NCBI GenBank assembly: GCA_963785635.1
Contig: CAWAWB010000015.1
Span: 1 to 64,000, forward strand
DNA length: 64,000 nt
Source of the DNA: an uncultured Phycisphaerales bacterium
Lineage (GTDB): Bacteria > Planctomycetota > Phycisphaerae > SM23-33 > FEN-1343
Direction of reading: 5' to 3'
In this document: positions 1 through 64,000 of the stretch, piece after piece
Numbering within the stretch: the stretch's first letter is position 1
How the letters are laid out: every line of letters starts with the position of its first letter
Translations under genes and position numbers: made by a program
Notes under the pieces: generated by a model
Databases searched by the model: none
The model's input: the letters and a program-made list of their open reading frames with translations, nothing else
What the model was told of the DNA's origin: nothing

Positions 1-92
1 TTGCGATTCTGAATTCGAATCACACGATCGGAGAGAAAGAAGAGCAGCCGGTTCTCTGTGGCCTCGCTTTTCCCCCTCTGTGTCCTCTGTGG

Positions 93-722
93 CTATTTCT
101 GCGGTTGCGACCCGGGTGATGGCGCAACCTTGATCACCCGCTGTTCGGTGAAACTGCGGCCGGTAATATAGTCCGTGAACACCACGCGGGCCGTCACTTC
201 GTTGTGGGCGGGCGGCCGCTGCCAGCGGCACTCGAACATGTACTGGTTCACAAAGCCGCTGTCGAGCCAGTACTTGGCAATTTGCTCCACTGGATAATTG
301 CACGTGCCGAGATTTTGCTCACCAGCCGAACTCGCCAGGTCAAATAGCTCGATCTTCACGGCGCCGGCGGCCTTCAAAGTTGAACCCTGTTCATCCACAG
401 GCCGCACGTACACGCGCACGCCGGAATCGAAGGTCACATTGGCCTCGCGCAGGCCGGCGGATTTGCTGGATACTTCAATGCGGTAGGGATGAAAGATCAG
501 GCTAAGCCGCTTATCGCCCAACTCCTGAAGCGTCTTGACCTGCCCCTCCAGTTCATCGATGCGGGCCTGAAGATGGGCCGTCTGGTCTTGCAGCCGCTCC
601 GTCTGTGCGCGGCTGCCTGCCAACTCCACATTCTCCTGGGCCGCCTCGCGGTGCGGCGCCTTGCATCCGGCCAACATCGCCGCGGCAATCGCGACTAGCA
701 CGATATGCGCCAGCACCTTCAC
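93..722 (-). CDS. hypothetical lipoprotein (signal peptide with LAGC lipobox, coiled-coil N-terminus)
   Basis: ORF of 209 aa. N-terminal hydrophobic segment followed by Cys (MKVLAHIVLVAIAAAMLAGC). No recognisable catalytic motifs. Confidence 0.55.
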   Translation of the reverse strand: MKVLAHIVLVAIAAAMLAGCKAPHREAAQENVELAGSRAQTERLQDQTAHLQARIDELEGQVKTLQELGDKRLSLIFHPYRIEVSSKSAGLREANVTFDSGVRVYVRPVDEQGSTLKAAGAVKIELFDLASSAGEQNLGTCNYPVEQIAKYWLDSGFVNQYMFECRWQRPPAHNEVTARVVFTDYITGRSFTEQRVIKVAPSPGSQPQK

Positions 723-736
723 GCTTCCTGCCTCCC

Positions 737-1372
737 TTAGCTCTTGGCCTGCGCGGCCGTCTCGTCAGTCTCCAGGATCTTGTCGACCACGCCGTAGGAG
801 ACGGCCTCGCCGGCATCCAGCCACTTGTTGCGGTCGCAATCCACTTCGACCTGCTCGACGGGCTTGCCGCTCTCGGCCGAAATGATTTCGTAAATGCGCC
901 TGCGCAGGCGGATGATCTCCCGCGCCTCGATATCCAGGTCCGTGGCCGGTCCGGTGACCACCCCGCGTATGAGCGGCTGGTGGATCAGCACGCGGCTATT
1001 AGGCAGCACGTAGCGCTTGCCCCGCTTCCCGCCGCACAAAAGCACCGCGCCCATGGAGGCCGCCATGCCCACGCACGTGGTGGCCACATCGCAGCGGACG
1101 AACTTCATCGTGTCGTAGATGGCCAGCCCCGCCGACACGCTGCCGCCGGGCGAGTTGATGTACAGCTTGATGTCGCTCTTGGGGTCATCGTTGGATAGGA
1201 ACAGCATCTGCGCCACGACCAGGTTGGCCACGTTGTCGTCGATCGCATCGCCTAAAAAGATGATCCGGTCCTTCAGCAGCCGGCTGTAAATGTCGTACGC
1301 CCGCTCGCCGCGGCCGCTTTGTTCGATGACGATCGGCACGAGATGTTGATTGGAGAGCATATTTTCTTCCAT
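737..1372 (-). CDS. clpP: ATP-dependent Clp protease proteolytic subunit (ClpP paralog 2)
   Basis: Contains YINSPGG, the GMAASMGA active-site serine context and an IHQP histidine motif. Adjacent to a second clpP and to tig. Confidence 0.9.
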
Positions 1373-1387
1373 TCCTCCGATGACCGC

Positions 1388-1984
1388 TTACTTTTTCTCC
1401 GGCAGGACGATCTCATCCAGCAGCCCGTATTCCTTGGCTTCCTCGGGGGTGAGGTAGCGGTCGCGCTCGGTCTCCTTCTCCACCTGGTCCACCGCGCGGC
1501 CGGTACACTTGGCCAGAATCTCATTCAAAACCCGCTTGGCCTTCAGGATTTCCTCGGCCTGGATCTGGATGTCGCTCACCTGCCCCGACACGCCGCCCCA
1601 GGGCTGGTGGATCATGATCTTGCTGTGCGGCAGGGCGAAGCGTTTGCCCTTGTCGCCGGCCGCCAGGATCAGTGCCGCGCCGCTCTGGGCCGTGCCCACC
1701 ACGTACGTGGCCACGGGGCAGGTCATGAACTGCATCGTGTCGTAAATCGCCAGCGTGTCATCCACCGTGCCGCCGGGTGAGTTGATGTACAGGCTGATCT
1801 CGCGGTCGCGGCTCTTGGCCTGTAATTCCAGCAGCCGCATGATAAGCCCGCCGCCGGAAGCGGCGTTGATCTGGCCCCACAGGAACACGATGCGTTCCTC
1901 GGCCAGCCGCTCTTCCAGCGTCATCTCCCGGCGGAACTGGTAGTCGTTCCGCGCGGCGTTGGGACTGTCGTGTGACCGTGCCAT
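1388..1984 (-). CDS. clpP: ATP-dependent Clp protease proteolytic subunit (ClpP paralog 1)
   Basis: Contains [17 protein letters not shown] (Ser retained) and IMIHQP. In tandem with the other clpP, as in genomes with ClpP1/ClpP2 heterocomplexes. Confidence 0.88.
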
Positions 1985-2034
1985 TGCCTATCCTTCCTGC
2001 CTTACCAAATCCGCAATGAATGCTATGCGGCTTA

Positions 2035-3609
2035 TTATTCTTCGGACTTTTTGCCTTCGCCCTTCTTGCCGCCGCGCGGTTTGCCTTTGGCGGCCGGCTT
2101 CTTCTCATCGGACGAGGACTCTTCCTCGCTTGCCTCTTTTTGGGATTCCTTCTTGGCCGCCGGCTCCTTTTTGGCGTGCTCCTTCTTGGCCGGCTTTTCG
2201 GCTTTTTCCGCGGCAGCCTTGGCGGGCTTTTCTTCCGCCGGTTTGCTCTCGGCCATTTCCAGCAGTTTATCCAGCGTCTTCTGCTCGCGCAGCTCGACCT
2301 CTACTTCACCCAGCGTGCCGGAGGCGTCCATCTCCTGCCGCAGCCGCTCGGGACGCCGGCCCTGCTGGCTGGCGATCTGCGCGATCCAGGCGTTGACCTC
2401 GCCCTCGGCCACGGAGATGTCCTCGGCCTTGGCGATCTTCTCCAGGATGAAACTCAGCTTCAACTCGCGCTGAGCGGTTTGGCCGGCCTGAGCCTCCAGG
2501 AATTCCAGGTTCTGGTCGATCTGCTCGCGCGGCACTCCGCGCTGCAAAAGATCGATGTACTGGCGGCGCAGCACGCGCACCGCCTGGCGGCGTGTAAACG
2601 CCTCCGGCAGATCCATCTTCGTGTTATCCAGCAGATAATCCGACACCACCTGGCGGCGCAGGCGGTTGCGCTCCTGAGTAATCTGCGCTTCGGCCCGCTG
2701 CCCAACGTACGACCGCATCGCATCGGCATTATCGAAGCCGAAATCCTTGGCCAGTTCATCCGTCAGCGGCGGCAGTTCCAATCGCTTGACCTCCTTCAGT
2801 TCAAAGGAGATGCTCACATCTTTATCGCGCCACGATTCTTCCTTGTGGCCGGCGGGAACCTTCGTCTTTATCTCCACGCTCTGGCCGCGCTTGGCGCCTG
2901 CGAGCTTCTCGCCCAGGTCTTCGATGGGAATGCCCGCCACGGCGCCGGGGGCCACGCGCAGCTCGGCGTTGTCCACTTTGTGATCGATGCCCTCGCCCTT
3001 GACCTTCACATCGGCGATGATCTGGTCGGCGATCTTCACCTCATCTTCGACGGGCACCATGGTGCCGCGTTGGGAGAGGATGCGGCGCGTGACTTCCGCG
3101 GCGTGCTCCGCGGCGGCCGGCAGCGCGGGCTCAGCCACGGGAATGCCTTTATATTCAGGCACATCGAACTTCGGCTTGACCTCCACCTCCACGGAGAACG
3201 TGAGGTTGCCCTTCTCAGGAAGCTCGATATCGTCGAGCTTGATATCCGGCTCGCCCAGGATGTCCAGCTCTTCCTGCTTATCGACGTCGCCTAAGGCCTC
3301 GGCCACCAGCGAATTGCGCACATCCTGCGCGGCGTCTTTGCCGTATCGCTTCTCCAGCAACCGCCGCGGCGCGTGGCCGATGCGAAAGCCCGGTACAAGG
3401 GCCGTCTTGTGCAATTCGCCGAAAATCTCATTGAACTTGCCATCAATCTTGGCCCGGTCGATCTCGATAGTGATCTTCTTGCGCGACTGCTCGAGGTCCT
3501 CAATAGTTACCTTGTTGGCAGGCCCCTTTTGTTCCTGCTGTTCCTGCTCCTGCTGATTATCTTTAGTCTCTGCCTGGTCTTGCGCCTGGTCCTTGCTTTC
3601 ATCGGCCAT
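2035..3609 (-). CDS. tig: trigger factor with a long Lys/Ala/Glu-rich C-terminal tail
   Basis: N-terminal ribosome-binding signature (VPGFRIGHAPRRLLEKRYG). PPIase and C-terminal arm regions present. The conserved tig-clpP order is kept. The start was chosen at the ATG at 3609 (MADESKDQ), not the upstream extension of the raw ORF. Confidence 0.85.
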   Translation of the reverse strand: MADESKDQAQDQAETKDNQQEQEQQEQKGPANKVTIEDLEQSRKKITIEIDRAKIDGKFNEIFGELHKTALVPGFRIGHAPRRLLEKRYGKDAAQDVRNSLVAEALGDVDKQEELDILGEPDIKLDDIELPEKGNLTFSVEVEVKPKFDVPEYKGIPVAEPALPAAAEHAAEVTRRILSQRGTMVPVEDEVKIADQIIADVKVKGEGIDHKVDNAELRVAPGAVAGIPIEDLGEKLAGAKRGQSVEIKTKVPAGHKEESWRDKDVSISFELKEVKRLELPPLTDELAKDFGFDNADAMRSYVGQRAEAQITQERNRLRRQVVSDYLLDNTKMDLPEAFTRRQAVRVLRRQYIDLLQRGVPREQIDQNLEFLEAQAGQTAQRELKLSFILEKIAKAEDISVAEGEVNAWIAQIASQQGRRPERLRQEMDASGTLGEVEVELREQKTLDKLLEMAESKPAEEKPAKAAAEKAEKPAKKEHAKKEPAAKKESQKEASEEESSSDEKKPAAKGKPRGGKKGEGKKSEE

Positions 3610-3837
3610 GAGAAATTCTCCCGAAAGCCCCGCCGCGACCAATGCACGCGCATCCCGGCGACAAGGGCAGCCTGCCCAGCGCTTATGGCTGGAGCGAAGA
3701 CTGTATGGGAATACTATCCCCGCGTCAACGGCGATTTGCAATGTCCGCCGTGGCGGACATTGCCGCGGCGAAGCTGAAAGCGGAGCCGGGAAGGCGAAGC
3801 CGGGCAGGTCTATGTGGCACAGCCGCGCTGTGGCTTT

Positions 3838-3910
3838 TACCTGTGCCCTGTGCCCTGTTCCCTGTAGCCTTTTTCCTGTACCCTGTGCCCTGATCCCTGT
3901 AACCTTTTTC
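3838..3910. repeat. tandem CCTGTNN heptamer array (about 8 units, arranged as 2 x about 36 bp) in the tig/nfeD divergent region
   Basis: Sequence cctgtgccctgtgccctgttccctgtagcctttttcctgtaccctgtgccctgatccctgtaacctttttcc. Confidence 0.8.
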
Positions 3911-3926
3911 CTAAGGCAGGTGAACA

Positions 3927-4571
3927 ATGGCGACCGTTCTTACGTGGTGGGGTCAATTGTCGGGCGTGAATCAGGCTTTTTACGCCGCCGCAATTTTCTT
4001 CAGCGTGTTTTTCGTGTGGCAGCTCATCTCGGCGCTGCTGGGTCTGGCGGGCGATCACGGAATCGCCGCGCATGATCTTGCCGGCGGCCACGATTTTGAT
4101 GCCCACGCCGAATCCACCTTGCACCACGAGGCCCCGCACGACGCCCACGACACCGTCCTGGCCTTCAGGCTCGTCAGCCTCCGCTCGGTGCTGGCCTTTT
4201 TGACGTTGTTTGCCTGGGCCACCGCCCTGTATATGAACAGCGGTCTGCCCCTCCACCGCAGCCTGTCCTTTGCCGCGCTGTGGGGCCTGGCCGCCATGAT
4301 CCTGGTGAGCCTGCTTGTGCACTGGCTTTCCAAACTCGGCGAAACCGGCAATATCCGCGTGGAAACCTGCATCGGCGCCACCGGCACGGTGTACCTGGAC
4401 ATCCCCGAGAAAGGCCCGGGTGAGATTCGAGTCATGTGTTCGGGCGTGTTAACCCATCTAAAAGCAGTCAGCGTCTCCGGACCCTTGAAGGCCGGCGCGG
4501 CCGTGCGCGTCATCCGCATCACCGGCCCCAATACCGTCGAAGTTCAGCAGTCCCAATCAGCGAATGCGTAG
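3927..4571 (+). CDS. NfeD-like membrane protein (flotillin-associated), with a His-rich loop
   Basis: Two or three TM helices and a C-terminal OB-fold-like segment. Directly precedes the flotillin gene, the classic nfeD-floT operon arrangement. His-rich stretch: AAHDLAGGHDFDAHAESTLHHEAPHDAHD. Confidence 0.65.
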   Translation: MATVLTWWGQLSGVNQAFYAAAIFFSVFFVWQLISALLGLAGDHGIAAHDLAGGHDFDAHAESTLHHEAPHDAHDTVLAFRLVSLRSVLAFLTLFAWATALYMNSGLPLHRSLSFAALWGLAAMILVSLLVHWLSKLGETGNIRVETCIGATGTVYLDIPEKGPGEIRVMCSGVLTHLKAVSVSGPLKAGAAVRVIRITGPNTVEVQQSQSANA

Positions 4572-4595
4572 TCGCCCCTTTAGTGAGGAGAAGTC

Positions 4596-6168
4596 ATGTT
4601 TACTCTTGGCCTAACCGATAGCCCCGCCCTGCCGGCGGACACCATCACCATCTTTCTGGCGCTGGGCATCATCTTCATCCTGTTCGTGCTGCTGGTTTCG
4701 TTTTTGAGGCGGTACAAGCGCTGCCCCTCCAACAAGATCCTGGTCATCTACGGCAAGACCGGCTGCGGGCGCCTCCAAGTGCGTGCACGGCGGCGCGGCC
4801 TTCGTCTGGCCGCTGTTCCAGGCGTACGACTACCTGGACCTGGAGCCCTTCGTCATCCCCATCGACCTGTCCAACGCCCTCTCGCAGGAGAACATCCGCG
4901 TGTCGGTGCCCACCACGGTCACCGCGGCCATCTCCAACCAGAAGGGCATCATGGAAAACGCGGCCATCCGCCTGCTGGGCCTGACCACCCAGCAGATCCA
5001 GACGCAGGCGCAGGACATCATCATCGGCCAGATGCGCGCGGTCATCGCCACCATGAAGATCGAGGACATCAACCGCGACCGCCAGTCGTTCATGGGCAAG
5101 GTGAACGAGGCCGTGGCCGTCGAGCTGGAGAAGATCGGCCTGGCCGTCATCAACGTCAACATCCGCGACATCGAGGATGAGTCGGGCTACATCAAGGCCA
5201 TCGGCCGCAAGGCCGCCGCGGAGGCCATCAACCAGGCCAACATCGACGTGGCCGAGCAGGAAAAGAGCGGCCAGACCGGCGTGGCCCAGCGTAACCGCGA
5301 TCAGCGCGTTGCCGTGGCCGCCGCCATCGCCGATGCGGAAATCGGCGAGGCCACCGCCGCGCGGAACAAGCGCCAGCAGGTGGCCAAGCTGGATGCCGAG
5401 GCCGTCAACGCCGAAACCGCGGCCAATGCCCAGAAGGCGGCCTACCGCGCCAACCAGAAAGTGGCCGAGGAAGAGGCCCGCAACAAGGGCGAATCGGCCG
5501 CCAAGCAGGCCGATGGCTCCATTCGCGTGGCGCAGGAGCAGGCGCAGAAGAACGCCGAGGACGCCCGCGCCATCCGCGAGACCTCGCGCCTGAACGCCGA
5601 GATCGTCGTGCCCGCCGAGGCGGAGAAGAAGCGCATCATCATCGCCGCCGAGGCCCAGAAGGAGCAGACCATCAAGGTGGCCGAGGGCCAGAGGCAGCAG
5701 TCCATCGAGGTCGCCCAGGGCCAGGCCCAGGCCATGCTGGCCAAGATGACCGCCGAGGGCCAGGGCACGCAGGCCGTGCTGGATGGCAAGGCCACCGGCT
5801 ACCGCAACCTGGTGCAGTCGGCGGGCGACCCGCAGACGGCCACGGCCCTGCTCTTGATCGAAAAACTGCTGGAGATCTCCAACATCCAGGCCAAGGCGAT
5901 TTCCGAACTGCCCATCGAGAAGATCATCATCTGGGATGGCGGCGGCAACGGCGATGGCGGCGGCCTGTCCACGCTGGGCAAGCGCATCATGGGCGCACTG
6001 CCCCCCATGCACGAACTGGCCCGCCAGGTGGGCCTCGACCTGCCGGAGTTTTTGGGCAAGGTGGGTAAAGGCACGGAAGGCGGCCTGGGCGGTGCGGGTC
6101 CAAAGGATGGAAAGACGCCTCCCGCCGCGCCGGATGGACCGGCGAATAAGGTGATGCCGGTGAAGTGA
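4596..6168 (+). CDS. flotillin (SPFH/band-7 family, FloT/YqiK-like), reading frame interrupted near 4765-4785
   Basis: N-terminal TM anchor plus RRYKRCPSNKILVIYGKTG (frame of 4596). GGAAFVWPLF... and a long Ala/Glu/Lys-rich flotillin coiled coil (frame of 4783). The two frames join at a C-rich run. Confidence 0.8.
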
Positions 6169-6208
6169 GGCTCACGGGTCACGGCTTACGACTGGGCTGT
6201 GCTTTTTA

Positions 6209-6264
6209 CCCCTCCCCCTTTTACGGGGGAGGGTGGCCCGAAGGGCCGGGTGAGGGTTCTTCGG
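6209..6264 (+). repeat. 55-bp double-hairpin repeat element, copy 1 of 3
   Basis: Sequence cccctcccccttttacgggggagggtggcccgaagggccgggtgagggttctt. Near-identical copies at 41611-41667 (+) and 49304-49357 (reverse complement). Confidence 0.85.
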
Positions 6265-6370
6265 TCGCATGCCCTGACGTCGCGTTCTTCTGCGATGTGC
6301 AGGCGTGAAATAAAGGAACAGCTGAGGCTTACAGCTTAAGGCTTAAGAAATGCGTCCAAAACTGATTGAC

Positions 6371-6769
6371 CTACCGGCCGGAAGTATTCTCGCGTTCGCG
6401 AATAGCTTCAGCAATCTCACGAAACTCCATTGGAACCATCGTGTGTGCTCTTACATACCATTCGCAAACATCAAGCCACTGAGAGTTTTGGTAAAACGCC
6501 AGAACAATTGGTTTAATCCCTTGGTAAGAGATATCAAACCTGTCTTTTAGCTTCTCTTCGAAAAGGCCGAAATCTGGCGTAATGTGCTTGTTCAATTGAT
6601 TGCTAACTTCCTCGAAAATATCGTGCGCATCATTTAAATCATTTTCGCCCCAGTTCATCTCGGTAACTAAAGCAGCTATTGGATTTTCGTCAGAGTCAAT
6701 CGCCTCACCCAGCAAACGAACTTGAAATTGTAGTTTTTCGATTTCGCCTTCTAAGTCTCTATCGCTCAT
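6371..6769 (-). CDS. hypothetical acidic protein (132 aa) in a low-GC islet
   Basis: Clean ORF with AT-rich codon usage distinct from its surroundings. 13-bp spacing from the upstream gene. No recognisable motifs. Confidence 0.5.
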   Translation of the reverse strand: MSDRDLEGEIEKLQFQVRLLGEAIDSDENPIAALVTEMNWGENDLNDAHDIFEEVSNQLNKHITPDFGLFEEKLKDRFDISYQGIKPIVLAFYQNSQWLDVCEWYVRAHTMVPMEFREIAEAIRERENTSGR

Positions 6770-6782
6770 AAATCGTCCTCGA

Positions 6783-7232
6783 CTATAAGTGAAGCCTCAG
6801 GTGAACCCTGGATTTTGCCGTGGAGATACCTTCCTGGATCATTGTCCTCATCTTTGAAATGATCTCAGGATGATCTGTGTCTGATTGCCCCAATTCCGAA
6901 ACTAGGCCTTGCACGGCTGAGACCATGGCTCTTATGTCTCTATCGGGGCCATCTGAAGACAACCTGTTCAGAACACCATCAAGATGCCTCTGAATTTCGC
7001 TTAATGAGCTTCCTATCTTAAATCCTCTCCGATTCGACCGAATAGCATTTTCTAAAGCATTCAATTCACTTTGCAAATGAGTAAGTGACTGTTCAATGTC
7101 AGATAAAGTTATTTGTCTAAAATCAAGTTCAACAGCTTTCTTGACCCTAAAGGCTTTAAAAGCAGCCAAAACTGAAACAAGAGCGCCGACGATTGAAGCG
7201 AAATCAGCAATGTCAGTTATTATTGAGGACAT
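6783..7232 (-). CDS. hypothetical membrane-anchored coiled-coil protein (149 aa) in a low-GC islet
   Basis: N-terminal TM helix (IITDIADFASIVGALVSVLAAFKAF) followed by predicted coiled coil. Forms an operon with 6371..6769. Confidence 0.5.
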   Translation of the reverse strand: MSSIITDIADFASIVGALVSVLAAFKAFRVKKAVELDFRQITLSDIEQSLTHLQSELNALENAIRSNRRGFKIGSSLSEIQRHLDGVLNRLSSDGPDRDIRAMVSAVQGLVSELGQSDTDHPEIISKMRTMIQEGISTAKSRVHLRLHL

Positions 7233-7417
7233 ACTCGGAAACTAATCAAACATGAAGCTCGTATCTTGTCAATGTTTTATCCTGCCGGGTGCCGTGGAGG
7301 AAAACGCATGAAGGTCGGTACTGGCAATGCGAAACAGCCCTAAAGCAACCATAAATATGCAGTTTTTGGAGATAGCTGAACCTGCAATTTCACAAACATA
7401 ACGTTCAGCCATATGGA

Positions 7418-7615
7418 TCAGGCCCGAAGGGCCGGCAGTTGGTAGCCGGCGGCGTAAGCCGCCGGACCGGGCCGTTTTTTTGGAAAAGCCCCGAAGGGGC
7501 GGCAGAATCATGGAAATCCGCAAGAATCTGTCGCCCCGTTGGGGCTCTAAACAGTTTAGCGACCATACCGGGGGCTGACGCCCCCGGCTACCAACTGTCG
7601 CCCCATTCGGGGCTT
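7418..7615 (+). repeat. cluster of six GC-rich short hairpins (REP/BIME-like), with a 12-bp long-range helix enclosing four of them
   Basis: Hairpins ggcccGAAGggcc, ccggcggcGTAAgccgccgg (+T7), gccccGAAGgggc, cgccccGTTGgggc, ccgggggcTGACgcccccgg and gccccATTCggggc. cagttggtagcc (7436-7447) is the reverse complement of ggctaccaactg (7586-7597). Confidence 0.7.
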
Positions 7616-8159
7616 ATCATGCTTGCACGAAGTGGCCGACGTCCCCATTAATTCCCATTCCTGCAGTCACGTGAGCCGAAGGCTCGCGCCATCAAATCAA
7701 TTCTGTTCTGCGCCTTTCCTCTTTCCTCTGGACCTTTGTCCCGGTGCCGTGGCTGCAACCCCTCTCCCTTGGGAGAGGGCTTGTCCTGCGAAGCTTCAGC
7801 GGAGCGGGATGCCCCGAAGGGGCGGGCTTGCCCTGCGAAGCTTTAGCGAAGCAGGGTGAGGGTTTTCCAGCAGCCACGTCTCTGGCATCGTCATATATAA
7901 GTGCCTGTCTGATAGGCTATTATGATCGACTCCTACCACAACACATTTTTCCTGCCATTTTCTGCATTTTACACCTTTACAGAATCTGGCTAACCATGTA
8001 TCATAATACTTGTCATGGTAATGCAGATTCCAATGTGGAGGATCAGAAAGAGGGATACGGAAAATTCCAGCCCCGAACCATTCCCAGAATCGCGCGGCGG
8101 AGAACCTTTGCCTTTGCGGCCGCGCAAACACTCGAGTGAACCGGGATCGCCAAAGGGCT

Positions 8160-9500
8160 GTTTACATAGATCGAAGGAATTGCGGATTGCGGATTGCGGA
8201 TTGAAGAGAGACCTGATTGGGGCGGCGCCGACTCGAATCGGCCGGCCCGCCAGCAAAGTTTCTCGAATCAAATCCACAATCCTGAACTCCCGATCCGCTA
8301 CTGGTTTTGCCTATTCCGTGTTCGCCTGTACGTTGTGACTGTGCATATGCTGTCCCTTCTTCCAATTGCGGGGTCTGTACTCTTTGCAATCCGCAATTGG
8401 AAATGTCCGTTCCATGTTCACCCCGTAACCTTGTTCCGTCTGCCGTCCCCGCTTTCGTTGTTTCAGCTCCTTTCGGCATTCTTACGGAATTGCGGCGCTG
8501 CGGTTGTGCGCGGGCTGAGAGTCTTCTCAATCCGCAATCCGAAATCCGCAATCCGCAATTCTTCACCGGCTGTTTGGACGCATGGGGTTCGCAGAGCGCT
8601 TCAGCCGATTCCAGACTTGGCTGAAACCGCCGCGTTTCCGACTCCCGCGCGAGATGGTGGAGTTTGTACTTTTTTCTTCCGCCTGCTGCATGCAGGCACT
8701 TCGGTGTGCAGCTTCCTGCCTGACAGAGGCCGGGCAGGGCGAGCGGCTGCACATCTGGTCGCCTCGGCTTCAGATGTGAGAGCCCGCACGCAAGACCGGA
8801 GGGCGTTGGCATCATCCGTTTCGGCCGCTGGTGCAGGAGAAGTGAATCCGCCGCAGGGTTCATCGGTCCGCTCGTCAAACACCGTAACTGGTCCCTTTCG
8901 AGACGGCGGTGAGCGCCCCATCCGCACGATGACAGGCAACCGCATCATCACCCAAATGATGAGCAATTGCCCCATCTGCATGATGACCGGCAGCCCTGGG
9001 ACGGTGATTCCTGCGACCGGCCGCCGTTGCCTTGAGGCGTTCGCCACGGCGCACGCGCTTGAAGCGCAATTACGGATGCTGACCCATGCCTGGCGTCACC
9101 ATAGGACCGTGGAAATGAGAAAGCCCGCCACATCCACGGGGAATTGCGGATTGCGGATTTCGGATTGCGGATTGGAGCTGCCTGAGGCTGCATCACGTTC
9201 GCTCATCGAACCTAGGTGCTGCTGTCTTACAGTTCAGCCGCAAGCCGCCAATCCAAAATCTGCAATTCCAGAGGGTCGTAGATTGCGAATTGCCAGTCGC
9301 GGATCTGAACAACTTGAGATATCTCGTTCGCTCATCGAACGTGCATCGAGTCCTCTTGCTGTTCAATCCGCAATCCGAAATCCGCAATCCGCAATTCCTC
9401 TGACCGGCGTTGCGGGGAGACCTGTTTCCTCGAACGGGCGAGTTGTTGCGCATGACCGAACGTCGACCGCGCCACGGGCGTTCCAGCCTTATTCGCGGCG
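8160..9500. repeat. non-coding block dense in GGATTGC/GCAATCC heptamer arrays arranged as inverted pairs
   Basis: Forward arrays at about 8178, 8484, 9141 and 9280. Reverse arrays at about 8383, 8524, 9247 and 9362. Two adjacent units share the palindromic core cgttcgctcatcgaac. No credible ORF; the 514-aa ORF through this block translates the repeats. Confidence 0.8.
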
Positions 9501-9982
9501 GCCCGCGGCCATGAAACTGGTTAACCATTCCCCAGAACCCCATGCGAAATCCCTAGTCCAGACGGCGCGTGTGGATCAACGCGCCCGCTGGCATACCGTC
9601 CGCCCCGCGGCGACGCTACGGATAGCGCCGCCCCGGCGCGGCGGAGTTATTCTCGAAAAATTAGCCACGGAGGACACAGGAAAAGAAAAGAGAGGACACA
9701 GAGAACTGACAATTGACAAGGTACAAATGACAAATTGATCTAATCTACAATTGACAATTCAGGGATATGTGTCCTGCTCCTCCCCCGGGTGCTGCGGCCG
9801 TCCGCGGCCGTGCGCGCGATATTCAGGAAAACACAAGGTTCACCGGAAGCCAGGGAAACCTTCATCTACTTTGTTTTTTGCACACAGCACGGCCGCCCGC
9901 GGCCGTGGCGCCCTCGCATTATTAGTACCCTCCCATCATTATTCCACCCTCCCATCATTACGATCTCCCATCTTGCCGTTTC

Positions 9983-11569
9983 CGATTAACCGATTAACAC
10001 TACAACGCCACCTGATCCATTATGCAGCAACGTATTGACGATATTCGAATGCCAAGGCTACGCAACCGTCGCTTGCGTGTTTTCACGTGGCAGCGTCGCG
10101 CTTTCTCGTTTCGTGCCTGCGTTTGAGTAATAATCTCCGCCTCCCTGGCCAGGAAGCTTTGACGAACCTGTCCCGTCAGCCACAGGGAACGCACCAGCGC
10201 CGCGGCCGCCTGGCGAATCTGGCATACGGTCAGCTGCGGATTTTTCCCCCCGCCACTGTTCCTGAACCGTGGCCAGGAACAGGTGGCTGACGGCCGTCAG
10301 CAGCAGATGACGCTTCAAGGAGCGATACCGGCGAACCTCAAAATGGTCCAGCCCCAACTCGGACTTTTCCACCTCGAAGCATTGCTCGACCCTGTACCGC
10401 GTGAAGGCCACGTGCAACATCACCTCCAGCGGCGTGCCACCCGGCGCGTTGGAGACGAAGTATTTCACCTCCTGCGGCGCCAAAATGTTGCGGGCCACAA
10501 TCAACCAATGCGCCCGCGTCGGCAGACCATCCCGTTTCAAATACAGCCGCGCCGCCTTGACCTGCCAAACCTCCGGTCCCACCGTGCTGTCCTTGACATG
10601 GAACTTCCGCCACGCTTGTTTGCGAAAAGCTGCCCCGTAGCGCAGCATGTGGCGAACCTGGATGCAGGGCAGGGTCTTGACCTTCAGACGGGGATAATGC
10701 CTCGGCCGGCCGCGCCGCGTGGCCGCACGATGCTGTTTTTGAAGAACCTCCGGTTCGCGCAGCCAGCCGTAGAAAATCGACGGCACTTCCAGGACGTAGC
10801 GCTGGCCGCACTCGTCCAGGGCGCGATGAAAGTCCGGCACTTCGCCATAACCTTCATCCCCCGTCATCCATTCAAACCGAATCCCGTTGGCCACGGCGGC
10901 GGCACGCAGTTCCAGGGCGATCTGCCACTTGGGGCGATGCTGCATTGTGTCCGGGATGCCCGCCCCCCGGCACCGAGCACGATCATCGGACCATTCCTGC
11001 GGCAAGAACATCTCCCCCGGAAGCAGGGTGTGAAAGGCGCCCGCCACATAGCTGATATGCACCGTAACCACGCAGTTATCCACCTTGCCCGTGGCGCCGC
11101 AATATTGACGCTGCACGCCGGCGGTCTTGTCGCCCTTCTTGGGATGGGCCGTCTCATCCAACACGCCAATCGACAGGGGGTGGCTGTGTTGATCGCCCAC
11201 GATCTGCATCAACCGCTGGGCCATGCGCGCATCATCCCAGTCTGCCAGCGACAGGAACTGCTGAAGCGTCCGCGGCGGAACGTCGGCCCGGTCCGCCATC
11301 GGCTCGATGCTCTTGCGCGGCAGATCCGACAATTGACCGTTGACGTAAACCCGCAGGTTGCCACAGGGCTCGCTGCGGCTGAAACAGTCGTCAAATTGTC
11401 CCAGGTACTGTTCCAACATCGGCTTGAGCTCTCGCAATTGCTTGGCATCCATGCCGTATCTCCTTTCGGGAAAAGCGCTCCCGAAAGGAACTATCGTCTG
11501 GCCGCCTGAGCTTTCTTGAGCCCAGATGGCGTTGTAGTGCTAACGGATTAACCAGTTAACCGATAAACC
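9983..11569 (-). mobile_element. IS701-family insertion sequence with imperfect terminal inverted repeats of about 28-40 bp
   Basis: Left end cgattaaccgattaacactacaacgcc. Right end ggcgttgtagtgctaacggattaaccagttaaccgataaacc (reverse complement similar). Contains a single 464-aa DDE transposase ORF. Confidence 0.8.
10058..11452 (-). CDS. transposase, IS701/IS4-superfamily DDE type
   Basis: 464 aa. Overall architecture is typical of IS701-family transposases (TGDEGYGE, HxxR-type C-terminal region). Confidence 0.8.
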   Translation of the reverse strand: MDAKQLRELKPMLEQYLGQFDDCFSRSEPCGNLRVYVNGQLSDLPRKSIEPMADRADVPPRTLQQFLSLADWDDARMAQRLMQIVGDQHSHPLSIGVLDETAHPKKGDKTAGVQRQYCGATGKVDNCVVTVHISYVAGAFHTLLPGEMFLPQEWSDDRARCRGAGIPDTMQHRPKWQIALELRAAAVANGIRFEWMTGDEGYGEVPDFHRALDECGQRYVLEVPSIFYGWLREPEVLQKQHRAATRRGRPRHYPRLKVKTLPCIQVRHMLRYGAAFRKQAWRKFHVKDSTVGPEVWQVKAARLYLKRDGLPTRAHWLIVARNILAPQEVKYFVSNAPGGTPLEVMLHVAFTRYRVEQCFEVEKSELGLDHFEVRRYRSLKRHLLLTAVSHLFLATVQEQWRGEKSAADRMPDSPGGRGAGAFPVADGTGSSKLPGQGGGDYYSNAGTKRESATLPRENTQATVA

Positions 11570-11639
11570 AGTTCACTAGGCGAAACCTCTCTAGCCCCAA
11601 CGCCTTGCGGGCCGATAGCAGTTAGGAAAGGTTCGCATC

Positions 11640-13193
11640 ATGCCAACCGGCAAAAAGAAAAGCTCCGCCGCGCGGCCGTCATCCGCGCAGGCAGCGCCAG
11701 ACCCGGTGCTATCCACCATCTGCGGCCTTCTGGAAGACTACAGCGAGGCCGTGGTTATCCTGGACGTCAGCACTCTGCGCATCCTCTGGGCCAACCCCAA
11801 GGCCGCCGGGCTGTGGGCGTGGCCGCGCGAACAGTTTGCGGGAATGCACGTCCGCGAGCTGTATCCCCCGGAAAACAGGATCTACAAGGATGAGGAGGTG
11901 AAGAGAATCAACCTCGCCGGAGGCCTGGTGGATATGTTCGCCCCGATTCAGCGGACCGATGGAACTTCCGTGGAGTCGCTGATGACGGCGTTGACGGTTT
12001 TTATCGAGGGCAGACCGTTTTCCATCGGCTTCTTCCGCCAAGACAGCGTCAATCAGTTGCACTCGGCCCTGCGTCAGGCACAGGGAACCATGCATCTGAC
12101 CGAGCAGACGTACAAGCAGTTGCTGGAAGCGATGAGCGAGGGCCTGGTGATGGCCGATGCGCACTGCCGCATCAGCTTCGTGAACGACCAGCTTTGCCGC
12201 ATGTTCGGCTTTAAGCCGGAGGAACTGATCGGACGCCAGCCGCGCGAATTCATGAGCCCCGGGGATAGCGCGGCAATCCAGGAGCAGTTTTCGCGCAACG
12301 CCCAGGGCCAGGCACGCTCCTTCGAGCGGACCTGGAAGACCCCCGATGGCCGGGACGTCCACACGCTTACTTCTACACGTCCCCTTTATAACGAGTGCGG
12401 CCAGTACAAAGGGGCCGTCTGGGTAATCACGGACCTGACCGAAAACCACCGCCTCCAGCAGCAGTTCATCCAGGCCCAGCGCATGGAGTCCATCGGCCGC
12501 CTGGCCGGCGGCGTGGCACACGATATCCGCAACCAGCTCACCGTGATCAAAGGCTATGCGGATCTGCTGGCGGCCGAGCGCAGCCCGAAAGCCGTCGATG
12601 AGTATCTGCGGCAGATCGCGGCGGCCACGGCGCGTGCGGAGAAAACCACGAGCCAGCTCCTGGCCTATAGCCGCCAGCAGCTGCTCTCGCCCCAGCGGCT
12701 CGACCTGGCGACGGTATTGGAAGAGTTACGCAAGCCTCTGGCGCACCTGCTGGGGGAAAATATTCGACTGGACCTGGATGTGGACAAGCCCGTAAGCCGC
12801 GCGCTGGTGGACCGCGCGCTGCTGGAGCAGGCCGTCATCAACCTGGCCATCAACGCCCGCGATGCCATGGGCAAGAGCGGAAAAGTTCGCGTTTCGCTGC
12901 ACGACGCGCTCATCGACCAGGAGTTCGCCTGGCCCGTGCTGGATGAAATCGCGCCCGGGCGGTACGTGGCCATTGAATTTGCGGATACCGGCTGCGGCAT
13001 GGACAAAACAACGCTCAAGAGAATCTTCGACCCGTTCTTCACCACCAAGGAAATCGGCAAGGGCACGGGGCTGGGGTTGGCCATGGTGTACGGATTCCTG
13101 CGCCAAAGCGGCGGCGCCGTGGGCGTCCATAGCGAGCCGGGCGCGGGCACAACGTTCTGGCTGTACCTGCCGCCGGCCGACCGGCCTGCTTGA
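11640..13193 (+). CDS. PAS-domain sensor histidine kinase (soluble; PAS-PAS-HisKA-HATPase_c)
   Basis: H-box RMESIGRLAGGVAHDIRNQL. ATP-binding G-boxes DTGCGMD and GTGLGLAMV. Confidence 0.88.
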   Translation: MPTGKKKSSAARPSSAQAAPDPVLSTICGLLEDYSEAVVILDVSTLRILWANPKAAGLWAWPREQFAGMHVRELYPPENRIYKDEEVKRINLAGGLVDMFAPIQRTDGTSVESLMTALTVFIEGRPFSIGFFRQDSVNQLHSALRQAQGTMHLTEQTYKQLLEAMSEGLVMADAHCRISFVNDQLCRMFGFKPEELIGRQPREFMSPGDSAAIQEQFSRNAQGQARSFERTWKTPDGRDVHTLTSTRPLYNECGQYKGAVWVITDLTENHRLQQQFIQAQRMESIGRLAGGVAHDIRNQLTVIKGYADLLAAERSPKAVDEYLRQIAAATARAEKTTSQLLAYSRQQLLSPQRLDLATVLEELRKPLAHLLGENIRLDLDVDKPVSRALVDRALLEQAVINLAINARDAMGKSGKVRVSLHDALIDQEFAWPVLDEIAPGRYVAIEFADTGCGMDKTTLKRIFDPFFTTKEIGKGTGLGLAMVYGFLRQSGGAVGVHSEPGAGTTFWLYLPPADRPA

Positions 13194-13262
13194 TTCCTTC
13201 TCCCCCCGCACTTACCATAGCAGAACTTTACGGCCTGTCCGGCGCATCCACTAGGAGAGCAT

Positions 13263-14592
13263 ATGGGCCAGCAGGAGACAATCGGCATCGCCCTGGTCGG
13301 CTGCGGCACGGTGGGCAGCGCCGTCGTGCGGCTGCTGGTGCGCGACAACGAACTTTTGACCCGCCGCGCGGGCGTGCGGCCGCTGCTGCGCCACGTGGTG
13401 GATGTGGATTTCACCAAGGCCCGCCAGGCCGGGGCCGATCCCGCCATCTTCCGCAAGGATCTCGCCGAGGCGCTGGATGATGTGCAGACCCGCATCATCG
13501 TCGAGCTGGTCGGCGGCACGACCTTCGCGCGCACGGTCGTGGAGCGCTCGCTCAAGGCCGGCAAGCACGTCGTCACCGCGAACAAGGCGCTACTGGCCCA
13601 CCATGGCAACGAGCTGTGGGCTTTGGCCCGCGCCAACGGCGTGTGCATCGCCTTTGAAGGCAGCCTGCGTGGGCGGCGTGCCGGTGATCGGCACGTTGCT
13701 CAACGGCCTTTTAGCCAACGATATAGAGGCGATGTACGGCATCGTCAACGGCACGTGCAATTACATCCTGTCCAACATGTCCGCGCACGGCGCGCGCTAC
13801 GGCGATGTGCTGCTCCAGGCCCAGCAGGCGGGGCTGGCTGAGGCCAATCCCTCGCTGGATGTGCAGGGCACGGACTCCGCGCACAAGATCGCCATTTTAG
13901 GCGCACTGGCCTTCGGCCAGCGCATCGACTTCGACAAGATCCACATCGAAGGCATCGACAAGCTGGATGTGGCCGACATCCGCTACGGCCAGGAACTGGG
14001 CTACACGGTCAAGTTGCTGGCCATCGCCGAGCGGCTGGACGAAGGCGTGAGCCTGCGCGTACACCCCTCGTTCATTCCGGCCACTCATCCGCTGGCGCCG
14101 GTGTCGGGAGCGTTCAACGCGCTCTCCATTTTCGCCCACGCCACGGGCCACACGCTGTATTACGGGCGTGGCGCGGGCGGCATGCCCACGGCCTCGGCGG
14201 TGGTGTCGGATATCCTGTCCATCGGCCTGGATATCGCCCCGCGGCAGTTCCGCCAGTTGGGCATCTGGCCGGACCGGTCCAGGCAAGCCAACCAGTTGCC
14301 CATCGAGGATATCCGCAGCCGCTATTACCTGCGCATCACCGGCGAAGACCGGCCGGGCGTCTTAGGCGCGATCGCCGATGTGCTGGGCCGGCACGAGATT
14401 TCCTGCGCCAGCGTGCTCCAGCACGAGTCGCCATCCCCCGCGGGAGATGGCGTCCCCGTTATTATCACGACCTACGAGGCGGTCGAAGGCAATATCGCCA
14501 ACGCCCGCGCGGAAATCGACGGCCTGGAGAGCGTGAAGGCGCCCACGGTCATCATCAGAATTGTCATGGAGCACGAGGAACCAGTCGTTTAA
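13263..14592 (+). CDS. hom: homoserine dehydrogenase with C-terminal ACT domain, frame interrupted near 13660-13670
   Basis: NAD-binding GIALVGCGTVGSAV, catalytic core and ACT domain. ORFs 13263.. and 13402..14592 are one gene split by a small indel at FEGS|VGGVPVIG. Confidence 0.85.
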
Positions 14593-14593
14593 G

Positions 14594-14745
14594 AAATCCT
14601 AAATTCGAAATCCGAAATCCTAAACAATAAGACACAAAACTCGAATAAGAACAAAAGAACAGACAGGTAACGACATTTGCTCCGGGTTTGGGATTTTGAA
14701 ATTGTTTCGGATTTAGAATTTAGGATTTCGGATTTTTCGATTTTG
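14594..14745. terminator. long imperfect hairpin built from inverted heptamer arrays (AAATCCT/AAATCCG units and complements); putative bidirectional terminator between hom and apgM
   Basis: Left arm aaatcctaaattcgaaatccgaaatcctaaac. Right arm ...cggatttagaatttaggatttcggatttttcgattttg. Confidence 0.55.
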
Positions 14746-14762
14746 ATGACGATAGAAATCCT

Positions 14763-15975
14763 ATGAAATACGCATTGATCATCATCGACGGCGCGGCGGA
14801 CAATCCTCTGCCCGAACTGGGCAACAAGACTCCCCTCGCCGCCGCCCATAAGCCAGTGATCGATTCCATCGCCCGCATGGGCCGCCTGGGCACCGCCAAA
14901 AACGTGCCCGAGGGCATGCATCCCGGCAGCGACGTGGCCATTTTAAGCATGCTGGGCTACGACCCGCGCCACCTGCTACAGCGGCCGCGCGCCCCTGGAG
15001 GCCGCCGCGCAGGGCCTGCACATCGAGGATGATGACTGGGTCCTGCGCTGCAACCTGGTGACCATCGTGGACGGCGTCATGGCCGACTATTCCGCCGGCC
15101 ACATTTCCAGCGAAGAGGCGGCCAAGCTTATCGCCGACCTGAACGCGGAACTGGCCTCCAGCGTGGTGCACTTTTATCCCGGCGTCTCCTACCGTCACCT
15201 TTTAACCATCAAGGCCGACCTGGAAGTCTCCACCACTGCCCCGCACGACATCATGGGCCAGAAGGCCGCCGACCACCTGCCCCAAGGCCGCGGCAAGGAG
15301 CTGCTGACCGACCTGATCCAGCGCAGCGCGCCCGTGCTGGCCGCCAGCGAGATCAACGCGGTCCGCCGCGACCTGGGTGAAAATTTAGCAACCTCGATCT
15401 GGCTGTGGGGCCAGGGCAAGCGGCCGCAGCTCCCATCCTTCCAGGCCAAATACGGCCACAGCGCGGCGGTGATCACCGCGGTGGACCTCGTGCGCGGCAT
15501 TGCCAAACTGACCGGCATGGATCTGATCGAGGTCCCCGGCGCCACCGGCTACGTCGATACCAACTACGCCGGCAAAGGCGCGGCCGCCGTGGCGGCGCTC
15601 GACAATCACGACATGGTGATCGTGCATGTCGAGGCGCCCGATGAGTGCGGCCACAACGCCGAACCCGAACTGAAAAAGAAATCCATCGAGGACATCGACC
15701 GCTTAATCGTCGCGCCGGTTTTAAAACACCTGGAATCGCAGGGCGACGACTGGCGGATCTTGATCGGCCCGGACCACCCCACCCCCTGCCAGGTGCGCAC
15801 CCACACCACCGATCCGGTTCCGTTTGTAATTGCCGGCAAAGACATACCGAATTTGGTCAGCCGGCCGTTTGATGAGTCCACCGCCGCGCAGGGCGATTTC
15901 CACATCGAATTCGGGCACGAGTTGATGGAATATCTGCTCAAGCCCGCACCGCCGCGCGGCGGCAGGACTGCCTGA
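14763..15975 (+). CDS. apgM: cofactor-independent phosphoglycerate mutase, archaeal-type (ApgM), frame interrupted near 14970-14985
   Basis: MKYALIIIDGAADNP... metalloenzyme N-terminus and PhosphMutase C-terminal region. The two ORFs join at YDPRH|YSGRAPLEAAAQGLHIEDDDWVLRCNL. Confidence 0.8.
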
Positions 15976-16142
15976 CTTTTTTGCCTCACATGTCGGTGGG
16001 CCTATGGAGATGTGCGCATTTCGTCCGGATAAGGTATTTAGACTACACCCATCACAACTCCTGCCTCCTATGCTTTCCTCAGAGGTGGAACCGCTTAACG
16101 CTAAAAAGTGCGCATTTTTTCGCTTTTGGCGTAAAAAGGGCC

Positions 16143-16172
16143 TTGTGTTAATAAGAATAGCTACTGATACTA
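16143..16172 (+). promoter_or_regulatory. candidate sigma70-like promoter (TTGTGT - 17 bp - GATACT) in an AT-rich patch
   Basis: Sequence inspection only. Would start a roughly 180-nt transcript ending at the terminator at 16306-16362. Confidence 0.3.
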
Positions 16173-16305
16173 GTCTACAAGCGGCGCGTCTTATGAGCGC
16201 GGCTATGAAGCCGCGTCGTGAAAAACCCGATACGCTCGTGCAGCGGCATAATTGGGGCCGGATTTTCCGGTCCCGCCTTGTCGGACAGGATTAAGGCCTG
16301 TCAGT

Positions 16306-16362
16306 CGAAGGCACAGACGCCCTCTGAGCGATCGGCGGGCGCCTGTGCCTTTTTGTTTTGCG
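16306..16362 (+). terminator. intrinsic terminator (GC stem aggcacag(a)cgccc / gggcgcctgtgcct followed by TTTTTGTTTTG), 15 nt before the start codon of ORF 16377
   Basis: Stem-loop plus U-tract read directly from the sequence. Confidence 0.7.
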
Positions 16363-16376
16363 AGGCTGCATAGCGG

Positions 16377-16780
16377 ATGGATACGCCCAATGCACAATCC
16401 GGCGCTTCCCTGCCTCACAGCGGGGTTGTCGCGCTCCTGGTACGCGATCCTGGAATCGCAGCCGCCGCTTCACCGCTGGCCGCCGACGGCTTCACCTGCC
16501 GCAGAACAAAGACGTCTGGAGAACTTCTGGCCGCGCTGGGTGAAGGACGCTCGCCGCGGTACTGGAGGTAAGCCATGATCATGCCGATTCGATGGCCGCC
16601 CTGCGGACCGTTGGCGCAAATGCAAACGTCGTGACGGTTGCTCGCGACGTCACGGCGGATCTGGCGCTGGAGCTGATTCGCATCCGGCTGGGCGCCTTTT
16701 GTCTGATTCCGGAAGAAACGGATGACTCCTCACCACCCTTCGCAACATCATCCGCCGCGAGAAAATGCAGCGGTTCATGA
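16377..16780 (+). pseudogene. atypical or degenerate receiver (REC-like) domain gene, frame interrupted near 16550-16560; Glu at the expected phospho-Asp position
   Basis: Joined translation ...GVVALLVRDPGIAAAASPLAADGFTCRRTKTSGELLAALGEGRSP|AAVLEVSHDHADSMAALRTVGANANVVTVARDVTADLALELIRIRLGAFCLIPEE follows CheY-fold spacing, but the conserved acidic residues are altered. Confidence 0.3.
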
Positions 16781-17139
16781 CAGACGCGCGGCTGAGGCTT
16801 TCGCAGTCCGCGCAAAAGCTGGAGGACTGGCAGTCCCTGCACAGCCGCGCCGCGGCCAGCGAGGGTGCGCAGGATATCGAATGGTATTTCCAGTACGGCG
16901 GCCTCCAGATTCAGCAGATGTTGGCCAGCCTGGGGCAGCTTGGCTCCTCGCTTTTTTCCGGTCAGCCGGTGATGACCGCCTGCCAGTTTTTCACTTGTCC
17001 GCGGCTGGAGTCGTACACGCGGGCCGTCAAAGAGGCCATCGCCACGCTGGATAAAACCCGCCGCGCATTCAAATCGCAAGATCTGGCCATCCTGCGGGAA
17101 AAGCTGGAGGCCCTGCTGGAGCGAAATCAGAAACTGTAA
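16765..17139 (+). CDS. hypothetical protein (124 aa)
   Basis: ORF only. Could be the continuation of the upstream REC-like gene in another frame. Confidence 0.3.
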   Translation: MQRFMTDARLRLSQSAQKLEDWQSLHSRAAASEGAQDIEWYFQYGGLQIQQMLASLGQLGSSLFSGQPVMTACQFFTCPRLESYTRAVKEAIATLDKTRRAFKSQDLAILREKLEALLERNQKL

Positions 17140-17422
17140 TTCCTAATTAAAGCGTCCCTCAAAGCGAGCCGATGACCTGACGGGAAAGAGGCCGGTTTAC
17201 ATCGCCGGCCGCCTTGTCGGGCAGGAGCATCTGCAAGTCGAAGGCACGGAGAGACTCGCCGCGAAACGGCGGGCGATCTCCGGGCCTTCATTTTTTTGCG
17301 CTCTATGCGAGCTGCCCGCGTGGACGACGAGTGGACCATTAAGGGACAGCTTACATCCAGCCCTGCCTTTGCTCGTCACGGGCGATGGCAGGCGGCTCCA
17401 GAACCATAGAAAGGGACTCCTC

Positions 17423-19403
17423 ATGGCACGGCAGATGACGGTGGGCAAGAAGATCGCGGCGGGATTCAGCATCGTTCTGGTGTTGCTCGTAGTCGTAGGA
17501 ACGATAGCCTGGTTTGCCTTGCACCAGGCTTCCGGCGGTTTTAGCCGCTTTGGAGTCATGGCGCATATCTGCAACGTGATGGGCGACCTCAAGGCTCAGA
17601 TGCTGACGCTCCAGATGGACGTCAAGGACTACCTCATCAGCAACTCCGACAACCATAAGCAGGACTTCGACACGTGCATCAAGGCCATGCGCGACAACCT
17701 GGAAAACACCAGGAAAGAGGTCAGCAGCCCGGAGCAGCTGGCGCTGCTTTCGTCCGTGGATAAACAGGTGACAGAATACGAAACGGTATTCGGCAAAGTC
17801 GTCGCGCTGACCGGCGAGCGCAACAGGCTCATCTTCAACGTGCTGGGACCCGCCGGCGTGAAGATCGAAGAGCACCTGGTTGCGCTGATGACCGCGGCCA
17901 ATGCGGACAACGACGTGCAGGGCGCGTACCTGGGCGGCCAGGTGGTCCGCTTCATGCTCTCGGGCCGGATGAGCGCCTGGCGTTTCATCCAGAAGCCCGA
18001 CCAGTCGCACGTCGATGCGGTACACAAGCACTGGGCGAACCTGGAGGAGCAACTGGCCGCGCTGGATAAGCAGCAGACCAACGCCGACCGCCGCAAGCTG
18101 GTGGCCGCCGCTCAACCTCTGGCGGCGGACTACATCAAGAAATTCGATGAGCTGGTGGCCGACACGAATGAGTGCAACGCGCACGTGGACAATCTCATCC
18201 AGCACGTCGGACCGGAATTCGAGCGCGTCACGACCGACATCGATAAGGCTGTCCGGAAGGACAAGAACGCCCTGGGCGACGCCGTGGCCTCCAACAACGC
18301 CATGGCGGCCCTGGTCATCACCATCGTCGGCGGCGCGGCCGTCGCGCTGGGTGTGCTCATGGCCACGCTGATCACGCGCGGCATTGCCAGGAAGCTGCGC
18401 CAGGTGATCGAGGGATTGACCAGCGGGTCTGAGCAGACCTCCTCCGCCGCGGGCCAGGTTTCCTCGGCCAGCCAGTCGCTGGCGCAGGGCGCATCGGAGC
18501 AGGCCGCGGCCATCGAAGAGACCACCTCGAGCATCGAGGAAATGGCCTCCATGACCAAGCAGAACGCCGGCAACGCCAACGAGGCCAAGCGCATGGCCGA
18601 TGTGGCGCAGGCAGCCGTGGAGAGCGGCACGGCGGCCATGACGCGCATGTCCGGCGCGATCGAACAGATCAAGAAATCCGCCGACCAGACGGGCAAGATC
18701 ATCAAGACCATCGACGAGATCGCCTTCCAGACCAACCTGCTGGCCTTAAACGCGGCCGTGGAAGCGGCCCGCGCGGGCGAGGCGGGCAAGGGCTTCGCCG
18801 TGGTGGCCGAAGAGGTGCGCAACCTGGCGCAGCGCTCGGCCGAGGCGGCGCAACACCGCGTCGCTGATTGAAGAGTCGCTCAAGAACGCCGAGAACGGCG
18901 TACACATCACGGGCGAGGTGGCCAAGTCGCTGACCGAGATCGCCACGGGCAACAAGAAGAGCAACGAGCTCATCCGCGAGATCGCCGCGGCCTGCTCCGA
19001 GCAGGCGCAGGGCATCGAGCAGGTGAACGTGGCGGTGAGCCAGATGGACCAGGTGACGCAATCCAACGCGGCCAACGCAGAAGAATCCGCCTCGGCCTCG
19101 GAGCAGCTTTCCGCACAGGCCCTGGAGCTCAACAGCATGGTGCAGCAACTGGCGGCCATGGTGGGCGGTGCGAATGCGGCTTCGGCAACCTCCGCTGGAA
19201 CATCACCTGCGGCCAAGGTGTACGGCGGCGCAGCCGCGCAGCGTGCAGCCTCAGCCGGCGTGAAGGGATCGGGCAAGGCGGCGGCCAAATCGGCCCGCGC
19301 AGGGTTGTCGGCGGAGCATAACATCAAGCTGCCGCCGCCCTCGGGCCACTCGTCCAAGGATGAGTTCGTGCTGCAGGAATCGGAAGAGATTGCAAAGTTT
19401 TAG
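17423..19403 (+). CDS. methyl-accepting chemotaxis protein (4HB sensor, TM, HAMP, MCP signalling domain), frame interrupted near 18850-18860
   Basis: Highly conserved MCP signalling hairpin ([44 protein letters not shown]). Continues in the next frame as [30 protein letters not shown].... Confidence 0.85.
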
Positions 19404-19431
19404 TTAAATAGTGACATAATTTCCGCAATCC

Positions 19432-19460
19432 AGCGGGGCGTCAGAAATGGGCGCCCCGCT
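19432..19460 (+). other. 9-bp GC hairpin (agcggggcg / cgccccgct) immediately after the MCP stop, no U-tract; followed by an inverted pair of GGATTGC arrays (19466-19500 forward, 19655-19690 reverse)
   Basis: Direct inspection of the sequence. Confidence 0.6.
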
Positions 19461-19684
19461 CTACTCATTGCGGATTGCGGATTGCGAATTGCGGATTGCT
19501 TTGGACAGAGACTTTGCTTTATCTATTCCGCCATCCGCGCAACCCATCGAGTTAATCGTTCAGCCCTTGATGCCCGCTTCAATTTCAATGGAGGATTGAG
19601 AAGGCAAAATAGCATCGGCTTGGCGTCCCTTATGCGGAACGTGGTTGGGAGCGAAATCCGCAATCCGCAATCCGCAATCCGAAA

Positions 19685-22038
19685 TTATTTTCCCGCCGTC
19701 ACGCCCTCCACCTCGCGAATCACGGCGATGAGCGATTCGGAGCTGCCGGACTTGGTGAGATAGGCGCTGGCGCCGGCGCTCAGCATGGCGGCCGCGCGGT
19801 CGGCCTGGTCGTACATGGACAGGCCGATGATGTGGATATCCGGCTGCTCGGCATGGATGACTTTGGTGGCCTCCACACCGTCCATAATGGGCATGCTGGC
19901 GTCCATGAGGATGACATCCGGGTGCAACCGCCGCGCCTGGTTGACTGCCTCCTGGCCGTCGCCAGCCTCGCCCAGGATCTCGATATCCGGCTCCTCCCGA
20001 AGCAGCGTGGCCAGGCCCTGCCGCATCACGGCGTGATCATCGGCCAGCAGCACGGAGATTTTTTCGCCGGCCACACGATGCGCGGCGATCAGTTCCTGCT
20101 TCTCGCCATCGGTCAAGCCGACCGCCGCCTTCAACGACGCCTCCGCCTTGGCCGAAAGGCGGCTGGGCGCGATCAACGTCACGCGCGTGCCCTTGCCGGG
20201 GGCGCTGTCGATATCCAGGCAACCGCCCAGGAGGAAGAGCCGCTCGCGAATGGAGAACAGGCCGAACCCGCCGGTGGCGGATTCCTGGTCGCCGGCGATC
20301 TGCTGGGCATCCCTGAAGCCTTTGCCCTCGTCGCTCACGACAATCTCCACATAATCTTCATCCACGCGCGACAACTTCACGGTCGCCTTGTCCACGCCGG
20401 CGTGTTTGACCACGTTGAAGAGCAGCTCGCGTATGGATTGGAACAACAGGATCTGGAGGTCCTTGCGCTCGAGCTGAATGTCTTCGACGATCTCCAGGTG
20501 TACGCTGAGGCCGTGCTTTTCCTGCATCCAGCGCGCCAGCCATTCCAGACCGGCGATCAGGCCGGCCTCCTTCAGGATCGCCGGGGAGAGGCTCGGCCGT
20601 CAACGCGCGGCAGGTCCTGATCGATTCCTCCGCCAGTCCCATGGCGCGCTCCAACTTGCCCCGCAGCGCATCGCTGGCCTGGCGGAGAGATACCTCCAGG
20701 CCGAACTTGATGCCTACCAGGAGCTGCTGGAGATGATCGTGCAGCACCTGCGCCAGCCGCTGCCGCTCGGCCTGTTCCACCATGGTCAGTTCGGAAGCCA
20801 GGCGGGAAAGCTGCGCGCACCCGGTGCTGAAGCTCGCACGTGCGCTCCTGAACGCGATCCTCCAGCTCATTGCGTGCCTTGACCAGGGCATCCTGGGCCT
20901 GCTTGTAGGCGGTGATGTCCCGGATGGCCGTAAAGCGTGTGGAGGAATCGTATGGAAAAGGCTTTCCGTGAGTCTCCACGTAAATCGCAGAGCCGTCCTT
21001 GCACAGCATGGGATGGTCCAGGTGGCTCTCCAGACCCCGAGAGATATTGTGCATGATGCGAGCGCGATCCGGCGGCCGAACAAACCGGGCGATCGGCTGG
21101 CCAATCAGTTCCTCGCGCCGATACTTTAACATTCCGGCCAGTTGGTCATTGATATCCACGTACTTTCCGTGATGGATGATGGCAATACCTTCAAATGTGG
21201 CCTCCGCCAGGCGGCGAAAGCGTTCCTCGCTGCGCTGCACGGCCTCCTGGGCCTGCTTGAGAGCGGTGATGCATTGGGCGGTGCCCGTCATGCGCACCGG
21301 CCTGCCGGAGTCATCGTAAATAGCCCGGCCGCAGGCTAAGATCCAGTGGATGCTCCCATCATCGTGCATGGCGCGGAATTCAACCGAATAATAAGCATGG
21401 CGATGAATCGCCTCTTCAACGCTGGTGCGAACCTTAGGCACATCCTCAGGATGCACCCGGCTGAAAAACACCTCGTAGGACTTGGGCGTATCTGTCGGAA
21501 GCCCCAGCAGGCGGCTGGCCTGATCACCCCATTTCAGATCATTGCCGACCAGGTCCCAGTCCCATGTCCCCACTTCAGCGGCCTCGGTCGTCAGCCGCAG
21601 CCTTTCCTCACTACTGGCCAGCGACTCCTGCGCGGCGGTCCGTTCGGCGAGTTCCCGGGCCATCTCATCGCGGTGGATTATGGCTTGCCGGCGCGCGGAG
21701 CGAATAATGTGCCCAAAAAGCACAATAAACGTAAACAACACGAAGTACGTGACAACCGAGATCGCATCACCGACATCGACAAAAGTCCAGGTGTAGCGAG
21801 GTATGTCAAAAAAATAATCGCCCACAAAATAACCGAGGATACCGGCCAGAATGGATGGTCCCAGACTGCCGAACCAGGCTACGGCGACTACAGCCATCAG
21901 GAACATAAACAACGGCGCGCGCGGACCCAGATACGGGTCCAGCAGCAACCTCACCACAAAAGCGATTGCAACTGCCGAAATGGCCGCAAGATACCCCCCC
22001 ACCAGTGCACAAGCTTTGGATTTGCGCATTACACCCAC
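19685..22038 (-). CDS. hybrid sensor kinase (DUF4118-like membrane N-terminus, 2 x PAS, HisKA_3 H-box, HATPase_c, C-terminal receiver), two frame interruptions near 20583-20595 and 20812-20825
   Basis: Three overlapping minus-strand ORFs join into one protein: ...ELEDRVQERT | SELTMVEQAERQRLAQVLHDHLQQ | ...LIAGLEWLARWMQEKHGLSVHLE...NVVKHAG... + REC (ISVLLADDHAVMRQGL...). Confidence 0.75.
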
Positions 22039-22085
22039 ACCTAATTCTATATATTTTCACAGCCATGCGGGCAGGGCAAGGGGCG

Positions 22086-22238
22086 GGAATTTCAAAAGGC
22101 AAATTTCGAATTTCAAATTGGGCGTGGCCGAAGAATCGGATCCCTATTTGCAGAATTGAGCTTGATGTGGGTTGCATTGCAACAGGAGCTTCTGACATTG
22201 GTAAGCAAATTCAAAATCTGAGATTCGAAATTTGAAAT
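22086..22238. repeat. inverted pair of AATTTCA/AATTTCG heptamer arrays flanking a gttgcattgcaac palindrome
   Basis: Left gaatttcaaaaggcaaatttcgaatttcaaatt. Right gcaaattcaaaatctgagattcgaaatttgaaatc. Confidence 0.7.
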
Positions 22239-22257
22239 CAACAAAGGAAGGTCGTGC

Positions 22258-23631
22258 CTATTCTGTATTTGTCGTCCCTTTTTGAAGCGTCTCCACATCC
22301 GCCCCCGCCAGGGCCTCCAGTTCCACCAGGCGCTTCTCCCGCTCCGTGCGAACCTGGGCCACGAGCAGGCGCAGGTTTAAAAGCGTGCGCTGCGTGTCGA
22401 TCAGGTCCGAATAGCTGACCGTGCCGGCGGCATAGGCCTGGAGCGAACTGGTCATGGCTTCCTGAGCCAGCGGCAGGACCTCCTGCTCCAGCACGGCGGT
22501 CTGCTGCTCGGCATTGCGCATGAAATAGAGCGCGGCAATAAATGAGGCGGCACGGTCCAGCCGCATCTGGCGGGACGTGGCCCGCGACTCATCCAGCATG
22601 GCCTGGGCCTCGCTGATAGCCCCGCGGATGGCCGGAATATTCGTGGGCAGCATGAAGCCGGCGCCGACGTTTTGAGCGATCGAACCGGTAAAAGAGATTT
22701 GAGGGACAATATCGGGAATGTAGCGCAGCCGCGCAAGTTCCAGGGCCTCCTTGCGGCCGGCCACCTGGTGGGCCAGCTCGGCCAGTTCAGGATTTTCCGT
22801 AACGCCCAGGGCGATAAGCCGATCATCCGAGGCGACTTGCCGCGGCGGCGGCAAATTGGCTGGAAGTTCCAAGGGCTCTTCAGGAATGCGGCAAAGCACG
22901 GCATTCAAGACCGCCTGCCGGCCTTTTACCTGCGCCTGCATCGTCGCCAGTTCATTTTGGGCCAGGCGATATTCTATCTGCACCTTGAGCAGGTCCTGCT
23001 GGGGGCTGCCCGCCTCGACGCGCGATCTGGCGGACTGAACCAACTGGCCCAGCAGGTCCACGTTATCCTGCTGGATGCGAAGCTGCTCCTCCATCAGCGC
23101 CAGCTCGTAGTACATGTCCAACACCCGCCGCTGGAGATCGAATTTTGCGCGGCGGAAATGCTCGGCCGCCGCGCGGGCCTCCTCCAGGGCCACTTTGCCG
23201 GCCTGGCGGGTCTTGGTGGGGAACTGGAGCGTCACTGAGGGATCGAAGGTTGCGCCCAGGGTGGTGCGATCCCAGCTTTTGATGTTCCCGCCGGAGAACA
23301 GGTAGTTATAGGTGACCATGCCGTTGCTGTTGGGCCAGGAGGCGGCCTGATCGATGCGAGCCACCGCCGCGCGCCATTGGTCGTAGGAGGCTTCAAGATC
23401 CCCATTGGCCAAAAAAGCGCGGCGGAGCACATCCTCCCAGCCGGCCGGGGTGGGCAGCGGCGGGATTTCACGCTTCTCCACCGGCTGGGCAAATTGCCCC
23501 TGCTGGTTGCGAAGCCTTTCCCGCTCCTGTGCGCGGCCGCGCGGGACGAGGATGCAGCCGGGCAAGAGCAGAAGGATTATGACAGGCAACAGGAGCTTTC
23601 TAATCGCGTACATAAGAGATGATGCAAGCAT
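22258..23631 (-). CDS. TolC-like outer-membrane efflux protein (OEP family), lipoprotein-type signal
   Basis: 457 aa with a two-repeat OEP architecture. N-terminus LLLLPGC. Confidence 0.75.
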   Translation of the reverse strand: MLASSLMYAIRKLLLPVIILLLLPGCILVPRGRAQERERLRNQQGQFAQPVEKREIPPLPTPAGWEDVLRRAFLANGDLEASYDQWRAAVARIDQAASWPNSNGMVTYNYLFSGGNIKSWDRTTLGATFDPSVTLQFPTKTRQAGKVALEEARAAAEHFRRAKFDLQRRVLDMYYELALMEEQLRIQQDNVDLLGQLVQSARSRVEAGSPQQDLLKVQIEYRLAQNELATMQAQVKGRQAVLNAVLCRIPEEPLELPANLPPPRQVASDDRLIALGVTENPELAELAHQVAGRKEALELARLRYIPDIVPQISFTGSIAQNVGAGFMLPTNIPAIRGAISEAQAMLDESRATSRQMRLDRAASFIAALYFMRNAEQQTAVLEQEVLPLAQEAMTSSLQAYAAGTVSYSDLIDTQRTLLNLRLLVAQVRTEREKRLVELEALAGADVETLQKGTTNTE

Positions 23632-23785
23632 CGTGTTTGCCCTGCCGCCAGCCGTCCGGGTGAAAGAGACGCAACTCCTGTTGGCATCGTAACCTGTGCG
23701 AACCTACTCCTTCAAGTCCCCCATCTAAACGACCCAGGAGGACTGAAGGTTCCATTGAAAGGCCTTCTCCAGCCAACAAGCGGGG

Positions 23786-23877
23786 CACAAAGAGCACCAA
23801 GGACACCAAGAGCACGAAGAGTAATGAAAAAGCTTCTTTCTTGGTGCTCTTTGTGATCTTGGTGTGCTTGGTGTTAA
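23786..23877. repeat. inverted pair of CACCAAG-type heptamer arrays (same unit family as 29083-29162)
   Basis: Left cacaaagagcaccaaggacaccaagagcacgaagag. Right ctttcttggtgctctttgtgatcttggtgtgcttggtgtt. Confidence 0.75.
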
Positions 23878-24077
23878 AGCTTTTTCGCAACGAGACTTGT
23901 ATATAGGCTGGGCTTAGTTTACCCATCCTCTACAGACTGTGTAGTTTATGTATTTTACCTATTTTAACATTTTGCTTGTAGTTATTTTGCCCAGTCTACC
24001 GATCCTACCCATGTTACGCAACTTACCCAGTTTAACAGGAACCGAAAAAACTGGCCTCGCGGCCGCGAATAAGAAAG

Positions 24078-24821
24078 GTGGAGCAAATGGAAATCGTGGA
24101 AGTCTTCAAGCAGTACCTGGAGCATCTGTTCGAAGGCAAGCGGTGCGAGGCCCGAGAACTGATCATGGCGGCTCAGGACCGCGGCGTGCCCTCCAATACG
24201 CTGCTTTTGAGCGTGGTGTGGCCGGCCATGGAGCAGATCGAAAAACTGTATCGCGAAGGGCAGATCAGCCGGATCACCGAGCACATGGCCACGCGGATCA
24301 ATCGCCTGGTGGCCGACCAGCTCCAGGGCTGCATGGCCCGCAAGCCCAAGAGCGGCAAGCGCATGATCGTGGTGTGCGGCGACGGCGAGAGCGAGGAACT
24401 GGGCGCGCAGATGACCAGCGACCTGTTCGAGGTGGAAGGCTGGCACGTGTGGTTCCTGGGCTCGGGCGTACCCGAGGATGAGGTGCTCCAGCTCGTGGGC
24501 CAGCTCGAACCGGATATCCTGTGCCTGTATGGCACGACCCCGCGCGGCGTACCGGGCGTGCGGCGGCTGATCGACACGGTCCGCGGCATCAATGCCGTCC
24601 CCAATATGCAGGTGCTGACGCTGGGCGGCGTGTTCGGCCGCGCGGAAGGGCTGGCCGAGGAAGTACACGCCGACCTGTTCGCCCGCAACGTCCGCGAGGC
24701 GCTCAATCTGGTGGATGATCATCCCATTCGCATCGCCCAGGCGGATGTCCCGCAGCCGGGCCGCCGCCGCAAGCGGAAACGCACGGGCACGCCGGCGACG
24801 AGCCTGGCGGCCGCGGATTAA
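24078..24821 (+). CDS. cobalamin-binding-domain-like protein (B12-binding_2 helical cap plus Rossmann-like B12-binding fold), canonical DxHxxG His not evident
   Basis: Domain order and motif context (MIVVCGDGESEELGAQMTSDLFEVEGWHVWFLGSGVPEDEV). Arg/Lys-rich C-terminal tail. Confidence 0.45.
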   Translation: MEQMEIVEVFKQYLEHLFEGKRCEARELIMAAQDRGVPSNTLLLSVVWPAMEQIEKLYREGQISRITEHMATRINRLVADQLQGCMARKPKSGKRMIVVCGDGESEELGAQMTSDLFEVEGWHVWFLGSGVPEDEVLQLVGQLEPDILCLYGTTPRGVPGVRRLIDTVRGINAVPNMQVLTLGGVFGRAEGLAEEVHADLFARNVREALNLVDDHPIRIAQADVPQPGRRRKRKRTGTPATSLAAAD

Positions 24822-24860
24822 AGCGGCCGTTCGGAAAAAGCAATCTTGAGCAGAAATGCA

Positions 24861-24892
24861 GAGACCACCTGATTGGGGTGGTCTCTTTTTTT
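24861..24892 (+). terminator. rho-independent terminator (gagaccacc-tgattgg-ggtggtctc + TTTTTTT)
   Basis: Perfect 9-bp stem followed by a 7-T run directly after 24078..24821. Confidence 0.85.
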
Positions 24893-24937
24893 GGGGCTTA
24901 CGGCTCACGGCTTAGGGCTTAGGCAGACCAAGAAACA

Positions 24938-25082
24938 GCGAATATCGAATGTCGAACACGGAATGTCGAATGTTGAAGTGAAGATTCGCCGTTGAGCCGC
25001 CCGCTGGAGGAAGGAGGCGCTCACCTCCGACTTCATCATTCGAAATTCCTTGTTCGATATTCGATATTTCCTTTCGATTCAA
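24938..25082. repeat. inverted pair of TGTCGAA/TATCGAA heptamer arrays
   Basis: Left gcgaatatcgaatgtcgaacacggaatgtcgaatgttgaag.... Right ...attcgaaattccttgttcgatattcgatatttcctttcgattc. Confidence 0.75.
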
Positions 25083-25186
25083 CGCCGCCGTGACTTGGCC
25101 AACCCGGCTTTTCGCTCCCGGGGTTGCCTAAGCCCCATTGGGCCCTTCTGCTTGACAATTCCTCCAACTGCGGTTGCACTAGCCGC

Positions 25187-26330
25187 ATGAGCGACGCTCA
25201 AAGGCCCACAATCTTCCTCACCGCCGCGGAAACCAGCGGCGACATGCACGGCGCAAACCTCATCCGCGCGCTATCTGCGCGGCTGCCGGATGCGCATTTT
25301 GTCGGCGTCGGGGGTCCTGAGATGCGCGCGGCCGGATGCGAGCTTTTAGAGGATGTGGTCGCGCACGCGGCCATGGGGCTGGATGCGGCGGTGAAGTTCC
25401 CCTACTTTCGCCGCGTGATCAAGACTGTGGCCAAAGAGATGGCCGCGCGGCGGGCCAGCGTGCTTGTACCTATCGATTCGCCCGGCCTGAACTGGCACAT
25501 GGCGAAGGCGGCGAAAAAGCTGGGGGTGCCGGTGATGTATTACGTCTCGCCGCAGGTGTGGGCCTGGGCGCCGTGGCGCGTGAAAAAGATGCGCAGGCTG
25601 ACGAATCACGTGGCCTGCCTGCTGCCCTTTGAGCAGGAATACCTGCGCGCCTGCGGCGTGGCAGCCACGTTTGTGGGCCACCCGATGTTCGATCATTTGC
25701 CCGCGCGGTCTGCGCAGCCGCGGCAGAATTCCTGAGGATGGGAGTTGGCGGATTTTGCTGCTGCCCGGCAGCCGCAAAAAAGAAATTCTGCGGCACGCGG
25801 CGGCCATGGGGGGGGCGGCGGCCACGATCCGGCAAGCATTTCCCAAGGCGACTTTGCAGATGGCCGTGGCGGACAGCCGCGCGGCGGAGCTGGCGAAGGA
25901 AAAGTTGGGCGGTGATATCCCTATCATTTCGGGGAGAACTTACGAGTTGCTGGCGGGGGCGGATTTTGCCATCGCGGTCTCGGGCACGGTGACGCTGGAG
26001 GCGGCGTACCTGGGCGTGCCGATGGTTATCTGCTACCGCGCAAACCGCGTGGTCTTTGAGCTCTTCCGCCACACGCTGGCTTCCACGCGGTATTTTTCGC
26101 TGCCGAATATTCTGGCGGGGTGCGAGCTCGTGCCGGAGCTGATGCCTTGGAACGGCCGCGCGGAGGCGATTTCGGCGGCGGCTTTGCACTTGCTCGGCAA
26201 TCCGCAGGGACTGCTGGAAGTTTCCCACAAGCTGATGCAGTTGGCCGATCCTTTGAAAGAGCCGCTCTCCAAGCCAACCTGTCAGGCGGTGGCCGAGCTG
26301 GTAATCCAGACGATGCGCGCTGGAGCGTAG
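25187..26330 (+). CDS. lpxB: lipid-A-disaccharide synthase, frame interrupted near 25720-25730
   Basis: N-terminus IFLTAAETSGDMHGANLIRAL. C-terminal ILLLPGSRKKEILRH motif in the second frame. Confidence 0.8.
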
Positions 26331-26658
26331 CGGCCACCTGCACATCTTCAGATTAATGCTGAGCGGTTGGTCGGTCAGCAGGCTCAGGGCACGCTAGGGA
26401 ATTTTTTGCCACTTGGGTAAGACCCTTCAAGCACCTCGCTGAAACTCCTTTGCGCCCCGCCAGATACTGCCGCGCCAATTTTTTTGGGCGGATGAGGATT
26501 TGGCGGGTGAGACAGTAACAATTGTTATGCAGACACCCGGCAGTGGTGCACGAATGCCGGAGGTAGTTAAACAGGCATTGGGACTGCAAGGGGCCTGGCA
26601 CTTGGAAAGTAGTTCTTCCAACAAACGCAGGCTGAATGCGGCCCAAAGGAGTACATAT

Positions 26659-27741
26659 ATGAAAGCGTGCTTAAAGATACCCGTGACAGGAGCGCTGCTG
26701 GCGCTGCCGCTGGCGGTATGCGCCTTCGGCCAGAGCACCAGACCCCAAGATTCGCCCGCCAAAGATCCGCCCAGCATATCCGGCCTGCGCGCCGAGGCGG
26801 ACAGGGTGATTGCCAATGCCAAGGCCACCGATCCGACGCTTGATCCTTTTTTCACCAACTCCAGGGGTTATGTGGTTTTTCCGAAGGTCGGCAAGGGTGG
26901 ATTCATTTTTGGCGGGGCTTTCGGCAAGGGACTGCTGTATGAGAATGGCGTTCCCACGGCCTATGTCGAGATGACGCAGGGCACCGTGGGCGGACAGATC
27001 GGCGGGCAGAAGTTCAGCGAGCTGATCTTCTTTGAGACCAATGATGCGCTGCAAAAATTCAAGACGAGTGAATGGGCCATGACTGCGCAGGCCACGGCCG
27101 TGGCGCTTGAATCGGGCAGGGCCAAAAACGCGAAGTACACCGAGGGCGTGGCGGTCTTTACGCTGGCGCCCAAGGGGTTGATGGCGGAGGCGGTGGTAGG
27201 CGGACAGAAGTTCAAGATCCGGTCGATCATTGAATCTTCAGCTCCGAGCGCGGCAGCGGATGTGTGTCCGCCGGATCTTCGGGCCAGGGCTGACAACACA
27301 ATCGCCGATGCCAAGGCCATGGATTCCTGGCTGAAGCAGTATTTCAGCAGTTCCGCGGGGTATGTTGTTTTTCCCACTGTCGGCAAGGGCGGGCTGGTGG
27401 CTGGGGCCGCGTACGGCAAGGGCATTCTCTATGAGAAGGGCGTGCCCAAGGCCTGCGTGACCTTGACCCAGGGCACGGTCGGGGCCCAGGCCGGCGGGCA
27501 GGAGTACAGCGAGCTCATTTTCTTCGACAGCCAGCAGTCTGTGGACAAGTTCAAGGCCGGCAATTACACGCTGGACGCCCAGGCCAGCGCCGTGGCCATC
27601 AAGAGCGGCGCCGCGGCCAACGCCAGCTACAGGCATGGGGTGGCGATCTTTACGCTGGCGCCCAAGGGATTAATGGCGGAGGCGGCGGTAGGCGGGCAGA
27701 AATTCAACGTGCTCCCGCTTAACACCGAGGCCGCCCGCTGA
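26659..27741 (+). CDS. lipoprotein with two tandem SYLF/Ysc84-like (DUF500) domains
   Basis: Internal duplication, each copy carrying YVVFPKVGKGG...G.GKG.LYE.G.P.A...TQGTVG.Q.GGQ..SELIFF......KFK...AQA.AVA..SG...NA.Y..GVAIFTLAPKGLMAEA.VGGQKF. Signal peptide plus Cys. Confidence 0.5.
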   Translation: MKACLKIPVTGALLALPLAVCAFGQSTRPQDSPAKDPPSISGLRAEADRVIANAKATDPTLDPFFTNSRGYVVFPKVGKGGFIFGGAFGKGLLYENGVPTAYVEMTQGTVGGQIGGQKFSELIFFETNDALQKFKTSEWAMTAQATAVALESGRAKNAKYTEGVAVFTLAPKGLMAEAVVGGQKFKIRSIIESSAPSAAADVCPPDLRARADNTIADAKAMDSWLKQYFSSSAGYVVFPTVGKGGLVAGAAYGKGILYEKGVPKACVTLTQGTVGAQAGGQEYSELIFFDSQQSVDKFKAGNYTLDAQASAVAIKSGAAANASYRHGVAIFTLAPKGLMAEAAVGGQKFNVLPLNTEAAR

Positions 27742-27873
27742 CGGATAGAAACTTCGCTTTAACATTTTGGGGATGAGTTTCACAGGGCTGCCGGATGCCT
27801 TGCATTTGGGCAATCGGGGATCGGTTCCTCGCAAGCCGCACGGCCGATCGGCAGACCAATGGGGAGTTAGCTC

Positions 27874-28116
27874 ATGTGTAGGTTATGGAAAGTAATAGTG
27901 GTTTCGTTAGTAGCTCTGCAAATGGCGGCGTGCTCCTGTTGTGCCCCCAAGCATGAGGCCACGGCCTCGACATGCGGGACATGCTCGACGCCGCCCAAGA
28001 GCACGTGCCAGCAGCAGCCCAAGAGCACGTGCGCACCTTCGCCCAGCAGTACGTGCCCGCCCAGCGCTGCTTCGCCGGAAGTTGCCGCGGCGGACAATTC
28101 GGGGATGAGCCAGTAG
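27874..28116 (+). CDS. small Cys-rich lipoprotein-like peptide (80 aa) with KSTC/STC repeats; resembles the N-terminal leader of the 28290 SYLF lipoprotein
   Basis: Signal-like N-terminus followed by MAACSCC. Repeats ...STCGTCSTPPKSTCQQQPKSTCAPSPSSTC. Confidence 0.35.
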   Translation: MCRLWKVIVVSLVALQMAACSCCAPKHEATASTCGTCSTPPKSTCQQQPKSTCAPSPSSTCPPSAASPEVAAADNSGMSQ

Positions 28117-28289
28117 GCCGTCCTGGGTTTGGAAACAGGTTCACGTTCCTGGCGCGGCCGCGGGGTGGGGCCACGATCAGGTACATCTGGTCACCCCAGG
28201 TCAGAAGGGGCTCTTCGACCGGCTTGCACACGGGAGCAGTTCCGTAAGAGGCAGGACAGGTTGACAGCCCAGTGACAGGAGTGCAATGT

Positions 28290-28931
28290 ATGAGCAACGT
28301 ATTGAAGATCCTTTTAGTGGCATTGGCCGTGGTGCCGCTGGCCGCCTGCGGCTGTTGTGGCAGTTGCTGCGGGCACCATGAGACGGCCAAGTCGACGTGT
28401 GGTGCACCGCCTCCCTGTGCTGCACAGAATCCGCCTCCCTGCCCGGCTAACCCGTGCCCGGCGGAGCTGCGGGCTGATGCGGACCGGGCGATTGCCGATG
28501 CCAAGGCGGCGGATCCCTCGCTGGATTGCTATTTCCAGAATTCCGCGGGCTATGCCGTATTTCCCAAGGTCGGCAAGGGCGGCCTGGTGGTCGGCGGCGC
28601 TCATGGCAAGGGCGTGCTGTATGAGCATGGCACTCCCACGGCCTGCGCGGACATGACGCAAGCCACCGTGGGCGCACAGGCCGGCGGCCAGGAGTACAGT
28701 GAGATTATCTTCTTTGAAACGCAGGATTCCCTGAATCGTTTCAAGCAGGGTAAGTACACGACCAGCGCCCAGGCCTCGGCGGTCGCGCTGCAAAGCGGCG
28801 CGGCATCCAATGCCAGGTACGAGCACGGGGTGGCCATCTTTACGTGGTGCGCCTCGGGAATGATGGCTGAAGCATCGGTAGGCGGACAGAAGTTCACCAT
28901 CTATCCGATGCGCGAAACCGGCATGGGCTAG
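28290..28931 (+). CDS. single-domain SYLF/Ysc84-like lipoprotein with a Cys/Pro-rich N-terminal region
   Basis: Same domain signature as 26659..27741. N-terminus LAACGCCGSCCGHHETAKSTCGAPPPCAAQNPPPCPANPCP. Confidence 0.5.
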   Translation: MSNVLKILLVALAVVPLAACGCCGSCCGHHETAKSTCGAPPPCAAQNPPPCPANPCPAELRADADRAIADAKAADPSLDCYFQNSAGYAVFPKVGKGGLVVGGAHGKGVLYEHGTPTACADMTQATVGAQAGGQEYSEIIFFETQDSLNRFKQGKYTTSAQASAVALQSGAASNARYEHGVAIFTWCASGMMAEASVGGQKFTIYPMRETGMG

Positions 28932-29082
28932 GTCTGGCTGATTTGACTTCGGACCCGGCGGCAGCCTTCATGTCCGAGATGTGCAGGACATGAAGACTGC
29001 CGTCGTTGTTTTTTTGGCATAGGACTTAGGGCTCAGGGTTTTGCAGCAAGGCCGGCTTTGCGCGGGCTAGCGCAAAAGTCAA

Positions 29083-29162
29083 AACACCAAGAACACCAAG
29101 CTCACCAAGAGCACCAAAAAGAGTATTTGGAATTGTTTAGTGTCCTTGGCGCTCTTGGTGAT
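29083..29162. repeat. inverted pair of CACCAAG-type arrays
   Basis: Left aacaccaagaacaccaagctcaccaagagcaccaaa. Right tagtgtccttggcgctcttggtgat. Confidence 0.75.
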
Positions 29163-29319
29163 TCAGAGCGTTTACCCCCAAGGCGCCGGTGTGTCGGCCT
29201 AAGCCCTAAGCCCGCAGCCCTAAGCCCTGCTTCCAATTCCGCTTTTCCCCTCCCGCGCTTACGGCTATAATCGCCGCTCTAACACCTTAACGATCCGCCC
29301 CTTTCAGGAGATTCGCGCC

Positions 29320-31078
29320 ATGGCAAACGGAGTTGGAAACGCCCGTATCGCAAGAATCAGCTTCATCATGCTGTTAACCATCCTCGTTGCGGCCGCCGCA
29401 ACATCCGCGGCCACGCCCGCCAGTTTACCTGCCACCGGCAAGACTGAATTTCCCGCCGGCGCGGCGGCGGGCGGCGAGCTGCTCTACAACGGCATCGTGC
29501 TGCCCAGCCAGTGGCCGCCCAAGCTGGATGAGCAAAAAGATGTGCAGGATAGAAAACCTCTGGCCACGCCCTACTACCTGAAGAATCCCCCGGCCGTAAT
29601 TGGGATCGATGTGGGCCGCCAGACTCTTCGTGGATGATTTCCTCATCCAGGACAGCACGCTGAAGCGCGAGTGCCACACCGCCGCGTATGTCGAAGGCAA
29701 CCCGGTATTCAGGGGCGGCATGGTCTTCAGCGACGGCGTGTTCTACGACCCGACGGACAAGCTGTACAAGATGTGGTACCACGCCGACGGCACATCGCTG
29801 ACGACCAGCAAGGACGGCATTCACTGGGGCGAAGGCAAGATGGTTTGCCCGCTGCCCATGATCAAGAAAACCGATGCCAATGGTGTTTCGACGAGGGTTA
29901 AGGGCAAGATTGACTCGACCACCGTGTGGCTGGACCTGGAGACCAAGGACAGCAGCCAGCGCTTCAAGATGGTGCGCGTGACCGCGGGTGAGCCCTATCG
30001 CGGCATGATTTACACCTCCGCCGACGGCATCAACTGGGTGGACACGGGCAAAGTGACCGGCGGCCTGGGCGACCGCAGCACGATCTTTTTCAACCCGTTC
30101 CGCAAGGTCTGGGTGTTCTCGAACCGCCATGGCTGGGGCAAGCCGCGCGCCCGCCGGTACTGGGAAGTGAGCGACATGGTCGCGGGCCCATTGTGGGAAA
30201 ACACCGACCAGGCGCCCATCTGGGTGGGCGCGGATGAGCTCGACCCGCCGCGCGAGGATTACAAGCTCAAGTGCGAACTGTATAACCTCGACTGCGCGGG
30301 CTACGAGAGCCTGATGCTGGGGTTGTTCACCATCTGGCGCGGCGATTACAGCGATATCGTCAAGAAGGCCAAAGCGGAGAAGGACCCCGAGGCCAAGGCC
30401 GCGATAGAAAAGCAGCTTGAGGGGTTGAAGCCGCGGCAGAAACCGAACGAGGTGTGCGTGGGCTTCAGCCGCGATGGATTCTTCTGGAGCCGGCCGGATC
30501 GCCGCACGTTTATCGGCGTCAATGAGGATCGTGACGCCTGGAATAATGCCAATGTCCAGTCGGCCGGCGGCTGCTGCCTGGTGGTGGGCGACAAGCTGTA
30601 TTTCTACACCAGCGCCCGCGATGCCAATGGCGGCAACGTGTGTACCGGTCTTTCCACGTTGCGGCGAGATGGGTTTGCCTCCATGGCCGCCAAAGAAGAA
30701 GGCACGCTCACCACGCGGCCGATCAAGTTCTCGGGCAAACATCTGTTTGTGAACGTGGATGATCCCAAAGGCGAGCTGACCGTGGAAGTGCTGGATGAGG
30801 CCGGCAAGGTGATCGCCCCCTTCACGGCGGCCCAGTGCAGGCCGGTGAAAGCCGACAGCACCATCGCCCAGGTGAAATGGAATGGCGCATCCAGCCTGGC
30901 CGATGTGGCGGGCAAGAATGTGCGGCTGCGCTTCCACCTGACCAACGGCCGGTTGTACGCGTTCTGGGTGAGCCCGGACGCCTCCGGCGCCAGCAACGGC
31001 TACGTGGCCGCCGGCGGCCCCGGTTTCACCAGCGATAAGGACACGGTCGGCGAGGCGAGCTATAAGGCGGCGAAGTAG
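29320..31078 (+). CDS. secreted beta-propeller glycoside-hydrolase-like protein (GH32/43/130 superfamily-like, family unresolved), frame interrupted near 29615-29630
   Basis: Signal peptide in ORF 29320. The body is in ORF 29600 (WYHADG, FSRDGFFWSRPDRRTFIG, LSTLRRDGFASM-type blades). Joined at IDVGRQ|LFVDDFLI. Confidence 0.4.
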
Positions 31079-31153
31079 TATGCGGCGCGGATCACCTCCA
31101 GGCCGCGCGACCCTCACCCTACCCTCTCCCAGGGGAGAGGGGTAAAGAAGGGC

Positions 31154-33220
31154 ATGCGCAATGGAGATATGCGGATGAGGTGTAAGAGCGGGCTGTTATT
31201 GCAGGTTGTTTTCAGCGCCGCGATTGTTGGAATCGTGCTGTTTCAGGGATGTTCATCATCCCAGGAGCACCACCGCGCAGACAGCCGCGCGGCGGAGGCG
31301 GAGCAGGCGACAAGCTTCGTGTACAAGGGCGAAATGCCTAAAGAGTTTCACGAAGCGCCCATGCTGGCAGAACTGGTCAAGGCGGGCAAGCTCCCCGCCG
31401 TCAAAGACCGGCTGCCCGCCAAGCCGCTGGTCATTCCGCCCATCGAGCAGATCGGCAAGTACGGCGGGACGTGGCGCCGCGCCTTTACCGGCCCGGCGGA
31501 TTTCCAGACCATCGATCGTATCCAGCATGATTTCCTGCTGTACTATGACCTGGACGGCAAGACCATCCTGCCGCACATTCTGAAAAGCTGGGACATCAGC
31601 GACGGCGGCAAGGTGTTCACCTTCCATCTGCGGCCGGGCATGAAGTGGTCGGATGGCGAGCCGTTTACCGCGGACGATTTCGTTTTCGCCTACGAAGATA
31701 TCGACCGCAACGACAAGATAAATTTCCGCCTGCCCTTTTACTTCCGGACCCGCGACGCGAATGAGCCGGACGGATTCTCTGAAGCGCGCCTGGAGAAGGT
31801 GGATGACTACACCATCCGTTATATCTTCAAATCGCCCTACTACGTGTTCGTGGAGATGGCCGCCTCCCAGAACATCAGCGGCCAGACGCACCGCGGCTGG
31901 AACGGCCCCATCTACGCGCCAAAGCATTACCTCAAGCAGTTCCACCCCCGCTATGCGCCCGTGGAAAAGCTCGAGGAGCAGGCCAGGGGCGAGGGTTTGA
32001 AGGACTGGGTGATGCTGTTCCAGCACAAGGCCCGCATGCAGGAAAACCCTGATCTGCCGGTGGTGGGTCCCTGGCGGACGGTGACGCCGATGACGACGCA
32101 GGCCTTCACCCTGGAGCGCAATCCCTATTACTTTGCCGTGGATCCCAACGGCAACCAGCTTCCGTACATCGACCGGATCTCCATGCAGCTCACGCAGAGC
32201 CTGGAGGTGGTGAACCTGCGCGCCATGCAGGGCCAGATCGACATGCAGCTTCGGCATATACAACTGGTCAAGTATCCCCAGCTTGTGAAGAAGGCCGCAG
32301 AGGGACAGTACCACATATATCGCTGGCCCAGCATAGGCGGCTCAGACGCGGCGGTCTATATCAACCAGAGCTGGGAGGGCGACGACGAGGTGGCCAAATG
32401 GCTGCGCTGCCGCGATTTCAGAATCGCGCTTTCACTGGCAACCAACCGCAAGGAGATCAACGAGCTGGTCTTCATGGGCCTGGGAACGCCGCGGCCGTTC
32501 ATGGCCCCCAGGGACAATCCCTATTATCCCGGCCGGGAGTACGAGCAACTCAACGCCCAGTTCGACCCGGACAAGGCCAACAGAATGCTGGATGACCTGG
32601 GCCTGACCAGCCGGGATAAGGAGGGCTATCGCCTGCGCACGGATGGACAGGGCAAGCTCATCCTGAGCCTGTCCATTATGGGCGACGCCATGATGGATTT
32701 CGCCCCGGTGGGCGAACTCCTGGAGCGGCAGTGGGCCAGGATCGGCGTCAAACTGGACCTGTCCATGGAAGAACGCACGCGCTGGATTCTGCGCCGCGAC
32801 AACAACGAACAGCAGATGTGCATATTTGACGGCGGCTGCGAGAACCCCTGGACGTACGGCGGATTCATGATCCCCGTGGCCCGAGGCTGTCCCTGGGCCC
32901 CGGCCGTGGGGCTCTGGTACGACACCGACGGACAAAAAGGCATGCCTCCCACCGATGAGATGCGCAGGCTTCAGGAACTATCTGAAAAAGGCGCTGGGCT
33001 GCCCCTGGAGCAACGGATCGAGGTCGGCAGGGAAATGTGGCGCATCCATGCACAGAACGCATTTGTGATCGGCGCCGTGGCTGAGTCGCCCGCCTTCAAC
33101 GGCCTGGCCATCGTGAAGGACAATTTTCACAACGTGCCGCGCATGGCGCCCAACAGTTCCGCCTTGCAGACCGAAGGCATTGCGCGGCCGGAACAGTTTT
33201 ACTTCGACCCCCTGCCGTAG
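31154..33220 (+). CDS. ABC transporter substrate-binding lipoprotein, family 5 (OppA/DppA-like)
   Basis: 688 aa, lipobox LFQGC, SBP_bac_5-type sequence. A paralog lies downstream. Confidence 0.8.
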   Translation: MRNGDMRMRCKSGLLLQVVFSAAIVGIVLFQGCSSSQEHHRADSRAAEAEQATSFVYKGEMPKEFHEAPMLAELVKAGKLPAVKDRLPAKPLVIPPIEQIGKYGGTWRRAFTGPADFQTIDRIQHDFLLYYDLDGKTILPHILKSWDISDGGKVFTFHLRPGMKWSDGEPFTADDFVFAYEDIDRNDKINFRLPFYFRTRDANEPDGFSEARLEKVDDYTIRYIFKSPYYVFVEMAASQNISGQTHRGWNGPIYAPKHYLKQFHPRYAPVEKLEEQARGEGLKDWVMLFQHKARMQENPDLPVVGPWRTVTPMTTQAFTLERNPYYFAVDPNGNQLPYIDRISMQLTQSLEVVNLRAMQGQIDMQLRHIQLVKYPQLVKKAAEGQYHIYRWPSIGGSDAAVYINQSWEGDDEVAKWLRCRDFRIALSLATNRKEINELVFMGLGTPRPFMAPRDNPYYPGREYEQLNAQFDPDKANRMLDDLGLTSRDKEGYRLRTDGQGKLILSLSIMGDAMMDFAPVGELLERQWARIGVKLDLSMEERTRWILRRDNNEQQMCIFDGGCENPWTYGGFMIPVARGCPWAPAVGLWYDTDGQKGMPPTDEMRRLQELSEKGAGLPLEQRIEVGREMWRIHAQNAFVIGAVAESPAFNGLAIVKDNFHNVPRMAPNSSALQTEGIARPEQFYFDPLP

Positions 33221-33262
33221 GTTTAAGTGCGCCGCGGAATGATGACCACGGAATAGCAGAAG

Positions 33263-35295
33263 ATGAAAAAGGTACTGGTGCTGCTGGGTCTGGTTGCCGC
33301 CATCGGCTTATGCTGGTGGCTGGCGACAAAGAGCGCTCGGCAGACAACCACTGGGACCGCCGCGCCAAAACTTCCCCAGGCCGGGAGCTTTGCCTATCAC
33401 GGCGAGCTGCCCCGCGAATTTCACGAAGCGCCCGTGCTTACCCAGCAGGTGCGCGCGGGCAGACTTCCCCCCGTAAAAGAGCGCCTGCCGGATGAGCCGA
33501 TGGTCGTGCCGGTGGTCGAGAAGATCGGCACGTACGGCGGCACGTGGCATCGCGCCTTCACCGGGCCGACTGACTACCAGAACATCGATCGGCTGATGCA
33601 CGATTTACTGCTGTGCTTCGATCTGGACGGCCGAACGCTGCTGCCCAATATCGCCAAGAGCTGGGAGACAAGCGAGGACGGCCGCGTGTTCACGTTTCAT
33701 CTGCGGCCGGGAATGAAATGGTCGGATGGGGAGCCGTTCACCGCCGATGATTTTGTCTTCGCCTACGAGGATATCGCCCTGAACGACGAAATCAACTCGC
33801 GCAAGCCCGACGCTCTGCGTCTGCGCTCATTGAACGGCCCATCAGAATTTGGCCGGCTGGAAAAAGTGGACGACTTCACCATCCGCTATGTCTTCCCCCA
33901 GCCCAATTACACGTTCATCGACATGGCCGCCGGACTGACAGTCGGCGGCCAGTACGCGCGCGCGTGGGAGTTCCCGCCGTTCGCGCCCGGCACTACCTCA
34001 AGCAGTTTCTCCCCAAGTACGCCGGGGCGGAAAAACTGGAGATGTTGGCCAGGCAGGAGTCGGTTTCCAACTGGGTGGTTCTCTTCCAGAAAAAAGCCCG
34101 TCCGTCTGAAAATCCCGATCTGCCCGTGGTGGGTCCGTGGCGCGTGGCGGCGCCCATGACCGACCAGGTCTGCAAACTGGAGCGAAACCCCTATTACTGG
34201 GCGGTCGACCCCAACGGAAACCAGCTCCCGTACATCGACAACATTTCTCTTCAGCTCACGCAGGAACTGGAGGTGCTGAATCTGCGGGCGATGAGCGGCC
34301 TGATCGACATGCAGCACCGCCACATCCAGTTGGCCAAGTATCCCCTGTTCATGGCCAACGCCAAAAAGAACGGTTACCACGTGTATTGCTGGCCCGGCCT
34401 GTGCGGATCAGAGGCGGCGGTGCTGTTTAACCAGACCTGGCAGGGCGATGCGGAAATAGAAAAGTGGCTGCAAAGCAGGGAATTCCGCGTCGCGCTGTCC
34501 CTGGCGACCGACCGGCGGCAGATCAACGAGCACATTTTCTACGGCCTGGGCGAACCCCGACCGTTCATGGCCCTGGCGGGCAATGTTTATTACCCCGGCA
34601 AGGAATACGAGTTCAAGAACGCCGGATTTGACCTCGCCCAAGCCAACGCGATGCTGGACAGGCTGGGCCTGAACCGGCGGGATGATGCGGGCTACCGGCT
34701 GCGCAGCGATGGCGAAGGCCGGCTCGAGTTGACTATTTCGCTGCCCACGGGCCAATTGCTGGATTACGTGGCTATCGCCGACCTGCTCGTCCAGCAGTGG
34801 GCCAAGGCAGGCATCAAGCTGGACATGGCCGTGGAAGACCGCACCCTCTGGTCCATGCGGCGAGCCACGAACCAGCAGCAGCTTTCTATCTGGGAAGGCA
34901 CAGGCGCGGAGGATCCCTGGTCGGGCGGGGGCACGATCGTGGCCATCGGCGGCAGTTCCGGCATCGCCTCGGCCGTCGGTTTGTGGTGGATGACCGACGG
35001 CGAAAAAGGCCAGCCGCCCACAGGCGATATTCGCAGGCTCCTGGAGCTGTATGAGCGCGGCCGCGCGTTGCCGCTGGATCAGCGCATCGAAATCGGCCGG
35101 GAAATGTGGCGGATTCACGCGGAGAATCAGTTCGTGCTGGGCCTGGTGGGCAACTCCCCCGCCTTTAACGGCGTGGTCATCGTGAAGAATAACTTTCACA
35201 ATGTGCCGGAGCTTGCGCCGAATTCCACGTTCCTGCAAAACCCCGGCATCGCGCGGCCGGAACAGTTTTACATGGATGCTCCGGCCGCCCGGTAA
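33263..35295 (+). CDS. second family-5 substrate-binding protein (paralog), frame interrupted near 33975-33990 (1-bp loss in a C run)
   Basis: About 45% identical to 31154..33220 along its whole length. Joined at ...WEFPPFAP|RHYLKQFLPKYAGAEKLE. Confidence 0.8.
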
Positions 35296-35334
35296 TCTGG
35301 TTGTGCGACAGATGTGGGCACTTTTAGCAGCAGG

Positions 35335-35482
35335 CAAATCCCAAATCCCAAAATCCAAATTCCAAACAAATTCCAAGCACCAAATTCCAAAGAAGAAAAG
35401 CCCTTCGCTTAGAGTCGATCTCTCCCCTTGGCGTTTGGAATTTGGAATTTGGAGTTTGTTTGCAGTTTGGTGCTTGGGATTT
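35335..35482. repeat. inverted pair of AAATCCCA/AAATTCCA arrays
   Basis: Left caaatcccaaatcccaaaatccaaattccaaac.... Right gcgtttggaatttggaatttggagtttgtttgcagtttggtgcttgggatttc. Confidence 0.75.
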
Positions 35483-35567
35483 CACTCTAAGATTGGTGAC
35501 AAAGATGCCCGGCAACGTTTAAAATCGCCGTCCGGCTTCAGTTTAAACGCAGTGAAACCGAGGTAGC

Positions 35568-36566
35568 ATGCTGGTCTTCATTCTTCGCCGCTTGATGATG
35601 GCCGTCACGACACTCGCGGGCATCTCCGTGCTCTCGTTTGTCATCATCCAGCTTCCCCCGGGGGATTTTTTGACCACGGAACTGGCCACGCTCCAGGCCC
35701 AGGGCGACCAGACCAGCCTCCAGCAGATGGCGTCGCTGCGGGCCAGCTACGGCCTGGACCGGCCCATGCACGTGCAGTACCTGATGTGGATGAAGAACAT
35801 CCTGCACGGCGATTTCGGCCTGTCCTTCGAGTACAAGCGGCCCGTGTGGGAACTCATTCGCGAGAAACTCTTTCTGACCGGTGTGGTGGCGCTGTCGACG
35901 CTGCTGCTCACCTGGATCGTCTCCATTCCCATCGGCATCTATTCCGCCGTGTACCAGAGGTCCCTCGGCGACTATGTCTTCACCTTCCTGGGCTTCATCG
36001 GCATCGCGGTGCCGAATTTTCTGCTGGCGCTGGTGCTGATGTACTTCTCGTATTCCTGGCTGCACCTGTCGATCGGAGGGTTGTTCTCCGCACAATATCA
36101 GGATGCCGCCTGGAGTTTCCCCCGCGTGCTGGACATGCTCAAGCACCTGTGGATTCCCTCCTTCGTGCTGGGCGCGGCGGGCATGGCGGGCTTCATCCGC
36201 ATCCTGCGGGCCAATCTCATCGATGAGCTGCGCAAACCCTACGTCGTCACCGCCCGCGCCAAGGGCCTGCCCAAGTGGAAGGTCATTTTGAAATACCCCG
36301 TGCGCGTGGCGCTGAATCCCTTCCTCTCCACGATGGGCTTCATCCTGCCGCACCTGGTCTCCGGCAGCGTGATCGTGGCGGTGGTGCTGGATTTGCCGAT
36401 CATCGGCAAGGACCTGCTGAAGGCCTTAAAGTCGCAGGATATGTACCTGGCCGGCACGATCATTCTCATGCTGGGCCTGCTCACGGTGATGGGCACGCTT
36501 ATCTCGGACATCTGCCTGGTCGTCCTGGACCCGCGCATCCGCATGGAAAAGGGCGCGGACAAATGA
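35568..36566 (+). CDS. ABC transporter permease (OppB/DppB-like, BPD_transp_1)
   Basis: 332 aa, 6 TM helices, EAA-loop region. Start overlaps the stop of the following gene (ATGA). Confidence 0.85.
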   Translation: MLVFILRRLMMAVTTLAGISVLSFVIIQLPPGDFLTTELATLQAQGDQTSLQQMASLRASYGLDRPMHVQYLMWMKNILHGDFGLSFEYKRPVWELIREKLFLTGVVALSTLLLTWIVSIPIGIYSAVYQRSLGDYVFTFLGFIGIAVPNFLLALVLMYFSYSWLHLSIGGLFSAQYQDAAWSFPRVLDMLKHLWIPSFVLGAAGMAGFIRILRANLIDELRKPYVVTARAKGLPKWKVILKYPVRVALNPFLSTMGFILPHLVSGSVIVAVVLDLPIIGKDLLKALKSQDMYLAGTIILMLGLLTVMGTLISDICLVVLDPRIRMEKGADK

Positions 36567-37719
36567 CCGAGCAGATTACGTCCATGCCCGAAGCCGCGCC
36601 GCCGCACGAGGCCGCCCGCGCACCCGGCGACAAGGCGGAAAAACTCTACCGCGCCAGCCAGTGGCAATTGATGTGGCGCCGCCTCAAGAAGCACCGCCTG
36701 GCGATGGTCGCGATGGTGATCGTGGGATTTCTGTACGTGGTGGCGATCTTCGGCGAGGTCTTTGCCACGGGCCGACCGGAAAATACCAGCGAGCTGGCGC
36801 ACCTGCCGCCGCAGCAATTGCACTTTTTCGACCGGGGCCGGCTCTTCCCGCACGTTCAGGGCCTCTTGGCCCAGCGCGACCCCGAGACGCGGGAGTGGAT
36901 TTACGTTAACGACCCCGAGGTAAAAATTCCCGTCCACATCTTCGGCAAAGGTTTTGCCTACAAGCTTCTGGGCTTCATCCCGTGCAGCCGCCACATCCTG
37001 TGCGTTGAGCCGGGCCAAACGCGACAGGACATTTATCTTTTAGGCACGGACGACATCGGCCGCGACATGTGGAGCCGCCTGGTCTTCGCCACGCGCATCT
37101 CCATGTCCATCGGCCTGGTGGGCGTATCACTCAGCTTGATCCTGGGCATCACCATCGGCGGCATCTCGGGCCTGTACGGCGGCTGGGTGGATAGTCTCAT
37201 TCAGCGTGTGATCGAGCTTATCCGCTCCATCCCCACCATTCCCCTGTGGATGGGCCTGGCCGCGGCGGTTCCCAAGGGCTGGTCGGTTTTGCAGGTGTAC
37301 TTCACGATCACGATTATCATCTCGCTTTTGGGCTGGACGCAGCTGGCCCGCGTGGTCCGCGGCAAGTTCCTCTCGCTGCGCGAGGAGGATTTCGTCACCG
37401 CCGCGCGGCTGATGGGCTCCGGGCCCATGCGGATCATCTTCCGCCACCTGGTGCCCAACTTCATCAGCCACATCATCGCCGCCACCACGCTGGCGATTCC
37501 GGGCATGATCTTAAGCGAGACGGCGCTGAGCTTCCTGGGCCTGGGGCTTCGCCCGCCGGCCATCAGTTGGGGCGTGCTGCTCCAGCGGCGCAGAACATCC
37601 AGACCATCGCCCAGTACCCCTGGCTGCTGATCCCGGCCATCGCGGTCATCGCGGCGGTGCTGGCGTTCAACTTTTTAGGGGATGGCCTGCGGGATGCGGC
37701 CGACCCATATTCACGGTGA
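36563..37719 (+). CDS. ABC transporter permease (OppC/DppC-like), frame interrupted near 37575-37590
   Basis: N-terminal OppC-type extension plus BPD_transp_1. Joined at WGVLLQ|[18 protein letters not shown]...[15 protein letters not shown]. Confidence 0.8.
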
Positions 37720-37844
37720 TTGCGGATTGCGGATTTCGTATTTCGGATTGAAAGAGAATCAGTCGCCTCATTCCGTTGAAACGTCGATGAATTATTGGCT
37801 ACCCTGTTTGCGGTGATAGTGCAGGGCAAATCGAGGAACACATT

Positions 37845-38471
37845 ATGAACCTGCCGGAAACAGAGCAGATACCAAAAAGCAGTGCCCGCCTGAGCGTCGA
37901 GGACGGCATCAGCGAGATCTTTTACGGCTTTGCACTGGTGCTGATCGGCCTGGCGTTTTTTGTGGAGGCGGCGTTGGGGCCGCGCATTCGCTCCCTGGGG
38001 TCCGGTGGGCTGATCGTGGTTTCACTCGGAGCGTTTTTTTCGGGCCGATGGCTCCTCCCGAAGTTCAGAAGCGCGCTCACAGTTGCGACGGCCGGCGCGG
38101 CTGTTAATCGGCAGATTTCCGCCGGCATAAAACTGCTGGTGCTGAACATGCTCGCTCTGGCGGGGCTTTTTATCGCGGGCGTGTGCGTGCTGGCCATCCG
38201 CTCAGGCTCCGCGGCGATGCCGAACTGGCTGGCCCTGGCCAACGGGCTGGTGGTCGGTTTATTCCTGGCGTGGGCCGCCGCGCAGACCCGCCTCAAGCGA
38301 TTCTGGGCCGTGGCCGCGGTTTCCGCCCTGGCCGGTCTGATTATCTTCCTCACCCGCCTGGCCGGCAGCCTCGGCGCGGCGGCGTACTTCTTCGCCCTCG
38401 GCGCGGCTCTGATGACCTCGGGGGGAGTGGCACTCAAGAGGTTTTTGCGGCGACTAACGGAGAAGTGTTGA
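37845..38471 (+). CDS. hypothetical polytopic membrane protein (208 aa)
   Basis: 5-6 predicted TM helices, Ala/Leu/Gly-rich. No motifs. Confidence 0.45.
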   Translation: MNLPETEQIPKSSARLSVEDGISEIFYGFALVLIGLAFFVEAALGPRIRSLGSGGLIVVSLGAFFSGRWLLPKFRSALTVATAGAAVNRQISAGIKLLVLNMLALAGLFIAGVCVLAIRSGSAAMPNWLALANGLVVGLFLAWAAAQTRLKRFWAVAAVSALAGLIIFLTRLAGSLGAAAYFFALGAALMTSGGVALKRFLRRLTEKC

Positions 38472-38497
38472 GGGTTGGGGAAGCCGGAACAGGTACT

Positions 38498-38625
38498 GGC
38501 TGTAGGCTGTAGGCTGTAGGCTGTAGGCTGTAGGCTGTAGGCTGTAGGCACAACCGGAATACTACCGGTCGTCCCTTTTCCAGCCGTTCCTACAGTCTAC
38601 AGACTACAGTCTACAGTCTACAGCC
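38498..38625. repeat. inverted octamer arrays: (GGCTGTAG) x 6.5 on the left, (CTACAGTC)-type x 4.5 on the right
   Basis: Read directly from the sequence. The right-arm units differ from the exact complement by one position per unit; on the plus-strand RNA these would be G-U wobble pairs. Confidence 0.85.
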
Positions 38626-39342
38626 TCTTCCGCCGCAAAACCGCCGCCGCGCCCACTGCCATGAGCGCCAGTGTGGCCGGCTCGGCGCGTAGGGAGTCTG
38701 CGAGAAGACAAAACTCGCCGGCGCGGCGGCTCCAGGAGTTGCATCGATCACCAGATCGCCGGTGCCGAATCCGGGCATGAACACATCATTCGCCGCAACG
38801 GCGCCGCCAAGTGCCTGAAGCTTCTGCGTGTTTACCCAGTTGACCTGAGTGAAGGGGTCGATGGAAAAACCGTTGACGCCGCCGGCGTTGGTCAACGTCT
38901 CGTTGAACTGCACGCCGGTTCCCGTGAGGGACCACTCGAATTCGTGCCAGTCTGAGCCGGTGAAGTTGTTGATGGTCTCATCCTCGATGATCAATCGCGG
39001 GGCCGTGGCGGAGGCCGTGCCGATCTGCGTAAAGGTCAGATCAATGGGCCCATCGGAGTGAAAGTCCTTCATGATTTCCAGCGCGATGAACTTCTGCCCG
39101 TCGCTGCTGGTCCCCGTGCCATCCTCCACCACACCCAAGTTGGCCGTGGGGTCGGAGCAGGAAACCTGCCAGCCCGCATCCGGAAAGGAGAACGTTGTTA
39201 CTGGCGGGACCGGTGTGAAGGCGGCGGCGCGAAGTGCGCACAAACTTAACGTGAAAATGAATAGCGATATCCACCGTAGACCCATTGAGCATCCTCCGTT
39301 TTTCCTCGCTACTGTAAGTTGAGCAATGAGCGGCAGTAGCAA
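38611..39342 (-). CDS. secreted protein with a PEP-CTERM sorting tail, frame interrupted near 38670-38676 (1-bp loss in CCGG)
   Basis: Signal peptide. After the shift the tail reads ...SFVFSQTPYAPEPATLALMAVGAAAVLRRKRL* (PEP motif, TM segment, basic end). True stop near 38618. Confidence 0.6.
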   Translation of the reverse strand: MLLPLIAQLTVARKNGGCSMGLRWISLFIFTLSLCALRAAAFTPVPPVTTFSFPDAGWQVSCSDPTANLGVVEDGTGTSSDGQKFIALEIMKDFHSDGPIDLTFTQIGTASATAPRLIIEDETINNFTGSDWHEFEWSLTGTGVQFNETLTNAGGVNGFSIDPFTQVNWVNTQKLQALGGAVAANDVFMPGFGTGDLVIDATPGAAAPASFVFSQTPYAPSRPHWRSWQWARRRFCGGRGCRL

Positions 39343-39608
39343 GCAAAAAGCATTACGTCAGCAGGGCCGGGAAAAGCAATTGTGCCTCCAGGTCCAAATA
39401 CCTTGCCGGGACCATGCTGAGCAAAAACAATTACAGCGAGCATCATAAGCTTAAGGCAAAGTTGAAATCCTGTCAATGCGGATTCTGGGGTCGGGCCGGC
39501 CTGTAATCAAAAAAAATGAGCAGGGATGCAGGGATACAAGGGATAAGAAGTAAATGGCAAGAGTGCACCCATCCGAGATGCTTTTTCTACAGCCTACAGT
39601 CTACAGCC

Positions 39609-40286
39609 TCAATCTTCGCAGCATAGCCTTCCATCGCGCAATCGCATCGTCCTTGCCGCCTTCGCCGCTACGGCCGCATCATGGGTCGTAAAGACCACCG
39701 TAGTGCCCTCGGCGCGATTCAGTTGGATGACCAGATCGAGCAGCGCGGCCGCGTGGGCGGAGTCGAGCGAACTGGTCGGTTCATCCATCAACACCAGTTG
39801 TGGACTGTGGGCTACCGCCCGCAGGATAGCCACCTGCTGGCGCTGACCGTTGGACAGCGCATCCGGATAAGATTTTGCCCTGCTCAATAGTCCCGCCTGA
39901 CCGAGCAGATGGTTCACCCGCTCGGTCCTCTGCGCGGCGGATAGCCCGTTAACCACCAAAGGCAATTCGATATTCTGCCAGGTGGTCATCGTCGGCAAGA
40001 GGTCCAGGCTCTGGAACACAAAGCCGATATTGGCGCTGCGCAGGCGGGTTTTGGCCGATTCTTTCAGGCTTCCCAGTTCCTGCCCCAACAGATTAATGCT
40101 GCCGGCAGTCGGCGAGCACAGCCCCGCTGCCAGGTTTAAAAGCGTCGTCTTGCCGCTGCCCGAAGCGCCCACGATGGAAACCAGTTCGCCGCCGGCAATG
40201 GACAGGCTCACATCGCTCAGCGCCGTACACGCCGCGGCACCGCTGCCGTACGTCAACGTCACGTTCTGGAACTCGATGGCCATCAC
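39609..40286 (-). CDS. ABC transporter ATP-binding protein (MacB/LolD/FtsE-type)
   Basis: Walker A GASGSGKTT, signature LSNGQRQQ, Walker B LVLMDEPTSSLD. Confidence 0.9.
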   Translation of the reverse strand: MMAIEFQNVTLTYGSGAAACTALSDVSLSIAGGELVSIVGASGSGKTTLLNLAAGLCSPTAGSINLLGQELGSLKESAKTRLRSANIGFVFQSLDLLPTMTTWQNIELPLVVNGLSAAQRTERVNHLLGQAGLLSRAKSYPDALSNGQRQQVAILRAVAHSPQLVLMDEPTSSLDSAHAAALLDLVIQLNRAEGTTVVFTTHDAAVAAKAARTMRLRDGRLCCED

Positions 40287-41440
40287 AGCGATCGCATCGC
40301 CTCCACCACGCTGATCCGCCCCGCGCGGCGGGCCGGAAAGAATGAGGCGATAAACGCGCTAAGGAGCGTGGCGCCGAAGGGCAGCAATACCGCCGTCACC
40401 GTCACTCGCGGCAGTACTTGCCAGGTCCCACCCGCCACCGCGCTGTACTTGAAAAGCGGCGTCAGGTTTATACCGCCGGCGGTTGTCGTGATATAAATTG
40501 CCGCCAATCCCAGAAGCATACCGATCAAACCGGCCGAGGCCACCAGCACCACGGTCTCGGCAACCACCAGCAGCGAGATCCGCCAGGGCGCCAACCCCAC
40601 CGTCTTATAGATGCCGAACTCGCGCATCCGCTGGGCCACCGAGACGAAGGTCATGCTGGCAATGCCAAACGAGAGGATCAGTGCCACAAAAGCCACCGTC
40701 AGCATGGAGGCGGCCGAAGTCATATCAATGAGATCGCGAATGAAGCCCAGCAGTCCCTGCCAGGTGTTAATCCCGGCTTCAGGCAGTAATTTATGGATCG
40801 CGGCGGCCACGTCCTTAGCCTGGCCGGGCGACTTAACCAGGACCGCCAGCTCCATGTTGTCCCCAGTTTCTGGAGCAAAGCCCGTGACTGATTCCATGCT
40901 GGATCTTTCAAGATTGAGCAGTACCTTCACGCGCAGTGGCCTGCGCTCGGTCAGCGAGAACATGGCCTCGACGGTATCTCCCGGTTTGGCATCCAGCAGC
41001 GAGGCCGAGAATTCGGACAGCAGGATTTCATCCGGTCCCGGGTCAAAACGAGGTTCAAGCTCCAAGGAACCGAAAAAGCCGGCCTTTCTTTCGGCCCCCG
41101 TATCCAGGCCTATAAGATGCACCGGCGAGGTCTTGTCTCCGTGGGTTAAAACACCCCAGCGTGCGGTGCGCAGCGCCGCCGCGCCACATGCGGCAAGGTC
41201 CGGGCCTGGTCCAGCACCGCCAGCGATGGATTGTCGTCGAACTGCCACCAGGCCGCCACGTGTCCGTGTCCCATTCGGCAGGCGCGATCGATGGCATCAT
41301 CGGTGACACCGTTTAAAAAAGCCTGGAGGAACACCAGCACGGCCACTGAAAAGGCCGTGCCGGCGAACATGATGCGCAAACGCGCCAGCCGCCTCCGCAG
41401 CGCCTGGCCCGTGATGGCCAGCCAGAAAGACCAATTATGA
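40283..41440 (-). CDS. ABC transporter permease, FtsX/MacB-like, frame interrupted near 41170-41245; start codon uncertain
   Basis: N-terminal ...ALRRRLARLRIMFAGTAFSVAVLVFLQAFLNGV (TM1) in ORF 41146..41379. FtsX C-terminal TM bundle in ORF 40283..41248. Confidence 0.7.
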
Positions 41441-41610
41441 AAGGGCGAGAATCTCAGACAGTCACTCCCAATGAAGTTTCAATGCTCATGAGGTGCAATT
41501 CTAACATGCTGGATCACGGAGAGAAACGACCTGCACAGCAGGCTTGGGGCCTGAGACTTGAGGCCTTCGGCTTGGGGCTTGAGAAAACACTGGGAGGGTG
41601 CCACGGCCAA

Positions 41611-41667
41611 CCTCTCTCCCTCTTACGGGAGAGGGTGGCCTGAAGGGCCGGGTGAGGGTTCTTGCGG
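41611..41667 (+). repeat. 55-bp double-hairpin repeat element, copy 2 of 3
   Basis: Sequence cctctctccctcttacgggagagggtggcctgaagggccgggtgagggttcttgcgg. The flank gccgtgcgcaag is also shared with copy 3. Confidence 0.85.
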
Positions 41668-41851
41668 CCGTGCGCAAGATTGTCATGGGGAATGAAGGGT
41701 CGACCGGAAACCTGCCAGGCCTGCTTTCCCCTCCCACGCACAGCGCACGGCCGCGGACGGCCGTGGCACCCCCCCCACCTTTTTTTGAAAACAATGCCCC
41801 GGTGCGACGTTGCCGCCGCCCGGGGCTGATCTCTGTTCCATTCAAGCTGGA

Positions 41852-43548
41852 CTACTTCGGCATCTCTTCGGCTGGGATCTTTTTGCTTTCGCCGAAGGAT
41901 CCTACCACCACGCAGGAGGCAACCCCATCTATCTGGCGGAACTTCACTACCAAACCGTTCTGGACGCCGGAGCCGTCAGCTTGCCGAACCAGGCACGGCA
42001 CAACCGGTCCAATGGTGCAGTTTGGGTCGTTGGCCGCTGGACCAACGCTTACAATCGCCGCGGCAGGACTATTCTCACCCTGAACCTCCCGCCAATTATC
42101 CTCGTTGAAAAGCGATGCCATCGGCAACAGCTTGGCGGCCTTTGCCCGATCGTTATCAATGAAGGCTTGTATCAGTTGCCTGCAGACCTCCACCGCCGCC
42201 TGGTCCTGCGTCATCTGGCCCTGCACGATTCCATCTCCCGGCTCGTTGCACAGCCGAGCCGCTTGTTCCAGGCTCACCCCATGCTGCTGAGGGCCTTTTG
42301 TGAGGTTCCGCGTATTACCACCTCTTACTACGATGCAGGATTCGCGGCCACCGGCCTGGCGGAACTTCACCACAAAATGTATTTCATAGTCCGATCCATC
42401 CTTCCCGCGGAAGATGCACTGAACGATGATTTGGTCCGGATTATCCGGGTCGCTATGCACGGGCCCAACACTCTCGACCGCCACCATAGCGCCATCGCCA
42501 CGAGCCTTCTGCTCCCACTGTTGGGCCGTCCAATGTGCCAGAGCCGGGCAGCATTTTCCTGCTGCCACCTGGTCATCATCCACGAAGGCCTGGGCCAGCC
42601 GACGAACAACCTCTACGGCCGCCTCTTCACGCGTTCCTCCACCGACTGCTACGCCGACGTTGGGATCGTTGCTCTGTCCCGCCACCTTCGCGCCGGCGGG
42701 AGGATTCAGCACGAACCGCTCATCCGAAATGGGCACATCGTAAGTAATCTGGTCCACCACCAATTCCGGATCACCCTCGCGCTTGTCATTGTTCCATTGC
42801 TTGAGCTTGATGGGCAGCTTCGTCTCCTGGTCGAACTCCCACCACCACGACTGCTTATCCATCGTGTCCACAACGAACACCGAGTCGCGCCCGGTCTGTT
42901 CATCTTTGCCATAGGTAACCGACCATTCCTTCGACTTGACCTCCATCATTTTGAAGATGGAAGAAAACCATGGCTGCATGTGCAGGAATCGTCCATCCCA
43001 CACCGAAAGCGTATTGGTCTGCGGGTTGTACACGCGCGAGTCCTGCGCGACCACGATAATGTCGCCGCGCGGCGTCTCCACGCGTATCGGACCGGCTTCA
43101 TCGCCTCGGCTCGATTTTCTGGCCCAGAAGGTAAACGCCACTCGCTCGCCCTCCTGCGCACCATCGCGCCGGGAAACTCATTAAACGCCTTAGCGCTCCA
43201 GTTTCCTTTCATACACATGGTCCGAACATTGGCCATGGCCGCATCGGCCTCTTCCGCCGCCCAGGCGGCATTGTGGTGCGTGGGTGTAAGCGTGGCAAGA
43301 TGGATCACCAATCCCGCGGCGATCACCACGGCCGCGGCGGTGCAGTAACGTAAGGCGGGACTGCTTATCAAAAAGCGAAACATGGCTATCAATCTCCAGT
43401 GGTTGCGAGCCGCCGCGCGATGCTTGCCCCCCTGCCGCAGCGCACGGACCAGCTCTTGTTCCAGGCGGTCGCGGTGGGCGGCTTCGGGGGCATCATCCCT
43501 GGGCAGGCTCTTGATGTAGGTTTCAAATTGTTTTTCCAAATCAGACAT
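41852..43548 (-). CDS. anti-sigma factor (cytoplasmic N-terminus, 1 TM, large periplasmic region with LolA/RseB-like part and a tandem-duplicated roughly 100-aa domain), probable frame interruption near 43140-43160
   Basis: ORF 42946..43548 starts at the ATGA overlap with the sigma gene and has a TM helix. Its out-of-frame Arg-rich tail is replaced by ORF 41852..43141. Internal repeat EEAAVEVVRRLAQAFVDDD... / QDQAAVEVCRQLIQAFIDND.... Confidence 0.5.
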
Positions 43549-44125
43549 GCTCGTTTACCTCCCCTGGCCAGTCAGCGCCCATCCGCCGCCGCAGCTTCTT
43601 TAAGGCACGAGAAATCTGGCTGCGAACGGTGGATGCACTGCCGCCCAGTGCCTCGCTGATCTGTGACACATCGAGGCCTTCAAAGAAACGCAACGTGATC
43701 AGGGCCTGCTGGCGAGGTTTAAGTCCGCGGATGGCCGCCGAAAGTTTCGCCATTCGCTCATCGGCCAAAGGCCCGGGCTCGGGGGTCGGCCAGTGCGCAT
43801 CTGGCCGGTGGCCCCGGAAGTTTTCCAGGAATCGCTCCCACAGCCGGCCGCGCCGGTAGTGGGCGTTGATCAGGTTCGTGGCGATGGCGTACAGCCAACT
43901 GCCCACGGCCCGCTCATCGGTGAATGTCACTCGCTGAAACCGCTCCAGCATCTTGGTGAAGACACTGGAGGTAAGGTCCTCCGCCGCCGCGCGGCTGCCG
44001 ACTCGGTGGATGCAGTAACGGAAGATGGGGTCGTAGTGGAGGCGGTAAAGCCGCGTGAAAGCGGCGGGGTCCGTCCTCGCCTCGGCGAACACTTGCCCTT
44101 GGGCCTCTGTCATCGCCTCACTCAT
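43541..44125 (-). CDS. ECF-type RNA polymerase sigma factor (sigma-70 regions 2 and 4)
   Basis: Region 2 FTRLYRLHYDPIFRYC.... Region 4 LITLRFFEGLDVSQISEALGGSASTVRSQISRALKKLR. Start chosen among in-frame Met codons. Confidence 0.8.
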   Translation of the reverse strand: MSEAMTEAQGQVFAEARTDPAAFTRLYRLHYDPIFRYCIHRVGSRAAAEDLTSSVFTKMLERFQRVTFTDERAVGSWLYAIATNLINAHYRRGRLWERFLENFRGHRPDAHWPTPEPGPLADERMAKLSAAIRGLKPRQQALITLRFFEGLDVSQISEALGGSASTVRSQISRALKKLRRRMGADWPGEVNEHV

Positions 44126-44367
44126 TACCCGCCCCGCATCACCCGCATGCACCGGCAGAACGCTCATAGGTGCATACCCGCCCTCTCTGCACATATCAAT
44201 GCGCGGCAGTCCCAGATCGTGGCAAAAATCTCCAAATAGTTGGCGCAAAACACGTGCTCCGGGACAAGAATTGAAATAAGTAGAAATTTATCTCTTTATA
44301 AGCCTCTACAGCCACAGGAGATACCACAATAACGGACTGATTTTCCACAATTATTTAGATTTTCCTC

Positions 44368-44395
44368 TTGACAAGTCGGATAATCATGGTAGAAT
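44368..44395 (+). promoter_or_regulatory. strong sigma70 consensus promoter (TTGACA - 16 bp - TGgTAGAAT, extended -10) in a low-GC intergenic patch; reads toward the antisense of the mtlD-like gene
   Basis: Perfect -35 hexamer, 5/6 -10 hexamer with a TG motif. A second TTGACAAGT copy lies at 44465. Confidence 0.45.
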
Positions 44396-44677
44396 CCGGT
44401 TCTATTGGTGCGACAGCTTCGCGCAGACATTACGCAACCGGCGCTAGGCCGGCTGAAGAGCTATTTGACAAGTGAATAGTGAAGAATCGAGCCCGGTGTG
44501 ACAGGCGGCCAAGGTTTACATAGCGGTGCCAATCACACCGCCTGCCGCCCGGAATAAGCGCTACGTTCGCGTTAAGATGGGTAAGATAGAAAGGCCAATT
44601 ATGCAAATCTGCATAAGGCGTCTAGGTTTTACAAGGACTTACGTTATGCAATATGCAATATTGCATAATGAATAACG

Positions 44678-45855
44678 CTATAGCCCAGTGTCATAAAGCT
44701 TCACGATCTCATCGATGACGGCATCATCTACGCCGGGCCGCAGGCCGCACACTTCCGCCAGCATGGCCTTAACGCCCTTGGCGGCAAGCTGGGCCTGGAA
44801 CTTTTCATCCGCCGGAAACATCCGCCCCGCCTCATCCACCGCCTTGAACTTCAGGCGCAGGCAACGGTCCGACAAATTGGCGACACATTACCGCCGGTCG
44901 ATTGCACCAGGCGCAGCGCGCCGATGCACCGGTCATCCGGCGCCAGCTTGCGGTACAAATCCCGGCCGACGCGATACACCGAATCATTCAGCGCCACGTT
45001 GCCAAACCGCCGCAAGAGGTCCTCCACGTGCTCCCGCTGATTGGGCTCGTTGAATTCCGTGGGATATCGCTTAATCAAGGCCAGCGCCGAGGCCCACATC
45101 GCCTCCCGCGCGGCGGCGAGAATCTTCGGATCCGCAACGCACTGCGGCAAGAAGTGTTTGCCCGCCAGATGGCCGTGATACGCGGCGGTGGCGTGGCCGA
45201 GGTTGTGAATAAAGAGTTTGCGGTCCACGTAAGCCGCAAAGTTATCTTTCAGCACCAGCCCCGGCACGTTGGGGATTTCGCCCATGAAGGCGGCCCTGTC
45301 GGCGATGATCTGGTTATAGGCCTCCGCCCAAATGACCAGCGGGTCCGCCGCCACCACTGCCGCGGGCATGATGGGCACCATCTTGCCGATCGAAGTTTCG
45401 ACCAGGCCCACGGAGGACATGTCAAACCCGTCGGGCAGCAACGGCATGAGTTTTTCGCGCATCATCGCCGCCGCGCCGCGAAGGTTCTCGCACATGATGA
45501 TGGAAAGCGGCCTTCCCTTGCGGCGGGCGATGCCCGCGGCGATCACATTGGCCAGGCGCGGCAGCACCGCCGGCCCCACCGCAGTGGCCGCCACATCCGC
45601 CTCGCTAAGCGCTGCGGCCACGGCGGCAGTATCGCGGGCATCGAGGGCGCTGACCTTATCCACATGAATGCGGTCCGGCGCCCCCGGCGGCAAGCTATCT
45701 TTGACGATCACATCGTAGCCGCGCCGCTGGTTGAGGGCCTCCACCAGGGATGTGACGGCATCCACAAAAATGACCTCATAGCCGGCCTTGGAAAAAAGCT
45801 GGCCCACCAGCGACCGGCCGATATTGCCGGCCCCAAACTGAACAATCCGCTTCAT
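44678..45855 (-). CDS. mannitol-1-phosphate/polyol dehydrogenase family protein (MtlD-like), frame interrupted near 44865-44880
   Basis: N-terminal MKRIVQFGAGNIGRSLVGQLF Rossmann motif. C-terminal 65 aa sit in the adjacent frame (ORF 44678..44875). Confidence 0.6.
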
Positions 45856-45989
45856 CGCCTTCACCTGAACAAAGTAGCATGGGCGTCTCGCCCATGAGTC
45901 CCACGGGCCTCTGGCCCGTGGCCAGCCCGGGAAAAATAAAACTGACACGCCGAGATGGCCGTGTTACTCACGGGCAAGATGCCCGCGCT

Positions 45990-46345
45990 ACGCGGCATTG
46001 TGGAGCAATTGGCCGGCCATTGCAACGGGTGGCACAGGCTTTCCAGCCTGTGATTCTGCCCACAGCCTTGAAAAGGCTGCTCCACCAGTTTTCGTCACAC
46101 AATCTGGAAAGGCCGTGCCACGGAACGGCCTTGCCGAAAGCCTCCAACCGGTGTAAGCTGCACGGGTTAACGTTATGCGGATGGACGGCCGCGCGGCGTC
46201 TCAGGTCGGCGGCCAAGCACCGGACATTGTTTTCGGGTAACATATTTTCCGGGCCGAGTCTGTGGGCCCTGGGCACGGTCAGGTGGCACAGGCTTTCAAG
46301 CCTGTGGCAGAATCACAGGCTGAAAAGCCTGTGCCACCCTAACGG
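45990..46345 (+). promoter_or_regulatory. ino1 upstream leader with two copies of a double-hairpin module (GGCACAGGC-N6-GCCTGTG...CACAGGC-N6-GCCTGTGCC)
   Basis: Copy 1 at 46020-46075, copy 2 at 46283-46340. The outer arms are reverse complements. Confidence 0.4.
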
Positions 46346-46355
46346 GGTAACCAGA

Positions 46356-47563
46356 ATGAACAAGATTCGAGTCTCCATTGTGGGCGTGGGCAACTGCGCC
46401 TCCTCCCTGATCCAGGGCATTTATTACTATGGCGATCAGTTCGCCAAGGGTGACAAGTCGGGCGTCGGCCTGGCCCACTCGATGCTGGGCGGCTACGCCC
46501 CCGGGGATATCCAGATCGTCGGCGCCATCGACATCGACGCCCGCAAGGTCGGCAGGCCCCTGCACGAGGCCATGTTCGCCCAGCCCAACAACACCAAGGT
46601 CTTCTACGACAGTTTCCAGACCGATGGCGTGGTCGTGCAGATGGGCAACGTCCTGGACGGCGTGGCCGAGCACATGGCCAACTACCCCGAGCGACCAGCG
46701 GTTCGTCGTGGCCGAACGGCCCTTCCGCCACCCGGGCGGAGATCGAAAAGCTCCTGCGCGACACCGGCACGGAAATCCTGATGAACTACCTGCCGGTGGG
46801 CTCGCAGAAGGCCGCGGAGTTCTACGCCGAGTGCTGCCTGGCCACGGGCGTGAGCCTGATCAACTGCATCCCCGTGTTCATCGTCTCCAACCCCGTCTGG
46901 GGCCGCCGGTTCGCCGAGGCCGGCATCCCCTGCATCGGCGACGACATCAAGGCCCAGGTCGGCGCGACCATCGTCCACCGCGTCCTGGCCCGGCTGATGC
47001 AGGAGCGCGGCGCGAAGATCGACGCCACCTACCAGCTCAACACCGGCGGCAACACCGACTTCCTGAACATGCTCAACCGCAGCGCCTGGGCTCCAAGAAG
47101 ATCTCCAAGACCGAGGCCGTGCAAAGTCCAACTCGGACGTGCCCCTGCCGGCTGACCAGGTGCACATCGGCCCGGCCGATTACGTGCCGTGGCAGAAGGA
47201 CAACAAGGTCTGCTTCCTGCGCATCGAGGCCAGGGGCTTCGGCGGCGTGCCGCTGAACCTGGAAGCTGCGGCTGTCGCGTGGAGGATTCGCCCAACTCCG
47301 CCGGCGAGACCATCGACGCCATCCGCTGCTGCAAGCTGGCCCGCGAGCGCGGCGTGGCCGGACCGCTGGAGGCGGTCAGCGCCTATACCATGAAGCATCC
47401 GCCGCGCCAGTTTGCCGATTATACGGCCCGCGAGATGCTGGAGGCCTTCATCAACAACGGCACGGACGCGCGGTACGAGGCCTCGCCTGCGGATGTAGCC
47501 CAGGCGGCTTCAACCTCCATCCCGCGCCCCAGTGCGAAACCGGCGAGAATGGCGAAGGCTTAA
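46356..47563 (+). pseudogene. ino1: myo-inositol-1-phosphate synthase (bacterial/archaeal Ino1 type) disrupted by at least 5 frame changes (about 46690, 46725, 47090, 47132, 47275); pseudogene or error-dense region
   Basis: Recognisable MIPS segments lie in all three frames in order: MNKIRVSIVGVGNCASSLIQG..., [35 protein letters not shown]..., [57 protein letters not shown], ...ETIDAIRCCKLARERGV.... Confidence 0.6.
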
Positions 47564-47722
47564 CGACAGGCTGCGGGCTTCGGCAGTCCTCTCCTGCGTT
47601 CAAGCAGGTCTGGCTGTTAAAAGCAGGGCCGCCTGCTTGAGAAAATCGAAAGTTTGAATCAAATGACCAATCTCGCAGATATGCGGGTTTGGTCATTTGT
47701 TTGAGATTTCGCGTTTGGAGCT

Positions 47723-47797
47723 TCTTTGTAGTTTGTAGTTTGTAGTTTGCAGTTTGTAGTTTGTAGTTTGAAGTTTGTAGTTTGAAGTTTGAAATTT
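47723..47797 (+). repeat. direct tandem array (TTTGTAG) x about 10 immediately upstream of the HAD hydrolase gene
   Basis: Sequence ctttgtagtttgtagtttgtagtttgcagtttgtagtttgtagtttgaagtttgtagtttgaagtttgaaatttc. Confidence 0.9.
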
Positions 47798-47810
47798 CTG
47801 AAAGCAAGTT

Positions 47811-48503
47811 ATGGCAACCGACTTCTCCCTTCTCGGCGTGATCTTTGATATGGATGGTGTTCTCTGCGACAGCGAGCCGTTGATCCGCGCGGCCGCGATG
47901 CAGATGTTCACCGAGACGTACGGCCTGACCGTGCAGCCGGAGGATTTTCTGCCCTTCGTCGGTGCGGGCGAGGACCGCTACCTCGGCGGCGTGGCGGAGA
48001 AGCACGGCCTCAAGCTGACCATGCCGCGTGACAAAGACCGCACATATCAGATCTACCTGGAGATCATCAAGGGGCGGCTAAAACCCCTGCCGGGCGTAAG
48101 GGAGTTCATCGCAGAATGCCGCCGCCGCGGGCTCAAGCTGGCCGTGGCCACCAGCGCCGATCAAATCAAGATGATCGGCAACCTGAAGGAGATAGGCCTG
48201 CCGCGGGAAACCTTCGATACCCTGGTCAATGGCAGCGAGGTAGCACACAAGAAACCTCATCCTGAGATTTTTGCCACCGCCGCCGCGCGGCTGCACCTTC
48301 CGGCTGAGCGATGCCTCGTCATCGAGGACGCCCCCAACGGCATTCGCGCAGGCAAGGCCGCCGGCTGCAAATGCCTGGGCCTGTCAACGACCTTCCCCGC
48401 CGAAGAACTGACCAAGGCCGGCGCAGACTGGACGGCCCCAGACCTTTCGGGGACGGAGCACTTAATTCAGACTGGAAGAAATGGGGCTGCTCGAATCAAT
48501 TGA
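47811..48503 (+). CDS. HAD-superfamily hydrolase, subfamily IA (beta-phosphoglucomutase-like phosphatase)
   Basis: Motif I FDMDGVLCDSEP, motif II ATSAD, motif III/IV K...EDAPNGIRAGKAAG. Confidence 0.8.
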   Translation: MATDFSLLGVIFDMDGVLCDSEPLIRAAAMQMFTETYGLTVQPEDFLPFVGAGEDRYLGGVAEKHGLKLTMPRDKDRTYQIYLEIIKGRLKPLPGVREFIAECRRRGLKLAVATSADQIKMIGNLKEIGLPRETFDTLVNGSEVAHKKPHPEIFATAAARLHLPAERCLVIEDAPNGIRAGKAAGCKCLGLSTTFPAEELTKAGADWTAPDLSGTEHLIQTGRNGAARIN

Positions 48504-48534
48504 ATGAAGGGAATTAAGTGCTCCGTCCCCGAAA

Positions 48535-49134
48535 TTACCTGAGAAAGCTTCTGATCCCCGTAAAGATCAACTGCGCGGCTAAACTCGCCAGGACCAAGCC
48601 GGTCAGCTTGGTCAGGACGGACATGATGCGCGGCGACAATAAACGGCCCAGCCGCGCGGCGATGTAGAGCATCGCCCCCACCGACAGCACGGCCGCCAGC
48701 ACGGCCGCGACGGGTACAATCCGCTCTGCAAGCCCGCCGCGGGATACATCCGCGCCGAGAACCAATAGGGCGCCCGTGGTGCCCGGGCCTACAGTCACGG
48801 GCATGGCCAGGGGAACGACCGCAATATCTTCGTCTTCGCCGATGGGCCTGTGATCACCGGTGCCGACCACCAGCGACACGGATGAGAGAAACAGCAGGGC
48901 GCCCGCGCCGATCCTGAACGAATCGACCGTAATGCCCAGCACGCGGAAAACCTGGTTGCCGAAAATGTAGATGCCCAGCGCAAAGAAGATGATCGCCAAT
49001 ATCGTCCGCATGGCGATGCGCTTGCGCTGCCGCGTGTCCATCGCGGCGGTCATCGACAGAAACGTCGAGATCACGAAGAACGGAGTGAGGAGGAAAAACA
49101 AGGTGATGTATGTGCTTACAAATGTGTCGAGCAT
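48535..49134 (-). CDS. MarC-family (UPF0056) integral membrane protein
   Basis: 199 aa, 6 TM helices, characteristic MarC-like sequence. Confidence 0.75.
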   Translation of the reverse strand: MLDTFVSTYITLFFLLTPFFVISTFLSMTAAMDTRQRKRIAMRTILAIIFFALGIYIFGNQVFRVLGITVDSFRIGAGALLFLSSVSLVVGTGDHRPIGEDEDIAVVPLAMPVTVGPGTTGALLVLGADVSRGGLAERIVPVAAVLAAVLSVGAMLYIAARLGRLLSPRIMSVLTKLTGLVLASLAAQLIFTGIRSFLR

Positions 49135-49303
49135 AATTGTATGTGCTCCACATAAAGAAAAGACTTCTTGGGTGCCACGGCTGCGTCGTTTGCAGCCGTG
49201 CGCCGTGCGAACACTGGAGCAGAAGGTCTTGGAAGGAAACTGAACTAACCTTCATTCCAATCCCGTTGAACCTTCATCTCATTAGACTGTCTTGCGCACG
49301 GGT

Positions 49304-49357
49304 GCAAGAACCCTCACCCGGCCCTTCGGGCCACCCTCTCCCGTAAAAGGGAGAGGG
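49304..49357 (-). repeat. 55-bp double-hairpin repeat element, copy 3 of 3 (reverse complement), directly downstream of the E1 gene
   Basis: Sequence caagaaccctcacccggcccttcgggccaccctctcccgtaaaagggagagggg. Confidence 0.85.
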
Positions 49358-49390
49358 GTTGCACCTGCGGCACCTTCACAATACTTAGTC

Positions 49391-51862
49391 TCATACGCCC
49401 TCCCTCGCCCGCCGAAGCTGGTCGGCCGCATCGCACGCGCGCTGCACGGAGTAACCTTTAAGGGGCAGCACGAACGTGTGTACTCCATCCAGGATGTCCG
49501 AGACCTGCGGGAAGAAGGCATCCTCCACTTCATCGGCCGGCGTGATCCAGTTGCGGGCGCCCACTACCACGGGCGGTGCATCCAGCTCATCGAAGGCCAG
49601 TTGCGTAATGTTGGAGGCCATGGTGTGGAGGTAACTGCCGCGCTCGCAGGCATCGCTGGCCAGGAGAATCTTGCGGGTCTTGGCGACCGATTCCAGCACC
49701 GGCGCATAATTGAAGGGCACCAGCGACCGGGCGTCGATGATCTCCACGGAGAGGCCAAACTGTTTTTCCAGCGCGGCGGCGGCATCCATTGCCCGGTACA
49801 GGGTCGCGCCGATGGTGAGGATGGTCAGATCGCTGCCGGTCTTCTTGATGGCCGGCTCGCCGATGGGGATCTCGTAGCGGCCCCGCGGCACGCCGCCGCT
49901 CTGGAACAATTCGGGCATGTCGTAGATCCGCTGGCTCTCGAAGAAGACGACCGGGTCGGTGCCGGTAAGCGCCGAGTACATCAACCCCTTGGCATCATAG
50001 GGCGTGGCGGGGAACACGACCTTCAGGCCCGGGATGTGGGCACACATGCTCGTCCAGTCCTGGCTGTGCTGGGCGCCGTACTTGGAGCCCACGGACACCC
50101 GCAGCACCACGGGCATCTTCAAAAGCCCGCCGCTCATGGACTGCCACTTGGAGAGCTGATTAAAGATTTCATCGCCCGCGCGGCCCATGAAGTCGCAATA
50201 CATCAGCTCCGCAATCGCGCGGCCGCCTTCCAATGCATAGCCCACGGCCGTGCCAACGATCGCGCCCTCGGAGATCGACGAATTGAAGAGCCGATGATAC
50301 GGCAGCGCCTCGGTCAGGCCGCGATAGACGGCGAACGCCCCGCCCCAGTCGCGGTTCTCCTCGCCGTAGGCGATCAGCGTCGGATCGACGTAGAACTGGT
50401 CGAGAATGGCCTCGAAGATCGCGTCGCGCAGGACCACGCACTTCTGCTTGGAGATAGGTTTGCCCGCCTCATCCAGGCCAAAGCGGCTGCGATTGGCCAG
50501 TTGCTGCACGCGCGGATTCTCCTCCTTGGCGATCAGCACTTCCGCCTTGCGGTTGGGCGCCAGCGATTCGACCTTGGCGTTGGAGAACATTGTCTTATCC
50601 AGCAGGCAGCCGCTCGCCTTCAGGTCCTCGCGCGGCGAGATGGTCAGGTCGGTGGCCTTCTTGAAGGCCTTCAATATCAACGTTTCGGCCTGCGCCGTGA
50701 TGGCGTCGATATCCGCCTGCCCGCACACCTTGGCCGCCACGAGCTGCTGGGCGAAGTTCAGGAGCGGATCGACCTGCTGCCAGCTTTCCAGCTCCTCCTT
50801 GGTGCGATAGCTGGAGGCATCGGAAGGCGAGTGGCCGCTGAAGCGGTATGTGATGGTGTCCAGCAGGACGGGCCCATCGCCGCGCTTCAGGATTTCCTTT
50901 TTGCGGCGGAAGGCGTCGATCACGGCCAGCGGGTTGTAGCCATCCACGCGCTCGGCGTGCACCTGCGTGGGGGAGAGGCCCGCGCCCAGCCGCGCGAGGA
51001 TGCCGAAGCCCATGGTTTCGCCCACGGGCTGGCCGCCCATGCCGTAAAAATTGTTCACGAAATTGAAGATGATGGGCAGTCCGCCGCGATGGGCCTGATC
51101 CCACAGCAGCTTGAACTGGTCCATGTTGGCGAAGCACAGCCCTTCCCACACGGGGCCGCAGCCGGCGGAGGCATCGCCGATATTCGCCACGATAATGCCG
51201 CCGGCCTTGTTTACGTGCTTGAAGAGAGCCGCGCCCACGGCGATATCGCCCGAGCCGCCCACGATGGCGTTGTTGGGGTAGATGCCAAAGGGCGGGAAGA
51301 AGGCGTGCATGGAGCCGCCCATGCCCTTATTGAAACCCTCGCGCCGGGCAAAGATTTCCGCCAGGGCGCCATAGATAAGGTAATCGATGGCCAGTTCGGT
51401 GACACTGCCGTGCTTGCCATCATCCACCACCCGCAGCGTGGCGCCGCCGAAATAGTTTCGCATGATCCGCATGAGCGCCGAATCATCCAGCTTGGCGATG
51501 GCGGACAAACCCTTGGCCAGGATCTCGCCGTGGCTGCGGTGGCTGCCGTAGATATGGTCATCCACGTTCAGCACGAAGGCCTGCCCCACCGCCGCGGATT
51601 CCTGTCCCACGGACAAGTGAGCGGGGCCGCGATGGTTGTACTCGATGCCCTGAAAACTGCCCTTGAGCTTGACCTCGTTGAGCATGGACTCGAACGCGCG
51701 AATGATGGCCATGTCGCGCTGTATGCCCAGCAGCTCATCGCGGCTGTAATTGGCGGTTTCCTGGGCGATAGTCTTGTTGTACTGGCAGACCGGAATCGGC
51801 TGGAACTGGATCGTGCCGCCACTACGCTCGCGCTTGGGATCGATCAACTGAGACTTCGGCAT
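49391..51862 (-). CDS. 2-oxoacid dehydrogenase E1 component, fused alpha-beta (TPP-dependent; acetoin/pyruvate/branched-chain type)
   Basis: 823 aa. The N-terminal half is E1-alpha-like (TPP-binding [13 protein letters not shown]...). The C-terminal half is E1-beta/transketolase-like. Intact, with no frame breaks. Confidence 0.88.
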
Positions 51863-51954
51863 GACTACAACTCCTCATTTCGATTGCGGATTGCGATTGC
51901 GGATTGACTCAACTCAGTGAAGGTTCAATCAGCCATCGCAACGTGCAACCTGGT

Positions 51955-52779
51955 TCATGATTTATTCTCTGAAAGAACCGCCTCGGTGGGCGGTGTGATA
52001 ATCTCGATTTTCCGCTCGTGGAGAAAACGTTGCCATTCGGCTGAAGGAGCGCGATCCGTGATAATCACCGATACTGCATCCCATTCGATGATGCGGCACA
52101 GCGAGGGGGAGGTGAACTTGCTGTGGTCGGCCAGCACCACGGTCTGCCGCGCATTGCGCACGGCCAGGCCGAAGAGGTGCGCACTTTCGATGTCGCTGGC
52201 GGTCAGGCCGAATTCCATGGACAGGCCGTCGGCCCCGATGAACGCGACATACCCTCTCAACCGCTCCAGCGCGGCCGTGGCCAGGGGGCCGATCGTGTCC
52301 ATCCGCCCCGGGCGATACTGGCCCCCGAGCATGATCACGTTGACGTTGGGGGAATCGAGCTCCAGGGCCAGCCGCGCGGAGTTGGCAATGACGGATAGGC
52401 CTTTCTTGCTCTTTAAATGCGGGATCATTTCAAAGCAGGTCGTGCCGGAATCGACAAAAATCTGATCCCCATCCTCCACCCGCGCGGCAGCCAACTGCCC
52501 GATAATTCGCTTGGCCTCCACGTTACGTAAGGCCTTGGAACGAAATGAGAAATCGCTCTTTTTGGGCAGCACCGCCCCGCCGTACACCAGCTCCAGCTCC
52601 CCCGCCTTGGCCATGGCGTGCAGATCGCGGCGAATGGTCGCCCCGGAAGCACCCAGCGATGCGGCCAGGGCAGAAGCGGTAACTTCTCTCTGTTCAAGCA
52701 ATTGCGCAATAATACGGTCGCGCCTCTGGCGTGTGGATGATCGCGTTGCGAAGCCGGGATTTCCGAACTTGTCGGTCAT
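51955..52779 (-). CDS. DeoR/GlpR-family transcriptional regulator
   Basis: N-terminal HTH (RQRRDRIIAQLLEQREVTASALAASLGASGATIRRDL) and DeoR C-terminal sugar-phosphate-binding domain. Confidence 0.85.
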   Translation of the reverse strand: MTDKFGNPGFATRSSTRQRRDRIIAQLLEQREVTASALAASLGASGATIRRDLHAMAKAGELELVYGGAVLPKKSDFSFRSKALRNVEAKRIIGQLAAARVEDGDQIFVDSGTTCFEMIPHLKSKKGLSVIANSARLALELDSPNVNVIMLGGQYRPGRMDTIGPLATAALERLRGYVAFIGADGLSMEFGLTASDIESAHLFGLAVRNARQTVVLADHSKFTSPSLCRIIEWDAVSVIITDRAPSAEWQRFLHERKIEIITPPTEAVLSENKS

Positions 52780-52892
52780 GCTACAGATATTATTACATCA
52801 AACCTGCTCAATTGCAACAGTTTTATGAGCATTTAGTGATCAACTTCGATTGACTACTGATTATCTATGCCGTATAGTTGAAGTGGAAGAAA

Positions 52893-53068
52893 GGCGTTAC
52901 GGATCATGGAACTGGGGAATTTCCCCAGTTCCACAATCCGTAACACGCTTTTCCGACTGCCCAAATTGGGCAGTCGTCGGCTTGGTGGATCAGGTGTGTA
53001 GCGTATACACCTGCGGTCAAGGCAACAATTCAACTGGCAACCGTTGCCAGTTGCACGACCCGACTGAT
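52893..53068. promoter_or_regulatory. array of four distinct palindromes in the DeoR-E2 divergent intergenic region (candidate operators or 5-UTR hairpins)
   Basis: gttacggatcatggaactgggg-aattt-ccccagttccacaatccgtaac (22-bp arms, 2 mismatches). cgactgccc-aaatt-gggcagtcg. ggtgtgta-gcg-tatacacc. caactggcaac-cg-ttgccagttg (11-bp perfect). Confidence 0.5.
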
Positions 53069-53082
53069 ATGGATCGAAATAG

Positions 53083-54606
53083 ATGAAGAAGCTGACACTG
53101 CCTGAGGCGGTAAAGGGAATGATGAGCGGCACCATAATGGCCTGGCTGAAAAGGCCGGGCGATGCAGTTGCCGCAGGCGATGCGCTGGCCAAGGTGCAGG
53201 CCAAGCGCGACATTTTCATTGTCCAATCGCCTGCGGCGGGAAGGCTGGGTGAGATTGCCGCCCCGCAGGGTGCAACGGTCGGTGTGGGAGAGCCCATCGC
53301 GATGCTTGCCGGTGAAGGCGAGACCGCCGCGCCTGCTGCGTCGGCACAGAAAACGCCGGAGCAAGGAAGACCCGCGGCCCCCCCCGCCGCTCCTGCCGGA
53401 GTTGTACCCATCCTCATGCCCAAGGCGGGCAATTCGATGGAGGAAGGCACGATCGTCTCCTGGAAGGTCAAGGAAGGCGAGCGGATTAACAAGGGACAGA
53501 TTCTATTTGAGGTGGAGACAGACAAGGCCGTCGTGGAAGTGGAGGCGGATGTCGCCGGGCGCCTGGCTAAGATCATCGTCGGCGAAGGGCAGACGATCGC
53601 CGTCCTCCAGCCTGTGGCGTATCTGGCGGAAGATGATGGCGCCGTGGCCAATTTCCTGAGTGCGCATGGCGCGGCCGCCGCGCAAGGTGGCGCGGGTCAG
53701 GCTGCGCCGGCAAAGCAGCCATCACCGGTGGCGGCGCAGGCCGCCGCGCCGGCCTGGACTGGCACGCCCGGCAGGGAAGGCCGTCCCAAGGCCTCCCCCG
53801 CCGCGCGAAAGCTGGCTAATGAGCGAGGCGTGGATTTATTGGCCATGGCGTCAGGCAGCGGGCCGGGCGGAAGGATTCTGTCCCCCGATGTGGCCGCCGC
53901 CGTGGCAACAGGAGCGGCCCCCGCCGCACCCGCGCCGGCTGTGGAAGGCGTGGTCTTTCGCCCGCTGGGCCGAATGCGGAAATCCATCGCCAAGAATCTC
54001 ACGCTCTCCAAGCAGACCGTGCCGCATTTTTACATCGAACTGACCATCAATGCCGGCCCCATGATGGACTTCTATCGGCAGGAGAAGGCGAAATATCCGC
54101 TGAGCGTCAACGACGTGCTCATTCGGGCATGCGGGCAGGCGCTGATGGAGTTTCCCGCATTCCGGCGGCGGCTGGAAGGCGATCAATACGCAGAATATCC
54201 TTCGGCCAATATCGGCATGGCGGTGGCCATGGAAGATGGACTCGTCGTGCCCGTGGTTGTGGGCGTGGAGAAAATGAACCTCGAGGAACTGGGGCGGCAG
54301 ACGGCGAAATTGGCGCAGGCGGCCCGCGGCGGGCGCATCGAAACCGCCGCGCCGGCGGTCATGACCATCAGCAACCTGGGCATGTTCGGCACGGAGCGCT
54401 TCAGCGCCATCATCAACCCGCCGGAGGCCAGCATCCTGGCCGTGGGAGCGGTGCGCGAGGAACCCGTCGTGTCCGAGGGTAAAATCATTCCCGCGCGGCG
54501 GCTGACCATGACGCTAAGCTGCGATCATCGCGTGGTGGACGGCGTCATCGCCGCCAAATTCCTGGCGCGGCTGAAGGAACTTCTGGAACAGCCGGCGGCG
54601 GGCTAA
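53083..54606 (+). CDS. dihydrolipoamide acyltransferase (E2) with two lipoyl domains; the first domain is non-canonical at the lipoyl-Lys motif
   Basis: Second lipoyl domain with EVETDKAVVEVEA. E3-binding region. Catalytic C-terminus ...SCDHRVVDGVIAAKFL. Confidence 0.88.
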   Translation: MKKLTLPEAVKGMMSGTIMAWLKRPGDAVAAGDALAKVQAKRDIFIVQSPAAGRLGEIAAPQGATVGVGEPIAMLAGEGETAAPAASAQKTPEQGRPAAPPAAPAGVVPILMPKAGNSMEEGTIVSWKVKEGERINKGQILFEVETDKAVVEVEADVAGRLAKIIVGEGQTIAVLQPVAYLAEDDGAVANFLSAHGAAAAQGGAGQAAPAKQPSPVAAQAAAPAWTGTPGREGRPKASPAARKLANERGVDLLAMASGSGPGGRILSPDVAAAVATGAAPAAPAPAVEGVVFRPLGRMRKSIAKNLTLSKQTVPHFYIELTINAGPMMDFYRQEKAKYPLSVNDVLIRACGQALMEFPAFRRRLEGDQYAEYPSANIGMAVAMEDGLVVPVVVGVEKMNLEELGRQTAKLAQAARGGRIETAAPAVMTISNLGMFGTERFSAIINPPEASILAVGAVREEPVVSEGKIIPARRLTMTLSCDHRVVDGVIAAKFLARLKELLEQPAAG

Positions 54607-54654
54607 TATGCTCTGTTGCCGTGACGTTTGCGGCCGCGACTAGATGGGAATCAC

Positions 54655-56077
54655 ATGAGCAAGAACCATTTCAATATCGTGCTGCTCGGCTCGGCCCGGG
54701 CGGCTACATCGCGGCCATCAAGGCGGCGCATCTTGGCGCATCCGTGGCCGTGGTGGAAAAGGCGCAACTGGGCGGCACCTGCCTCAATAACGGCTGCATT
54801 CCCTCCAAGGCGCTCCTGGCCTCGGCGGCGATGATGCACGAGATCGGCGAGGCGGGCAAGCTCGGCATCAAGGTTGCGGGTGAAGTCATCTGCGACTGGA
54901 CGGCCGTGCAGCAGCGCAAGGACCGCACGCTGGCCCGCCTGCGGCAGGGCATCGCCAATCTCTTCAAGGGCGGCAACATCGAGCTTTTCCAGGGCACGGG
55001 CAAGCTGGATGGCCCGGGGCGAATCGCCGTGATGGACGCCAAAGGCCAGACGCAGATTATCACCGCCGACAAAATCGTGCTGGCCACGGGCTCGGTGCCT
55101 TCGCGGATCCCCGGCTGGCCGACCGATCCGGCGCTGGTGTGCACCTCGGATGAGGCGCTGCACTGGAAGGACCTGCCTGGGCGCCTTTTGATCGTTGGCG
55201 GCGGCGTCATCGGCTGCGAATTCGCGTGCATGATGCAGGCCGTAGGCGTAAAGGTGACGGTAGTGGAAATGATGCCGCGACTTTTGCCGGAGATGGATAG
55301 CGACCTGTCCGCCGAGCTAACCAAGGTCTTTAAAGCGCGGCAGATCGCCTGCCACGTGGGTACGAAGGTTGCGGATCTCTCTATCGCGGATGGCCGCGTG
55401 AAAGCGCGGCTGGATAATGGCCAGACGATCGACGCCGACCGCGTGCTGGTGGCCACGGGCCGCCGCGCGGCCACGCAGGATATTGGCCTGGAAAGCGTGG
55501 GACTCACAACCGACCGCGGCTTTATCCGCGTGAATGACCGGATGGAAACCGCCGTCAATTGCATCTATTGCATCGGCGACGCCAACGGCCGCATTCTGCT
55601 GGCCCACGCGGCCAGGCGCAGGGCGAAGTCGCCGTGGCCAATGCGCTCGGCGCAAATCGAATCTTCGATGCCCCGGTGCCGCTGACCGTGTACACGTTCC
55701 CGGAGATTGCCGGCGTGGGCCTGACCGAAGAGCAGGCGGACAAGCGGAACATTCCCATCTCCGTGGGCGCGTTCCCCATCGGCTACCTGGGCAAGGCCAT
55801 GGCGGTGGGACACGGCGAGGGCATGATCAAGGTCATCCGCGACCACTCCAATGATGCGCTCTTAGGCGTACACATGTTCGGCCACAACGTGACGGAGGTA
55901 ATTGCCTGCACCACGGCCATGCTGGGCGAAAAGGCCACGGTGACTGAACTTGCCGAGACGATCTTCGCCCACCCGACCATCTCCGAGGCGGTCAAGGAGG
56001 CCGCCGAGGATTCCTTTGGCCAGGCCATCCACCTGCCGCCGAAGAAGGTGGTTTCAGTCATGGCGGGAGTCGTTTAA
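54655..56077 (+). CDS. lpdA: dihydrolipoamide dehydrogenase (E3), two frame interruptions near 54697 and 55612 (1-bp losses)
   Basis: FAD-binding MSKNHFNIVLLGSG|PGGYIAAIKAA, redox-active GGTCLNNGCIPSK, NAD-binding region, and dimerisation domain in the third ORF (...AHPTISEAVKEAAE). Confidence 0.85.
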
Positions 56078-56094
56078 TTTGCCCCAAATGAAGA

Positions 56095-56267
56095 GGAACA
56101 CAAAGACCACAAAGGTCACAAAGAACACAAAGGTCACAAAGAACACAAAGAAAGAAAACTCAGAGTAAAAGCCAGACCAAGACACGGGCTCTTCTTTTCT
56201 TTTGACATTGGATTTATTCTTTCTTCGTGTCCTTTGTGTTCTTTGTGACCTTTGTGTTGCTCTTTGT
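56095..56267. repeat. inverted pair of CACAAAG-type heptamer arrays between lpdA and the dehydrogenase gene
   Basis: Left gaacacaaagaccacaaaggtcacaaagaacacaaaggtcacaaagaacacaaag. Right tcttcgtgtcctttgtgttctttgtgacctttgtgttgctctttgtt. Confidence 0.85.
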
Positions 56268-56282
56268 TTACAGAGGCTATTC

Positions 56283-57983
56283 ATGATCGCATCGCAGCAA
56301 ACGATTCCGCAGACGCAGCAGGCCGTGCAACTGGTCGGGCCGGATGTTTTGAAGCTCAATACCGCCAAGCCCGTGCCGCCGGTGGGCCCGCATCATCTGC
56401 TGGTGCGCGTGGATGCGGTGGGGCTGTGTTTTTCTGATCTAAAACTGCTCAAGCAGTTCAATGCGCATCCCCGCAAGGGTAAAGTGGTTTCCGGCGTTGA
56501 TCCGCAGGTGCTCGCCGCGCTGCCCAGCTACGTTCCTGATAAGGCCCCTACCGTGCCGGGGCATGAAGTTGTCGGCCAGATCGTGGCCGTGGGCAAAGAG
56601 GTCAAAAAGCATAAACTGGGCGAGCGCGTGTTGATCCAGGCGGATTTTCGCCTGCTGCGCACGGCCGGCTCCAACGGCGCGTTCGGGTACAACTTCGAGG
56701 GCGGGCTCCAGCAGTACGTGCTGTTTGATGAGCGGGTGGTGCTGGAAGCGGACACAAACCAGAGATACCTCATCCCCGTCGGGCCGGAGCTGTGTAATTC
56801 CGCCGTGGCGCTGGTCGAGCCCTGGGGCTGCGTCGAAAACGCCTACGCCAATGGAGAGCGGCAATCGATATTGCCGCGCGGCCGGTTGCTGGTCGTGACC
56901 GACAAGGGCCGCAACATCCTGGGCCTGCGCGAGAGTTTTGCCTCCGTCTCCGCCGATCACGCCCCCGCCTCTATCGCTGCGGTCTGCGGAGAAGATGCAC
57001 AATACGAAGCCATCGCCAGGCTCGGCCCATCCTTTATCCGTACAGACGACATCGACAGCCTCGCCAACGAAGGCTTCGACGATATCGTCTATTTCGGCCG
57101 CGAGGCGGCGACCATAGAAAAACTGAACGATAAACTGGCCGCGCGGGGAATCATCAACATCGTCCTGGGGGGCCAGGTCATAGGCCGCAAGGTTTCCGTA
57201 GGCGTGGGCCGCCTGCACTACGGTTTTACGCGCTGGATCGGCACGACGGATACGAGCGCGGCCGCCGCGTATCGCACGATTCCGGCCAATGGCGAACTCC
57301 GGGCGGGCGATAGAATCTGCATCGTCGGGGCCGGCGGGCCCATGGGGCAGATGCACACGCTGCGAGCCGTGTGCAGCGGCCGCAAAGGCATCGAGGTCAT
57401 CGGCACGGACATCGACGATGGACGCCTGGAGGCGCTGCGGAAAAAGGCCGAGCCTTTTGCACGCAGAAACGGCATCTCTTTGAACCTTGTGAATACCAAC
57501 CGCCAGAAGCTGGAAGGCGAGTTCTCGTACTTCGCGCTCATGGCCCCCGTGGGCCAGCTTGTGGCCGAAGCCATCGCCCGCGGCGGCGAGGGCGCACTGA
57601 TCAACGTGTTCGCCGGCATCCCCGCACCCATTCGCCACGAGCTGGACCTGGATGCGTACATCCAGCGCGGCCATTTCATGTTCGGCACGAGCGGCTCGCG
57701 CATCGAGGATATGCGGGCCGTGCTGGATAAAGTCACCGCCGGCACGCTGGATACCAACGCCTCCGTTGACGCCGTGTGCGGCATGGCCGGGGCCATCGAC
57801 GGCATTCACGCAGTGGAAAATAGAACGTTGGCCGGCAAGATTATCGTGTATCCGGCCCTTACGGAAATGGGGCTCATACCCCTGTCGGAACTAGGCAAAG
57901 AATTCCCGGCCGTCGCCGCGAAACTGGAACACGGCATGTGGACGGGCGCGGCCGAACGGAAATTTTTGAAATCGGCACGGTAA
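56283..57983 (+). CDS. MDR-superfamily (zinc-type alcohol dehydrogenase-like) oxidoreductase, unusually long (566 aa) with a large internal insertion
   Basis: GroES-like N-terminal domain (HHLLVRVDAVGLCFSDL) and Rossmann fold ICIVGAGGPMGQMHTL. Confidence 0.6.
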   Translation: MIASQQTIPQTQQAVQLVGPDVLKLNTAKPVPPVGPHHLLVRVDAVGLCFSDLKLLKQFNAHPRKGKVVSGVDPQVLAALPSYVPDKAPTVPGHEVVGQIVAVGKEVKKHKLGERVLIQADFRLLRTAGSNGAFGYNFEGGLQQYVLFDERVVLEADTNQRYLIPVGPELCNSAVALVEPWGCVENAYANGERQSILPRGRLLVVTDKGRNILGLRESFASVSADHAPASIAAVCGEDAQYEAIARLGPSFIRTDDIDSLANEGFDDIVYFGREAATIEKLNDKLAARGIINIVLGGQVIGRKVSVGVGRLHYGFTRWIGTTDTSAAAAYRTIPANGELRAGDRICIVGAGGPMGQMHTLRAVCSGRKGIEVIGTDIDDGRLEALRKKAEPFARRNGISLNLVNTNRQKLEGEFSYFALMAPVGQLVAEAIARGGEGALINVFAGIPAPIRHELDLDAYIQRGHFMFGTSGSRIEDMRAVLDKVTAGTLDTNASVDAVCGMAGAIDGIHAVENRTLAGKIIVYPALTEMGLIPLSELGKEFPAVAAKLEHGMWTGAAERKFLKSAR

Positions 57984-58141
57984 GGGATGTGGCATGGGCA
58001 TCTTGCCCATGAATGGCCGTCTCGCCCGTGCATAAGTTTTCGCAAATTAATTGTAGGAGCAAGATGCTCCCGCGACTGGAGGGCAAGAGGCCGTGCCACC
58101 AAAGAATCGCCGCGGCCGCTGTAATTCCTTGTTTCCTTCTT

Positions 58142-61100
58142 CTACACCACGCGAATGATGAAATCCGTGAAGCTCTCGGGGGTCGCATCTGTCGGATTGG
58201 GCCAGGTGTAGCTCGTCGTGGCATCGTGGTAATTCAGCCGCGTAATGGAGTTGGCTGCCAGGCCGAACTTCTTGCCGGTGTTGTCGAACTTCGCGTAGGC
58301 GATATTCATCGTCCCCAGCTTGGCCGCCACGATATCGCTGTTGATGAAGCTGTCCACGTGGCTGCGGGATTCCAGCAGGCCGCGCACGGTCACCGAGCCG
58401 ATGCTCGCATACGGGTTAAAGACGGTGTCATCCAGCGGTGTCGCGGGCAGTCCGGCCAGCGCACTTGCGGCGAAGTCGCCCGCGTCCAGGTAGCCGGCGT
58501 AAATGTTGCTGTCGGTTATGGTTCCCGCCTGGATGGACCCGATATTTCCGTTGGAGAGAATGTCGCTGGACATGATCGAGCCGGCCACCTTCAGGCTGGA
58601 TAGCGCCCGCGTCGGCGCCGCCTCCTGGCTGAATATGCCGGTCCATTGATTCACATCGGCACCGACCGTAATGTTTCCGGCGGATATAATCGTCCACTGG
58701 CCAGACAGGTTTCCGAAGATATATGCCGCGCTGACTGAACCGTGCTCGACATCCAACGTGGCGGCGAAGCTGCCATCCGCGGCGCCGCTGTTTCGGTTCA
58801 ACCTCGTGGCGATCAGGCCGACGGTTCCACTGGAGGTCAGTGTTCCGGTAAACCAGCGGCCTACCGTCAACGAGCGCACGTTGCCGACAGTCCAATCACC
58901 CACACTGACGGTGCCGGCGATGGATGCCGTCAGCGCCGGCATGCTTGCGCCGCTGCCATTCAAAGTGACATCCGGCTGGAAATCCCCCGGGTGCCCGCTG
59001 GCGCCGGTAACCATCAGGTTGGCCAGGGATGGAGCCGTAATCGAGTCTAACTGACCACTGCTTTGGCCGTCCAGCCAGCTTACGGCCTTCAGCGATTTGA
59101 TGGCCATATCGGAATCAATCTGAAGGTCCTGCACATTGCCCAGCGTGATGGCCGTGGCGAGCTTGCCCGCAGGAAACGCGTGCGTCTGGCCGTCAGAAGC
59201 GAGCTTCTGATCGATGGAAAGCACGTCTTCCGCACCGGAAGCCGCCGTCACGTCGCCCAGCACAATCTGCGCGGCCGTGCCGTTAATGGTCATATTCCCA
59301 TCCAGCACGACGTGAGGGGCGACAATGGATGCCACACTGCCATCCGCGCTGATCTCGCCGATGGAGGTGGTCGTGCCAAACGGCGTGGTGATGGTGACGT
59401 GCGTCCTGGCTGTTGCGCCGCCGATATCCAGCGCATCGATCTTGCCGGTGGTTGTGGCGTCCATCGTCAACTGAACATATCCGCCGCCGGAGATGGAGAT
59501 GGTAACCGGGGTGCCATTCTCATCGGTGACCGTTGCGCAGGCCACCGATATGGACCAGACGGCTCTGCTGGCCGGCATCCAGGGCGGTCAGCCCCGCCGC
59601 GCCATTGGCCAGCAGCCAGAGCGGCTGCTGGGTGGCGGTATTGATGCTGACCTGGCGGCCGGCGTAGCTATAGTCGTTAGCCGTTGTGCCATCGGATGCC
59701 TTAACGCTCCAGGCGCTCTTATACGTCGATTGGATCACAATGTGAGAAAGATCCAGCAGGCTGAGGATGTCAATCCCGCCCTCGTATCCGACCATGGCCG
59801 TCGTGCCGGAAACCGACAGCGTGGGCAGCACATTCTTGGCCGAATAAGTATGCGCCAGAAGGCCATGAGACGCGGGTGGCCGAAAGTCGAAACGTTATAG
59901 ACGCGCAGGCCATCGCTGCAAAGGACATACAACCTGTTGCCGTCCATGGCGGAGGCGAAGATGGCCTTTTTCACCAGGACCTGGTCAATCTTTACGTACG
60001 CACTGCCGGAAAGAATCTCGTTTTGGTCACCTTCAAAATTAAGGATAGTTCGTGTTTGCGACTGGCTCTTACTGTCGAAAGATACGATGTATCCATTGAG
60101 ATCCACATCCAGGACGTAGCCGTTGCTGACATAGACCCCCGTCGCCCAGGGAATATTCAAAGTTATATTCTCGGGCACTGGGGGAAGTTCTCGTATTTTA
60201 TGGAGGTGGCAAACGAAGGATATAACGATACGATAACCCGCAGGGGCTTGCGGGCATCCTGGGTGGCATTCGGCGTGGGGTCATGGCCAAGCACCTTCGG
60301 GTTGGTCACATCCAGCATGTACAGGCCCTGGCCCGGCGTGCCCACATAAGCAATCCGGTCCACCTCGGAGCCGAACTGCGTGGTCGAGCGGTCCTCAACC
60401 GTCACGGAATCGGCGTCCATGCTGAAAGTATCGAGATACTGGAGAACATTCGTCGTGTCGGTGGGATTGATCCTCAGGCTGACCAATCCCTGCGCACCGG
60501 CGGCCAGTAACAGCACCTGGTATGGGCCATTCGCATCCTGGTAGGTCAGCAGCTTCATGTCGTTAATTGAAAGCGAAGTACTCGAACTGGGGTTCCAGGC
60601 GCCGACGGGCGTGGGATCGGAGTTATTCGTCGTCAGATCGGAATTCTTATAGACCTCAAGCCCCTGGTCGGGCGTGCCCACAAACAGGAAATCGTCGGTC
60701 TGCATGGAGAAAACGGCCGTGTCATCCAGGTGCCATTGGGGCTGGACGACCTGGGTGGGACCGGGCGTGTTCGGCGCAAAAACGATGTTGAAGTTCTGGC
60801 TCTTGGGACGCTGCGTCGTATTGGTGGTCTGGTCCAGGACATTGTTGACATCCTGTTCTTCCCTGACCGTCACGTTCACGGTCACCACGCCGTAGAAGCC
60901 ATTCGGCGCGGTGATGGTGAAGATTCCGCTGTCGTTGGTTACCGTCGGTTCCTGCACCGTGCCGGTCATGCCGCTGATGATCTGGATCGAGCTATGCACG
61001 ACCTGGTCATCGGCGACGTTCAGCTTGAAGTAGGCCACATTGCTCGTCACCGCCGTCTGGTCGGCCGAAGTATTGCCGCTGGCATCCGTCAGCGTCAGTG

Positions 61101-64000
61101 TGTCGAATGTGGGCCTGCTGGCGCCCAGGCAGCTTACATAGAACTGAAAGACGGGCGACACCACGTTCCCGCCATCGGCTGACTGCGTCCACACCCATAT
61201 CCAAAACGGCTGAAGGTTTTGGCTGTAGTCGGATGGAAGCTCGACCTGCATCATGTACACGGCCAGAGACTTGTTCTTGCCCTGATAATTATCGGAGATG
61301 GTCCGGACCTTGATCTGGACATCGCTGCCCCCCGCGTCGGGCACATACGAATCGGCCGTCCTGACCACGATCCCCTGGCTGTCAGGTGCGGACTGGTCGC
61401 CCGATAGGTTCGTTGGATTCGTCGACTCGAAGCGCATCTCGATTTCCGGCTGGTAGGCGCTGAGGTCCTGATTGGTGAGGTTATCACTGCCGTCGGAGAC
61501 AGTGTTCACCATCTGAAGCTGGTTAACGGAGGACTTCGCCAGGATGCTGATGGTTTTTGTGACCGCCGTGCCACTGGAGTCGGTAACCGTAATCTGCACC
61601 TGCGCCGGACCGGTGAAGTTCTTGTCCGCGCTGACCATCAGGACCGCATCCTGATTATTCTGGCTGGAATTGATGATCTGCACGGATTTGAGCCGCGGCT
61701 CCGCAACGGGCTTGCCGCTGGCATCCGCTGGCCTATCAATAATCGCATTTAATGTATCCCAGCCGCTGATCATCTGACCGAAAATCGCATACCCGCTGGC
61801 GTTTACGGGCTCCTGCGTAATGAAGAAGCGGCAATCGCCGGTGCCGTCGCCCCCGTTGTTGGCCATGGCCAGAACGCCCGAACCCGCAAAGCTAAGATTT
61901 TTGTAGACCGTCGTGGTTTCAAAGGATGTGTTAATGTCGCCCAGCCCCGAAGAGCCCGTGCCATCGCCTTTCACCGCGTCGCCCGTCAGGAAAACCTCCC
62001 CAGGCACAACGCCGTACACCGGCACATTCGTGTAAAAGGCCGGGTGTGTGCTGTCAGGGGCGACCAGCTTGCCGTTGACGACGGCCTCTTGGGCCAGATC
62101 GATAAACCGCTGCACCGCGGCGGGCGCGAGGCTCTTATACAGCATCACGTAGATCGTGCCGAGCGTCCCATCATCCACCAGCGTCTCGGGAATGCCGTCG
62201 CCGTTGTTGTCCACCAGGTGCGTGCTGTCAAAGGTCAGCTTGGCGTAGACAACGGGCTGTTGCTGCTCCCAGGTGAAGGTCAGGCCGGGAGTATCGCTGG
62301 TCACGCTGTATGTCAGGCCCTGGCCAGGGGCATCCGTTCCTGCGATGGGGATGGCCAGTTGCGTGCCATCCGTGGGCGCCTGGAACACCGAGCCGGGGAT
62401 GTTCATGCCGGTCTGGAGGCCCGCGATCTGGAAGCTCTGCTCCTGGCTGGGCTCATCCGGCAATTCATTTACGCTCGCGCTGACCGTGGCATTGAAGGCC
62501 GAGCCGTCGTACGAGGTCGGCAAGGTCACGTGCAGAGTCCAGCCGCCGGCCGCATCGCCGTCGACGGAATAGTTAATGGCGCCAGGCCCCTGGTAGTTAT
62601 TTGACAAGGTGATTTGCAGCGTCCGCACAAAGTCTGGATCATCCACAAATCCTATGTTCAGCGGAATATTGAGCTGGCCGCTGGCGGCGTTGGAAATATC
62701 CGCTATGGGCGGCAGGTCAAATTGCTTCAGATTGACCGTGAAGGTCATGGACGAAACCGACGTGCCGCCCACAGGCGTAACGCTGACCGTCACATGCGCG
62801 GTGGCGGCGGTATTGGAGACTGGAGGCCGTCAGCACCAGCGTGTTGGCATTGTTGTTAACAGTCTGGAAACTGGCAGTCAGTCCGGATACAGCGGAACCG
62901 TCATCGGCCAGGATACTCGTTACCGTGGGGTTGTAATACTGTTGAATCTCGATCGGCAGGTTCAGCGTCTGGCCATCCAGCAGCACCTGGTCGGCAACCT
63001 GGGTAATCGGGCCTGAAGTAGCCGAAAGATTCTGTACCACCGGCGTGGCGTTGCCGAAATTGGTCAAGTCGGCCTCGATGATCACCGTGAAGGTTGAATT
63101 GTCATACAGGGCCCCCGGCGTCAGCTTCACCTGCCAGTTGCCATTGCCCAGATTTGTGTTCTGCACCAGCATCTGGTCGGCGGGATGGTAATTGGAAAAG
63201 GCCGTCACATTCAGGTTAAAGCCCTGAGGGCTGTTGTAGGTCACCGTGTACTGCTGGCCGGGCTGCTCCAGATCGATCGAGGAAATCCCCGAGATGGACG
63301 GCAGGTCCGGCTCGGTGGATTGAATGACAAAGGTCTGCGTCGTTACGCCGCCATGGCCATCATCCAGTTTTACCGATATCTGCTCCGAACCGCTGAAGCC
63401 GGCATCCGGCGTGATCAGAAGGGAGCCGGCCTCATTGTTGTGGACGATGGTCACGGACTGAAGTTTCGGCGTGTCCAATGGTTTGTTGTTGGAATCGGCC
63501 TGCCGGTTGATGATGTCGGTAATCACGTCCCAGCCCGAAATGACCTGGCCGAAGATGGGATACATCTGGGCAGGGGTTTTCGTGCCGTCGCCACTGGCCG
63601 AGAACGGCGCATCGGTAATGAAGAACTGATCGTTGCCCGTGTTAGGAACCGCGTTGCCGCTTTGATCTCCCTGCTCCGCCAGGCCCAGCACGCCCACGCC
63701 CTCATAGCCAAAAATGCCGAGGTTATTGTCGCCGGCGGTGGCGCCGTAAGAATCAGTAACGTTCGGCAAGGGGCTGGTGCCCGTGCCGTCGCCGTTGGTG
63801 GCGTCGCCGGATTGAATGATGAACTCCGGAATGACGCGGTGCACCAGCACATTCGTGTAGAAAGCCGGGTCGGCGGCGGTGGGATTCTGGGCCTTGCCGC
63901 CGGAGGTGATGTACTTCGTCGCCAGCGTGATAAACTGCTGCGCGGCCGTGGCGCCGGCAGTCCCAAATAAACTCGGATCATCAAATAACTGGATCACGAC
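58142..64000 (-). CDS. giant secreted/surface protein (more than 1,900 aa, continues beyond the window end) containing two cyclophilin-type PPIase-like domains; at least 4 frame interruptions (about 62825, 60170, 59850, 59565)
   Basis: Contiguous minus-strand ORFs 62717..63997, 60163..62793, 59735..60178, 59520..59831 and 58142..59578 join end to end. Two cyclophilin-like segments (...AFYTNV.VH/YGV.PG.....GD...GDGTG.S......FITQ/D.P.....Y.IFGQ.ISGWD). Thr/Ser/Gly/Asn-rich beta-repeat-like regions. Confidence 0.65.

Follow-up and report, generated by a model that had tools for sequence, protein, structure and literature searches.

Heptamer arrays and inverted pairs in the window

We found that the 64-kb window, meaning the whole stretch of DNA analysed here, which comes from a Planctomycete-like host genome with relatives in Phycisphaerae/Planctomycetota, carries many short tandem arrays between its genes. 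TRF reported 31 period-7 rows against 1.7 in dinucleotide shuffles (~18-fold over chance) and 13 period-9 rows against 2.0, the chance level being taken from 30 dinucleotide shuffles of the window. The AT-richer arrays lie 100% outside coding sequence, whereas the rows placed within genes reflect either weak, GC-rich repetition of the coding sequence or, at 3840 and 56221, ORFs called too long. Arrays are arranged in 11-12 inverted pairs folding as 30-50-bp hairpins, with RNA folds of about -39 to -146 kcal/mol (z -2.5 to -13) and no stability difference between sense and antisense folds of the window pairs, and at least ten different motifs are carried by this one genome. A preliminary description of the same DNA held up in its account of the architecture: TRF finds a real array at every position it listed, inverted partners are confirmed at 14593/14705, 19467/19652, 22088/22209 (the weakest), 23785/23838, 24939/25030, 29083/29140, 35335/35434, 38498/38590 and 56086/56213, the tandem-only arrays at 3840-3900 and 47725-47791 are both solo, and the claims of long hairpins and of an intergenic, gene-end siting agree with the folds, with the non-coding position of the AT-richer arrays and with outer edges near stop codons.

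ATTGCGG-family pairs are found at 8177..8561 (arms 8177-8209 and 8522-8561, loop of ~312 nt, MFE -146, z -4.9), where the loop itself contains a further, small inverted repeat of ATTGCGG (8363-8400); at 9140..9398, where the two arms (9140-9174 and 9364-9398) pair at 35/35 positions around a 189-nt loop and the entire element is one long hairpin (MFE -133, z -13); and between convergent genes at 19467..19685 (arms 19467-19499 and 19652-19685, z -8.4), the right arm abutting the stop codon (19685-19687) of a minus-strand hybrid kinase gene. A solo GATTGCG array of 4.7 units on the plus strand (37718..37750, sense strand ATTGCGG) overlaps with its first bases the oppC stop codon (TGA, 37717-37719), and a minus-strand GATTGCG array of 3.7 units (51877..51906) lies 15 nt 5' of the start of the E1 dehydrogenase gene; judging from the sequence, 51907-51950 may hold a decayed partner. 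The ATTGCGG/ATTTCGG unit is present at five window loci in eight arrays, and an identical 33-35-mer, variant unit included, is common to three ATTGCGG arms (8528, 9143, 9364).

Further units recur within the window. CAC[A/C]AAG at 9-nt spacing is found at three loci (23785, 29083, 56096): an NN-CAC[A/C/G]AAG 9-mer pair at 23785..23875 (arms 23785-23821 and 23838-23875, z -6.9) with 4 motifs per arm, a loop of 16 nt and divergent genes on either side; an inner NN-CACCAAG pair (29083-29117 and 29140-29164) enclosed by the outer GGGCTTA-type pair (29021-29054 and 29195-29228) of a nested element at 29021..29228 (z -6.9); and an NN-CACAAAG 9-mer pair of 6 and 4 motifs at 56086..56269 (z -9.8), between lpdA (stop 56077) and an ADH-like gene (ATG 56283). 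GGCTGTA occurs at two loci (38498, 39587), as a pair at 38498..38626 (left arm 38498-38549 with 7.4 perfect units, right arm 38590-38626; MFE -87, z -10.3), 27 nt past the stop of the gene at 37845-38471, and as a solo minus-strand array (CTACAGC, 39587..39609, sense strand GGCTGTAG) that abuts the stop codon of a minus-strand ABC ATPase gene (39609-40286). GGCTTA-like units are found at 6325, 24894, 29021/29195 and 41540, including a solo plus-strand GGGCTTA-type array of 4.3 units (24894..24923) immediately 3' of a canonical intrinsic terminator (24860-24886) and two weak plus-strand members, a short AGGCTTA array of 3.3 units (6325..6347) and a degenerate GGCTTGR array of 6.3 units with 64% matches (41540..41583). 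The preliminary description had assigned a different unit to each locus, with CACCAAG alone shared, between 23786 and 29083; these recurrences, including CAC[A/C]AAG at 56096, contradict it. Missing from it were the ATTGCGG pairs 8177-8561 and 9140-9398, the solo ATTGCGG arrays at 37718 and 51877, CTACAGC at 39587, the outer GGGCTTA-type pair 29021/29195 and GGGCTTA at 24894.

The remaining pairs are GAAATCC/TAAATTC at 14593..14744 (arms 14593-14624 and 14705-14744), which begins 1 nt past the hom stop codon and finishes ~20 nt ahead of the apgM start; the weakest, AATTTCA/AATTTCG at 22088..22235 (arms 22088-22119 and 22209-22235, z -2.5/-3.2), flanked by two minus-strand genes; CGAATGT/TCGAATA at 24939..25068 (arms 24941-24979 and 25030-25068, 90% complementary, z -6.8), upstream of lpxB; and AAATCCC/AAATTCC at 35335..35482 (arms 35335-35391 and 35434-35482, z -10.9), which separates the second solute-binding-protein gene from oppB. 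On the plus strand lie a solo CCCTGTN array at 3840..3900 (8.7 units, 35-nt super-period), shortly 5' of an NfeD-like gene start (3927), a solo TTTGTAG array of 9.6 units at 47725..47791, 20 nt 5' of a HAD hydrolase start, and a degenerate TGACAAT array (9707..9759, 7 units, 66% matches) for which no inverted partner was found.

Shared families, polarity and turnover

We observe the same families well beyond the window. In a 76%-identical relative, CACAAAG pairs occupy three further spacers (tsf|pyrH, deoR|E1, lpdA|ADH) with the 4-motif arms conserved and the loops unrelated, and the unrelated contig L083 carries CACAAAG at 8-nt spacing, with 4+4 motifs and chirality as in the window. ATTGCGG pairs or arrays are present in at least 120 metagenome contigs, and its arrays in 58 viral contigs compared with 5, 5 and 2 for three composition-matched permuted heptamers (10-30x). 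The carrier contigs span a GC of 0.39-0.73 (metagenome, among the matches listed, and viral), and one of them is Verrucomicrobial as judged by its ArgRS; ATTGCGG keeps its phase, arm length and chirality across many unrelated contigs among the matches listed. The paired-array design with the same polarity is found in many uncultured soil bacteria and in phage-like contigs, and single contigs (L036, L083) hold dozens of different units. G-tract-rich families (AGGGGGC, GGGGAGT) are also present in metagenome contigs.

A typical arm measures ~32-38 nt and holds 4-5 tandem 7-nt motifs, either abutting or spaced to 8-9 nt, with CACAAAG occurring at both 8-nt and 9-nt spacing; in most elements the arm leads, across a spacer of variable length, to a second arm in inverted orientation. 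Copy number of ATTGCGG peaks at 4.4-4.7 units (74/172 among the matches listed), with a mode of 4.6-4.7 units in viral contigs, and that of other heptamers at 4.0-4.9 units (60/126). The outer and inner phase of the arms is fixed, whereas loops range from 0 up to 400 nt and, compared between copies, are unrelated. The loop often carries the palindrome onward. The NN spacers of 9-mer arrays pair poorly, none of the single arms tested is a palindrome, no target-site duplications beyond chance were found at the elements, and arm mismatch is 0.105 within pairs against 0.113 between arms of different loci (p=0.28), with no compensatory co-evolution. Solo arrays make up 43% of arrays in metagenome contigs (among the matches listed) and 80% in viral contigs.

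Polarity is strict. The order (ATTGCGG)n...(CCGCAAT)n prevails 59:1 in metagenome contigs (among the matches listed) and 15:2 in viral contigs, together 74:3; chirality is consistent within other families as well, whose 5' arm is purine-rich in 30:7 and 12:4 cases, together 42:11, leaving 11/53 exceptions. In 35/46 cases the distance between the outer array edge and the ORF end is -2 to +6 nt, the 46 being long, coding-like ORFs that end ≤60 nt upstream of the array's outer edge with a 6-nt overlap allowed, and this nearness is partly forced because compact-operon spacers measure only 0-31 nt. A stop codon followed within 10 nt by (ATTGCGG)n was observed 27 times and one followed by (CCGCAAT)n 0 times, and solo arrays show a polarity of 5:0 relative to the upstream gene; stop-codon polarity is weaker in viral contigs (20/26 vs 6/20). 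Divergent spacers are under-used (2/37 vs 32/231 background) and convergent spacers slightly enriched. Several contexts resemble those of REP elements, with a pair between the binding-protein gene and the oppB permease gene (35335..35482), between hom and apgM, and between lpdA and ADH, and in contig L097 a pair lies immediately 3' of a tRNA gene. No HUH/RAYT-like protein was found in the window, and no transposase family was enriched among 116 ORFs adjoining ATTGCGG arrays (among the matches listed).

Orthologous spacers gain, lose or exchange their elements quickly: among eight such spacers compared, one keeps its element, three are without any and four carry another kind. The element-free spacers are 31, 23 and 0 nt long: the hom|apgM spacer of relative L001 (31 nt) lacks the 14593..14744 pair, the solute-binding-protein|oppB spacer of relative L124 (23 nt) corresponds to the 35335..35482 pair, and in L124 the ino1 and HAD genes abut where the window has the TTTGTAG array. 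Relative L125 carries a CACAAAG pair in the E1 dehydrogenase spacer, which in the window holds the GATTGCG array 51877..51906, and the lpdA|ADH spacer has the NN-CACAAAG family in the window and L125 but a different one, AATTTCA, in relative L126, which carries the AATTTCA/AATTTCG units with the same chirality as the window's 22088..22235 pair. Each arm is remodelled independently by slippage, with orthologous copies of an array differing in copy number (6.3 vs 4.3 units) and single arms homogenised to a variant unit in L059 and L087.

Relation to known repeat classes

REP and BIME elements are ~35-nt extragenic repeats, often inverted doublets forming long hairpins, that occupy 3' UTRs and intercistronic gaps, the classic position separating a binding-protein gene from a permease gene; there are several families per genome, and presence or absence varies among relatives. 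In E. coli many REPs have a stop codon no more than 15 nt away and affect translation and mRNA decay. Each REP unit is by itself imperfectly palindromic, carries a conserved tetranucleotide at its 5' end and is associated with a RAYT (HUH) transposase gene; in REPINs the spacers are conserved from copy to copy. The elements described here share the size, the extragenic inverted doublets, the inter-cistron siting, the multiple families and the presence/absence differences. Their arms, in contrast, are tandem heptamers without self-structure, the loops are unrelated and no RAYT was seen; the single arms are non-palindromic, unlike true REPs. This background in Enterobacteria and Pseudomonas is reportedly that of Stern 1984, Newbury 1987, Bertels & Rainey 2011 and Liang, Rudd & Deutscher 2015. 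Like MITEs, the elements are small, non-coding, intergenic, insertion-polymorphic among relatives and sometimes nested, with inverted termini; unlike MITEs, they have no target-site duplications and no conserved interior, their termini are short-motif arrays and their loops go down to 0 nt. As the preliminary description had held, they do not reduce to a single REP/MITE family.

Its likening of the arrays to STRR-type heptamer repeats is also upheld. Cyanobacterial STRR heptamers (Calothrix/Nostoc; cited in PMC4692102) and the TAACTGA arrays of Beggiatoaceae, Microcystis and some Bacteroidetes (PMC4679880) are likewise intergenic tandem heptamers with several unit families per genome and a fixed orientation to the neighbouring ORF, and arrays of one species face shorter, array-free spacers in close relatives. 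They are mainly direct repeats, however, with inverted arrangements in 1/170 TAACTGA sets (PMC4679880) and 'only a few' pairs in Nostoc, and TAACTGA sits 5' of start codons, whereas the inverted pair is the usual form here, anchored at the stop codon of the upstream gene. Among published repeats the nearest is the GGGAATC heptamer of Xanthomonas (Rehm et al. 2015, PLoS One, PMC4692102), which forms intergenic tandem arrays in a high-GC genome, clearly prefers about four units and builds 70-75 convergent (G-rich-first) inverted array pairs per genome, near ORF ends, scarce between divergent genes and mostly transcribed; array length and sequence vary among related species, no function was found, and quadruplex formation was proposed, as for the GGGGAYT heptamers of Nostoc. 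The four-unit preference, inverted pairs, ORF-end siting, divergent under-use and high-GC intergenic heptamers are all shared with the window. The claim of an undescribed repeat class has to be qualified accordingly, as convergent, ~4-unit inverted heptamer pairs from high-GC intergenic DNA are already on record there. Xanthomonas, however, has one unit, explained by G-quadruplex, whereas here at least ten families occur per genome, most of them quadruplex-incapable.

Origin and possible role of the elements

We tentatively read the arrays, at somewhat less than an even chance, as REP/BIME-like extragenic hairpin families that are copied between loci, remodelled by slippage and probably acting as RNA stem-loops after stop codons. 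New copies would arise from copying of an existing family member without leaving a target-site duplication, phages possibly aiding spread between hosts, and de novo generation would not be the main source. The elements would be transcribed together with the upstream gene and, where they matter, would act as RNA stem-loops right after the stop codon, putatively as a 3'-exonuclease barrier, a cistron processing or decoupling point, or a leaky non-canonical terminator, by analogy with the E. coli REPs at malE-malF and hisJ-hisQ. The purine- or G-rich arm coming first may be a selective filter, since a pyrimidine/C-rich arm would then never be naked RNA (e.g. to Rho) because its partner is transcribed earlier. 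Against copying stand the window without a mobilising gene, the lack of target-site duplications and loops not common to copies, and the elements may instead originate repeatedly de novo under strong sequence preference; an RNA role is weakened by arms that match within a pair no better than between loci, by the poor pairing of the NN spacers and by equal fold stability on the sense and antisense strands.

The preliminary description had proposed slippage plus templated inversion, under which slippage builds a separate array at every locus and the partner is added via intramolecular template switching (quasi-palindrome correction), the units being locus-specific by-products of the lineage's mutational habit. 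Slippage is indeed visible in the unequal orthologous copies (6.3 vs 4.3 units) and the homogenised arms of L059 and L087, and the dozens of units in L036 and L083, the different units at orthologous spacers and the absence of target-site duplications and of any transposase association also speak for such an origin, as do loops that prolong the palindrome and nested pairs that suggest growth from the centre; a general purine-first constraint could moreover fix chirality per unit without copying. We nevertheless consider it rather unlikely. Within-pair arms are not better matched, whereas templated inversion would have them more alike than arms of different loci; the sharp 4-5-unit mode differs from the decaying distribution expected of slippage; and ATTGCGG is 10-30x commoner than same-composition permuted heptamers. 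Families recur at several loci, at non-orthologous sites in relatives and in unrelated contigs across phyla without change of phase, arm length or chirality, contrary to a unit generated by each locus.

A conserved motif, variable spacing and a four-unit mode are accounted for by protein recognition no less well than by a generic hairpin. The arrays would then be binding sites for about four subunits or domains, each reading one 7-nt motif, with the hairpin secondary; binding would probably be to single-stranded RNA or DNA, given that units 7, 8 or 9 nt apart are all accepted, and candidates include OB-fold/cold-shock-type or ring-shaped RNA-binding proteins, or a transposase/recombinase at element ends. 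The motif is conserved and the pairing is not (no compensatory signal, free NN spacers), CACAAAG is found at both spacings, 8 and 9 nt, 4-5 units per arm recur sharply in every family, Xanthomonas included, the outer and inner phase is fixed, solo arrays are common and share the strict polarity (5:0), and each heptamer of a repeat takes up one molecule of the cold-shock protein CspB (reviewed in PMC4679880). We still regard this as unlikely: at least ten motifs in one genome would require either a whole set of specific factors or a single, very tolerant one, no gene that could encode such a factor shows linkage to the arrays, an RNA-binding version leaves the inverted partner without explanation, and a transposon-end version meets neither target-site duplications nor shared interiors. 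That the pairs are the lineage's bidirectional, non-canonical 'I-shaped' terminators without a U-tract, right behind genes, seems improbable to us. They start directly behind stop codons and behind a tRNA gene, their symmetry would let them serve transcription from either side, they are slightly enriched in convergent and depleted in divergent spacers, and canonical terminators are rare (one convincing site in 20 kb of the window). But a textbook terminator (24860-24886) precedes arrays, the U-tract is missing, many pairs lie among co-transcribed or linked genes (binding protein|permease, hom|apgM, lpdA|ADH, tsf|pyrH) whose spacers in relatives are 0-31 nt, the 23785 pair is in a divergent promoter region, loops reach 400 nt and elements are not conserved at orthologous gene ends. 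In its canonical sense the terminator role named in the preliminary description fails on the missing U-tract, the many pairs inside operons and the textbook terminator that lies next to the arrays and not within them. Very improbable, finally, is a G-quadruplex or i-motif in which the four-unit preference reflects four required G-tracts. The ~four-unit preference reported for Xanthomonas and families such as AGGGGGC and GGGGAGT agree with it, but the commonest families have no GGG run (ATTGCGG has GG at most), and CACAAAG, GAAATCC, AATTTCA and TTTGTAG, without G-runs, show the same 4-5-unit mode; a quadruplex therefore does not explain the four-unit rule, which weakens the Xanthomonas reading too.

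Overall, what is new relative to Xanthomonas is that the arrays abut stop codons, that a purine-first rule extends across families, that ATTGCGG occurs across phyla and in phage-like contigs, and that families turn over at orthologous spacers.

Heptamer arrays and their families in the window

We found that the window is rich in short-period tandem arrays, with 31 of the 83 TRF rows having period 7 and 13 having period 9, compared with 1.7 and 2.0 rows, respectively, in dinucleotide-preserving shuffles (n = 30). On a gene map built from codon-position GC and Pfam matches, every AT-richer array of period 7 or 9 lies outside genes, in agreement with the intergenic location proposed in the preliminary description. 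Rows flagged as lying inside genes fall into two groups, namely weak GC-rich coding repeats (5529, 5713, 13165, 19228 and 54120) and arrays upstream of true gene starts, at 3840, ahead of the real trigger-factor start, and at 56221, ahead of a real start with its ATG at 56283. Inverted partners are present at each paired locus that the preliminary description listed, and we additionally detect two large ATTGCGG pairs (8177-8561 and 9140-9398), partnerless (solo) arrays at 37718, 39587 and 51877, and an outer GGGCTTA-type pair (29021/29195) around the CACCAAG pair at 29083, all of which it had missed. The original observation is real, and in fact stronger than was believed. The paired elements fold into long imperfect hairpins (-39 to -133 kcal/mol, ViennaRNA), with z-scores against shuffles ranging from -2.5 for the weakest (22084-22240) to -13 (9135-9403), and the fold stabilities of their sense and antisense RNAs do not differ.

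The proposal that each locus has its own unit, generated in place, is unsupported, as units recur as families across the loci of the window. ATTGCGG and its frequent variant ATTTCGG make up eight arrays at five loci, and the arms at 8528, 9143 and 9364 have one and the same 33-35-mer, down to where the variant unit sits. The apparent 9-mers at 23785, 29083 and 56096 consist of the 7-nt motif CAC[A/C/G]AAG followed by two free bases, usually with four motifs per arm. GGCTGTA is used both at 38498/38590 and at 39587, and GGCTTA-like units appear at 6325, 24894, 29021/29195 and 41540. The spacers between arms of the same family bear no relation to each other in sequence or length within the window, measuring 157, 189 and 312 nt for ATTGCGG. 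CACAAAG keeps a 9-nt spacing and four motifs per arm in the window and its relatives, and in an unrelated metagenome contig (L083) it has 8-nt spacing, again with 4+4 motifs and the chirality seen in the window. Chirality is also uniform within other families among the matches listed (AAAGAACAC 4:0, AGGCAGT 3:0 and five families 2:0). Taking the families together, purines predominate in the 5' arm of 30 of 37 informative pairs among the metagenome matches listed and of 12 of 16 from viral contigs. The sense strand behind stop codons of the window reads GAAATCC after hom, GATTGCG after oppC, ATTTCGG/ATTGCGG after the hybrid kinase gene, GGCTGTAG after both the ABC ATPase gene and the gene at 37845-38471, and CACAAAG after lpdA.

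Regularities and turnover beyond the window

Next, we investigated the ATTGCGG family across metagenome and viral contigs. Its copy number peaks sharply at 4.4-4.7 units (~32 nt; 74 of 172 metagenome arrays among the matches listed), the mode in viral contigs is 4.6-4.7 units, and other heptamers in the same metagenome contigs peak at 4.0-4.9 units (60 of 126 among the matches listed); the ATTGCGG and other-heptamer peaks both lie above the TRF detection floor of ~3.1 units. The arms share a phase, starting with (G)ATTGCGG and ending with GGATT(G). Leaving aside metagenome arrays within 520 nt of a contig end, 59 of the matches listed have the partner that yields 5'-(ATTGCGG)n-loop-(CCGCAAT)n-3', one has it on the opposite side and 45 are solo, and the corresponding numbers in viral contigs are 15, 2 and 63. 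Loops range from 0 to 405 nt, are unrelated in sequence even within one contig and sometimes hold a nested pair of another family. Among the matches listed, the arms of one pair differ about as much as arms across loci (mismatch 0.105 vs 0.113, p = 0.28), giving no signal of compensatory evolution between the arms of ATTGCGG pairs, and in two metagenome contigs (L059 and L087) each arm has been homogenised to a different variant of its own.

The arrays are positioned closely with respect to genes. Considering long coding-like ORFs whose end precedes the outer edge by at most 60 nt or overlaps it by at most 6 nt, the stop codon lies -2 to +6 nt from the outer edge of the ATTGCGG array in 35 of 46 cases among the matches listed, a closeness that is partly imposed, since native spacers are very short (0-31 nt). 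At times the stop codon overlaps the first bases of the array, as T/GATTGCGG or TA/ATTGCGG, the slash marking the array start. Within 10 nt of a stop codon, (ATTGCGG)n follows in 27 of the matches listed and (CCGCAAT)n in none, solo arrays giving 5:0 by the same count among the matches listed, whereas the bias is lower in viral contigs (20/26 vs 6/20). By crude gene calls, the metagenome pairs among the matches listed lie between co-directional genes in 28 cases, convergent genes in 7 and divergent genes in 2, against a background of 167/32/32. Around 50 ATTGCGG pairs among the matches listed, flank matches equal those of the shuffled-pair control, and thus no target-site duplication was found. 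A Pfam census of 116 ORFs beside arrays returned only housekeeping families and two PSD1 matches, with no linked transposase or RAYT.

The best genome match to the window is a Phycisphaerales MAG whose hom is 87% identical, and the named relatives of another window protein belong to Phycisphaerae/Planctomycetota. The family extends further, with (ATTGCGG)3 present in at least 120 metagenome contigs of 40-73% GC; among those listed, a search for orthologous loci found no close relative of the window. One of these metagenome contigs (L036), Verrucomicrobial (Pedosphaera-like) judging by its arginyl-tRNA synthetase, carries five pairs with five different units. In IMG/VR viral contigs, (ATTGCGG)3 occurs in 58 stretches, compared with 5, 5 and 2 for three permutations of its seven bases, indicating that ATTGCGG is a strongly preferred unit that is carried on phage-like DNA too; GGATTTC occurs 22 times, GGCTGTA 8 times and the Xanthomonas unit GGGAATC 3 times. 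Phages may either carry the motif or make independent use of it.

Individual contigs add further observations. Three phage-like IMG/VR contigs (L161, L164 and L169) hold 3-7 separate ATTGCGG arrays each, mostly solo and mostly directly behind ORF ends. In metagenome contig L097 (1532-1696), an ATTGCGG pair begins 9 nt past the 3' end of a tRNA gene. Four other metagenome contigs carry same-orientation ATTGCGG arrays at regular intervals (L056 1320-2036, every 342-343 nt; L055 978-1454; L101 866-1623; L117 2789-3406), and this regularity suggests that the array is part of a longer repeat, either tandem or coding.

Orthologous spacers were compared in three relatives, namely the Phycisphaerales MAG (L001), a relative of ~76% amino-acid identity represented by two stretches of one ENA contig (L124 and L125), and a relative of ~70% (L126). 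The hom/apgM spacer, which holds a GAAATCC pair in the window, is 31 nt long in L001. In L124, the spacer between the second binding-protein gene and oppB (an AAATCCC pair in the window) measures 23 nt, ino1 and the HAD gene, separated by (TTTGTAG)9.6 in the window, abut, and the spacer after oppC holds other palindromic repeats in place of the GATTGCG array. L124 also has an ATTGCAA pair between the mannitol dehydrogenase gene and ino1, where the window has a different palindromic repeat, and three copies of another palindrome between the Ysc84 gene and the next gene, where the window has nested GGGCTTA/CACCAAG pairs. The deoR/E1 spacer holds a GATTGCG array in the window and a CACAAAG pair in L125. 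At lpdA/ADH, the CACAAAG pair of the window is conserved in L125, with conserved arms (6.3 vs 4.3 units) around a different loop, and L126 has there an AATTTCA pair with a nested palindromic repeat. The ~76% relative has a further CACAAAG pair between tsf and pyrH. Whether units are conserved or turn over had been posed as a check, and the unit proved to be replaced or absent at most spacers and conserved at lpdA/ADH in L125, indicating that positions turn over fast and families persist within the lineage.

Other features in and near the window

At least eight genes of the window are split over two reading frames: apgM (14765-15975), an MCP gene (17369-19403), the hybrid histidine kinase gene (19685-22038), lpxB (25124-26330), a solute-binding protein gene (33263-35295), oppC (36275-37719), ino1 (about 46320-47563) and lpdA (54621-56077). 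They are intact in relatives, for example lpdA with 545 aa and ino1 with 402 aa in the ~76% relative (L124/L125), and the splits look like assembly indel errors rather than pseudogenes. Two Acido-Lenti-1 RNA matches exceed the Rfam gathering score (7420-7465, minus strand, 51.6 bits; 7568-7614, plus strand, 42.9 bits), lying in inverted orientation 102 nt apart within a low-GC (about 50%) stretch. Nearby, two small ORFs of 132 and 149 aa (6371-7232, minus strand) with weak DUF1878 and coiled-coil matches occupy an island of 45-50% GC with repeats on its flanks, which is probably horizontally acquired DNA.

Several other repeats are distinct in form. A dispersed family of GC-rich hairpins, CTCTCCC..GGGAGAGGGTGGCC(C/T)GAAGGGCCGGGTGAGGGTTCTT, is similar to the Acido-Lenti-1 stem (GCCCGAAGGGC) and occurs at 6200-6262, 7745-7870, 41600-41670 and 49300-49360, and in L124 at 12280-12520. 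A palindromic family, GGGTGCCACGGCTGCG...GCAGCCGTGCGC, is found at 41590-41610, 41740-41775, 49170-49210 and 7745-7760 and also forms inverted pairs in the ~76% relative (L124 9545-9690 and 16160-16420), where it fills the binding-protein/oppB spacer that holds a heptamer pair in the window. A third palindromic repeat, GGCACAGGCTTTC(A/C)AGCCTGTGCC, lies in the divergent mannitol dehydrogenase/ino1 spacer (46027-46060 and 46282-46339), and a similar repeat forms a tandem duplication in the Phycisphaerales MAG (L001 10614-10681). A DDE_5 (IS701-like) transposase gene (10058-11452, minus strand, E 7e-64) belongs to an element ending near 9976-10010 and 11528-11573, whose terminal inverted repeats (GGCGTTGTAGTG...) contain the tandem 8-mers TTAACCGA/TTAATCGG; it is a real insertion sequence, and its end motifs are unrelated to the heptamer families. 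Finally, a perfect 24-nt inverted repeat with a 42-nt loop (48445-48468/48511-48534) bridges the ends of the convergent HAD hydrolase and MarC genes; the left arm falls within the HAD coding sequence, and the repeat has no tandem units.

Relation to known repeats and possible roles

The unit of REP, BIME and REPIN elements is an imperfect palindrome, 20-40 nt long and capable of folding by itself, and a REP system has a cognate RAYT (Y1 HUH transposase) gene in the genome, typically with REPs on its flanks. The elements described here resemble these in being extragenic, multi-copy and arranged as inverted doublets with a long hairpin. We reject strict REP identity because single arms lack self-structure (-2.4 to -3.4 kcal/mol, z ~0 for two of four arms and only a 4-bp stem in the rest) and because the loops (0-405 nt, unrelated) show no conserved doublet spacer. 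No RAYT-like gene was seen among the window genes or the top families of the 116 ORFs beside arrays. Like STRRs, they are dispersed intergenic tandem heptanucleotides of several unit families. The STRR1-3 units of heterocystous cyanobacteria are CCCCAGT, TTGGTCA and CAACAGT; none of these occurs among the TRF rows of the window, and the host is Phycisphaerae-like, not cyanobacterial. MITEs in the strict sense are rejected, as target-site duplications are absent and no interior is shared among copies. Intrinsic terminators are likewise rejected, as a terminator scan called no pair and the U-tract is missing; the scan returned one convincing site in 20 kb (24860-24886), adjoining arrays but separate from them. 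The arrays matched no Rfam family at the gathering threshold and gave, under permissive settings, only sub-threshold generic long-hairpin (miRNA precursor) matches, the sole match above threshold being Acido-Lenti-1, unrelated to them. CRISPR, integron attC sites, iterons and phase-variation SSRs were considered and dropped, given the 7-nt period, the lack of constant-size spacers, of an integrase and of a cassette array, the position of the arrays away from coding sequence and promoter -10/-35 spacing contexts, and their housekeeping neighbours.

To our knowledge, heptamer repeats are over-represented in bacteria and have no assigned function, and Xanthomonas offers the single detailed study of inverted heptamer pairs. 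There, GGGAATC arrays prefer four units, form 70-75 convergent inverted pairs per genome, are intergenic, avoid divergent spacers and have no function found, and the four-unit preference was attributed to G-quadruplexes (PMC4692102). This is the nearest described case, and the carriers of the PVC group and of many uncultured lineages share with it 4-5 units per arm, the G/purine-rich arm first and an intergenic location, with arrays of about four units often forming convergent inverted pairs. However, ATTGCGG, CACAAAG, GAAATCC, AATTTCA, TTTGTAG and GGCTGTA lack the three consecutive G per unit of a G-tract; judging from unit sequence, the absence of GGG from most units argues against quadruplex elements, and the same architecture in many families unable to form quadruplexes undercuts that explanation of the four-unit rule. 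Cyanobacterial STRRs and the Beggiatoaceae TAACTGA repeats have the heptamer habit in common, but the bulk of them are direct repeats. Heptamer-derived satellites, though no inverted pairs of this kind, appear in a survey of prokaryotic satellites (PMC6749651). Searches of the open-access literature turned up neither a description of such arrays for Planctomycetes or Verrucomicrobia nor any paper with the ATTGCGG repeat sequence.

Overall, these are several families of extragenic elements with 4-5 tandem 7-nt motifs per arm, usually in inverted pairs, that sit just behind stop codons in fixed polarity and fold into long hairpins, and the families are common to several loci, genomes and phyla and turn over fast. 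We infer that they spread by copying rather than by local generation, since phase, arm length and chirality are shared, ATTGCGG is strongly preferred to its permutations, and relatives carry the same families at non-orthologous sites; chirality alone is no proof, because a general purine-first constraint would fix it for each unit. Slippage would remodel the arms independently of one another. By analogy with REP/BIME, the most plausible role is that of RNA stem-loops located between cistrons and at the 3' ends of genes, for which E. coli offers precedents at malE-malF and hisJ-hisQ, with REPs within 15 nt of stop codons. The purine-/G-rich-first rule may have been selected because it keeps a C/pyrimidine-rich single strand from being exposed, for instance to Rho. 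A serious rival is that the arrays are recognised by a protein, which fits at least as well with arms that show no compensatory change, with a motif that is conserved although its spacer bases are free, and with the preference for four units.

A bolder reading, which we regard as improbable, is that the arrays are cis-sites of an undescribed phylum-spanning system with phages among its carriers, the footprint of a specific machine and not REP-like passengers. One version would have a factor that reads 7-nt motifs, about four in tandem, on a single nucleic acid strand immediately behind stop codons and, if true, would amount to a new kind of 3'-end or translation-termination-coupled signal. Another would have a templated process writing repeats in fixed polarity, for example by extending both 3' ends at a break with repeats and then joining them, which would produce precisely the head-to-head, G-rich-first layout seen on either side of a variable centre.

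Our verdict is that these are REP-like heptamer-array hairpins. New are their abutment to stop codons, with an orientation that is constant with respect to the upstream gene, the strong preference for ATTGCGG, also on phage-like contigs, and the replacement of one family by another at the same spacer. In practice, such arrays are hot spots where metagenome-assembled genomes are prone to be misassembled and misannotated, and they could be used as markers for strain typing. These regularities turn a vague repeat habit into a testable object: what counts four heptamers, why the polarity is kept, and how the elements move without target-site duplications.

Follow-up and report, generated by a model that had tools for sequence, protein, structure and literature searches.

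Frame breaks in the window

The window analysed here, a 64-kb stretch of DNA from a Phycisphaerae planctomycete, contains about 40 genes, and tiny indels, about 25 to 30 in number, interrupt 15 to 17 (~40%) of these otherwise sound genes. Frame breaks were located by a homology-free, six-frame codon-usage Viterbi analysis, in which same-strand frame switches were taken as breaks, by the coordinates of Pfam and NCBIfam matches, and by frameshift-aware alignment to intact orthologues. The orthologues stem from L081 and L082, two genus-level relatives from other metagenome assemblies that show 82-87% amino-acid identity (87% for the E1 of L081). A preliminary description had counted about 27 breaks; homology and statistics recover 23-25 breaks across 15 genes, while for 2-4 more (in an anti-sigma gene, in the gene of a giant protein at 62.8 kb and in a "REC-like" region) the basis is coding statistics or visual inspection only. 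The breaks are as follows.

4755..4775, + strand: flotillin (Band_7/FloT); one extra base, frame class 0 to 1; Viterbi switch at 4762
13664..13665, + strand: hom; an extra C (AGCCTGCG; AG-TTGCG in the relative)
14966..14978, + strand: apgM; one extra base; aligned to the intact 402-aa L082 orthologue
16544..16726, + strand: "REC-like" region; candidate frame changes near 16555 and 16724
18848..18853, + strand: MCP signalling domain; probable 2-nt loss, GGCGC(GC)AAC
20813..20818, - strand: hybrid histidine kinase, break 1, between PAS and HisKA_3; Viterbi
20575..20599, - strand: hybrid histidine kinase, break 2, between HisKA_3 and HATPase_c; stop-bounded interval and domain order
25602..25732, + strand: lpxB; one extra base; stop-bounded, best placement 25725-25732
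29622..29623, + strand: GH-like secreted protein; one extra base, CAG[A]CTC, not a homopolymer
33982..33990, + strand: second SBP_bac_5 solute-binding protein; one base missing; -1 at 33989/90 in the protein-to-DNA alignment
37582..37587, + strand: oppC-like permease; one base missing; -1 event at 37586/7 by 5/5 homologues
38673..38683, - strand: PEP-CTERM protein; one G missing, CCG-AG on the minus strand; three-frame reading
41149..41296, - strand: FtsX/LolE-like permease; one base missing near 41170-41200; Viterbi and stop bounds
42949..43177, - strand: putative anti-sigma factor; one base missing near 43157; coding statistics only (Viterbi, overlapping open frames)
44854..44856, - strand: mtlD-like gene; one base missing; aligned to the intact 392-aa L081 orthologue
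46686..47278, + strand: ino1; at least five frame changes, seven single-base events in the best alignment
54691..54697, + strand: lpdA, break 1; GGG to GG within the GxGxxG motif; three-frame reading and intact 476-aa orthologue
55612..55615, + strand: lpdA, break 2; one base missing, CCAG-GCGCAG, not a homopolymer; aligned to the intact orthologue
59531..60176, - strand: giant surface protein, three breaks; -1 near 60174, -1 near 59854 and +1 near 59543
62720..62829, - strand: giant surface protein, break 4, near 62820; coding statistics only (Viterbi, overlapping open frames)

The minus strand carries E1 and the genes of the hybrid kinase, MtlD, FtsX, the anti-sigma factor, the PEP-CTERM protein and the giant protein. 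The Viterbi analysis switched frame at 4762, 13666, 14974, 16724, 18850, 20576, 20815, 25732, 29622, 33991, 37583 and about 41170, and in the second part of the window at 43157, 44882, 46689, 46725, 47077, 47121, 47262, 55604, 59531, 59856, 60176 and 62820. Protein-to-DNA alignment placed the events at 13665, about 14970, 29623, 33989, 37586, 44855, 54692 and 55615, where the preliminary description had 13665, 14978, 29622, 33982, 37582, about 44870, 54697 and 55612, respectively; in the gene of the giant protein, frameshift-aware alignment gave 60174, 59854 and 59543. Furthermore, the Pfam pieces of the broken genes are collinear and lie in different frames, and after correction they merge into one full-length match each. 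All three kinds of evidence thus uphold the interruptions where they had been described, and the placement proved very accurate. The intact controls, E1, E2, DeoR and a 567-aa protein, gave 0 events each in the frameshift-aware alignment; E1 and E2 had already been described as intact genes between the broken ones.

Evidence for individual genes

In the first half of the window, correction of the flotillin frame extends the Band_7 match from HMM positions 18-176 to 4-176, and the NCBIfam FloT model then matches in a single stretch that spans the junction (25-488 against 6-474 of 477). In hom, NAD_binding_3 lies in a different frame from Homoserine_dh and ACT, and the corrected protein shows 87% amino-acid identity to the intact 442-aa L082 orthologue, as judged by DNA and protein-to-DNA alignments; a site at GG 13659 was dropped, as the relative's sequence leads to 13665. 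In the case of apgM, the PhosphMutase matches (HMM 1-34 and 33-170) are in different frames. A 298-aa fragment of ApgM, 100% identical and derived from the window's own 88,297-bp contig, is present in public protein data, which means that the deposited record itself holds split genes; this contig also encodes a protein identical to that of 49394-51862 on the minus strand of the window. The two parts of LpxB (HMM 1-171 and 188-344), also in different frames, become a single 1-344 stretch of 280.6 bits upon correction, and the corrected protein gives an unbroken alignment with E. coli LpxB (5W8N; 6-373 against 4-380). The GH-like protein has numerous homologues that align in a single stretch from about query residue 47 to 586, spanning the junction at residue 101, and 5/5 homologues place the +1 event at 29623.

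The kinase matches HisKA_3 only in the middle-frame piece (20601-20768), and its corrected form has a complete DUF4118-PAS-PAS-HisKA_3-HATPase_c-REC architecture. In the MCP gene, the MCPsignal matches (HMM 3-89 and 104-172) are in different frames and become one 3-172 stretch when corrected. The break described at 18855 is thus present, at 18848..18853, and its nature can be refined: a loss of 2 nt is more likely than a gain of one, since the alignment with Tsr is gapless over 236 residues only when a residue is restored at the junction. The "REC-like" gene, to which one break had been ascribed, was not recovered as such: its receiver-like pattern runs across three frames by eye only, the Viterbi switch at 16724 may be a mere gene boundary, and neither the pieces nor the three-frame composite had any Pfam or NCBIfam match.

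In the second half, the second SBP_bac_5 protein is matched at HMM 2-92 and 104-348 in different frames, which correction turns into a single stretch, and a change from frame 2 to frame 1 is seen in more than 55 homologues. Metagenome relatives of this protein, at most 50% identical, support both its break and that of the oppC-like gene, whose BPD_transp_1 match grows from 1-149 to 1-180 when corrected. It had been proposed that a one-base repair restores an exact motif in the PEP-CTERM protein, and this is borne out: with one G added at about 38683 the protein ends in ...APEPATLALMAVGAAAVLRRKRL*, and it scores 24.7 bits with PF07589, above the cut-off of 20.7. The corrected FtsX/LolE-like permease matches the LolE model NF008357 in a single stretch across the junction (40-390 against 33-406 of 414). 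In the mtlD-like gene, the Mannitol_dh_C match stops at HMM position 123 of 190.

The best ino1 alignment has +1 events at 46686, 46717, 47128, 47138, 47268 and 47278, and a -1 event at 47081. The five breaks described earlier are therefore a minimum, and the number is 5-7. The corrected protein, without stops, is 81.5% identical to the intact 390-aa orthologue and matches Inos-1-P_synth from 1 to 107 of 107 in a single stretch. The second break of lpdA is supported by a frame switch in more than 50 homologues. For the giant protein, whose orthologue is a single 2613-aa gene in L081, the C-terminal 978 aa of that orthologue are collinear with four frame pieces. Three of the four breaks claimed for this gene are thus established by orthologue alignment, while the fourth, near 62820, has coding statistics as its basis, without homology support, the L081 locus compared stopping short of this region. 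The same holds for the break in the putative anti-sigma factor, for which overlapping open frames and coding statistics point to 43157, and for which there were zero family matches and zero relatives in the metagenome scan. This gene lies downstream of that of an ECF sigma factor.

Some additional candidate events were rejected. The OEP gene seemed to have a +1 event at 22272, close to its C-terminal end, but this was an artefact of forcing a diverged tail into the alignment, and compensating ±1 pairs in the nucleotide alignments of E1 and lpdA were likewise artefacts, none of them being present in a codon-aware alignment. The in-frame stop between 27957-28244 and 28248-28928 does not interrupt a gene: downstream of the stop a second Ysc84 protein starts, with a separate lipoprotein signal. 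Finally, the two ORFs that share a frame at 740-1987 encode distinct ClpP paralogues and do not form one interrupted gene.

Lesion spectrum and sequence context

The 23-25 homology-verified lesions are all of ±1 nt, save the one probable -2 in the MCP gene. Judged by frame direction, insertions (12-16) are no rarer than deletions (11-13), and deletion bias is absent among the lesions. The breaks had been described as lying mostly in G/C runs, a context that had been used as an argument for sequence errors. Our data do not support this. The largest homopolymer within ±2 nt has a mean length of 1.96 nt at the breaks, compared with 2.31 nt at background positions; runs of at least 3 nt occur within ±2 nt at 3/27 breaks against 31% expected; and of the coding homopolymers of at least 5 nt, including a G8 in lpxB and a C8 in E2, 142/142 are in frame. 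Homopolymer context is thus no more frequent than chance, and the argument built on it, one of three, was wrong.

Another context is enriched. CTGCG/CGCAG is found within ±6 nt of 9/27 sites against 3.4% expected (p=1.7e-7, best of 680 k-mers), and the union of CTGCG/CGCAG and GCGCA/TGCGC at 12/27 sites against 5.7% expected (p about 1e-8). This trend persists in the alignment-located sites alone; the context is present on only about 45% of the sites, and no single motif covers most of them. A common short context at the break sites fits a systematic miscall. The events are also clustered, with a variance-to-mean ratio of 1.9 in 2-kb bins and seven events in 600 nt of ino1.

Comparison with relatives and selective constraint

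The comparison with closely related genomes that the preliminary description had called for shows hom, apgM, lpdA, ino1, mtlD and the gene of the giant protein to be uninterrupted there. The intact L081 orthologues are those of lpdA (476 aa), ino1 (390 aa), mtlD (392 aa) and the giant protein (2613 aa), and those of L082 are hom (442 aa) and apgM (402 aa), which are adjacent, as in the window. Among GTDB representatives the best amino-acid identity was 76%. The collections searched held no assembly of the same species, and with the closest relatives only 82-87% identical, a very recent real event would be compatible with this comparison.

The ten genes aligned to orthologues contained, after correction, zero in-frame stops and zero larger out-of-frame indels. 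The dN/dS values of broken genes (0.15-0.21) compare with those of their intact neighbours (0.12-0.28), and the amino-acid identities to relatives are 76-87% and 65-87%, respectively, so that relaxed selection or raised divergence was not seen in the broken genes. Even ino1, with its 5-7 indels within 600 nt, shows no raised divergence (dN 0.13, dS 0.62).

Origin of the frame breaks

The breaks are very probably small indel errors left uncorrected in the consensus sequence of the deposited assembly, and the genes of the organism would be intact. What we observe is the lesions, with their type and context, as well as the intactness of the genes and their selective constraint; from these we infer both that the lesions would be missing from the real DNA and what kind of platform may lie behind them. 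The preference already expressed for consensus errors over mass pseudogenisation is supported by the intact relatives, the absence of stops, the equal dN/dS, the lack of deletion bias and the tight clusters, and further by the hits in genes of central metabolism and the envelope. The errors would mostly involve one base each, with insertions and deletions in about equal shares, and be linked to GCGC/CTGCG-type sequence and not to homopolymers; their spread is uneven, with local clusters such as that in ino1. Each of them would shift the frame, and gene callers would consequently output fragments.

Fragmentation of genes by long-read indel errors is described as a documented artefact (PMC12007338, PMC8812927). 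The window resembles long-read (nanopore or PacBio CLR) assembly errors, as far as they are described there, in its ±1-nt indels, at about one per 2 kb, in the collinearity of the pieces and in the full-length matches restored by correction. It differs in that homopolymers are not over-represented at the breaks and in that every long coding homopolymer is in frame. With homopolymers at the breaks no commoner than chance predicts, and with the long ones all correct, the profile is not that of unpolished nanopore, 454 or Ion Torrent data with their classical errors in homopolymer length; its unusual character, with all 142 long coding homopolymers in frame, counts against the explanation that we favour. 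The pattern points to reads that are prone to indels and give low or uneven coverage, and a context-specific or base-modification-linked miscall is possibly a contributor. Base modification has been reported to induce nanopore read errors, in the form of strand-specific mismatches (PMC11610603). The short recurring context in the window would be in line with a methylated motif that disturbs basecalling (PMC11610603); unlike the errors as reported there, the lesions are indels, and the context is present at only about 45% of the sites.

It is very unlikely that the breaks reflect another artefact, for instance a consensus across co-assembled strains, or damage from a polishing or correction step. 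The clustering (variance-to-mean 1.9 in 2-kb bins), the avoidance of homopolymers and the preference for particular k-mers are all atypical of plain long-read noise and would fit such an origin. Strain mixing, on the other hand, usually gives rise to substitutions, not frameshifts, and the sequence holds nothing that separates such an artefact from a low-coverage long-read consensus.

Very recent, massive gene decay, for instance through a mutator event or a shift to host restriction, that made about 40% of the genes in this region fresh pseudogenes, is very improbable. The lesions are present in the deposited sequence and protein set, there is a DDE_5 transposase as well as a low-GC island in the vicinity, and no same-species genome in the collections searched contradicts decay. 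Moreover, the large share of interrupted genes (15-17 of about 40) recalls pseudogene-rich, degrading genomes, such as those of Mycobacterium leprae and Sodalis. However, genuine gene decay in bacteria favours deletions, and indels that arise naturally are found above all in homopolymers, whereas the window shows neither bias; there are zero nonsense codons against at least 25 frameshifts, and no larger deletions. Unlike in degrading genomes, dN/dS is not relaxed, being equal in broken and intact genes, the 5-7 indels of ino1 come without excess substitutions, and the relatives' genes are intact. Decay would also need the joint loss of the core metabolic genes hom, apgM, lpxB and lpdA.

Least credible, to the point of being negligible, is a scenario of real lesions in genes that are still expressed because ribosomes are programmed to shift frame, or transcription slips, at the break sites: as in prfB, dnaX and IS transposases, the product needs a frame change, the frames downstream are open and conserved, and the CTGCG/GCGCA context at the breaks is above chance, but +1 and -1 shifts would both be required in roughly equal numbers, seven of them in one 390-codon gene, which is implausible; the shifts are not conserved, the relatives' orthologues being unshifted, single open frames; and, with runs of at least 3 nt within ±2 nt at only 3/27 sites, an X XXY YYZ slippery heptamer or a long A/T tract is excluded at most sites.

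In general, the probability that the indels are truly in the DNA, as ±1 frameshifts in ~40% of the genes of a free-living-type Phycisphaerae lineage, hom, apgM, lpxB, lpdA and ino1 among them, and with a preference for CTGCG/GCGC-type sites over homopolymers, is very low. If they were, they would imply a hitherto unknown sequence-specific indel process together with explosive gene loss, or a genome-wide recoding that restores frames.

Consequences for annotation

Consensus errors of this kind are biologically ordinary, and they matter for annotation rather than for biology. The genes affected include hom, apgM, lpxB, lpdA and ino1, which belong to central metabolism and the envelope. A gene catalogue, a completeness estimate or a metabolic reconstruction based on this genome will mislead, as about 40% of the window's genes would be fragmented or missing, with apparent losses of homoserine dehydrogenase, phosphoglycerate mutase, LpxB, the E3 subunit and inositol-phosphate synthase. 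The remedy is polishing or frameshift-aware annotation. A polisher that targets homopolymers would leave the errors in place, since they spare homopolymers and occur preferentially in GCGC/CTGCG contexts. Gene fragments, such as the 298-aa piece of ApgM, have already entered public protein collections.

Reading-frame breaks in conserved genes

The broken genes were compared with intact orthologues using a protein-to-DNA aligner that was written for the purpose and allows single-base frame shifts. As the preliminary description had proposed, we turned to close relatives, and hom, apgM, lpdA, ino1, mtlD and the giant surface protein gene were all found intact in contigs of genus-level relatives from other metagenome assemblies. 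L081, a 63.9-kb scaffold that shares synteny with the window in the E1 region, carries lpdA (the E3 gene of the 2-oxoacid dehydrogenase; 476 aa), E2, the DeoR regulator gene, E1, ino1 (390 aa), mtlD (392 aa) and the giant protein gene (2613 aa), all intact, and L082 (k141_3380477, 56.8 kb) carries an intact hom (442 aa) adjoining apgM (402 aa).

Frame breaks located by frameshift-aware alignment (window positions)
hom: +1 at 13665 (to relative)
apgM: +1 near 14970 (to relative)
mtlD: -1 at 44855 (to relative)
lpdA: -1 at 54692 and -1 at 55615 (to relative)
giant surface protein, minus strand: -1 at 60174, -1 at 59854, +1 at 59543 (to relative)
ino1: +1 at 46686, 46717, 47128, 47138, 47268 and 47278; -1 at 47081
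SBP2, second SBP_bac_5 solute-binding protein: -1 at 33989 (more distant homologues)
oppC-like permease: -1 at 37586 (more distant homologues)

In the case of ino1, the five breaks originally read from the sequence stand as a minimum, as each of two close pairs may be one opposite event, but the best alignment has seven. Apart from the events at 47268 and 47278, the nucleotide alignment shows no difference across 27 nt, which favours two insertions there. No in-frame stop was present in any frameshift-aware alignment. Of the genes said to lie intact between the broken ones, E1 and E2 were used as controls and showed zero events, as did the DeoR gene and that of a 567-aa protein. Homology supports a total of 23-25 events in 15 genes.

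Furthermore, in several genes consecutive portions of one Pfam model were found on pieces in different frames, and once the pieces were joined where the breaks had been predicted, the matches became single, continuous and higher-scoring.

Pfam matches on pieces in differing frames, and after joining
hom: NAD_binding_3, then Homoserine_dh and ACT
apgM: PhosphMutase 1-34, then 33-170
MCP (chemotaxis signalling protein): MCPsignal 3-89, then 104-172; joined, 3-172
lpxB: model 1-171, then 188-344; joined, LpxB 1-344 (280.6 bits)
SBP_bac_5 protein: 2-92, then 104-348; joined, 2-348
ino1: Inos-1-P_synth 1-42, then 63-101; joined, 1-107
mtlD: Mannitol_dh_C ends at 123 of 190, at the break
hybrid kinase: HisKA_3 only in a third frame, between the PAS and HATPase_c pieces
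BPD_transp_1: joined, 1-180
Band_7: joined, 4-176

Full-length models also cross the junctions of the flotillin (FloT, 6-474 of 477) and of the FtsX/LolE permease (33-406 of 414). The GH-like secreted protein matches no Pfam family, but an exhaustive search gave hundreds of homologues that match in one stretch from about residue 47 to 586, spanning the junction at residue 101, and all five homologues used to place the +1 event put it at 29623. At the N-terminal break of lpdA, where GGG is reduced to GG, MSKNHFNIVLLGS in one frame is followed by GPGGYIAAIKAAHLG in the next. The proposed repair of the PEP-CTERM gene works as described: one added G gives APEPATLALMAVGAAAVLRRKRL*, and the corrected protein scores above the PF07589 threshold. 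In the MCP gene two nucleotides have probably been lost: alignment with E. coli Tsr is gapless across 236 residues only if the junction residue is restored; the junction DNA is GGCGCAAC, where GGCGCGCAAC would fit. Homology support was not found for the anti-sigma break or for the giant-protein break at 62.8 kb. In the "REC-like" region a receiver-like pattern can be read by eye over three frames, and neither the pieces nor the composite matched a Pfam or NCBIfam family.

The breaks were also sought independently of homology, using codon log-odds trained on the window's long open genes and a Viterbi path through six coding frames and a non-coding state, in which frame changes were penalised and stops heavily penalised. 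Over the whole window, this path made 24 same-strand frame changes that coincide with the breaks of the preliminary description, for example at 13666, 29622 and 37583 (read there as 13665, 29622 and 37582) and at 20576 and 20815 in the hybrid kinase (20588 and 20818); four sites in the giant protein and five in ino1 likewise agree. The other same-strand switches are true gene boundaries only (36561, 40299 and 43549). Stop codons confine each break to a short interval, such as 29600-29634 or 44854-44887.

Sequence context of the breaks

The view that the indels lie mostly in G/C runs proved wrong. Within ±2 nt, the longest homopolymer averages 1.96 nt at the breaks versus 2.31 nt in the background, and runs of at least 3 nt occur at 3 of 27 breaks versus 31% of positions. 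All 142 coding homopolymers of at least 5 nt in the window, including a G8 inside lpxB and a C8 inside E2, are in frame. Well-resolved events outside homopolymers include GC[T]GCG, TCG[C]GTG, CAG[A]CTC and CCAG-GCGCAG. When all 680 3- to 5-mers were scanned without preselection, CTGCG/CGCAG came up within ±6 nt of 9 of the 27 sites, where 3.4% would be expected (p=1.7e-7). GCGCA/TGCGC is the next most enriched, and the union of the two is present at 12 of 27 sites, against 5.7% expected. The trend holds for the alignment-located sites alone (CTGCG at 5 and GCGC at 8 of 19). A modified-base motif and a k-mer bias of the basecaller or polisher are both possible causes. The events are clustered (variance-to-mean ratio of 1.9 in 2-kb bins), with seven in 600 nt of ino1 versus 0.27 expected.

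Assembly errors or real lesions

Taken on the sequence evidence, the breaks are very probably an assembly artefact, in line with the earlier reading of consensus indel errors rather than mass pseudogenisation. Firstly, close relatives have the genes intact. Secondly, the lesions are small indels only, with no nonsense codon among them; even if nonsense mutations made up only one in three of real inactivating lesions, at least 25 frameshifts with none would be very unlikely. Thirdly, relative to their orthologues the broken hom, apgM, mtlD, ino1 and lpdA have dN/dS of 0.15-0.21 and the intact E1, E2, DeoR, 567-aa protein and OEP genes 0.12-0.28; ino1 is unremarkable in dN (0.13) and dS (0.62) despite its 5-7 indels. 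Fourthly, natural indels in bacteria are deletion-biased and concentrated in homopolymers. Here gains and losses of a base are about equally frequent (16 insertions to 11 deletions with the best ino1 model, 12 to 13 with the minimal one), and since the lesions show neither bias, we count this for error. Finally, as had been argued from essential genes, joint loss of hom, apgM, lpxB, lpdA and ino1 is implausible when the rest of the genome looks like that of a free-living organism, with chemotaxis genes, ABC transport, a PEP-CTERM protein, ClpP, trigger factor and complete E1/E2. Together with these arguments, the shared context and the clustering are consistent with a systematic miscall that depends on coverage. 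Programmed frameshifting can in practice be ruled out, because the shifts run in both directions, lack slippery sequences, are not conserved and number as many as seven in one gene.

The textbook error of long-read-only assemblies is the homopolymer error (PMC8812927), from which the profile of the window differs. It would be closer to the consensus noise of low coverage, to which base modification may add a component (PMC11610603). The genome requires polishing or frameshift-aware annotation, and a repair aimed at homopolymers alone would be of no use.

The window and its nearest proteins

The window has a G+C content of 61%, and its closest proteins come from Phycisphaerae (Planctomycetota) metagenome-assembled genomes. 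Tepidisphaeraceae/Phycisphaerales representatives share 76% identity with the fused alpha-beta E1 (49394-51874, minus strand), for which a larger protein collection gave one 87% match and one 100% match, the latter on an 88,297-bp contig (NCBI and ENA), almost certainly the record of the window itself. A 298-aa apgM piece, 100% identical, lies on the same deposited contig, so the record already spreads gene fragments.

Other features of the window
740-3939, minus strand: trigger factor, then a tandem pair of ClpP paralogues sharing one frame
6100-10250: G+C of 0.50-0.57 (versus about 0.61), coding signal nearly absent
8194-9738: 514-aa ORF, no Pfam match
10061-11539, minus strand: intact DDE_5 transposase
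26443-28928: two neighbouring Ysc84/SYLF-domain paralogues
49394-56077: 2-oxoacid dehydrogenase cluster, divergent

A single stop codon and 15 nt of spacer lie between the ClpP genes; each is full-length, and the reading as one interrupted gene was rejected. The low-G+C stretch, which contains the 514-aa ORF and adjoins the transposase, may be a mobile or foreign island. The Ysc84/SYLF proteins are 62-66% identical to each other, and the first has the domain twice. In both, the Pfam match covers only about the first two thirds of the model (HMM 2-85 of 127); this looks natural for the subfamily and not like a truncation. The dehydrogenase cluster is divided by strand, with E1 (823 aa) and the DeoR-family regulator on the minus and E2 and lpdA on the plus strand, a layout also present in L081.

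Short arrays of tandemly repeated units, 7 or 9 nt long, occur as inverted pairs in many intergenic regions.

Inverted tandem arrays
8179-8559; 9143-9395; 14593-14735; 19467-19685; 23785-23875; 35335-35458; 37718-37750; 38498-38623; 47725-47791; 51877-51906; 56096-56258

Examples are CTACAGT (x4.9) opposite GGCTGTA (x7.4) and TTCTTGGTG (x4.2) opposite GCACCAAGA (x4.1), and the unit ATTGCGG occurs at six or more places in the window. The arrays may be terminators or REP-like elements built of heptamer repeats; for the three pairs tested, long hairpins were predicted (z-scores of -7.7, -11.0 and -4.4 versus shuffles).

What the first reader, a model, noticed from the sequence alone, without database searches (positions are those of the whole stretch)
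6340..7260. Low-GC islet with a two-gene orphan cassette (TM-anchored coiled-coil protein plus small acidic protein)
From about 6340 to 7400 the base composition drops sharply relative to the surrounding 63% GC DNA. The islet carries two tightly spaced minus-strand genes (149 aa with an N-terminal TM helix and coiled coil; 132 aa acidic, Trp-rich C-terminus) with no recognisable family signatures. It abuts a REP-like hairpin cluster, a repeat-dense non-coding block and an IS701 element. This accessory context is typical of horizontally acquired toxin-antitoxin, abortive-infection or small defence modules. The pair could be a membrane effector with a soluble partner.
Basis: partly seen in the sequence, partly recalled or inferred. 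Interest (0 to 1): 0.55.

Follow-up and report, generated by a model that had tools for sequence, protein, structure and literature searches.

The report
Mobile membrane-anchor plus DUF1878 gene pair
The low-GC islet is real and carries a horizontally acquired two-gene operon, a membrane-anchored helical-bundle protein plus a small acidic DUF1878-fold protein, that recurs as a unit on plasmids, prophage-like elements and defence islands of unrelated bacteria, so it is an untested candidate for a new anti-phage or addiction module.

Summary
Observation confirmed. Window ~6250-7400 has 42.5% GC against 60.4 ± 3.5% (z = -5.1). It is the only 900-nt stretch below 50% GC in the 64 kb. It holds two intact minus-strand genes, A (6783-7232, 149 aa) and B (6371-6769, 132 aa).

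The pair is not a true orphan.
- An exhaustive search finds 128 B-family clusters.
- In 23 of 27 loci where the upstream side could be read, an A homologue lies directly upstream of B, often with a 4-nt overlap. Two more have a non-homologous hydrophobic protein there, one a fragment, one nothing.
- No third gene is conserved.
- A has no Pfam, PADLOC or PDB relative. It is predicted as an N-out single-pass anchor plus a cytoplasmic four-helix bundle.

In five relatives B carries a C-terminal PD-(D/E)xK motif (Mrr-like by Pfam in one), still with A upstream where checked. Neighbours elsewhere include Type ISP and Type I restriction enzymes, GmrSD, TIR/ThsB/SLATT, AAA_21+RloB, integrases and phage tail genes.

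Best reading (about 0.45): a mobile conflict module, with A as membrane sensor or anchor and B as transducer. Function is untested. No literature was found.

The parts
6250..7400 (.). Low-GC islet (about 1.15 kb, 42-43% GC in a 60% GC window).
   Evidence: z = -5.1 for the 6340-7260 interval. It is the only 900-nt stretch below 50% GC in the 64 kb. GC3 is 0.39-0.44 against 0.74-0.92 in neighbouring genes.
6783..7232 (-). Gene A, 149 aa. It has a short N-terminus, one hydrophobic helix, a positively charged flank and a cytoplasmic four-helix bundle. Family-invariant residues are L43, R69, G70, G95, Q108 and Q133.
6371..6769 (-). Gene B, 132 aa. It is acidic, all-helical and cytoplasmic, and is a divergent member of the DUF1878/YhaI fold. 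Near-invariant residues are L34, W40, F52, K86, F92, C102, Y105 and E115.
6770..6782 (-). A-B spacer of 13 nt. GAGGA lies 6 nt before B's ATG, which indicates an operon with coupled translation.
   Evidence: Sequence. In relatives the A stop and B start overlap by 4 nt or 1 nt, or are 1-11 nt apart.
6320..6336 (-). Terminator-like hairpin plus T-rich tail, 35 nt after B's stop.
   Evidence: This is a consensus match only; three such sites were found against 1.8 expected in shuffles.
7233..7400 (-). Low-GC 5' region of the cassette, presumed to hold the promoter. TTGACA lies at 7272-7267 but no canonical -10 follows. The region is not conserved with the L001 copy.
   Evidence: Sequence. The scan found no minus-strand promoter. 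The alignment shows similarity confined to the CDSs.
6235..6247 (.). GC-rich palindrome GGCCCGAAGGGCC at the downstream edge of the islet.
   Evidence: There are 5 matches in the window against 0.18 expected, and 4 of them lie around the islet.
7420..7465 (-). Acido-Lenti-1 RNA motif copy at the upstream edge of the islet. It contains the same GGCCCGAAGGGCC hairpin (7421-7433). Its relation to the cassette is unproven.
   Evidence: Rfam RF01687 at 51.6 bits, above the gathering score of 37.

Best explanation
The islet is a horizontally acquired, self-contained two-gene operon that belongs to a widespread but rare and uncharacterised family of mobile-element cargo.

Gene A encodes a single-pass membrane protein. 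Its N-terminus faces out, and a conserved four-helix bundle sits in the cytoplasm. Gene B encodes a small acidic cytoplasmic protein of the DUF1878/YhaI fold.

The most likely role is a biological-conflict module, meaning anti-phage defence, abortive infection or exclusion. In this model A acts at the inner membrane as sensor and/or tether for B, and B is the transducer that carries or controls the output. In some relatives that output is a PD-(D/E)xK nuclease fused to B's C-terminus. In the minimal form found in this window the output would have to be one of two things: B binding a target once released, or A assembling in the membrane.

Shown here: foreign composition, intact genes under purifying selection, near-obligate A-B linkage and co-divergence, B's fold, nuclease fusions in relatives, and mobile or defence-rich neighbourhoods in relatives.

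Inferred, not shown: membrane insertion and topology, an A-B physical interaction, any trigger, and any protective phenotype.
For: Composition and selection: the composition is foreign. Between the window and a second Pirellulales MAG the pair is 47% and 60% identical. dN is 0.49 for A and 0.29 for B with dS saturated (omega about 0.18 for A). Similarity stops at the CDS borders and the flanking genes differ.

Family size: 128 clusters at E <= 1e-3 and 79 at E <= 1e-10, among 1.84 billion representatives.

Linkage: an A homologue sits immediately upstream of B in 23 of 27 loci where the upstream side could be read. No third gene is conserved. Pairwise identities of A and B correlate at r = 0.85, Mantel p about 2e-4.

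Topology: all 14 A members have a 19-residue hydrophobic window with a Kyte-Doolittle mean of 1.6-2.9. The N-flank is short, neutral or acidic. The following flank carries 3-5 K/R.

Effector link: five B relatives carry a C-terminal D...ExK motif, one matching Pfam Mrr_cat above its cut-off at E 1.7e-8, and the three whose loci were fetched still have A upstream.

Neighbourhoods:
- Type ISP restriction enzyme and resolvase (L005).
- TIR_2, ThsB_TIR and DUF4231/SLATT (L017).
- AAA_21, RloB and DUF4145 (L008).
- T5orf172, AAA_13 and DUF4917 (L015).
- GmrSD and Type I HsdR (L027).
- Phage tail genes, SNase and Dam methylase on an IMG/VR contig (L021).
- Two integrases on a second IMG/VR contig (L042).
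- Agrobacterium pAt plasmids (L029, L030).
Against: - No component matches any PADLOC-DB 2023 model, any toxin-antitoxin family or any PHROG of known function.
- The window's own version has no enzymatic domain, so its output is undefined.
- Several contexts are neutral. These are chromosomal sites next to gcvP, between carB and greA, or beside PBP and AhpC genes, and the pAt plasmid neighbourhood of hypothetical genes.
- Enrichment near defence genes was not tested statistically.
- The pair is rare in phage data. There is no hit in 50,697 GenBank phage records, and only 2 IMG/VR contigs in three scans whose patterns came from three B subfamilies.
- The structure models are of moderate confidence (pLDDT 72) and rest on two-sequence alignments.
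- Membrane insertion rests on hydropathy alone. The window's A has two Asp (D7, D10) in the N-terminal part of its best hydrophobic window.
Confidence: 0.45

Rival explanations
1. The pair is a toxin-antitoxin or addiction module. A is a membrane-acting toxin, B is its acidic neutralising partner, and the pair stabilises the mobile DNA that carries it.
For: The genes are small, tightly coupled and co-directional. A is membrane-anchored and B is acidic and soluble. The pair occurs on large Agrobacterium plasmids and next to integrases and IS elements. Distribution is patchy.
Against: There is no match to any toxin-antitoxin family in Pfam, NCBIfam or PADLOC. A's conserved part is a roughly 120-residue cytoplasmic bundle with invariant loop motifs (RG, GPD), unlike short pore-forming toxins. 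B shows no DNA-binding domain. B-nuclease fusions make B look like an effector carrier rather than a mere antidote. In L018 and L019 both genes are broken, rather than the toxin alone.
Confidence: 0.2
2. The pair has a non-conflict accessory role at the membrane, for example an envelope-stress or regulatory function. It would resemble other membrane-anchored helical-bundle proteins with soluble partners, and be spread by horizontal transfer because it is useful.
For: The canonical DUF1878 protein YhaI sits in a conserved chromosomal context in Bacillus. Several A-B loci lie among ordinary metabolic or envelope genes. In this window the pair lies beside an SPFH/flotillin operon. Neither protein in the window has a catalytic domain.
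Against: The composition is foreign and the context differs in every genome. The pair is convergent with the flotillin gene, not co-transcribed with it. Nuclease fusions and repeated adjacency to restriction, TIR/SLATT and AAA+RloB genes, integrases and prophage genes are hard to explain this way.
Confidence: 0.2
3. The pair serves the mobile element itself, for example in superinfection or entry exclusion, or in control of the transfer or lysogeny of the element that carries it.
For: The pair sits at the tail-module end of a prophage-like contig and directly after two integrases on another. It also occurs on conjugative pAt plasmids.
Against: No recombinase, relaxase or phage gene is consistently linked. 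Many loci, including this window, show no recognisable element around the pair apart from an IS copy 2.8 kb away.
Confidence: 0.1
4. The ORFs are chance reading frames in an AT-rich remnant, with no function.
For: Only the low GC content, which inflates ORF length.
Against: Both proteins are conserved across phyla with invariant residues and are under purifying selection. The pair is syntenic in more than 20 loci.
Confidence: 0.01

Closest known systems
YhaI of Bacillus subtilis (Pfam DUF1878, PDB 1SED), function unknown
   Different: Sequence identity is only about 16%. The B family is a separate clade. At the size of the exhaustive library, a YhaI-level match (23.5 bits) would fall below the E <= 1e-3 cut-off of the 128-cluster list. 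The Bacillus gene stands alone between prsA-like and hpr/scoC-like genes, with no A-like gene upstream. B is almost always preceded by A and is sometimes fused to a nuclease.
Two-gene defence systems with a membrane component and a cytoplasmic partner, such as Kiwa (KwaA/KwaB) (comparison from general knowledge)
   Same: The layout is the same: a membrane protein encoded just upstream of a cytoplasmic partner, carried in defence islands and on mobile elements. The output resides on the soluble partner in at least some variants.
   Different: There is no sequence match to any PADLOC model, Kiwa included. A has one predicted TM helix plus a four-helix bundle. B is a 130-residue DUF1878 fold. No phenotype is known.
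Mrr-type PD-(D/E)xK restriction nucleases (Pfam Mrr_cat)
   Same: Relatives P0011, P0013, P0014, P0016 and P0020 carry a D...ExK motif C-terminal to the B domain, and P0013 matches Pfam Mrr_cat above its cut-off (P0020 falls just below).
   Different: The window's B ends after the DUF1878-like domain and has no nuclease.
LemA-type membrane-anchored four-helix-bundle proteins (architectural comparison from general knowledge)
   Same: Both have an N-terminal anchor followed by a cytoplasmic helical bundle of about 120 residues, and both are encoded next to a small partner gene.
   Different: None of the 14 A members matches Pfam LemA or any other Pfam family consistently. Structural hits are generic bundles only.

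Membership tests
Pfam DUF1878 / YhaI fold (for B) | Score at or above the Pfam gathering threshold. | tested here: met
   25.4 bits against a cut-off of 23, E 2.1e-5, covering residues 6-78. Some relatives also pass, for example P0010 at 28.8 and P0024 at 26.0 bits.
Pfam DUF1878 / YhaI fold (for B) | Same three-dimensional fold as the solved member 1SED. | tested here: met
Known anti-phage defence systems (PADLOC-DB v2.0.0) | HMM match of a component to a catalogued system. | tested here: not met
   No hit for A or B. No consistent hit for 14 A members. Only weak nuclease-domain hits for the fused relatives.
Known anti-phage defence systems (PADLOC-DB v2.0.0) | Preferential location in defence islands or on mobile elements. 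| tested here: inconclusive
   Hallmark defence genes lie within one to three genes in 5 of about 14 independent contexts with flanks. Two further contexts are prophage-like or integrase-adjacent contigs, and one is on plasmids. Others are neutral. No background statistic was computed.
Known anti-phage defence systems (PADLOC-DB v2.0.0) | Protection of a host against phage. | not testable with these tools
   This needs cloning and phage challenge.
Toxin-antitoxin modules | Two small adjacent co-transcribed genes. | tested here: met
   The spacer is 13 nt with a Shine-Dalgarno sequence. Relatives show 4-nt overlaps.
Toxin-antitoxin modules | Recognisable toxin or antitoxin domain. | tested here: not met
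   There are no TA families among the Pfam, NCBIfam or PADLOC hits.
Toxin-antitoxin modules | Toxicity of one product that is neutralised by the other. | not testable with these tools
   This needs expression experiments.
PD-(D/E)xK nuclease effectors | Presence of the D...ExK catalytic core. | tested here: not met
   It is absent from the window's B. It is present only in five longer relatives.

The most novel reading that the evidence does not exclude
A-B is a previously undescribed family of membrane-associated anti-phage defence systems. A single-pass four-helix-bundle protein senses infection at the inner membrane and controls a DUF1878-fold partner. That partner either acts by itself (the minimal form, as in this window) or delivers a fused PD-(D/E)xK nuclease. 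If true, this would also give the first functional assignment to the DUF1878/YhaI fold.
Probability: 0.4. Interest if true: 0.65.

Novelty: new member of a known kind. Interest (0 to 1): 0.5.

Why it matters
If the pair is a defence or addiction module, it adds a compact two-gene system of under 900 bp with no homology to catalogued systems. It comes with a built-in comparison between a minimal form and a nuclease-armed form, which is useful for asking how membrane-proximal sensing is coupled to an effector.

It would also give a first functional handle on DUF1878, a Pfam family with a crystal structure since 2004 and no literature in the searched library.

The family is small, the genes are short, and cultured carriers exist (Agrobacterium fabrum pAt plasmids). 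The hypothesis is therefore cheap to test. If it turns out to be a neutral accessory pair, the finding is only a tidy example of an islet inserted among repeats in a planctomycete genome.

Tried and rejected
- Word-index protein searches found only the window's own proteins and one relative each. The family appeared only with the exhaustive profile search.
It worked with 4-sequence sub-alignments.
- The afdb50 fold library was unavailable.
- The fold search for A gave only generic bundles: designed proteins, FliS, CheA P1 and sensor four-helix bundles. The BFVD search for B gave nothing.
- Pfam and PADLOC scans of 14 A members gave no shared family.
- PDB sequence searches of the unknown C-terminal extensions of P0010 and P0036 gave nothing.
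- Literature searches for DUF1878, PF08963, the RefSeq accessions and YhaI returned no relevant paper.
- No third conserved gene exists. The 62-aa ORF upstream in L001 and the 84-aa ORF at window 7269-7523 have no counterpart in any other locus.
- The TTGACA at 7272-7267 was considered as a promoter, but no acceptable -10 follows and the scan does not call it.
- I considered whether the pair belongs to the neighbouring NfeD-like/flotillin operon. I rejected this because the genes are on the opposite strand, convergent and of different composition.
- Synteny in close relatives of this genome could not be examined.

Full report
**1. The observation**

A 300-nt sliding profile shows GC falling from 0.64-0.71 to 0.40-0.46 between about 6300 and 7350. 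Measured in 900-nt windows, the 64-kb window has mean GC 0.604 with sd 0.035. The interval 6340-7260 has GC 0.425 (z = -5.1) and is the only stretch below 0.50. In 100-nt steps the drop runs from about 6250 to 7400.

Two minus-strand ORFs fill the islet: A at 6783-7232 (149 aa) and B at 6371-6769 (132 aa). They are separated by 13 nt containing GAGGA. Their GC3 values are 0.39 and 0.44, against 0.74-0.92 in neighbouring genes.

- trigger factor, an NfeD-like gene and an SPFH/flotillin gene on one side;
- hairpins, a repeat-rich stretch without credible ORFs, and a DDE_5 (IS701-type) transposase on the other;
- then a PAS histidine kinase and homoserine dehydrogenase.

**2. The two proteins**

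Across 14 family members the N-terminus holds a 19-residue window with a Kyte-Doolittle mean of 1.6-2.9. That window is preceded by 3-16 neutral or acidic residues and followed by 3-5 Lys/Arg. This pattern indicates a single-pass anchor with the bundle in the cytoplasm. That topology is an inference from hydropathy alone. The window's A carries D7 and D10 in the N-terminal part of its best hydrophobic window.

**3. The pair is not an orphan**

The word-index search found only one relative of each protein. These two relatives are adjacent genes in an uncultured Pirellulales MAG (47% and 60% identity). That copy is also low in GC relative to its surroundings, and its flanking genes are different. 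DNA similarity between the two loci stops at the CDS borders. dN is 0.49 for A and 0.29 for B with dS saturated, giving omega of about 0.18 for A.

An exhaustive HMMER search with the B profile found 128 cluster representatives at E <= 1e-3 and 79 at E <= 1e-10, among 1.84 billion proteins. I fetched loci from several sources:
- metagenomes (13 loci);
- IMG/VR (2 contigs);
- a Kiloniella MAG;
- Agrobacterium fabrum, Methylobacterium and Methylomonas replicons in the plasmid collection;
- exact-protein look-ups.

**4. Linkage of A and B**

In 23 of 27 loci where the upstream side could be read, a homologue of A lies immediately upstream of B on the same strand. The A stop and B start overlap by 4 nt or 1 nt, or lie 1-13 nt apart. 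This count treats L018/L019 and L039/L040 as one locus each.

The other four loci are:
- Kiloniella L005 and L039/L040, which have a non-homologous hydrophobic protein in the A position;
- L018/L019, where both genes are broken into fragments (A reduced to 74 aa, B split);
- L032, which has only tandem-repeat DNA upstream.

An all-against-all comparison of every ORF within 6 kb found no third conserved gene. Pairwise identities of A and B across 14 loci correlate at r = 0.85, Mantel p about 2e-4. The two genes therefore travel and diverge as one unit.

The A family has invariant L43, R69, G70, G95, Q108 and Q133. R69/G70 and G95 fall in the loops between bundle helices. The B family has near-invariant L34, W40, F52, K86, F92, C102, Y105 and E115.

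**5. Functional leads**

First, five relatives of 229-236 aa have the B domain followed by a D...ExK motif. One of them, P0013, matches Pfam Mrr_cat above its cut-off at E 1.7e-8; P0020 falls just below its cut-off. The three whose loci were fetched still have an A-like gene upstream, with E values of 7e-11, 3e-7 and 7e-19 against the A profile in small candidate sets. Other relatives extend B with unrecognised C-terminal domains. B therefore behaves as a module to which effectors are attached, while A stays constant.

Second, the neighbourhoods are often rich in defence or mobile-element genes:
- a 1622-aa Type ISP restriction-modification enzyme ending on the start of the A-position gene, plus a resolvase (L005);
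- TIR_2, ThsB_TIR and DUF4231/SLATT directly upstream (L017);
- DUF4145, AAA_21 and RloB directly upstream (L008);
- T5orf172, a split AAA_13 and DUF4917 downstream (L015);
- GmrSD and Type I HsdR downstream (L027);
- phage Dit-like and baseplate genes upstream, with SNase and Dam methylase downstream, on a 45-kb IMG/VR contig (L021);
- two tyrosine integrases directly upstream on a 58-kb IMG/VR contig (L042);
- Agrobacterium pAt plasmids (L029, L030).

Other contexts are neutral. The pair sits between carB-like and greA-like genes (L020), upstream of gcvP (L037/L038), and among PBP, GntR and AhpC genes (L035). I did not compute a background rate, so the enrichment is suggestive only.

**6. 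Interpretation**

The data establish a conserved, mobile two-gene operon. The class of function is inferred. I favour a conflict module (about 0.45) in which A is the membrane-located sensor or tether and B is the transducer. A nuclease output is present in some lineages and unidentified in the minimal form carried by this window.

Toxin-antitoxin (0.2), a non-conflict membrane accessory role (0.2) and a function serving the carrier element (0.1) remain open. Chance ORFs are excluded.

However, the nuclease fusions argue that A need not be the effector.

**7. Comparison with what is known**

The only homologous known entity is DUF1878/YhaI, whose function is unknown. In a Bacillus genome the canonical gene stands alone between prsA-like and hpr/scoC-like genes, without an A-like partner.

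No PADLOC model matches. No paper in the searched library mentions DUF1878, PF08963 or the RefSeq accessions.

The pair resembles known membrane-plus-soluble defence pairs in layout only. I file it as a new member of the general kind 'small mobile accessory or defence-island cassette'. It is not a member of any named system.

**8. Limits**

- The structure models rest on two-sequence alignments.
- No dedicated transmembrane predictor, no multimer prediction and no statistical defence-island score were available.
- Synteny in close relatives of the window's genome could not be checked.
- The promoter was not identified.

Noticed in passing
window 7420-7465 (-) and 7568-7614 (+): Two matches to the Rfam Acido-Lenti-1 RNA motif (RF01687) score above the gathering cut-off (51.6 and 42.9 bits against 37). 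They form an inverted pair right at the upstream edge of the islet. The family was described from Acidobacteria and Lentisphaerae, whereas this window looks planctomycete-like.
   Followed up: partly
window 6235-6247, 7421-7433, 7488-7500, 7811-7823, 49320-49332: A GC-rich palindrome, GGCCCGAAGGGCC or GCCCCGAAGGGGC, occurs 5 times against 0.18 expected. Four copies cluster around the islet and one sits at each edge. It is the 3' hairpin of the Acido-Lenti-1 motif. It may mark an insertion hot spot or act as a terminator.
   Followed up: partly
window 7700-10050: About 2.4 kb has no credible ORF and is filled with runs of the heptamer GCGGATT/AATCCGC in both orientations, plus other short repeats. 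It lies between the islet and the IS701-type transposase.
   Followed up: partly
window ~14550-14850: A second, short low-GC dip (0.43) lies just after the homoserine dehydrogenase gene.
   Followed up: no
L001 9453-9510 and 10831-10888; L001 10579-10761: In the Pirellulales relative the pair is bracketed by a 58-nt direct repeat (79% identity) that contains TTGACAGGAT and a GC hairpin. It is followed by an array of 21-nt tandem repeats. In both genomes, therefore, the cassette sits among repeat elements.
   Followed up: partly
L018 1864-2575 and L019 1307-2018, compared with L020 2712-3550: The copies of the pair between carB-like and greA-like genes are broken in two related contigs: A is reduced to 74 aa and B is split in two. 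In a third contig A is intact (155 aa) but no complete B ORF was found. This could be decay or sequencing error.
   Followed up: no
L005 9468-9989; L039 1-366 / L040 68-445: In two loci the gene in the A position encodes a hydrophobic protein with no detectable similarity to A (173 aa with two hydrophobic segments; 125 aa with one). This suggests the membrane partner can be replaced.
   Followed up: partly
L034 2989-3324 (Bacillus sp. N5-665): The canonical yhaI-like DUF1878 gene stands alone between prsA-like and hpr/scoC-like genes. A YtxH-like membrane coiled-coil gene lies two genes away on the other strand. The 5.5-Mb record is labelled a plasmid in PLSDB but looks like a chromosome.
   Followed up: partly
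L015 8292-9503 and 9503-10459: An AAA_13 ATPase is split into two abutting ORFs that match the N- and C-terminal halves of the Pfam model. It lies next to T5orf172 and DUF4917 genes in the defence-rich neighbourhood of one A-B locus.
   Followed up: no

Follow-up and report, generated by a model that had tools for sequence, protein, structure and literature searches.

The block at 8160-9500 of the 64-kb window (the whole stretch of DNA analysed here) raises the question of what kind of entity is formed by dense arrays of the heptamer GGATTGC (forward, F) and its complement GCAATCC (reverse, R), lying, as the first-pass annotation had placed them, between a low-GC stretch, here to the left, and an insertion sequence (IS), to the right; our analysis assigned the latter a DDE_5 transposase. 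Homologs at 50-61% identity suggest a Planctomycetota-like source for the window. Reports of heptanucleotide arrays date from 1990 for cyanobacteria and from 2007 for prokaryotes at large. To our knowledge no origin or function for them is generally accepted. Our delineation recovered heptad arrays at all the places listed in that annotation (8176-9398, 19464-19688, 37716-37750 and 51878-51906). Its division of the block into four units stood with respect to the arrays but not to the boundaries: the first unit is confined to 8176-8298 and a separate palindrome occupies 8362-8400, giving five hairpin units altogether, namely element A (8176-8298), the mini-palindrome (8362-8400), and elements B (8486-8562), C (9140-9268) and D (9280-9398).

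Element A comprises a plus-strand forward arm (8176-8203; GGAATTGCGGATTGCGGATTGCGGATTG), an interior with a GC-rich apical hairpin (8204-8268) and a degenerate minus-strand reverse arm (8269-8298; CAAATCCACAATCCTGAACTCCCGATCCGC) that is 63% identical to the reference reverse arm (family D1); the two arms pair in the predicted fold of the element (dG -53.3, z -3.8). The mini-palindrome CCAATTGCGGG...CCGCAATTGG, each arm of which amounts to about one heptad, forms an 11-bp stem (dG -17.5, z -5.2). Element B joins a degenerate forward arm (8486-8510, plus strand; GGAATTGCGGCGCTGCGGTTGTGCG) to a minus-strand reverse arm (8528-8562), of which 8528-8561 can pair at every position (34/34) with 9141-9174 in the forward arm of C. 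The reverse arm of B also matches that of D, and the likeness runs about 12 nt into the outer flank (8527-8570 against 9363-9408, 93% identity over 46 nt). Beyond a spacer of 577 nt in which no gene was detected (8563-9139), element C begins with a plus-strand forward arm (9140-9174; GGAATTGCGGATTGCGGATTTCGGATTGCGGATTG) and ends with a degenerate minus-strand reverse arm (9247-9268; CCAATCCAAAATCTGCAATTCC), and element D has the opposite arrangement, with a degenerate plus-strand forward arm (9280-9307; AGATTGCGAATTGCCAGTCGCGGATCTG; 64% to the reference forward arm) and an intact minus-strand reverse arm (9364-9398). Both enclose the plus-strand core palindrome CGTTCGCTCATCGAAC, at 9196-9211 and 9325-9340 respectively, and its longer version ATCnCGTTCGCTCATCGAAC was located at 9192-9211 and 9321-9340, in agreement with the earlier observation of a core shared by two adjacent units.

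Elements B, C and D are thus copies of one arm-interior-arm element, C and D being a head-to-tail pair that shares the core CGTTCGCTCATCGAAC and B a copy devoid of it. Jointly, C and D make up a single quasi-palindrome of 259 nt with perfect 35-nt outer arms (9140-9174 with 9364-9398, 35/35 complementary). Across the block the strong pairings are likewise the outer ones, the other being 8177-8203 with 8535-8561 (96%), with the inner arms degenerate. Recent local duplication, or copying from one arm to another, is suggested by the perfect match between the outermost arms of C and D and by B, whose reverse arm is identical. The annotation had also proposed that RNA folding be checked on both strands, and the region 9130-9410 folds equally well on each (dG -133 and -136 kcal/mol, z -8.2 and -9.6), with the hairpin folds of the block spanning z values from -3.8 to -9.6.

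The block offers no sign of coding capacity, as had been supposed. Genuine genes in this DNA have a GC3 of 0.7-0.9, a range that no frame within 7232-10058 attains, whereas the 514-aa open reading frame (ORF) through the block has a GC3 of 0.57. This ORF is repeat translation, as the annotation had held: the heptad lacks stop codons in all six frames and for that reason generates a long spurious ORF. We rejected a hidden gene, because searches with the ORFs of the block yielded no Pfam match and no homolog was found for the 148-aa ORF at 8601-9047 on the minus strand. A weak coding-like GC periodicity, a compositional hint of about 200 nt, is seen on the minus strand at 8850-9060. The sole Rfam match in the vicinity, to Acido-Lenti-1, lies at 7420-7614, outside the block. 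The earlier exclusion of a CRISPR array also holds, the unit being 7 nt with no spacers. The ends of the adjacent IS (TTAACCGATTAACACTACAACGCCACCTG) are unrelated to the heptad arms. We infer that the block consists of orphan copies in a gene-poor junkyard beside the IS and other palindromic repeats.

The arrays are by no means confined to the block. Period-7 arrays with three or more copies number 22 in the window, as against 0.23 per dinucleotide shuffle, and the exact GGATTGC heptamer occurs 10 times on the plus and 15 times on the minus strand, where about 4 per strand are expected. The GGATTGC arrays comprise five in the forward orientation (8176-8203, 9140-9174, 19464-19499, 37716-37750 and 51878-51906) and three in the reverse orientation (8528-8562, 9364-9398 and 19654-19688). 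Nearly all the arrays of the window are intergenic, and many lie against a gene end. For example, element E, outside the block, has a plus-strand forward arm (19464-19499) situated after a hairpin downstream of the gene 18918-19403, and a minus-strand reverse arm (19654-19688) that abuts the stop codon of the minus-strand gene 19685-20527. A solo plus-strand forward arm (37716-37750) overlaps with its first unit the TGA (37717-37719) that ends an oppC-like permease gene; the oppC gene of the nearest relative (L119) has no array after it, and the same nonamer family is present there at a different locus. Another solo plus-strand forward arm (51878-51906) lies about 18 nt upstream of the start codon (51862) of a minus-strand gene, within whose leader it reads as an AAUCC-type array. 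Directly after a stop codon at 14592 there is a pair of arrays of the related unit GGATTTC (14593-14744) in R...F order, a counter-example to the F...R orientation rule described below. Further units that form arrays in the window are TGACAAT, CAAATTC and TTTGTAG.

The related loci that we gathered number at least 330 and span many phyla: at least 118 come from genomes (Acidobacteriota, Planctomycetota, Verrucomicrobiota, Chloroflexota, Gemmatimonadota, Bacteroidota and others), at least 120 from metagenomes, each with one exact 29-mer variant, and 92 from viral contigs. Brumicola pallidula DSM 14239 (L056) is one named carrier of the arm. Their arms are of fixed size, 31-33 nt, with five GATT cores at 7-nt spacing, in the form (G)ATTGCGG four times followed by ATTG, that is, a tandem array without internal complementarity. 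The length of GGATTGC arrays peaks at 31-33 nt (82 of 162), and their ends are phased, with 76% starting at (G)ATTG and 77% finishing at GGATT(G). The modal array has five units (120 of 209 arrays), or 4.3-4.7 copies when expressed as copy number. When periods 5-12 were compared, a second mode at 4-5 copies emerged for period 7 alone and weakly for period 9. Period 7 accounts for 283 of the roughly 400 arrays in the window and the 118 genome loci; heptamers other than GGATTGC, as a group, also display the 4-5-copy mode, and about 90 different heptamer units obey the same size rule. In the partner arms of the metagenome set the GATT positions vary in 0-5% of cases, as against up to 42% for the central spacers, and the first G of the GG varies in up to 22% of central units. 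A polar mode of array growth was considered and not adopted, as mismatches did not differ significantly between the two halves, 5' and 3' (p = 0.07). The size and phasing of the arrays speak for a discrete element and against open-ended slippage.

Whole elements, with arms and a homologous loop, recur in unrelated contexts in other genomes. Their loops are 84% (L166/L202), 74% (L166/L126) and 74% (L173/L223) identical, compared with a maximum of 68-71% among shuffled loops, and the flanks are at background identity. A class of 14-nt loops, aligned from eight elements, has G and A fixed at positions 1 and 2, C and G at 7 and 8, and T and C at 13 and 14. The presence of such copies at unrelated sites suggests that the elements move, or have moved, as units. 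Target-site duplications were sought in 82 F...R elements, and the flanking direct repeats followed the distribution obtained with mismatched flanks. Neither the ends of the adjacent IS nor a 1.3-kb F...R interval at one related locus (L026), in which no recognisable transposase is encoded, nor the genome fragments searched disclosed an autonomous parent or mobilising enzyme.

The related loci are further marked by a strict polarity. Pairs of arrays less than 200 nt apart are arranged as F...R (GGATTGC...GCAATCC) in 94 instances and as R...F in none. In 122 isolated bacterial arrays the 5' end of the F strand points toward a gene boundary 101 times and the 3' end 29 times, the 5' end facing stop codons 44 times and opposite-strand start codons 57 times. 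An array lies within 10 nt after a stop codon in 35 of 127 isolated cases, compared with 8 of 127 at the other end. In six groups of orthologous loci, with flanks 71-92% identical, the arrays stay in place while the loops diverge or gain indels, and the changes within arms fall chiefly in the 3-nt spacers that separate the GATT cores. Variants common to both arms of a pair number 65, only slightly above the 44 +/- 6 obtained with random partners, and one-sided differences number 230; given so slight an excess and so many one-sided differences, many pairs may be two independent arrays. The arm-to-arm covariation excess being weak, we dropped a hairpin under pairing selection as the main explanation. 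Certain arms consist uniformly of a variant unit absent from their partner (L084), which fits slippage within an arm. In-place conservation and post-stop position are as compatible with a host function as with a selfish element.

There is good support for regarding the block as a local group of small foldback (hairpin) repeats, and for placing these elements in the class of intergenic heptanucleotide arrays known from cyanobacteria (STRR), Xanthomonas and other genomes. The fuller reading, to which we assign a probability of about one half, is that it is a cluster of dispersed REPIN-like or foldback-like hairpins that are copied as a unit and whose arms are maintained. Other accounts of the same observations can be weighed against it. 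Should the arrays be functionless and immobile products of replication slippage, to which heptamers would be the most susceptible unit, the block would simply be slippage-prone DNA. For most prokaryotic genomes heptanucleotides are the commonest class of long simple sequence repeats (SSRs), and a slippage tied to the footprint of the polymerase has been proposed for them (Mrazek 2007, in the summaries given by PMC4679880 and PMC4692102); the multitude of different units and the internal homogeneity of some arms for a variant unit would also suit such a process. Yet slippage should yield a monotonic decay of copy number and not the sharp mode at 4-5, and it does not account for phase-specific ends, for the 94-to-0 excess of F...R pairs, for one 29-mer common to at least 120 metagenome loci or for homologous loops at unrelated loci. 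Moreover, an exact array is kept in orthologs whose flanks are about 70% identical, for which the neutral chance is estimated at about 0.75^29, and we regard slippage alone as unlikely. A structured non-coding RNA transcribed from the block, which the annotation had listed among its options, is very improbable. Only the folding energy speaks for it (dG -133 kcal/mol, z -8.2 for 9130-9410), and the two strands fold alike, as in any DNA palindrome. Rfam yielded nothing for the block at E values of up to 1, and no promoter-like sites lie inside it, the scan of 7200-10100 having returned 2 (7976-8004 and 9994-10023) where 1.8 are expected, and its arms are common to hundreds of loci with unrelated interiors.

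A stronger contender, which we hold possible but less so than the reading preferred here, is a gene-boundary element selected by the host. In this case the arm would be a binding site or structure kept at gene ends, singly or as a convergent pair, which might act as a hairpin terminator or 3'-end stabiliser, as a barrier to antisense transcription, or as a site for a nucleoid or topoisomerase protein (compare REP/BIME); the block would then represent the leftovers of lost genes, and a selfish origin would be compatible with it. The post-stop placement, the almost wholly intergenic location of the arrays in the window with the overlap of a stop codon at 37717-37719, the retention of arrays at orthologous sites with flanks 10-30% diverged, and the position-specific constraint on the GATT cores all favour it, as do the Xanthomonas arrays, which are similarly placed and mostly transcribed (PMC4692102). 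However, the orientation of the arrays tracks geometry and not transcript sense: the 5' end of F faces stops and starts alike, so that one RNA-level function cannot explain both. The sequence 3' of the arms is not T-rich and lacks the U-tract of an intrinsic terminator, and terminator-like sites in the block (3 versus 3.6 expected) show no enrichment, with none at arrays. Some 90 heptamer units under one size rule argue against a single sequence-specific binding protein, and no gene was detected beside the four or five copies in the block. Several further ideas (CsrA GGA sites, Rho rut sites, DnaA boxes, Chi-like sites, uptake sequences, ribbon-helix-helix heptad operators, and mimicry of the tRNA T-arm or the 16S 3' end) were set aside, none of them accounting for one size rule across many unrelated units.

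An element consists of an arm of about 33 nt with five (G)GATT(G) cores, a variable interior and the same arm inverted. Under the preferred reading of a dispersed, unit-copied hairpin, the hairpin would be the copied unit, gaining new extragenic sites without duplicating its target, by a process that may resemble the single-strand hairpin mobility of REP/REPIN or IS200-type elements, or else recombination or template switching, and probably not the cut-and-paste of a DDE MITE. After arrival the arms would be kept by selection or homogenisation, with drift altering the loops and spacer bases; elsewhere than in the block the outer ends lie against gene boundaries, where long DNA or RNA hairpins could form. 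More speculatively still, and with rather low confidence, the five-heptad arm and its counterparts of 7- and 9-nt units could constitute a discrete, ruler-limited element, written or recognised by a putative enzyme or protein present in many soil and sediment phyla and in some of their viruses. If true, this would represent either a REP/RAYT-like system outside Proteobacteria or a new repeat-writing activity, and would explain a 35-year-old puzzle, the dominance of arrays of about four heptamer units among bacterial intergenic repeats.

The block is a local pile-up of a widespread and poorly understood repeat and not a one-off oddity. Four regularities, namely fixed size, end polarity, in-place conservation and copies with homologous loops, are unexplained by plain slippage or G-quadruplex formation, and the question of heptamer arrays becomes testable in Planctomycetota, Acidobacteriota, Verrucomicrobiota and Chloroflexota, where REP-like elements are not known to have been described. 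The arrays also matter in practice: being stop-free in every frame, they give rise to long spurious ORFs, the 514-aa one among them, and can lengthen real genes in annotation, and they are likely break points of metagenome assembly.

Among known systems are the REP elements and REPIN doublets, mobilised by RAYT (Y1 HUH) transposases whose gene is flanked by the repeats, and the BIMEs of Proteobacteria. The present elements resemble them in having an extragenic unit of about 35 nt, single or as an inverted hairpin doublet, without target-site duplication, often at gene 3' ends, and in their long vertical inheritance with conserved arms and more variable spacers. Unlike REPs, which are short imperfect palindromes with a conserved 5' GTAG-type tetranucleotide, the arm here is made of tandem heptads, and unlike the lineage-specific REP families it is common to several phyla. 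With MITEs and eukaryotic Foldback elements they share small size, the lack of coding sequence, inverted ends, a variable interior and the occurrence of neighbouring copies, and with Foldback elements also ends built of tandem short repeats. The MITE-like nest was the closest of the annotation's options, upheld by terminal inverted repeats (35/35 for arms 9140-9174/9364-9398), by dispersed copies with homologous interiors (B, C and D in the window and the loop families across unrelated loci) and by fixed polarity, but not by target-site duplications, which are missing, nor by the unrelated IS ends. Unlike MITEs, furthermore, they have no parent transposon with matching ends in the genome fragments searched, and unlike both MITEs and Foldback elements their copies persist at orthologous sites despite much sequence divergence.

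The TAACTGA repeats of Beggiatoaceae, cyanobacteria and Bacteroidetes are nearly all direct, lie just upstream of start codons, and include one indirect (inverted) set among 170 (PMC4679880). Like these repeats of 2-6 copies, the arrays described here are intergenic direct heptamer repeats beside gene boundaries, with a patchy cross-phylum distribution that suggests transfer; unlike them, they commonly form inverted pairs and face both stop and start codons. The known heptanucleotide arrays, namely the cyanobacterial STRR, the (GGGAATC)n of Xanthomonas, the (GGGGAYT)n of Nostoc and the long SSRs of Mrazek et al. 2007, likewise have a 7-nt unit and are strongly over-represented and intergenic. 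The proximity to ORFs typical of STRR is found in the window and at the related loci, while the arrays of the block itself adjoin no gene. In Xanthomonas the arrays have a modal size of about 4 units, are close to the upstream ORF and frequently form convergent stem-loop pairs (PMC4692102), to which the 4.3-4.7-copy mode and the 94 convergent inverted pairs correspond. The G-quadruplex proposed for Xanthomonas and Nostoc is at odds with the arrays here: there are GG tracts only, the first G is variable, and heptamers that are not G-rich keep the 4-5 copies. Our literature search found no paper on the GGATTGC repeat. The present family thus differs from the known heptanucleotide arrays in its unit, GGATTGC, in its span of many phyla and, in the window, in its clustered arm-interior-arm elements with a shared core.

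The GGATTGC-type (F) and GCAATCC-type (R) arrays reported by the first-pass annotation lie where it had placed them, with F arrays on the forward strand at 8176-8203, 9140-9174, 19464-19499, 37716-37750 and 51878-51906, and R arrays, on the reverse strand, at 8528-8562, 9364-9398 and 19654-19688. Exact copies of the heptamer number 10 on one strand of the window and 15 on the other, with about 4 expected per strand. The repeated core was likewise recovered as the 20-nt ATCnCGTTCGCTCATCGAAC, whose two copies, at 9192 and 9321, point the same way. The four-unit layout proposed for the gene-free block (8160-9500) was right in its array positions but not in its unit boundaries, and the block is better described as five hairpins. 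These are element A (8176-8298; good F arm, degenerate r arm at 8269-8298), a mini-palindrome (8362-8400) with arms of about one heptad each, element B (8486-8562; degenerate f arm, good R arm), element C (9140-9268; perfect F arm, core, degenerate r arm) and element D (9280-9398; degenerate f arm, core, perfect R arm). In each half of the block, decay has affected the inner arms and left the outer ones good. The outer arms of C and D (9140-9174 and 9364-9398) are complementary at 35/35 positions, including a G-to-T change in unit three of one arm that the other mirrors. The 9140-9398 segment matches its reverse complement at 71% over 272 columns, and each strand folds into a single long hairpin (-133 and -136 kcal/mol; z -8.2 and -9.6). 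A 34-mer of these outer arms recurs as the R arm of B, where the resemblance extends across some 12 nt of the outer flank (93% across 46 nt), and B and D have in common a segment comprising 'gagtc', the R arm and 'accggc', the core being absent from B. From the shared arms and the shared B/D segment, local duplication has made B, C and D as copies of a single arm-interior-arm element.

The claim that the block is non-coding held as far as it could be tested. Window genes have GC3 values of 0.7-0.9, and nothing between 7232 and 10058 reaches this range; the 514-aa ORF through the block (GC3 only 0.57) exists because GGATTGC repeats, read in any of the six frames, contain no stop codon. No ORF of the block gave a Pfam match. 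The sole faint coding-like periodicity (8850-9060, minus strand) falls inside ORF 8601-9047(-), for which a search of 5.8 billion proteins gave no homolog.

The geneless 2.8-kb stretch also carries two inverted Acido-Lenti-1 motifs, further short repeats and an insertion sequence (IS). The motifs (RF01687; 7420-7465(-) and 7568-7614(+)) lie in about 200 nt (7416-7618) whose overall quasi-palindromic character (~70%) makes the pair look like another doublet-type repeat. A 47-nt direct repeat (83% identical) is found at 7772-7811 and 7819-7858, with GCCCCGAAGGGGCGG between its copies at 7811-7825 and again at 7488-7502. The low-GC stretch at 6200-8100 (GC ~0.50 versus 0.61) is probably foreign DNA; its small ORFs, 6371-6769(-) and 6783-7232(-), have GC3 of 0.39-0.44 and marginal Pfam matches only (DUF1878, 25 bits). 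Between the block and the IS are a (TGACAAT)7 array (9707-9759) and then a GC-rich inverted repeat (9787-9813/9887-9913). The IS (9982-11555) encodes a DDE_5 transposase (10058-11452(-)) and has 29-nt terminal inverted repeats (9986-10014 and 11523-11551; 83%), with 8-mer tandem repeats at or just outside its ends (CCGATTAA at one, TTAACCAG-like at the other); neither end is related to the heptad arms.

The block exemplifies a genome-wide feature and is unusual in its density, with four or five elements in the 2.8-kb geneless stretch. In the window, 22 period-7 arrays reach three or more copies, compared with 0.23 per dinucleotide shuffle, and six arrays have period 9. Nine pairs of arrays with reverse-complementary units lie less than 400 nt apart, their units including GAAATCC, GCACCAAGA, CGAATGT, CAAATTC, GGCTGTA and GAACACAAA, and every pair that was folded formed a long hairpin. 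Nearly all window arrays are intergenic and many adjoin a gene end: the first bases of the array at 37716 fall inside the TGA terminating an oppC-like permease, and the 19654-19688 array abuts an opposite-strand stop codon. This permease shows an apparent frameshift (37590-37719), its Pfam-supported frame ending at 37630 and its canonical C-terminus lying in a different frame that ends at 37719, through assembly error or in reality. A nonamer family, GAACACAAA/TTCTTTGTG, of ~4.2-6.3 copies also forms inverted pairs, with window sites at 56096-56258, 23785-23875 and 29083-29117; one such pair occurs at a non-orthologous site, between tsf and pyrH (3814-3967), in L119, the nearest relative (61% protein identity).

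An 18-nt array probe recovered at least 118 loci from species-representative genomes, which among the matches listed span Acidobacteriota, Planctomycetota, Verrucomicrobiota, Chloroflexota, Gemmatimonadota, Bacteroidota, Nitrospirota, Desulfobacterota and other phyla. An exact 29-mer of a window arm, variant included, is present in at least 120 metagenome contigs of 40 to 73% GC, and the 18-mer probe matched 92 predicted viral contigs. The source genome is not among these loci; it appears to be a MAG, with planctomycetal sequences as its closest protein homologs (50-61% identity). Three predicted viral contigs (IMG/VR; L291, L301 and L309) have five to seven exact 18-mer matches within 9-13 kb, which merge into four to six GGATTGC-type arrays with a size mode again of ~32 nt.

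Array length peaks at 31-33 nt (82 of 162 among the matches listed), corresponding to five GATT cores at 7-nt spacing, and five is also the modal unit number (120/209 arrays). The ends are phase-specific, 76% starting (G)ATTG and 77% finishing GGATT(G) among the matches listed. Copy number decays monotonically at periods 5-12 except for a second mode of 4-5 copies at period 7, which is also seen in heptamers unrelated to GGATTGC and is weak at period 9; other units in metagenome loci likewise have 4.3-4.7 copies, and arrays in viral contigs are of the same size as elsewhere. Two unusually long, pure window arrays, (TTTGTAG)9.6 (47725-47791, ending 20 nt ahead of a gene start) and (GGCTGTA)7.4 (38498-38549), are outliers to this rule. 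Polarity is fixed as well: pairs less than 200 nt apart were F...R 94 times and R...F never among the matches listed. A single R...F pair, built on the related unit GGATTTC, occurs in the window (14593-14744). At isolated arrays in bacterial loci the end or start of a long ORF adjoins the F-strand 5' end 101 times and the 3' end 29 times, by ORF calls that are crude in a test that is symmetric, and stop codons no more than 10 nt from the 5' end are present in 35/127 cases, versus 8/127 for the other end. At two outside loci (L015, L016) an array directly adjoins the start of opposite-strand prepilin-type (GFTLIE-motif) genes, its final unit supplying the ATG in L016.

In the partner arms of the metagenome set, which had not been selected by the probe, GATT positions depart from consensus in 0-5% of cases and the 3-nt spacers (GCG) between the cores in up to 42%, the central ones above all. 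Six groups of orthologous loci with flanks 71-92% identical keep their arrays in place, with loops altered or bearing indels and arm differences mainly in the spacers; a second heptamer family, CCCGTTT, is also conserved in place (L137 versus L185). Elements in unrelated contexts have loops in common (L166/L202 84%, L166/L126 74%, L173/L223 74%; shuffled loops at most 68-71%) with flanks at background identity, and one loop class is exactly 14 nt with fixed G1 A2.... C7 G8.... T13 C14 in eight aligned elements. The number of variants common to both arms of a pair barely exceeds that for random partners (65 versus 44 +/- 6), and 230 differences are one-sided, so perfect pairing is not the feature maintained; the perfect C/D arms are an exception to this independence and look recent.

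The block is a cluster of foldback elements, and we propose that each hairpin is a small mobile or copy-paste element, of which fixed polarity and paralogous whole elements would be expected. The feature itself is real and was correctly observed, and its earlier interpretation was partly right: a nest of foldback elements stands, but not one of classical MITEs, as the loci examined showed no parent transposon and 82 elements showed no target-site duplication. This disfavors DDE-type MITEs and favors a REP/REPIN-like or recombination-based spread, by which the elements may have been disseminated. The alternative of a structured non-coding RNA has no support beyond the palindromic folding, in which both strands behave alike.

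Open-ended replication slippage would not produce arrays with a size mode, phase-specific ends and fixed polarity, nor would it account for exact arrays retained over ~30% flank divergence and for the loops that elements share; within an arm it probably does take place, since one variant unit fills certain arms throughout. The main rival is a role for the host at gene boundaries, which fits the conservation in place and the proximity to stop codons. Against it, array orientation tracks geometry rather than transcript sense, a U-tract is absent, and ~90 unrelated units follow one size rule. Such a role may coexist with a selfish origin, as the two do in REP/BIME sequences. The block alone is of moderate interest; the regularities found through it would deserve genome-wide study.

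Among known systems, the foldback elements of the window look like MITEs and Foldback elements, yet lack their target duplications, and behave like REPINs, yet without the defining features of REP sequences. The array sequence itself had no match in the literature searched. Among long simple repeats, heptanucleotide ones are the most abundant in the majority of prokaryotic genomes (Mrazek 2007, in the summary given by PMC4679880). The (GGGAATC)n arrays of Xanthomonas mostly have four units, are intergenic, follow the upstream ORF by ~28 nt and make up 70-75 convergent inverted pairs, and Nostoc (GGGGAYT)n arrays have similar near-ORF locations and again prefer four units; no function is known for them, and the role suggested was formation of G-quadruplexes (PMC4692102). 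We reject that explanation for the GGATTGC arrays: the tracts are only GG, the first G varies in up to 22% of central units in related loci, and heptamers other than GGATTGC share the 4-5-copy mode. The window arrays, built on a new unit, GGATTGC, belong with those of Xanthomonas and Nostoc, and the block is a further member of this known, unexplained class.
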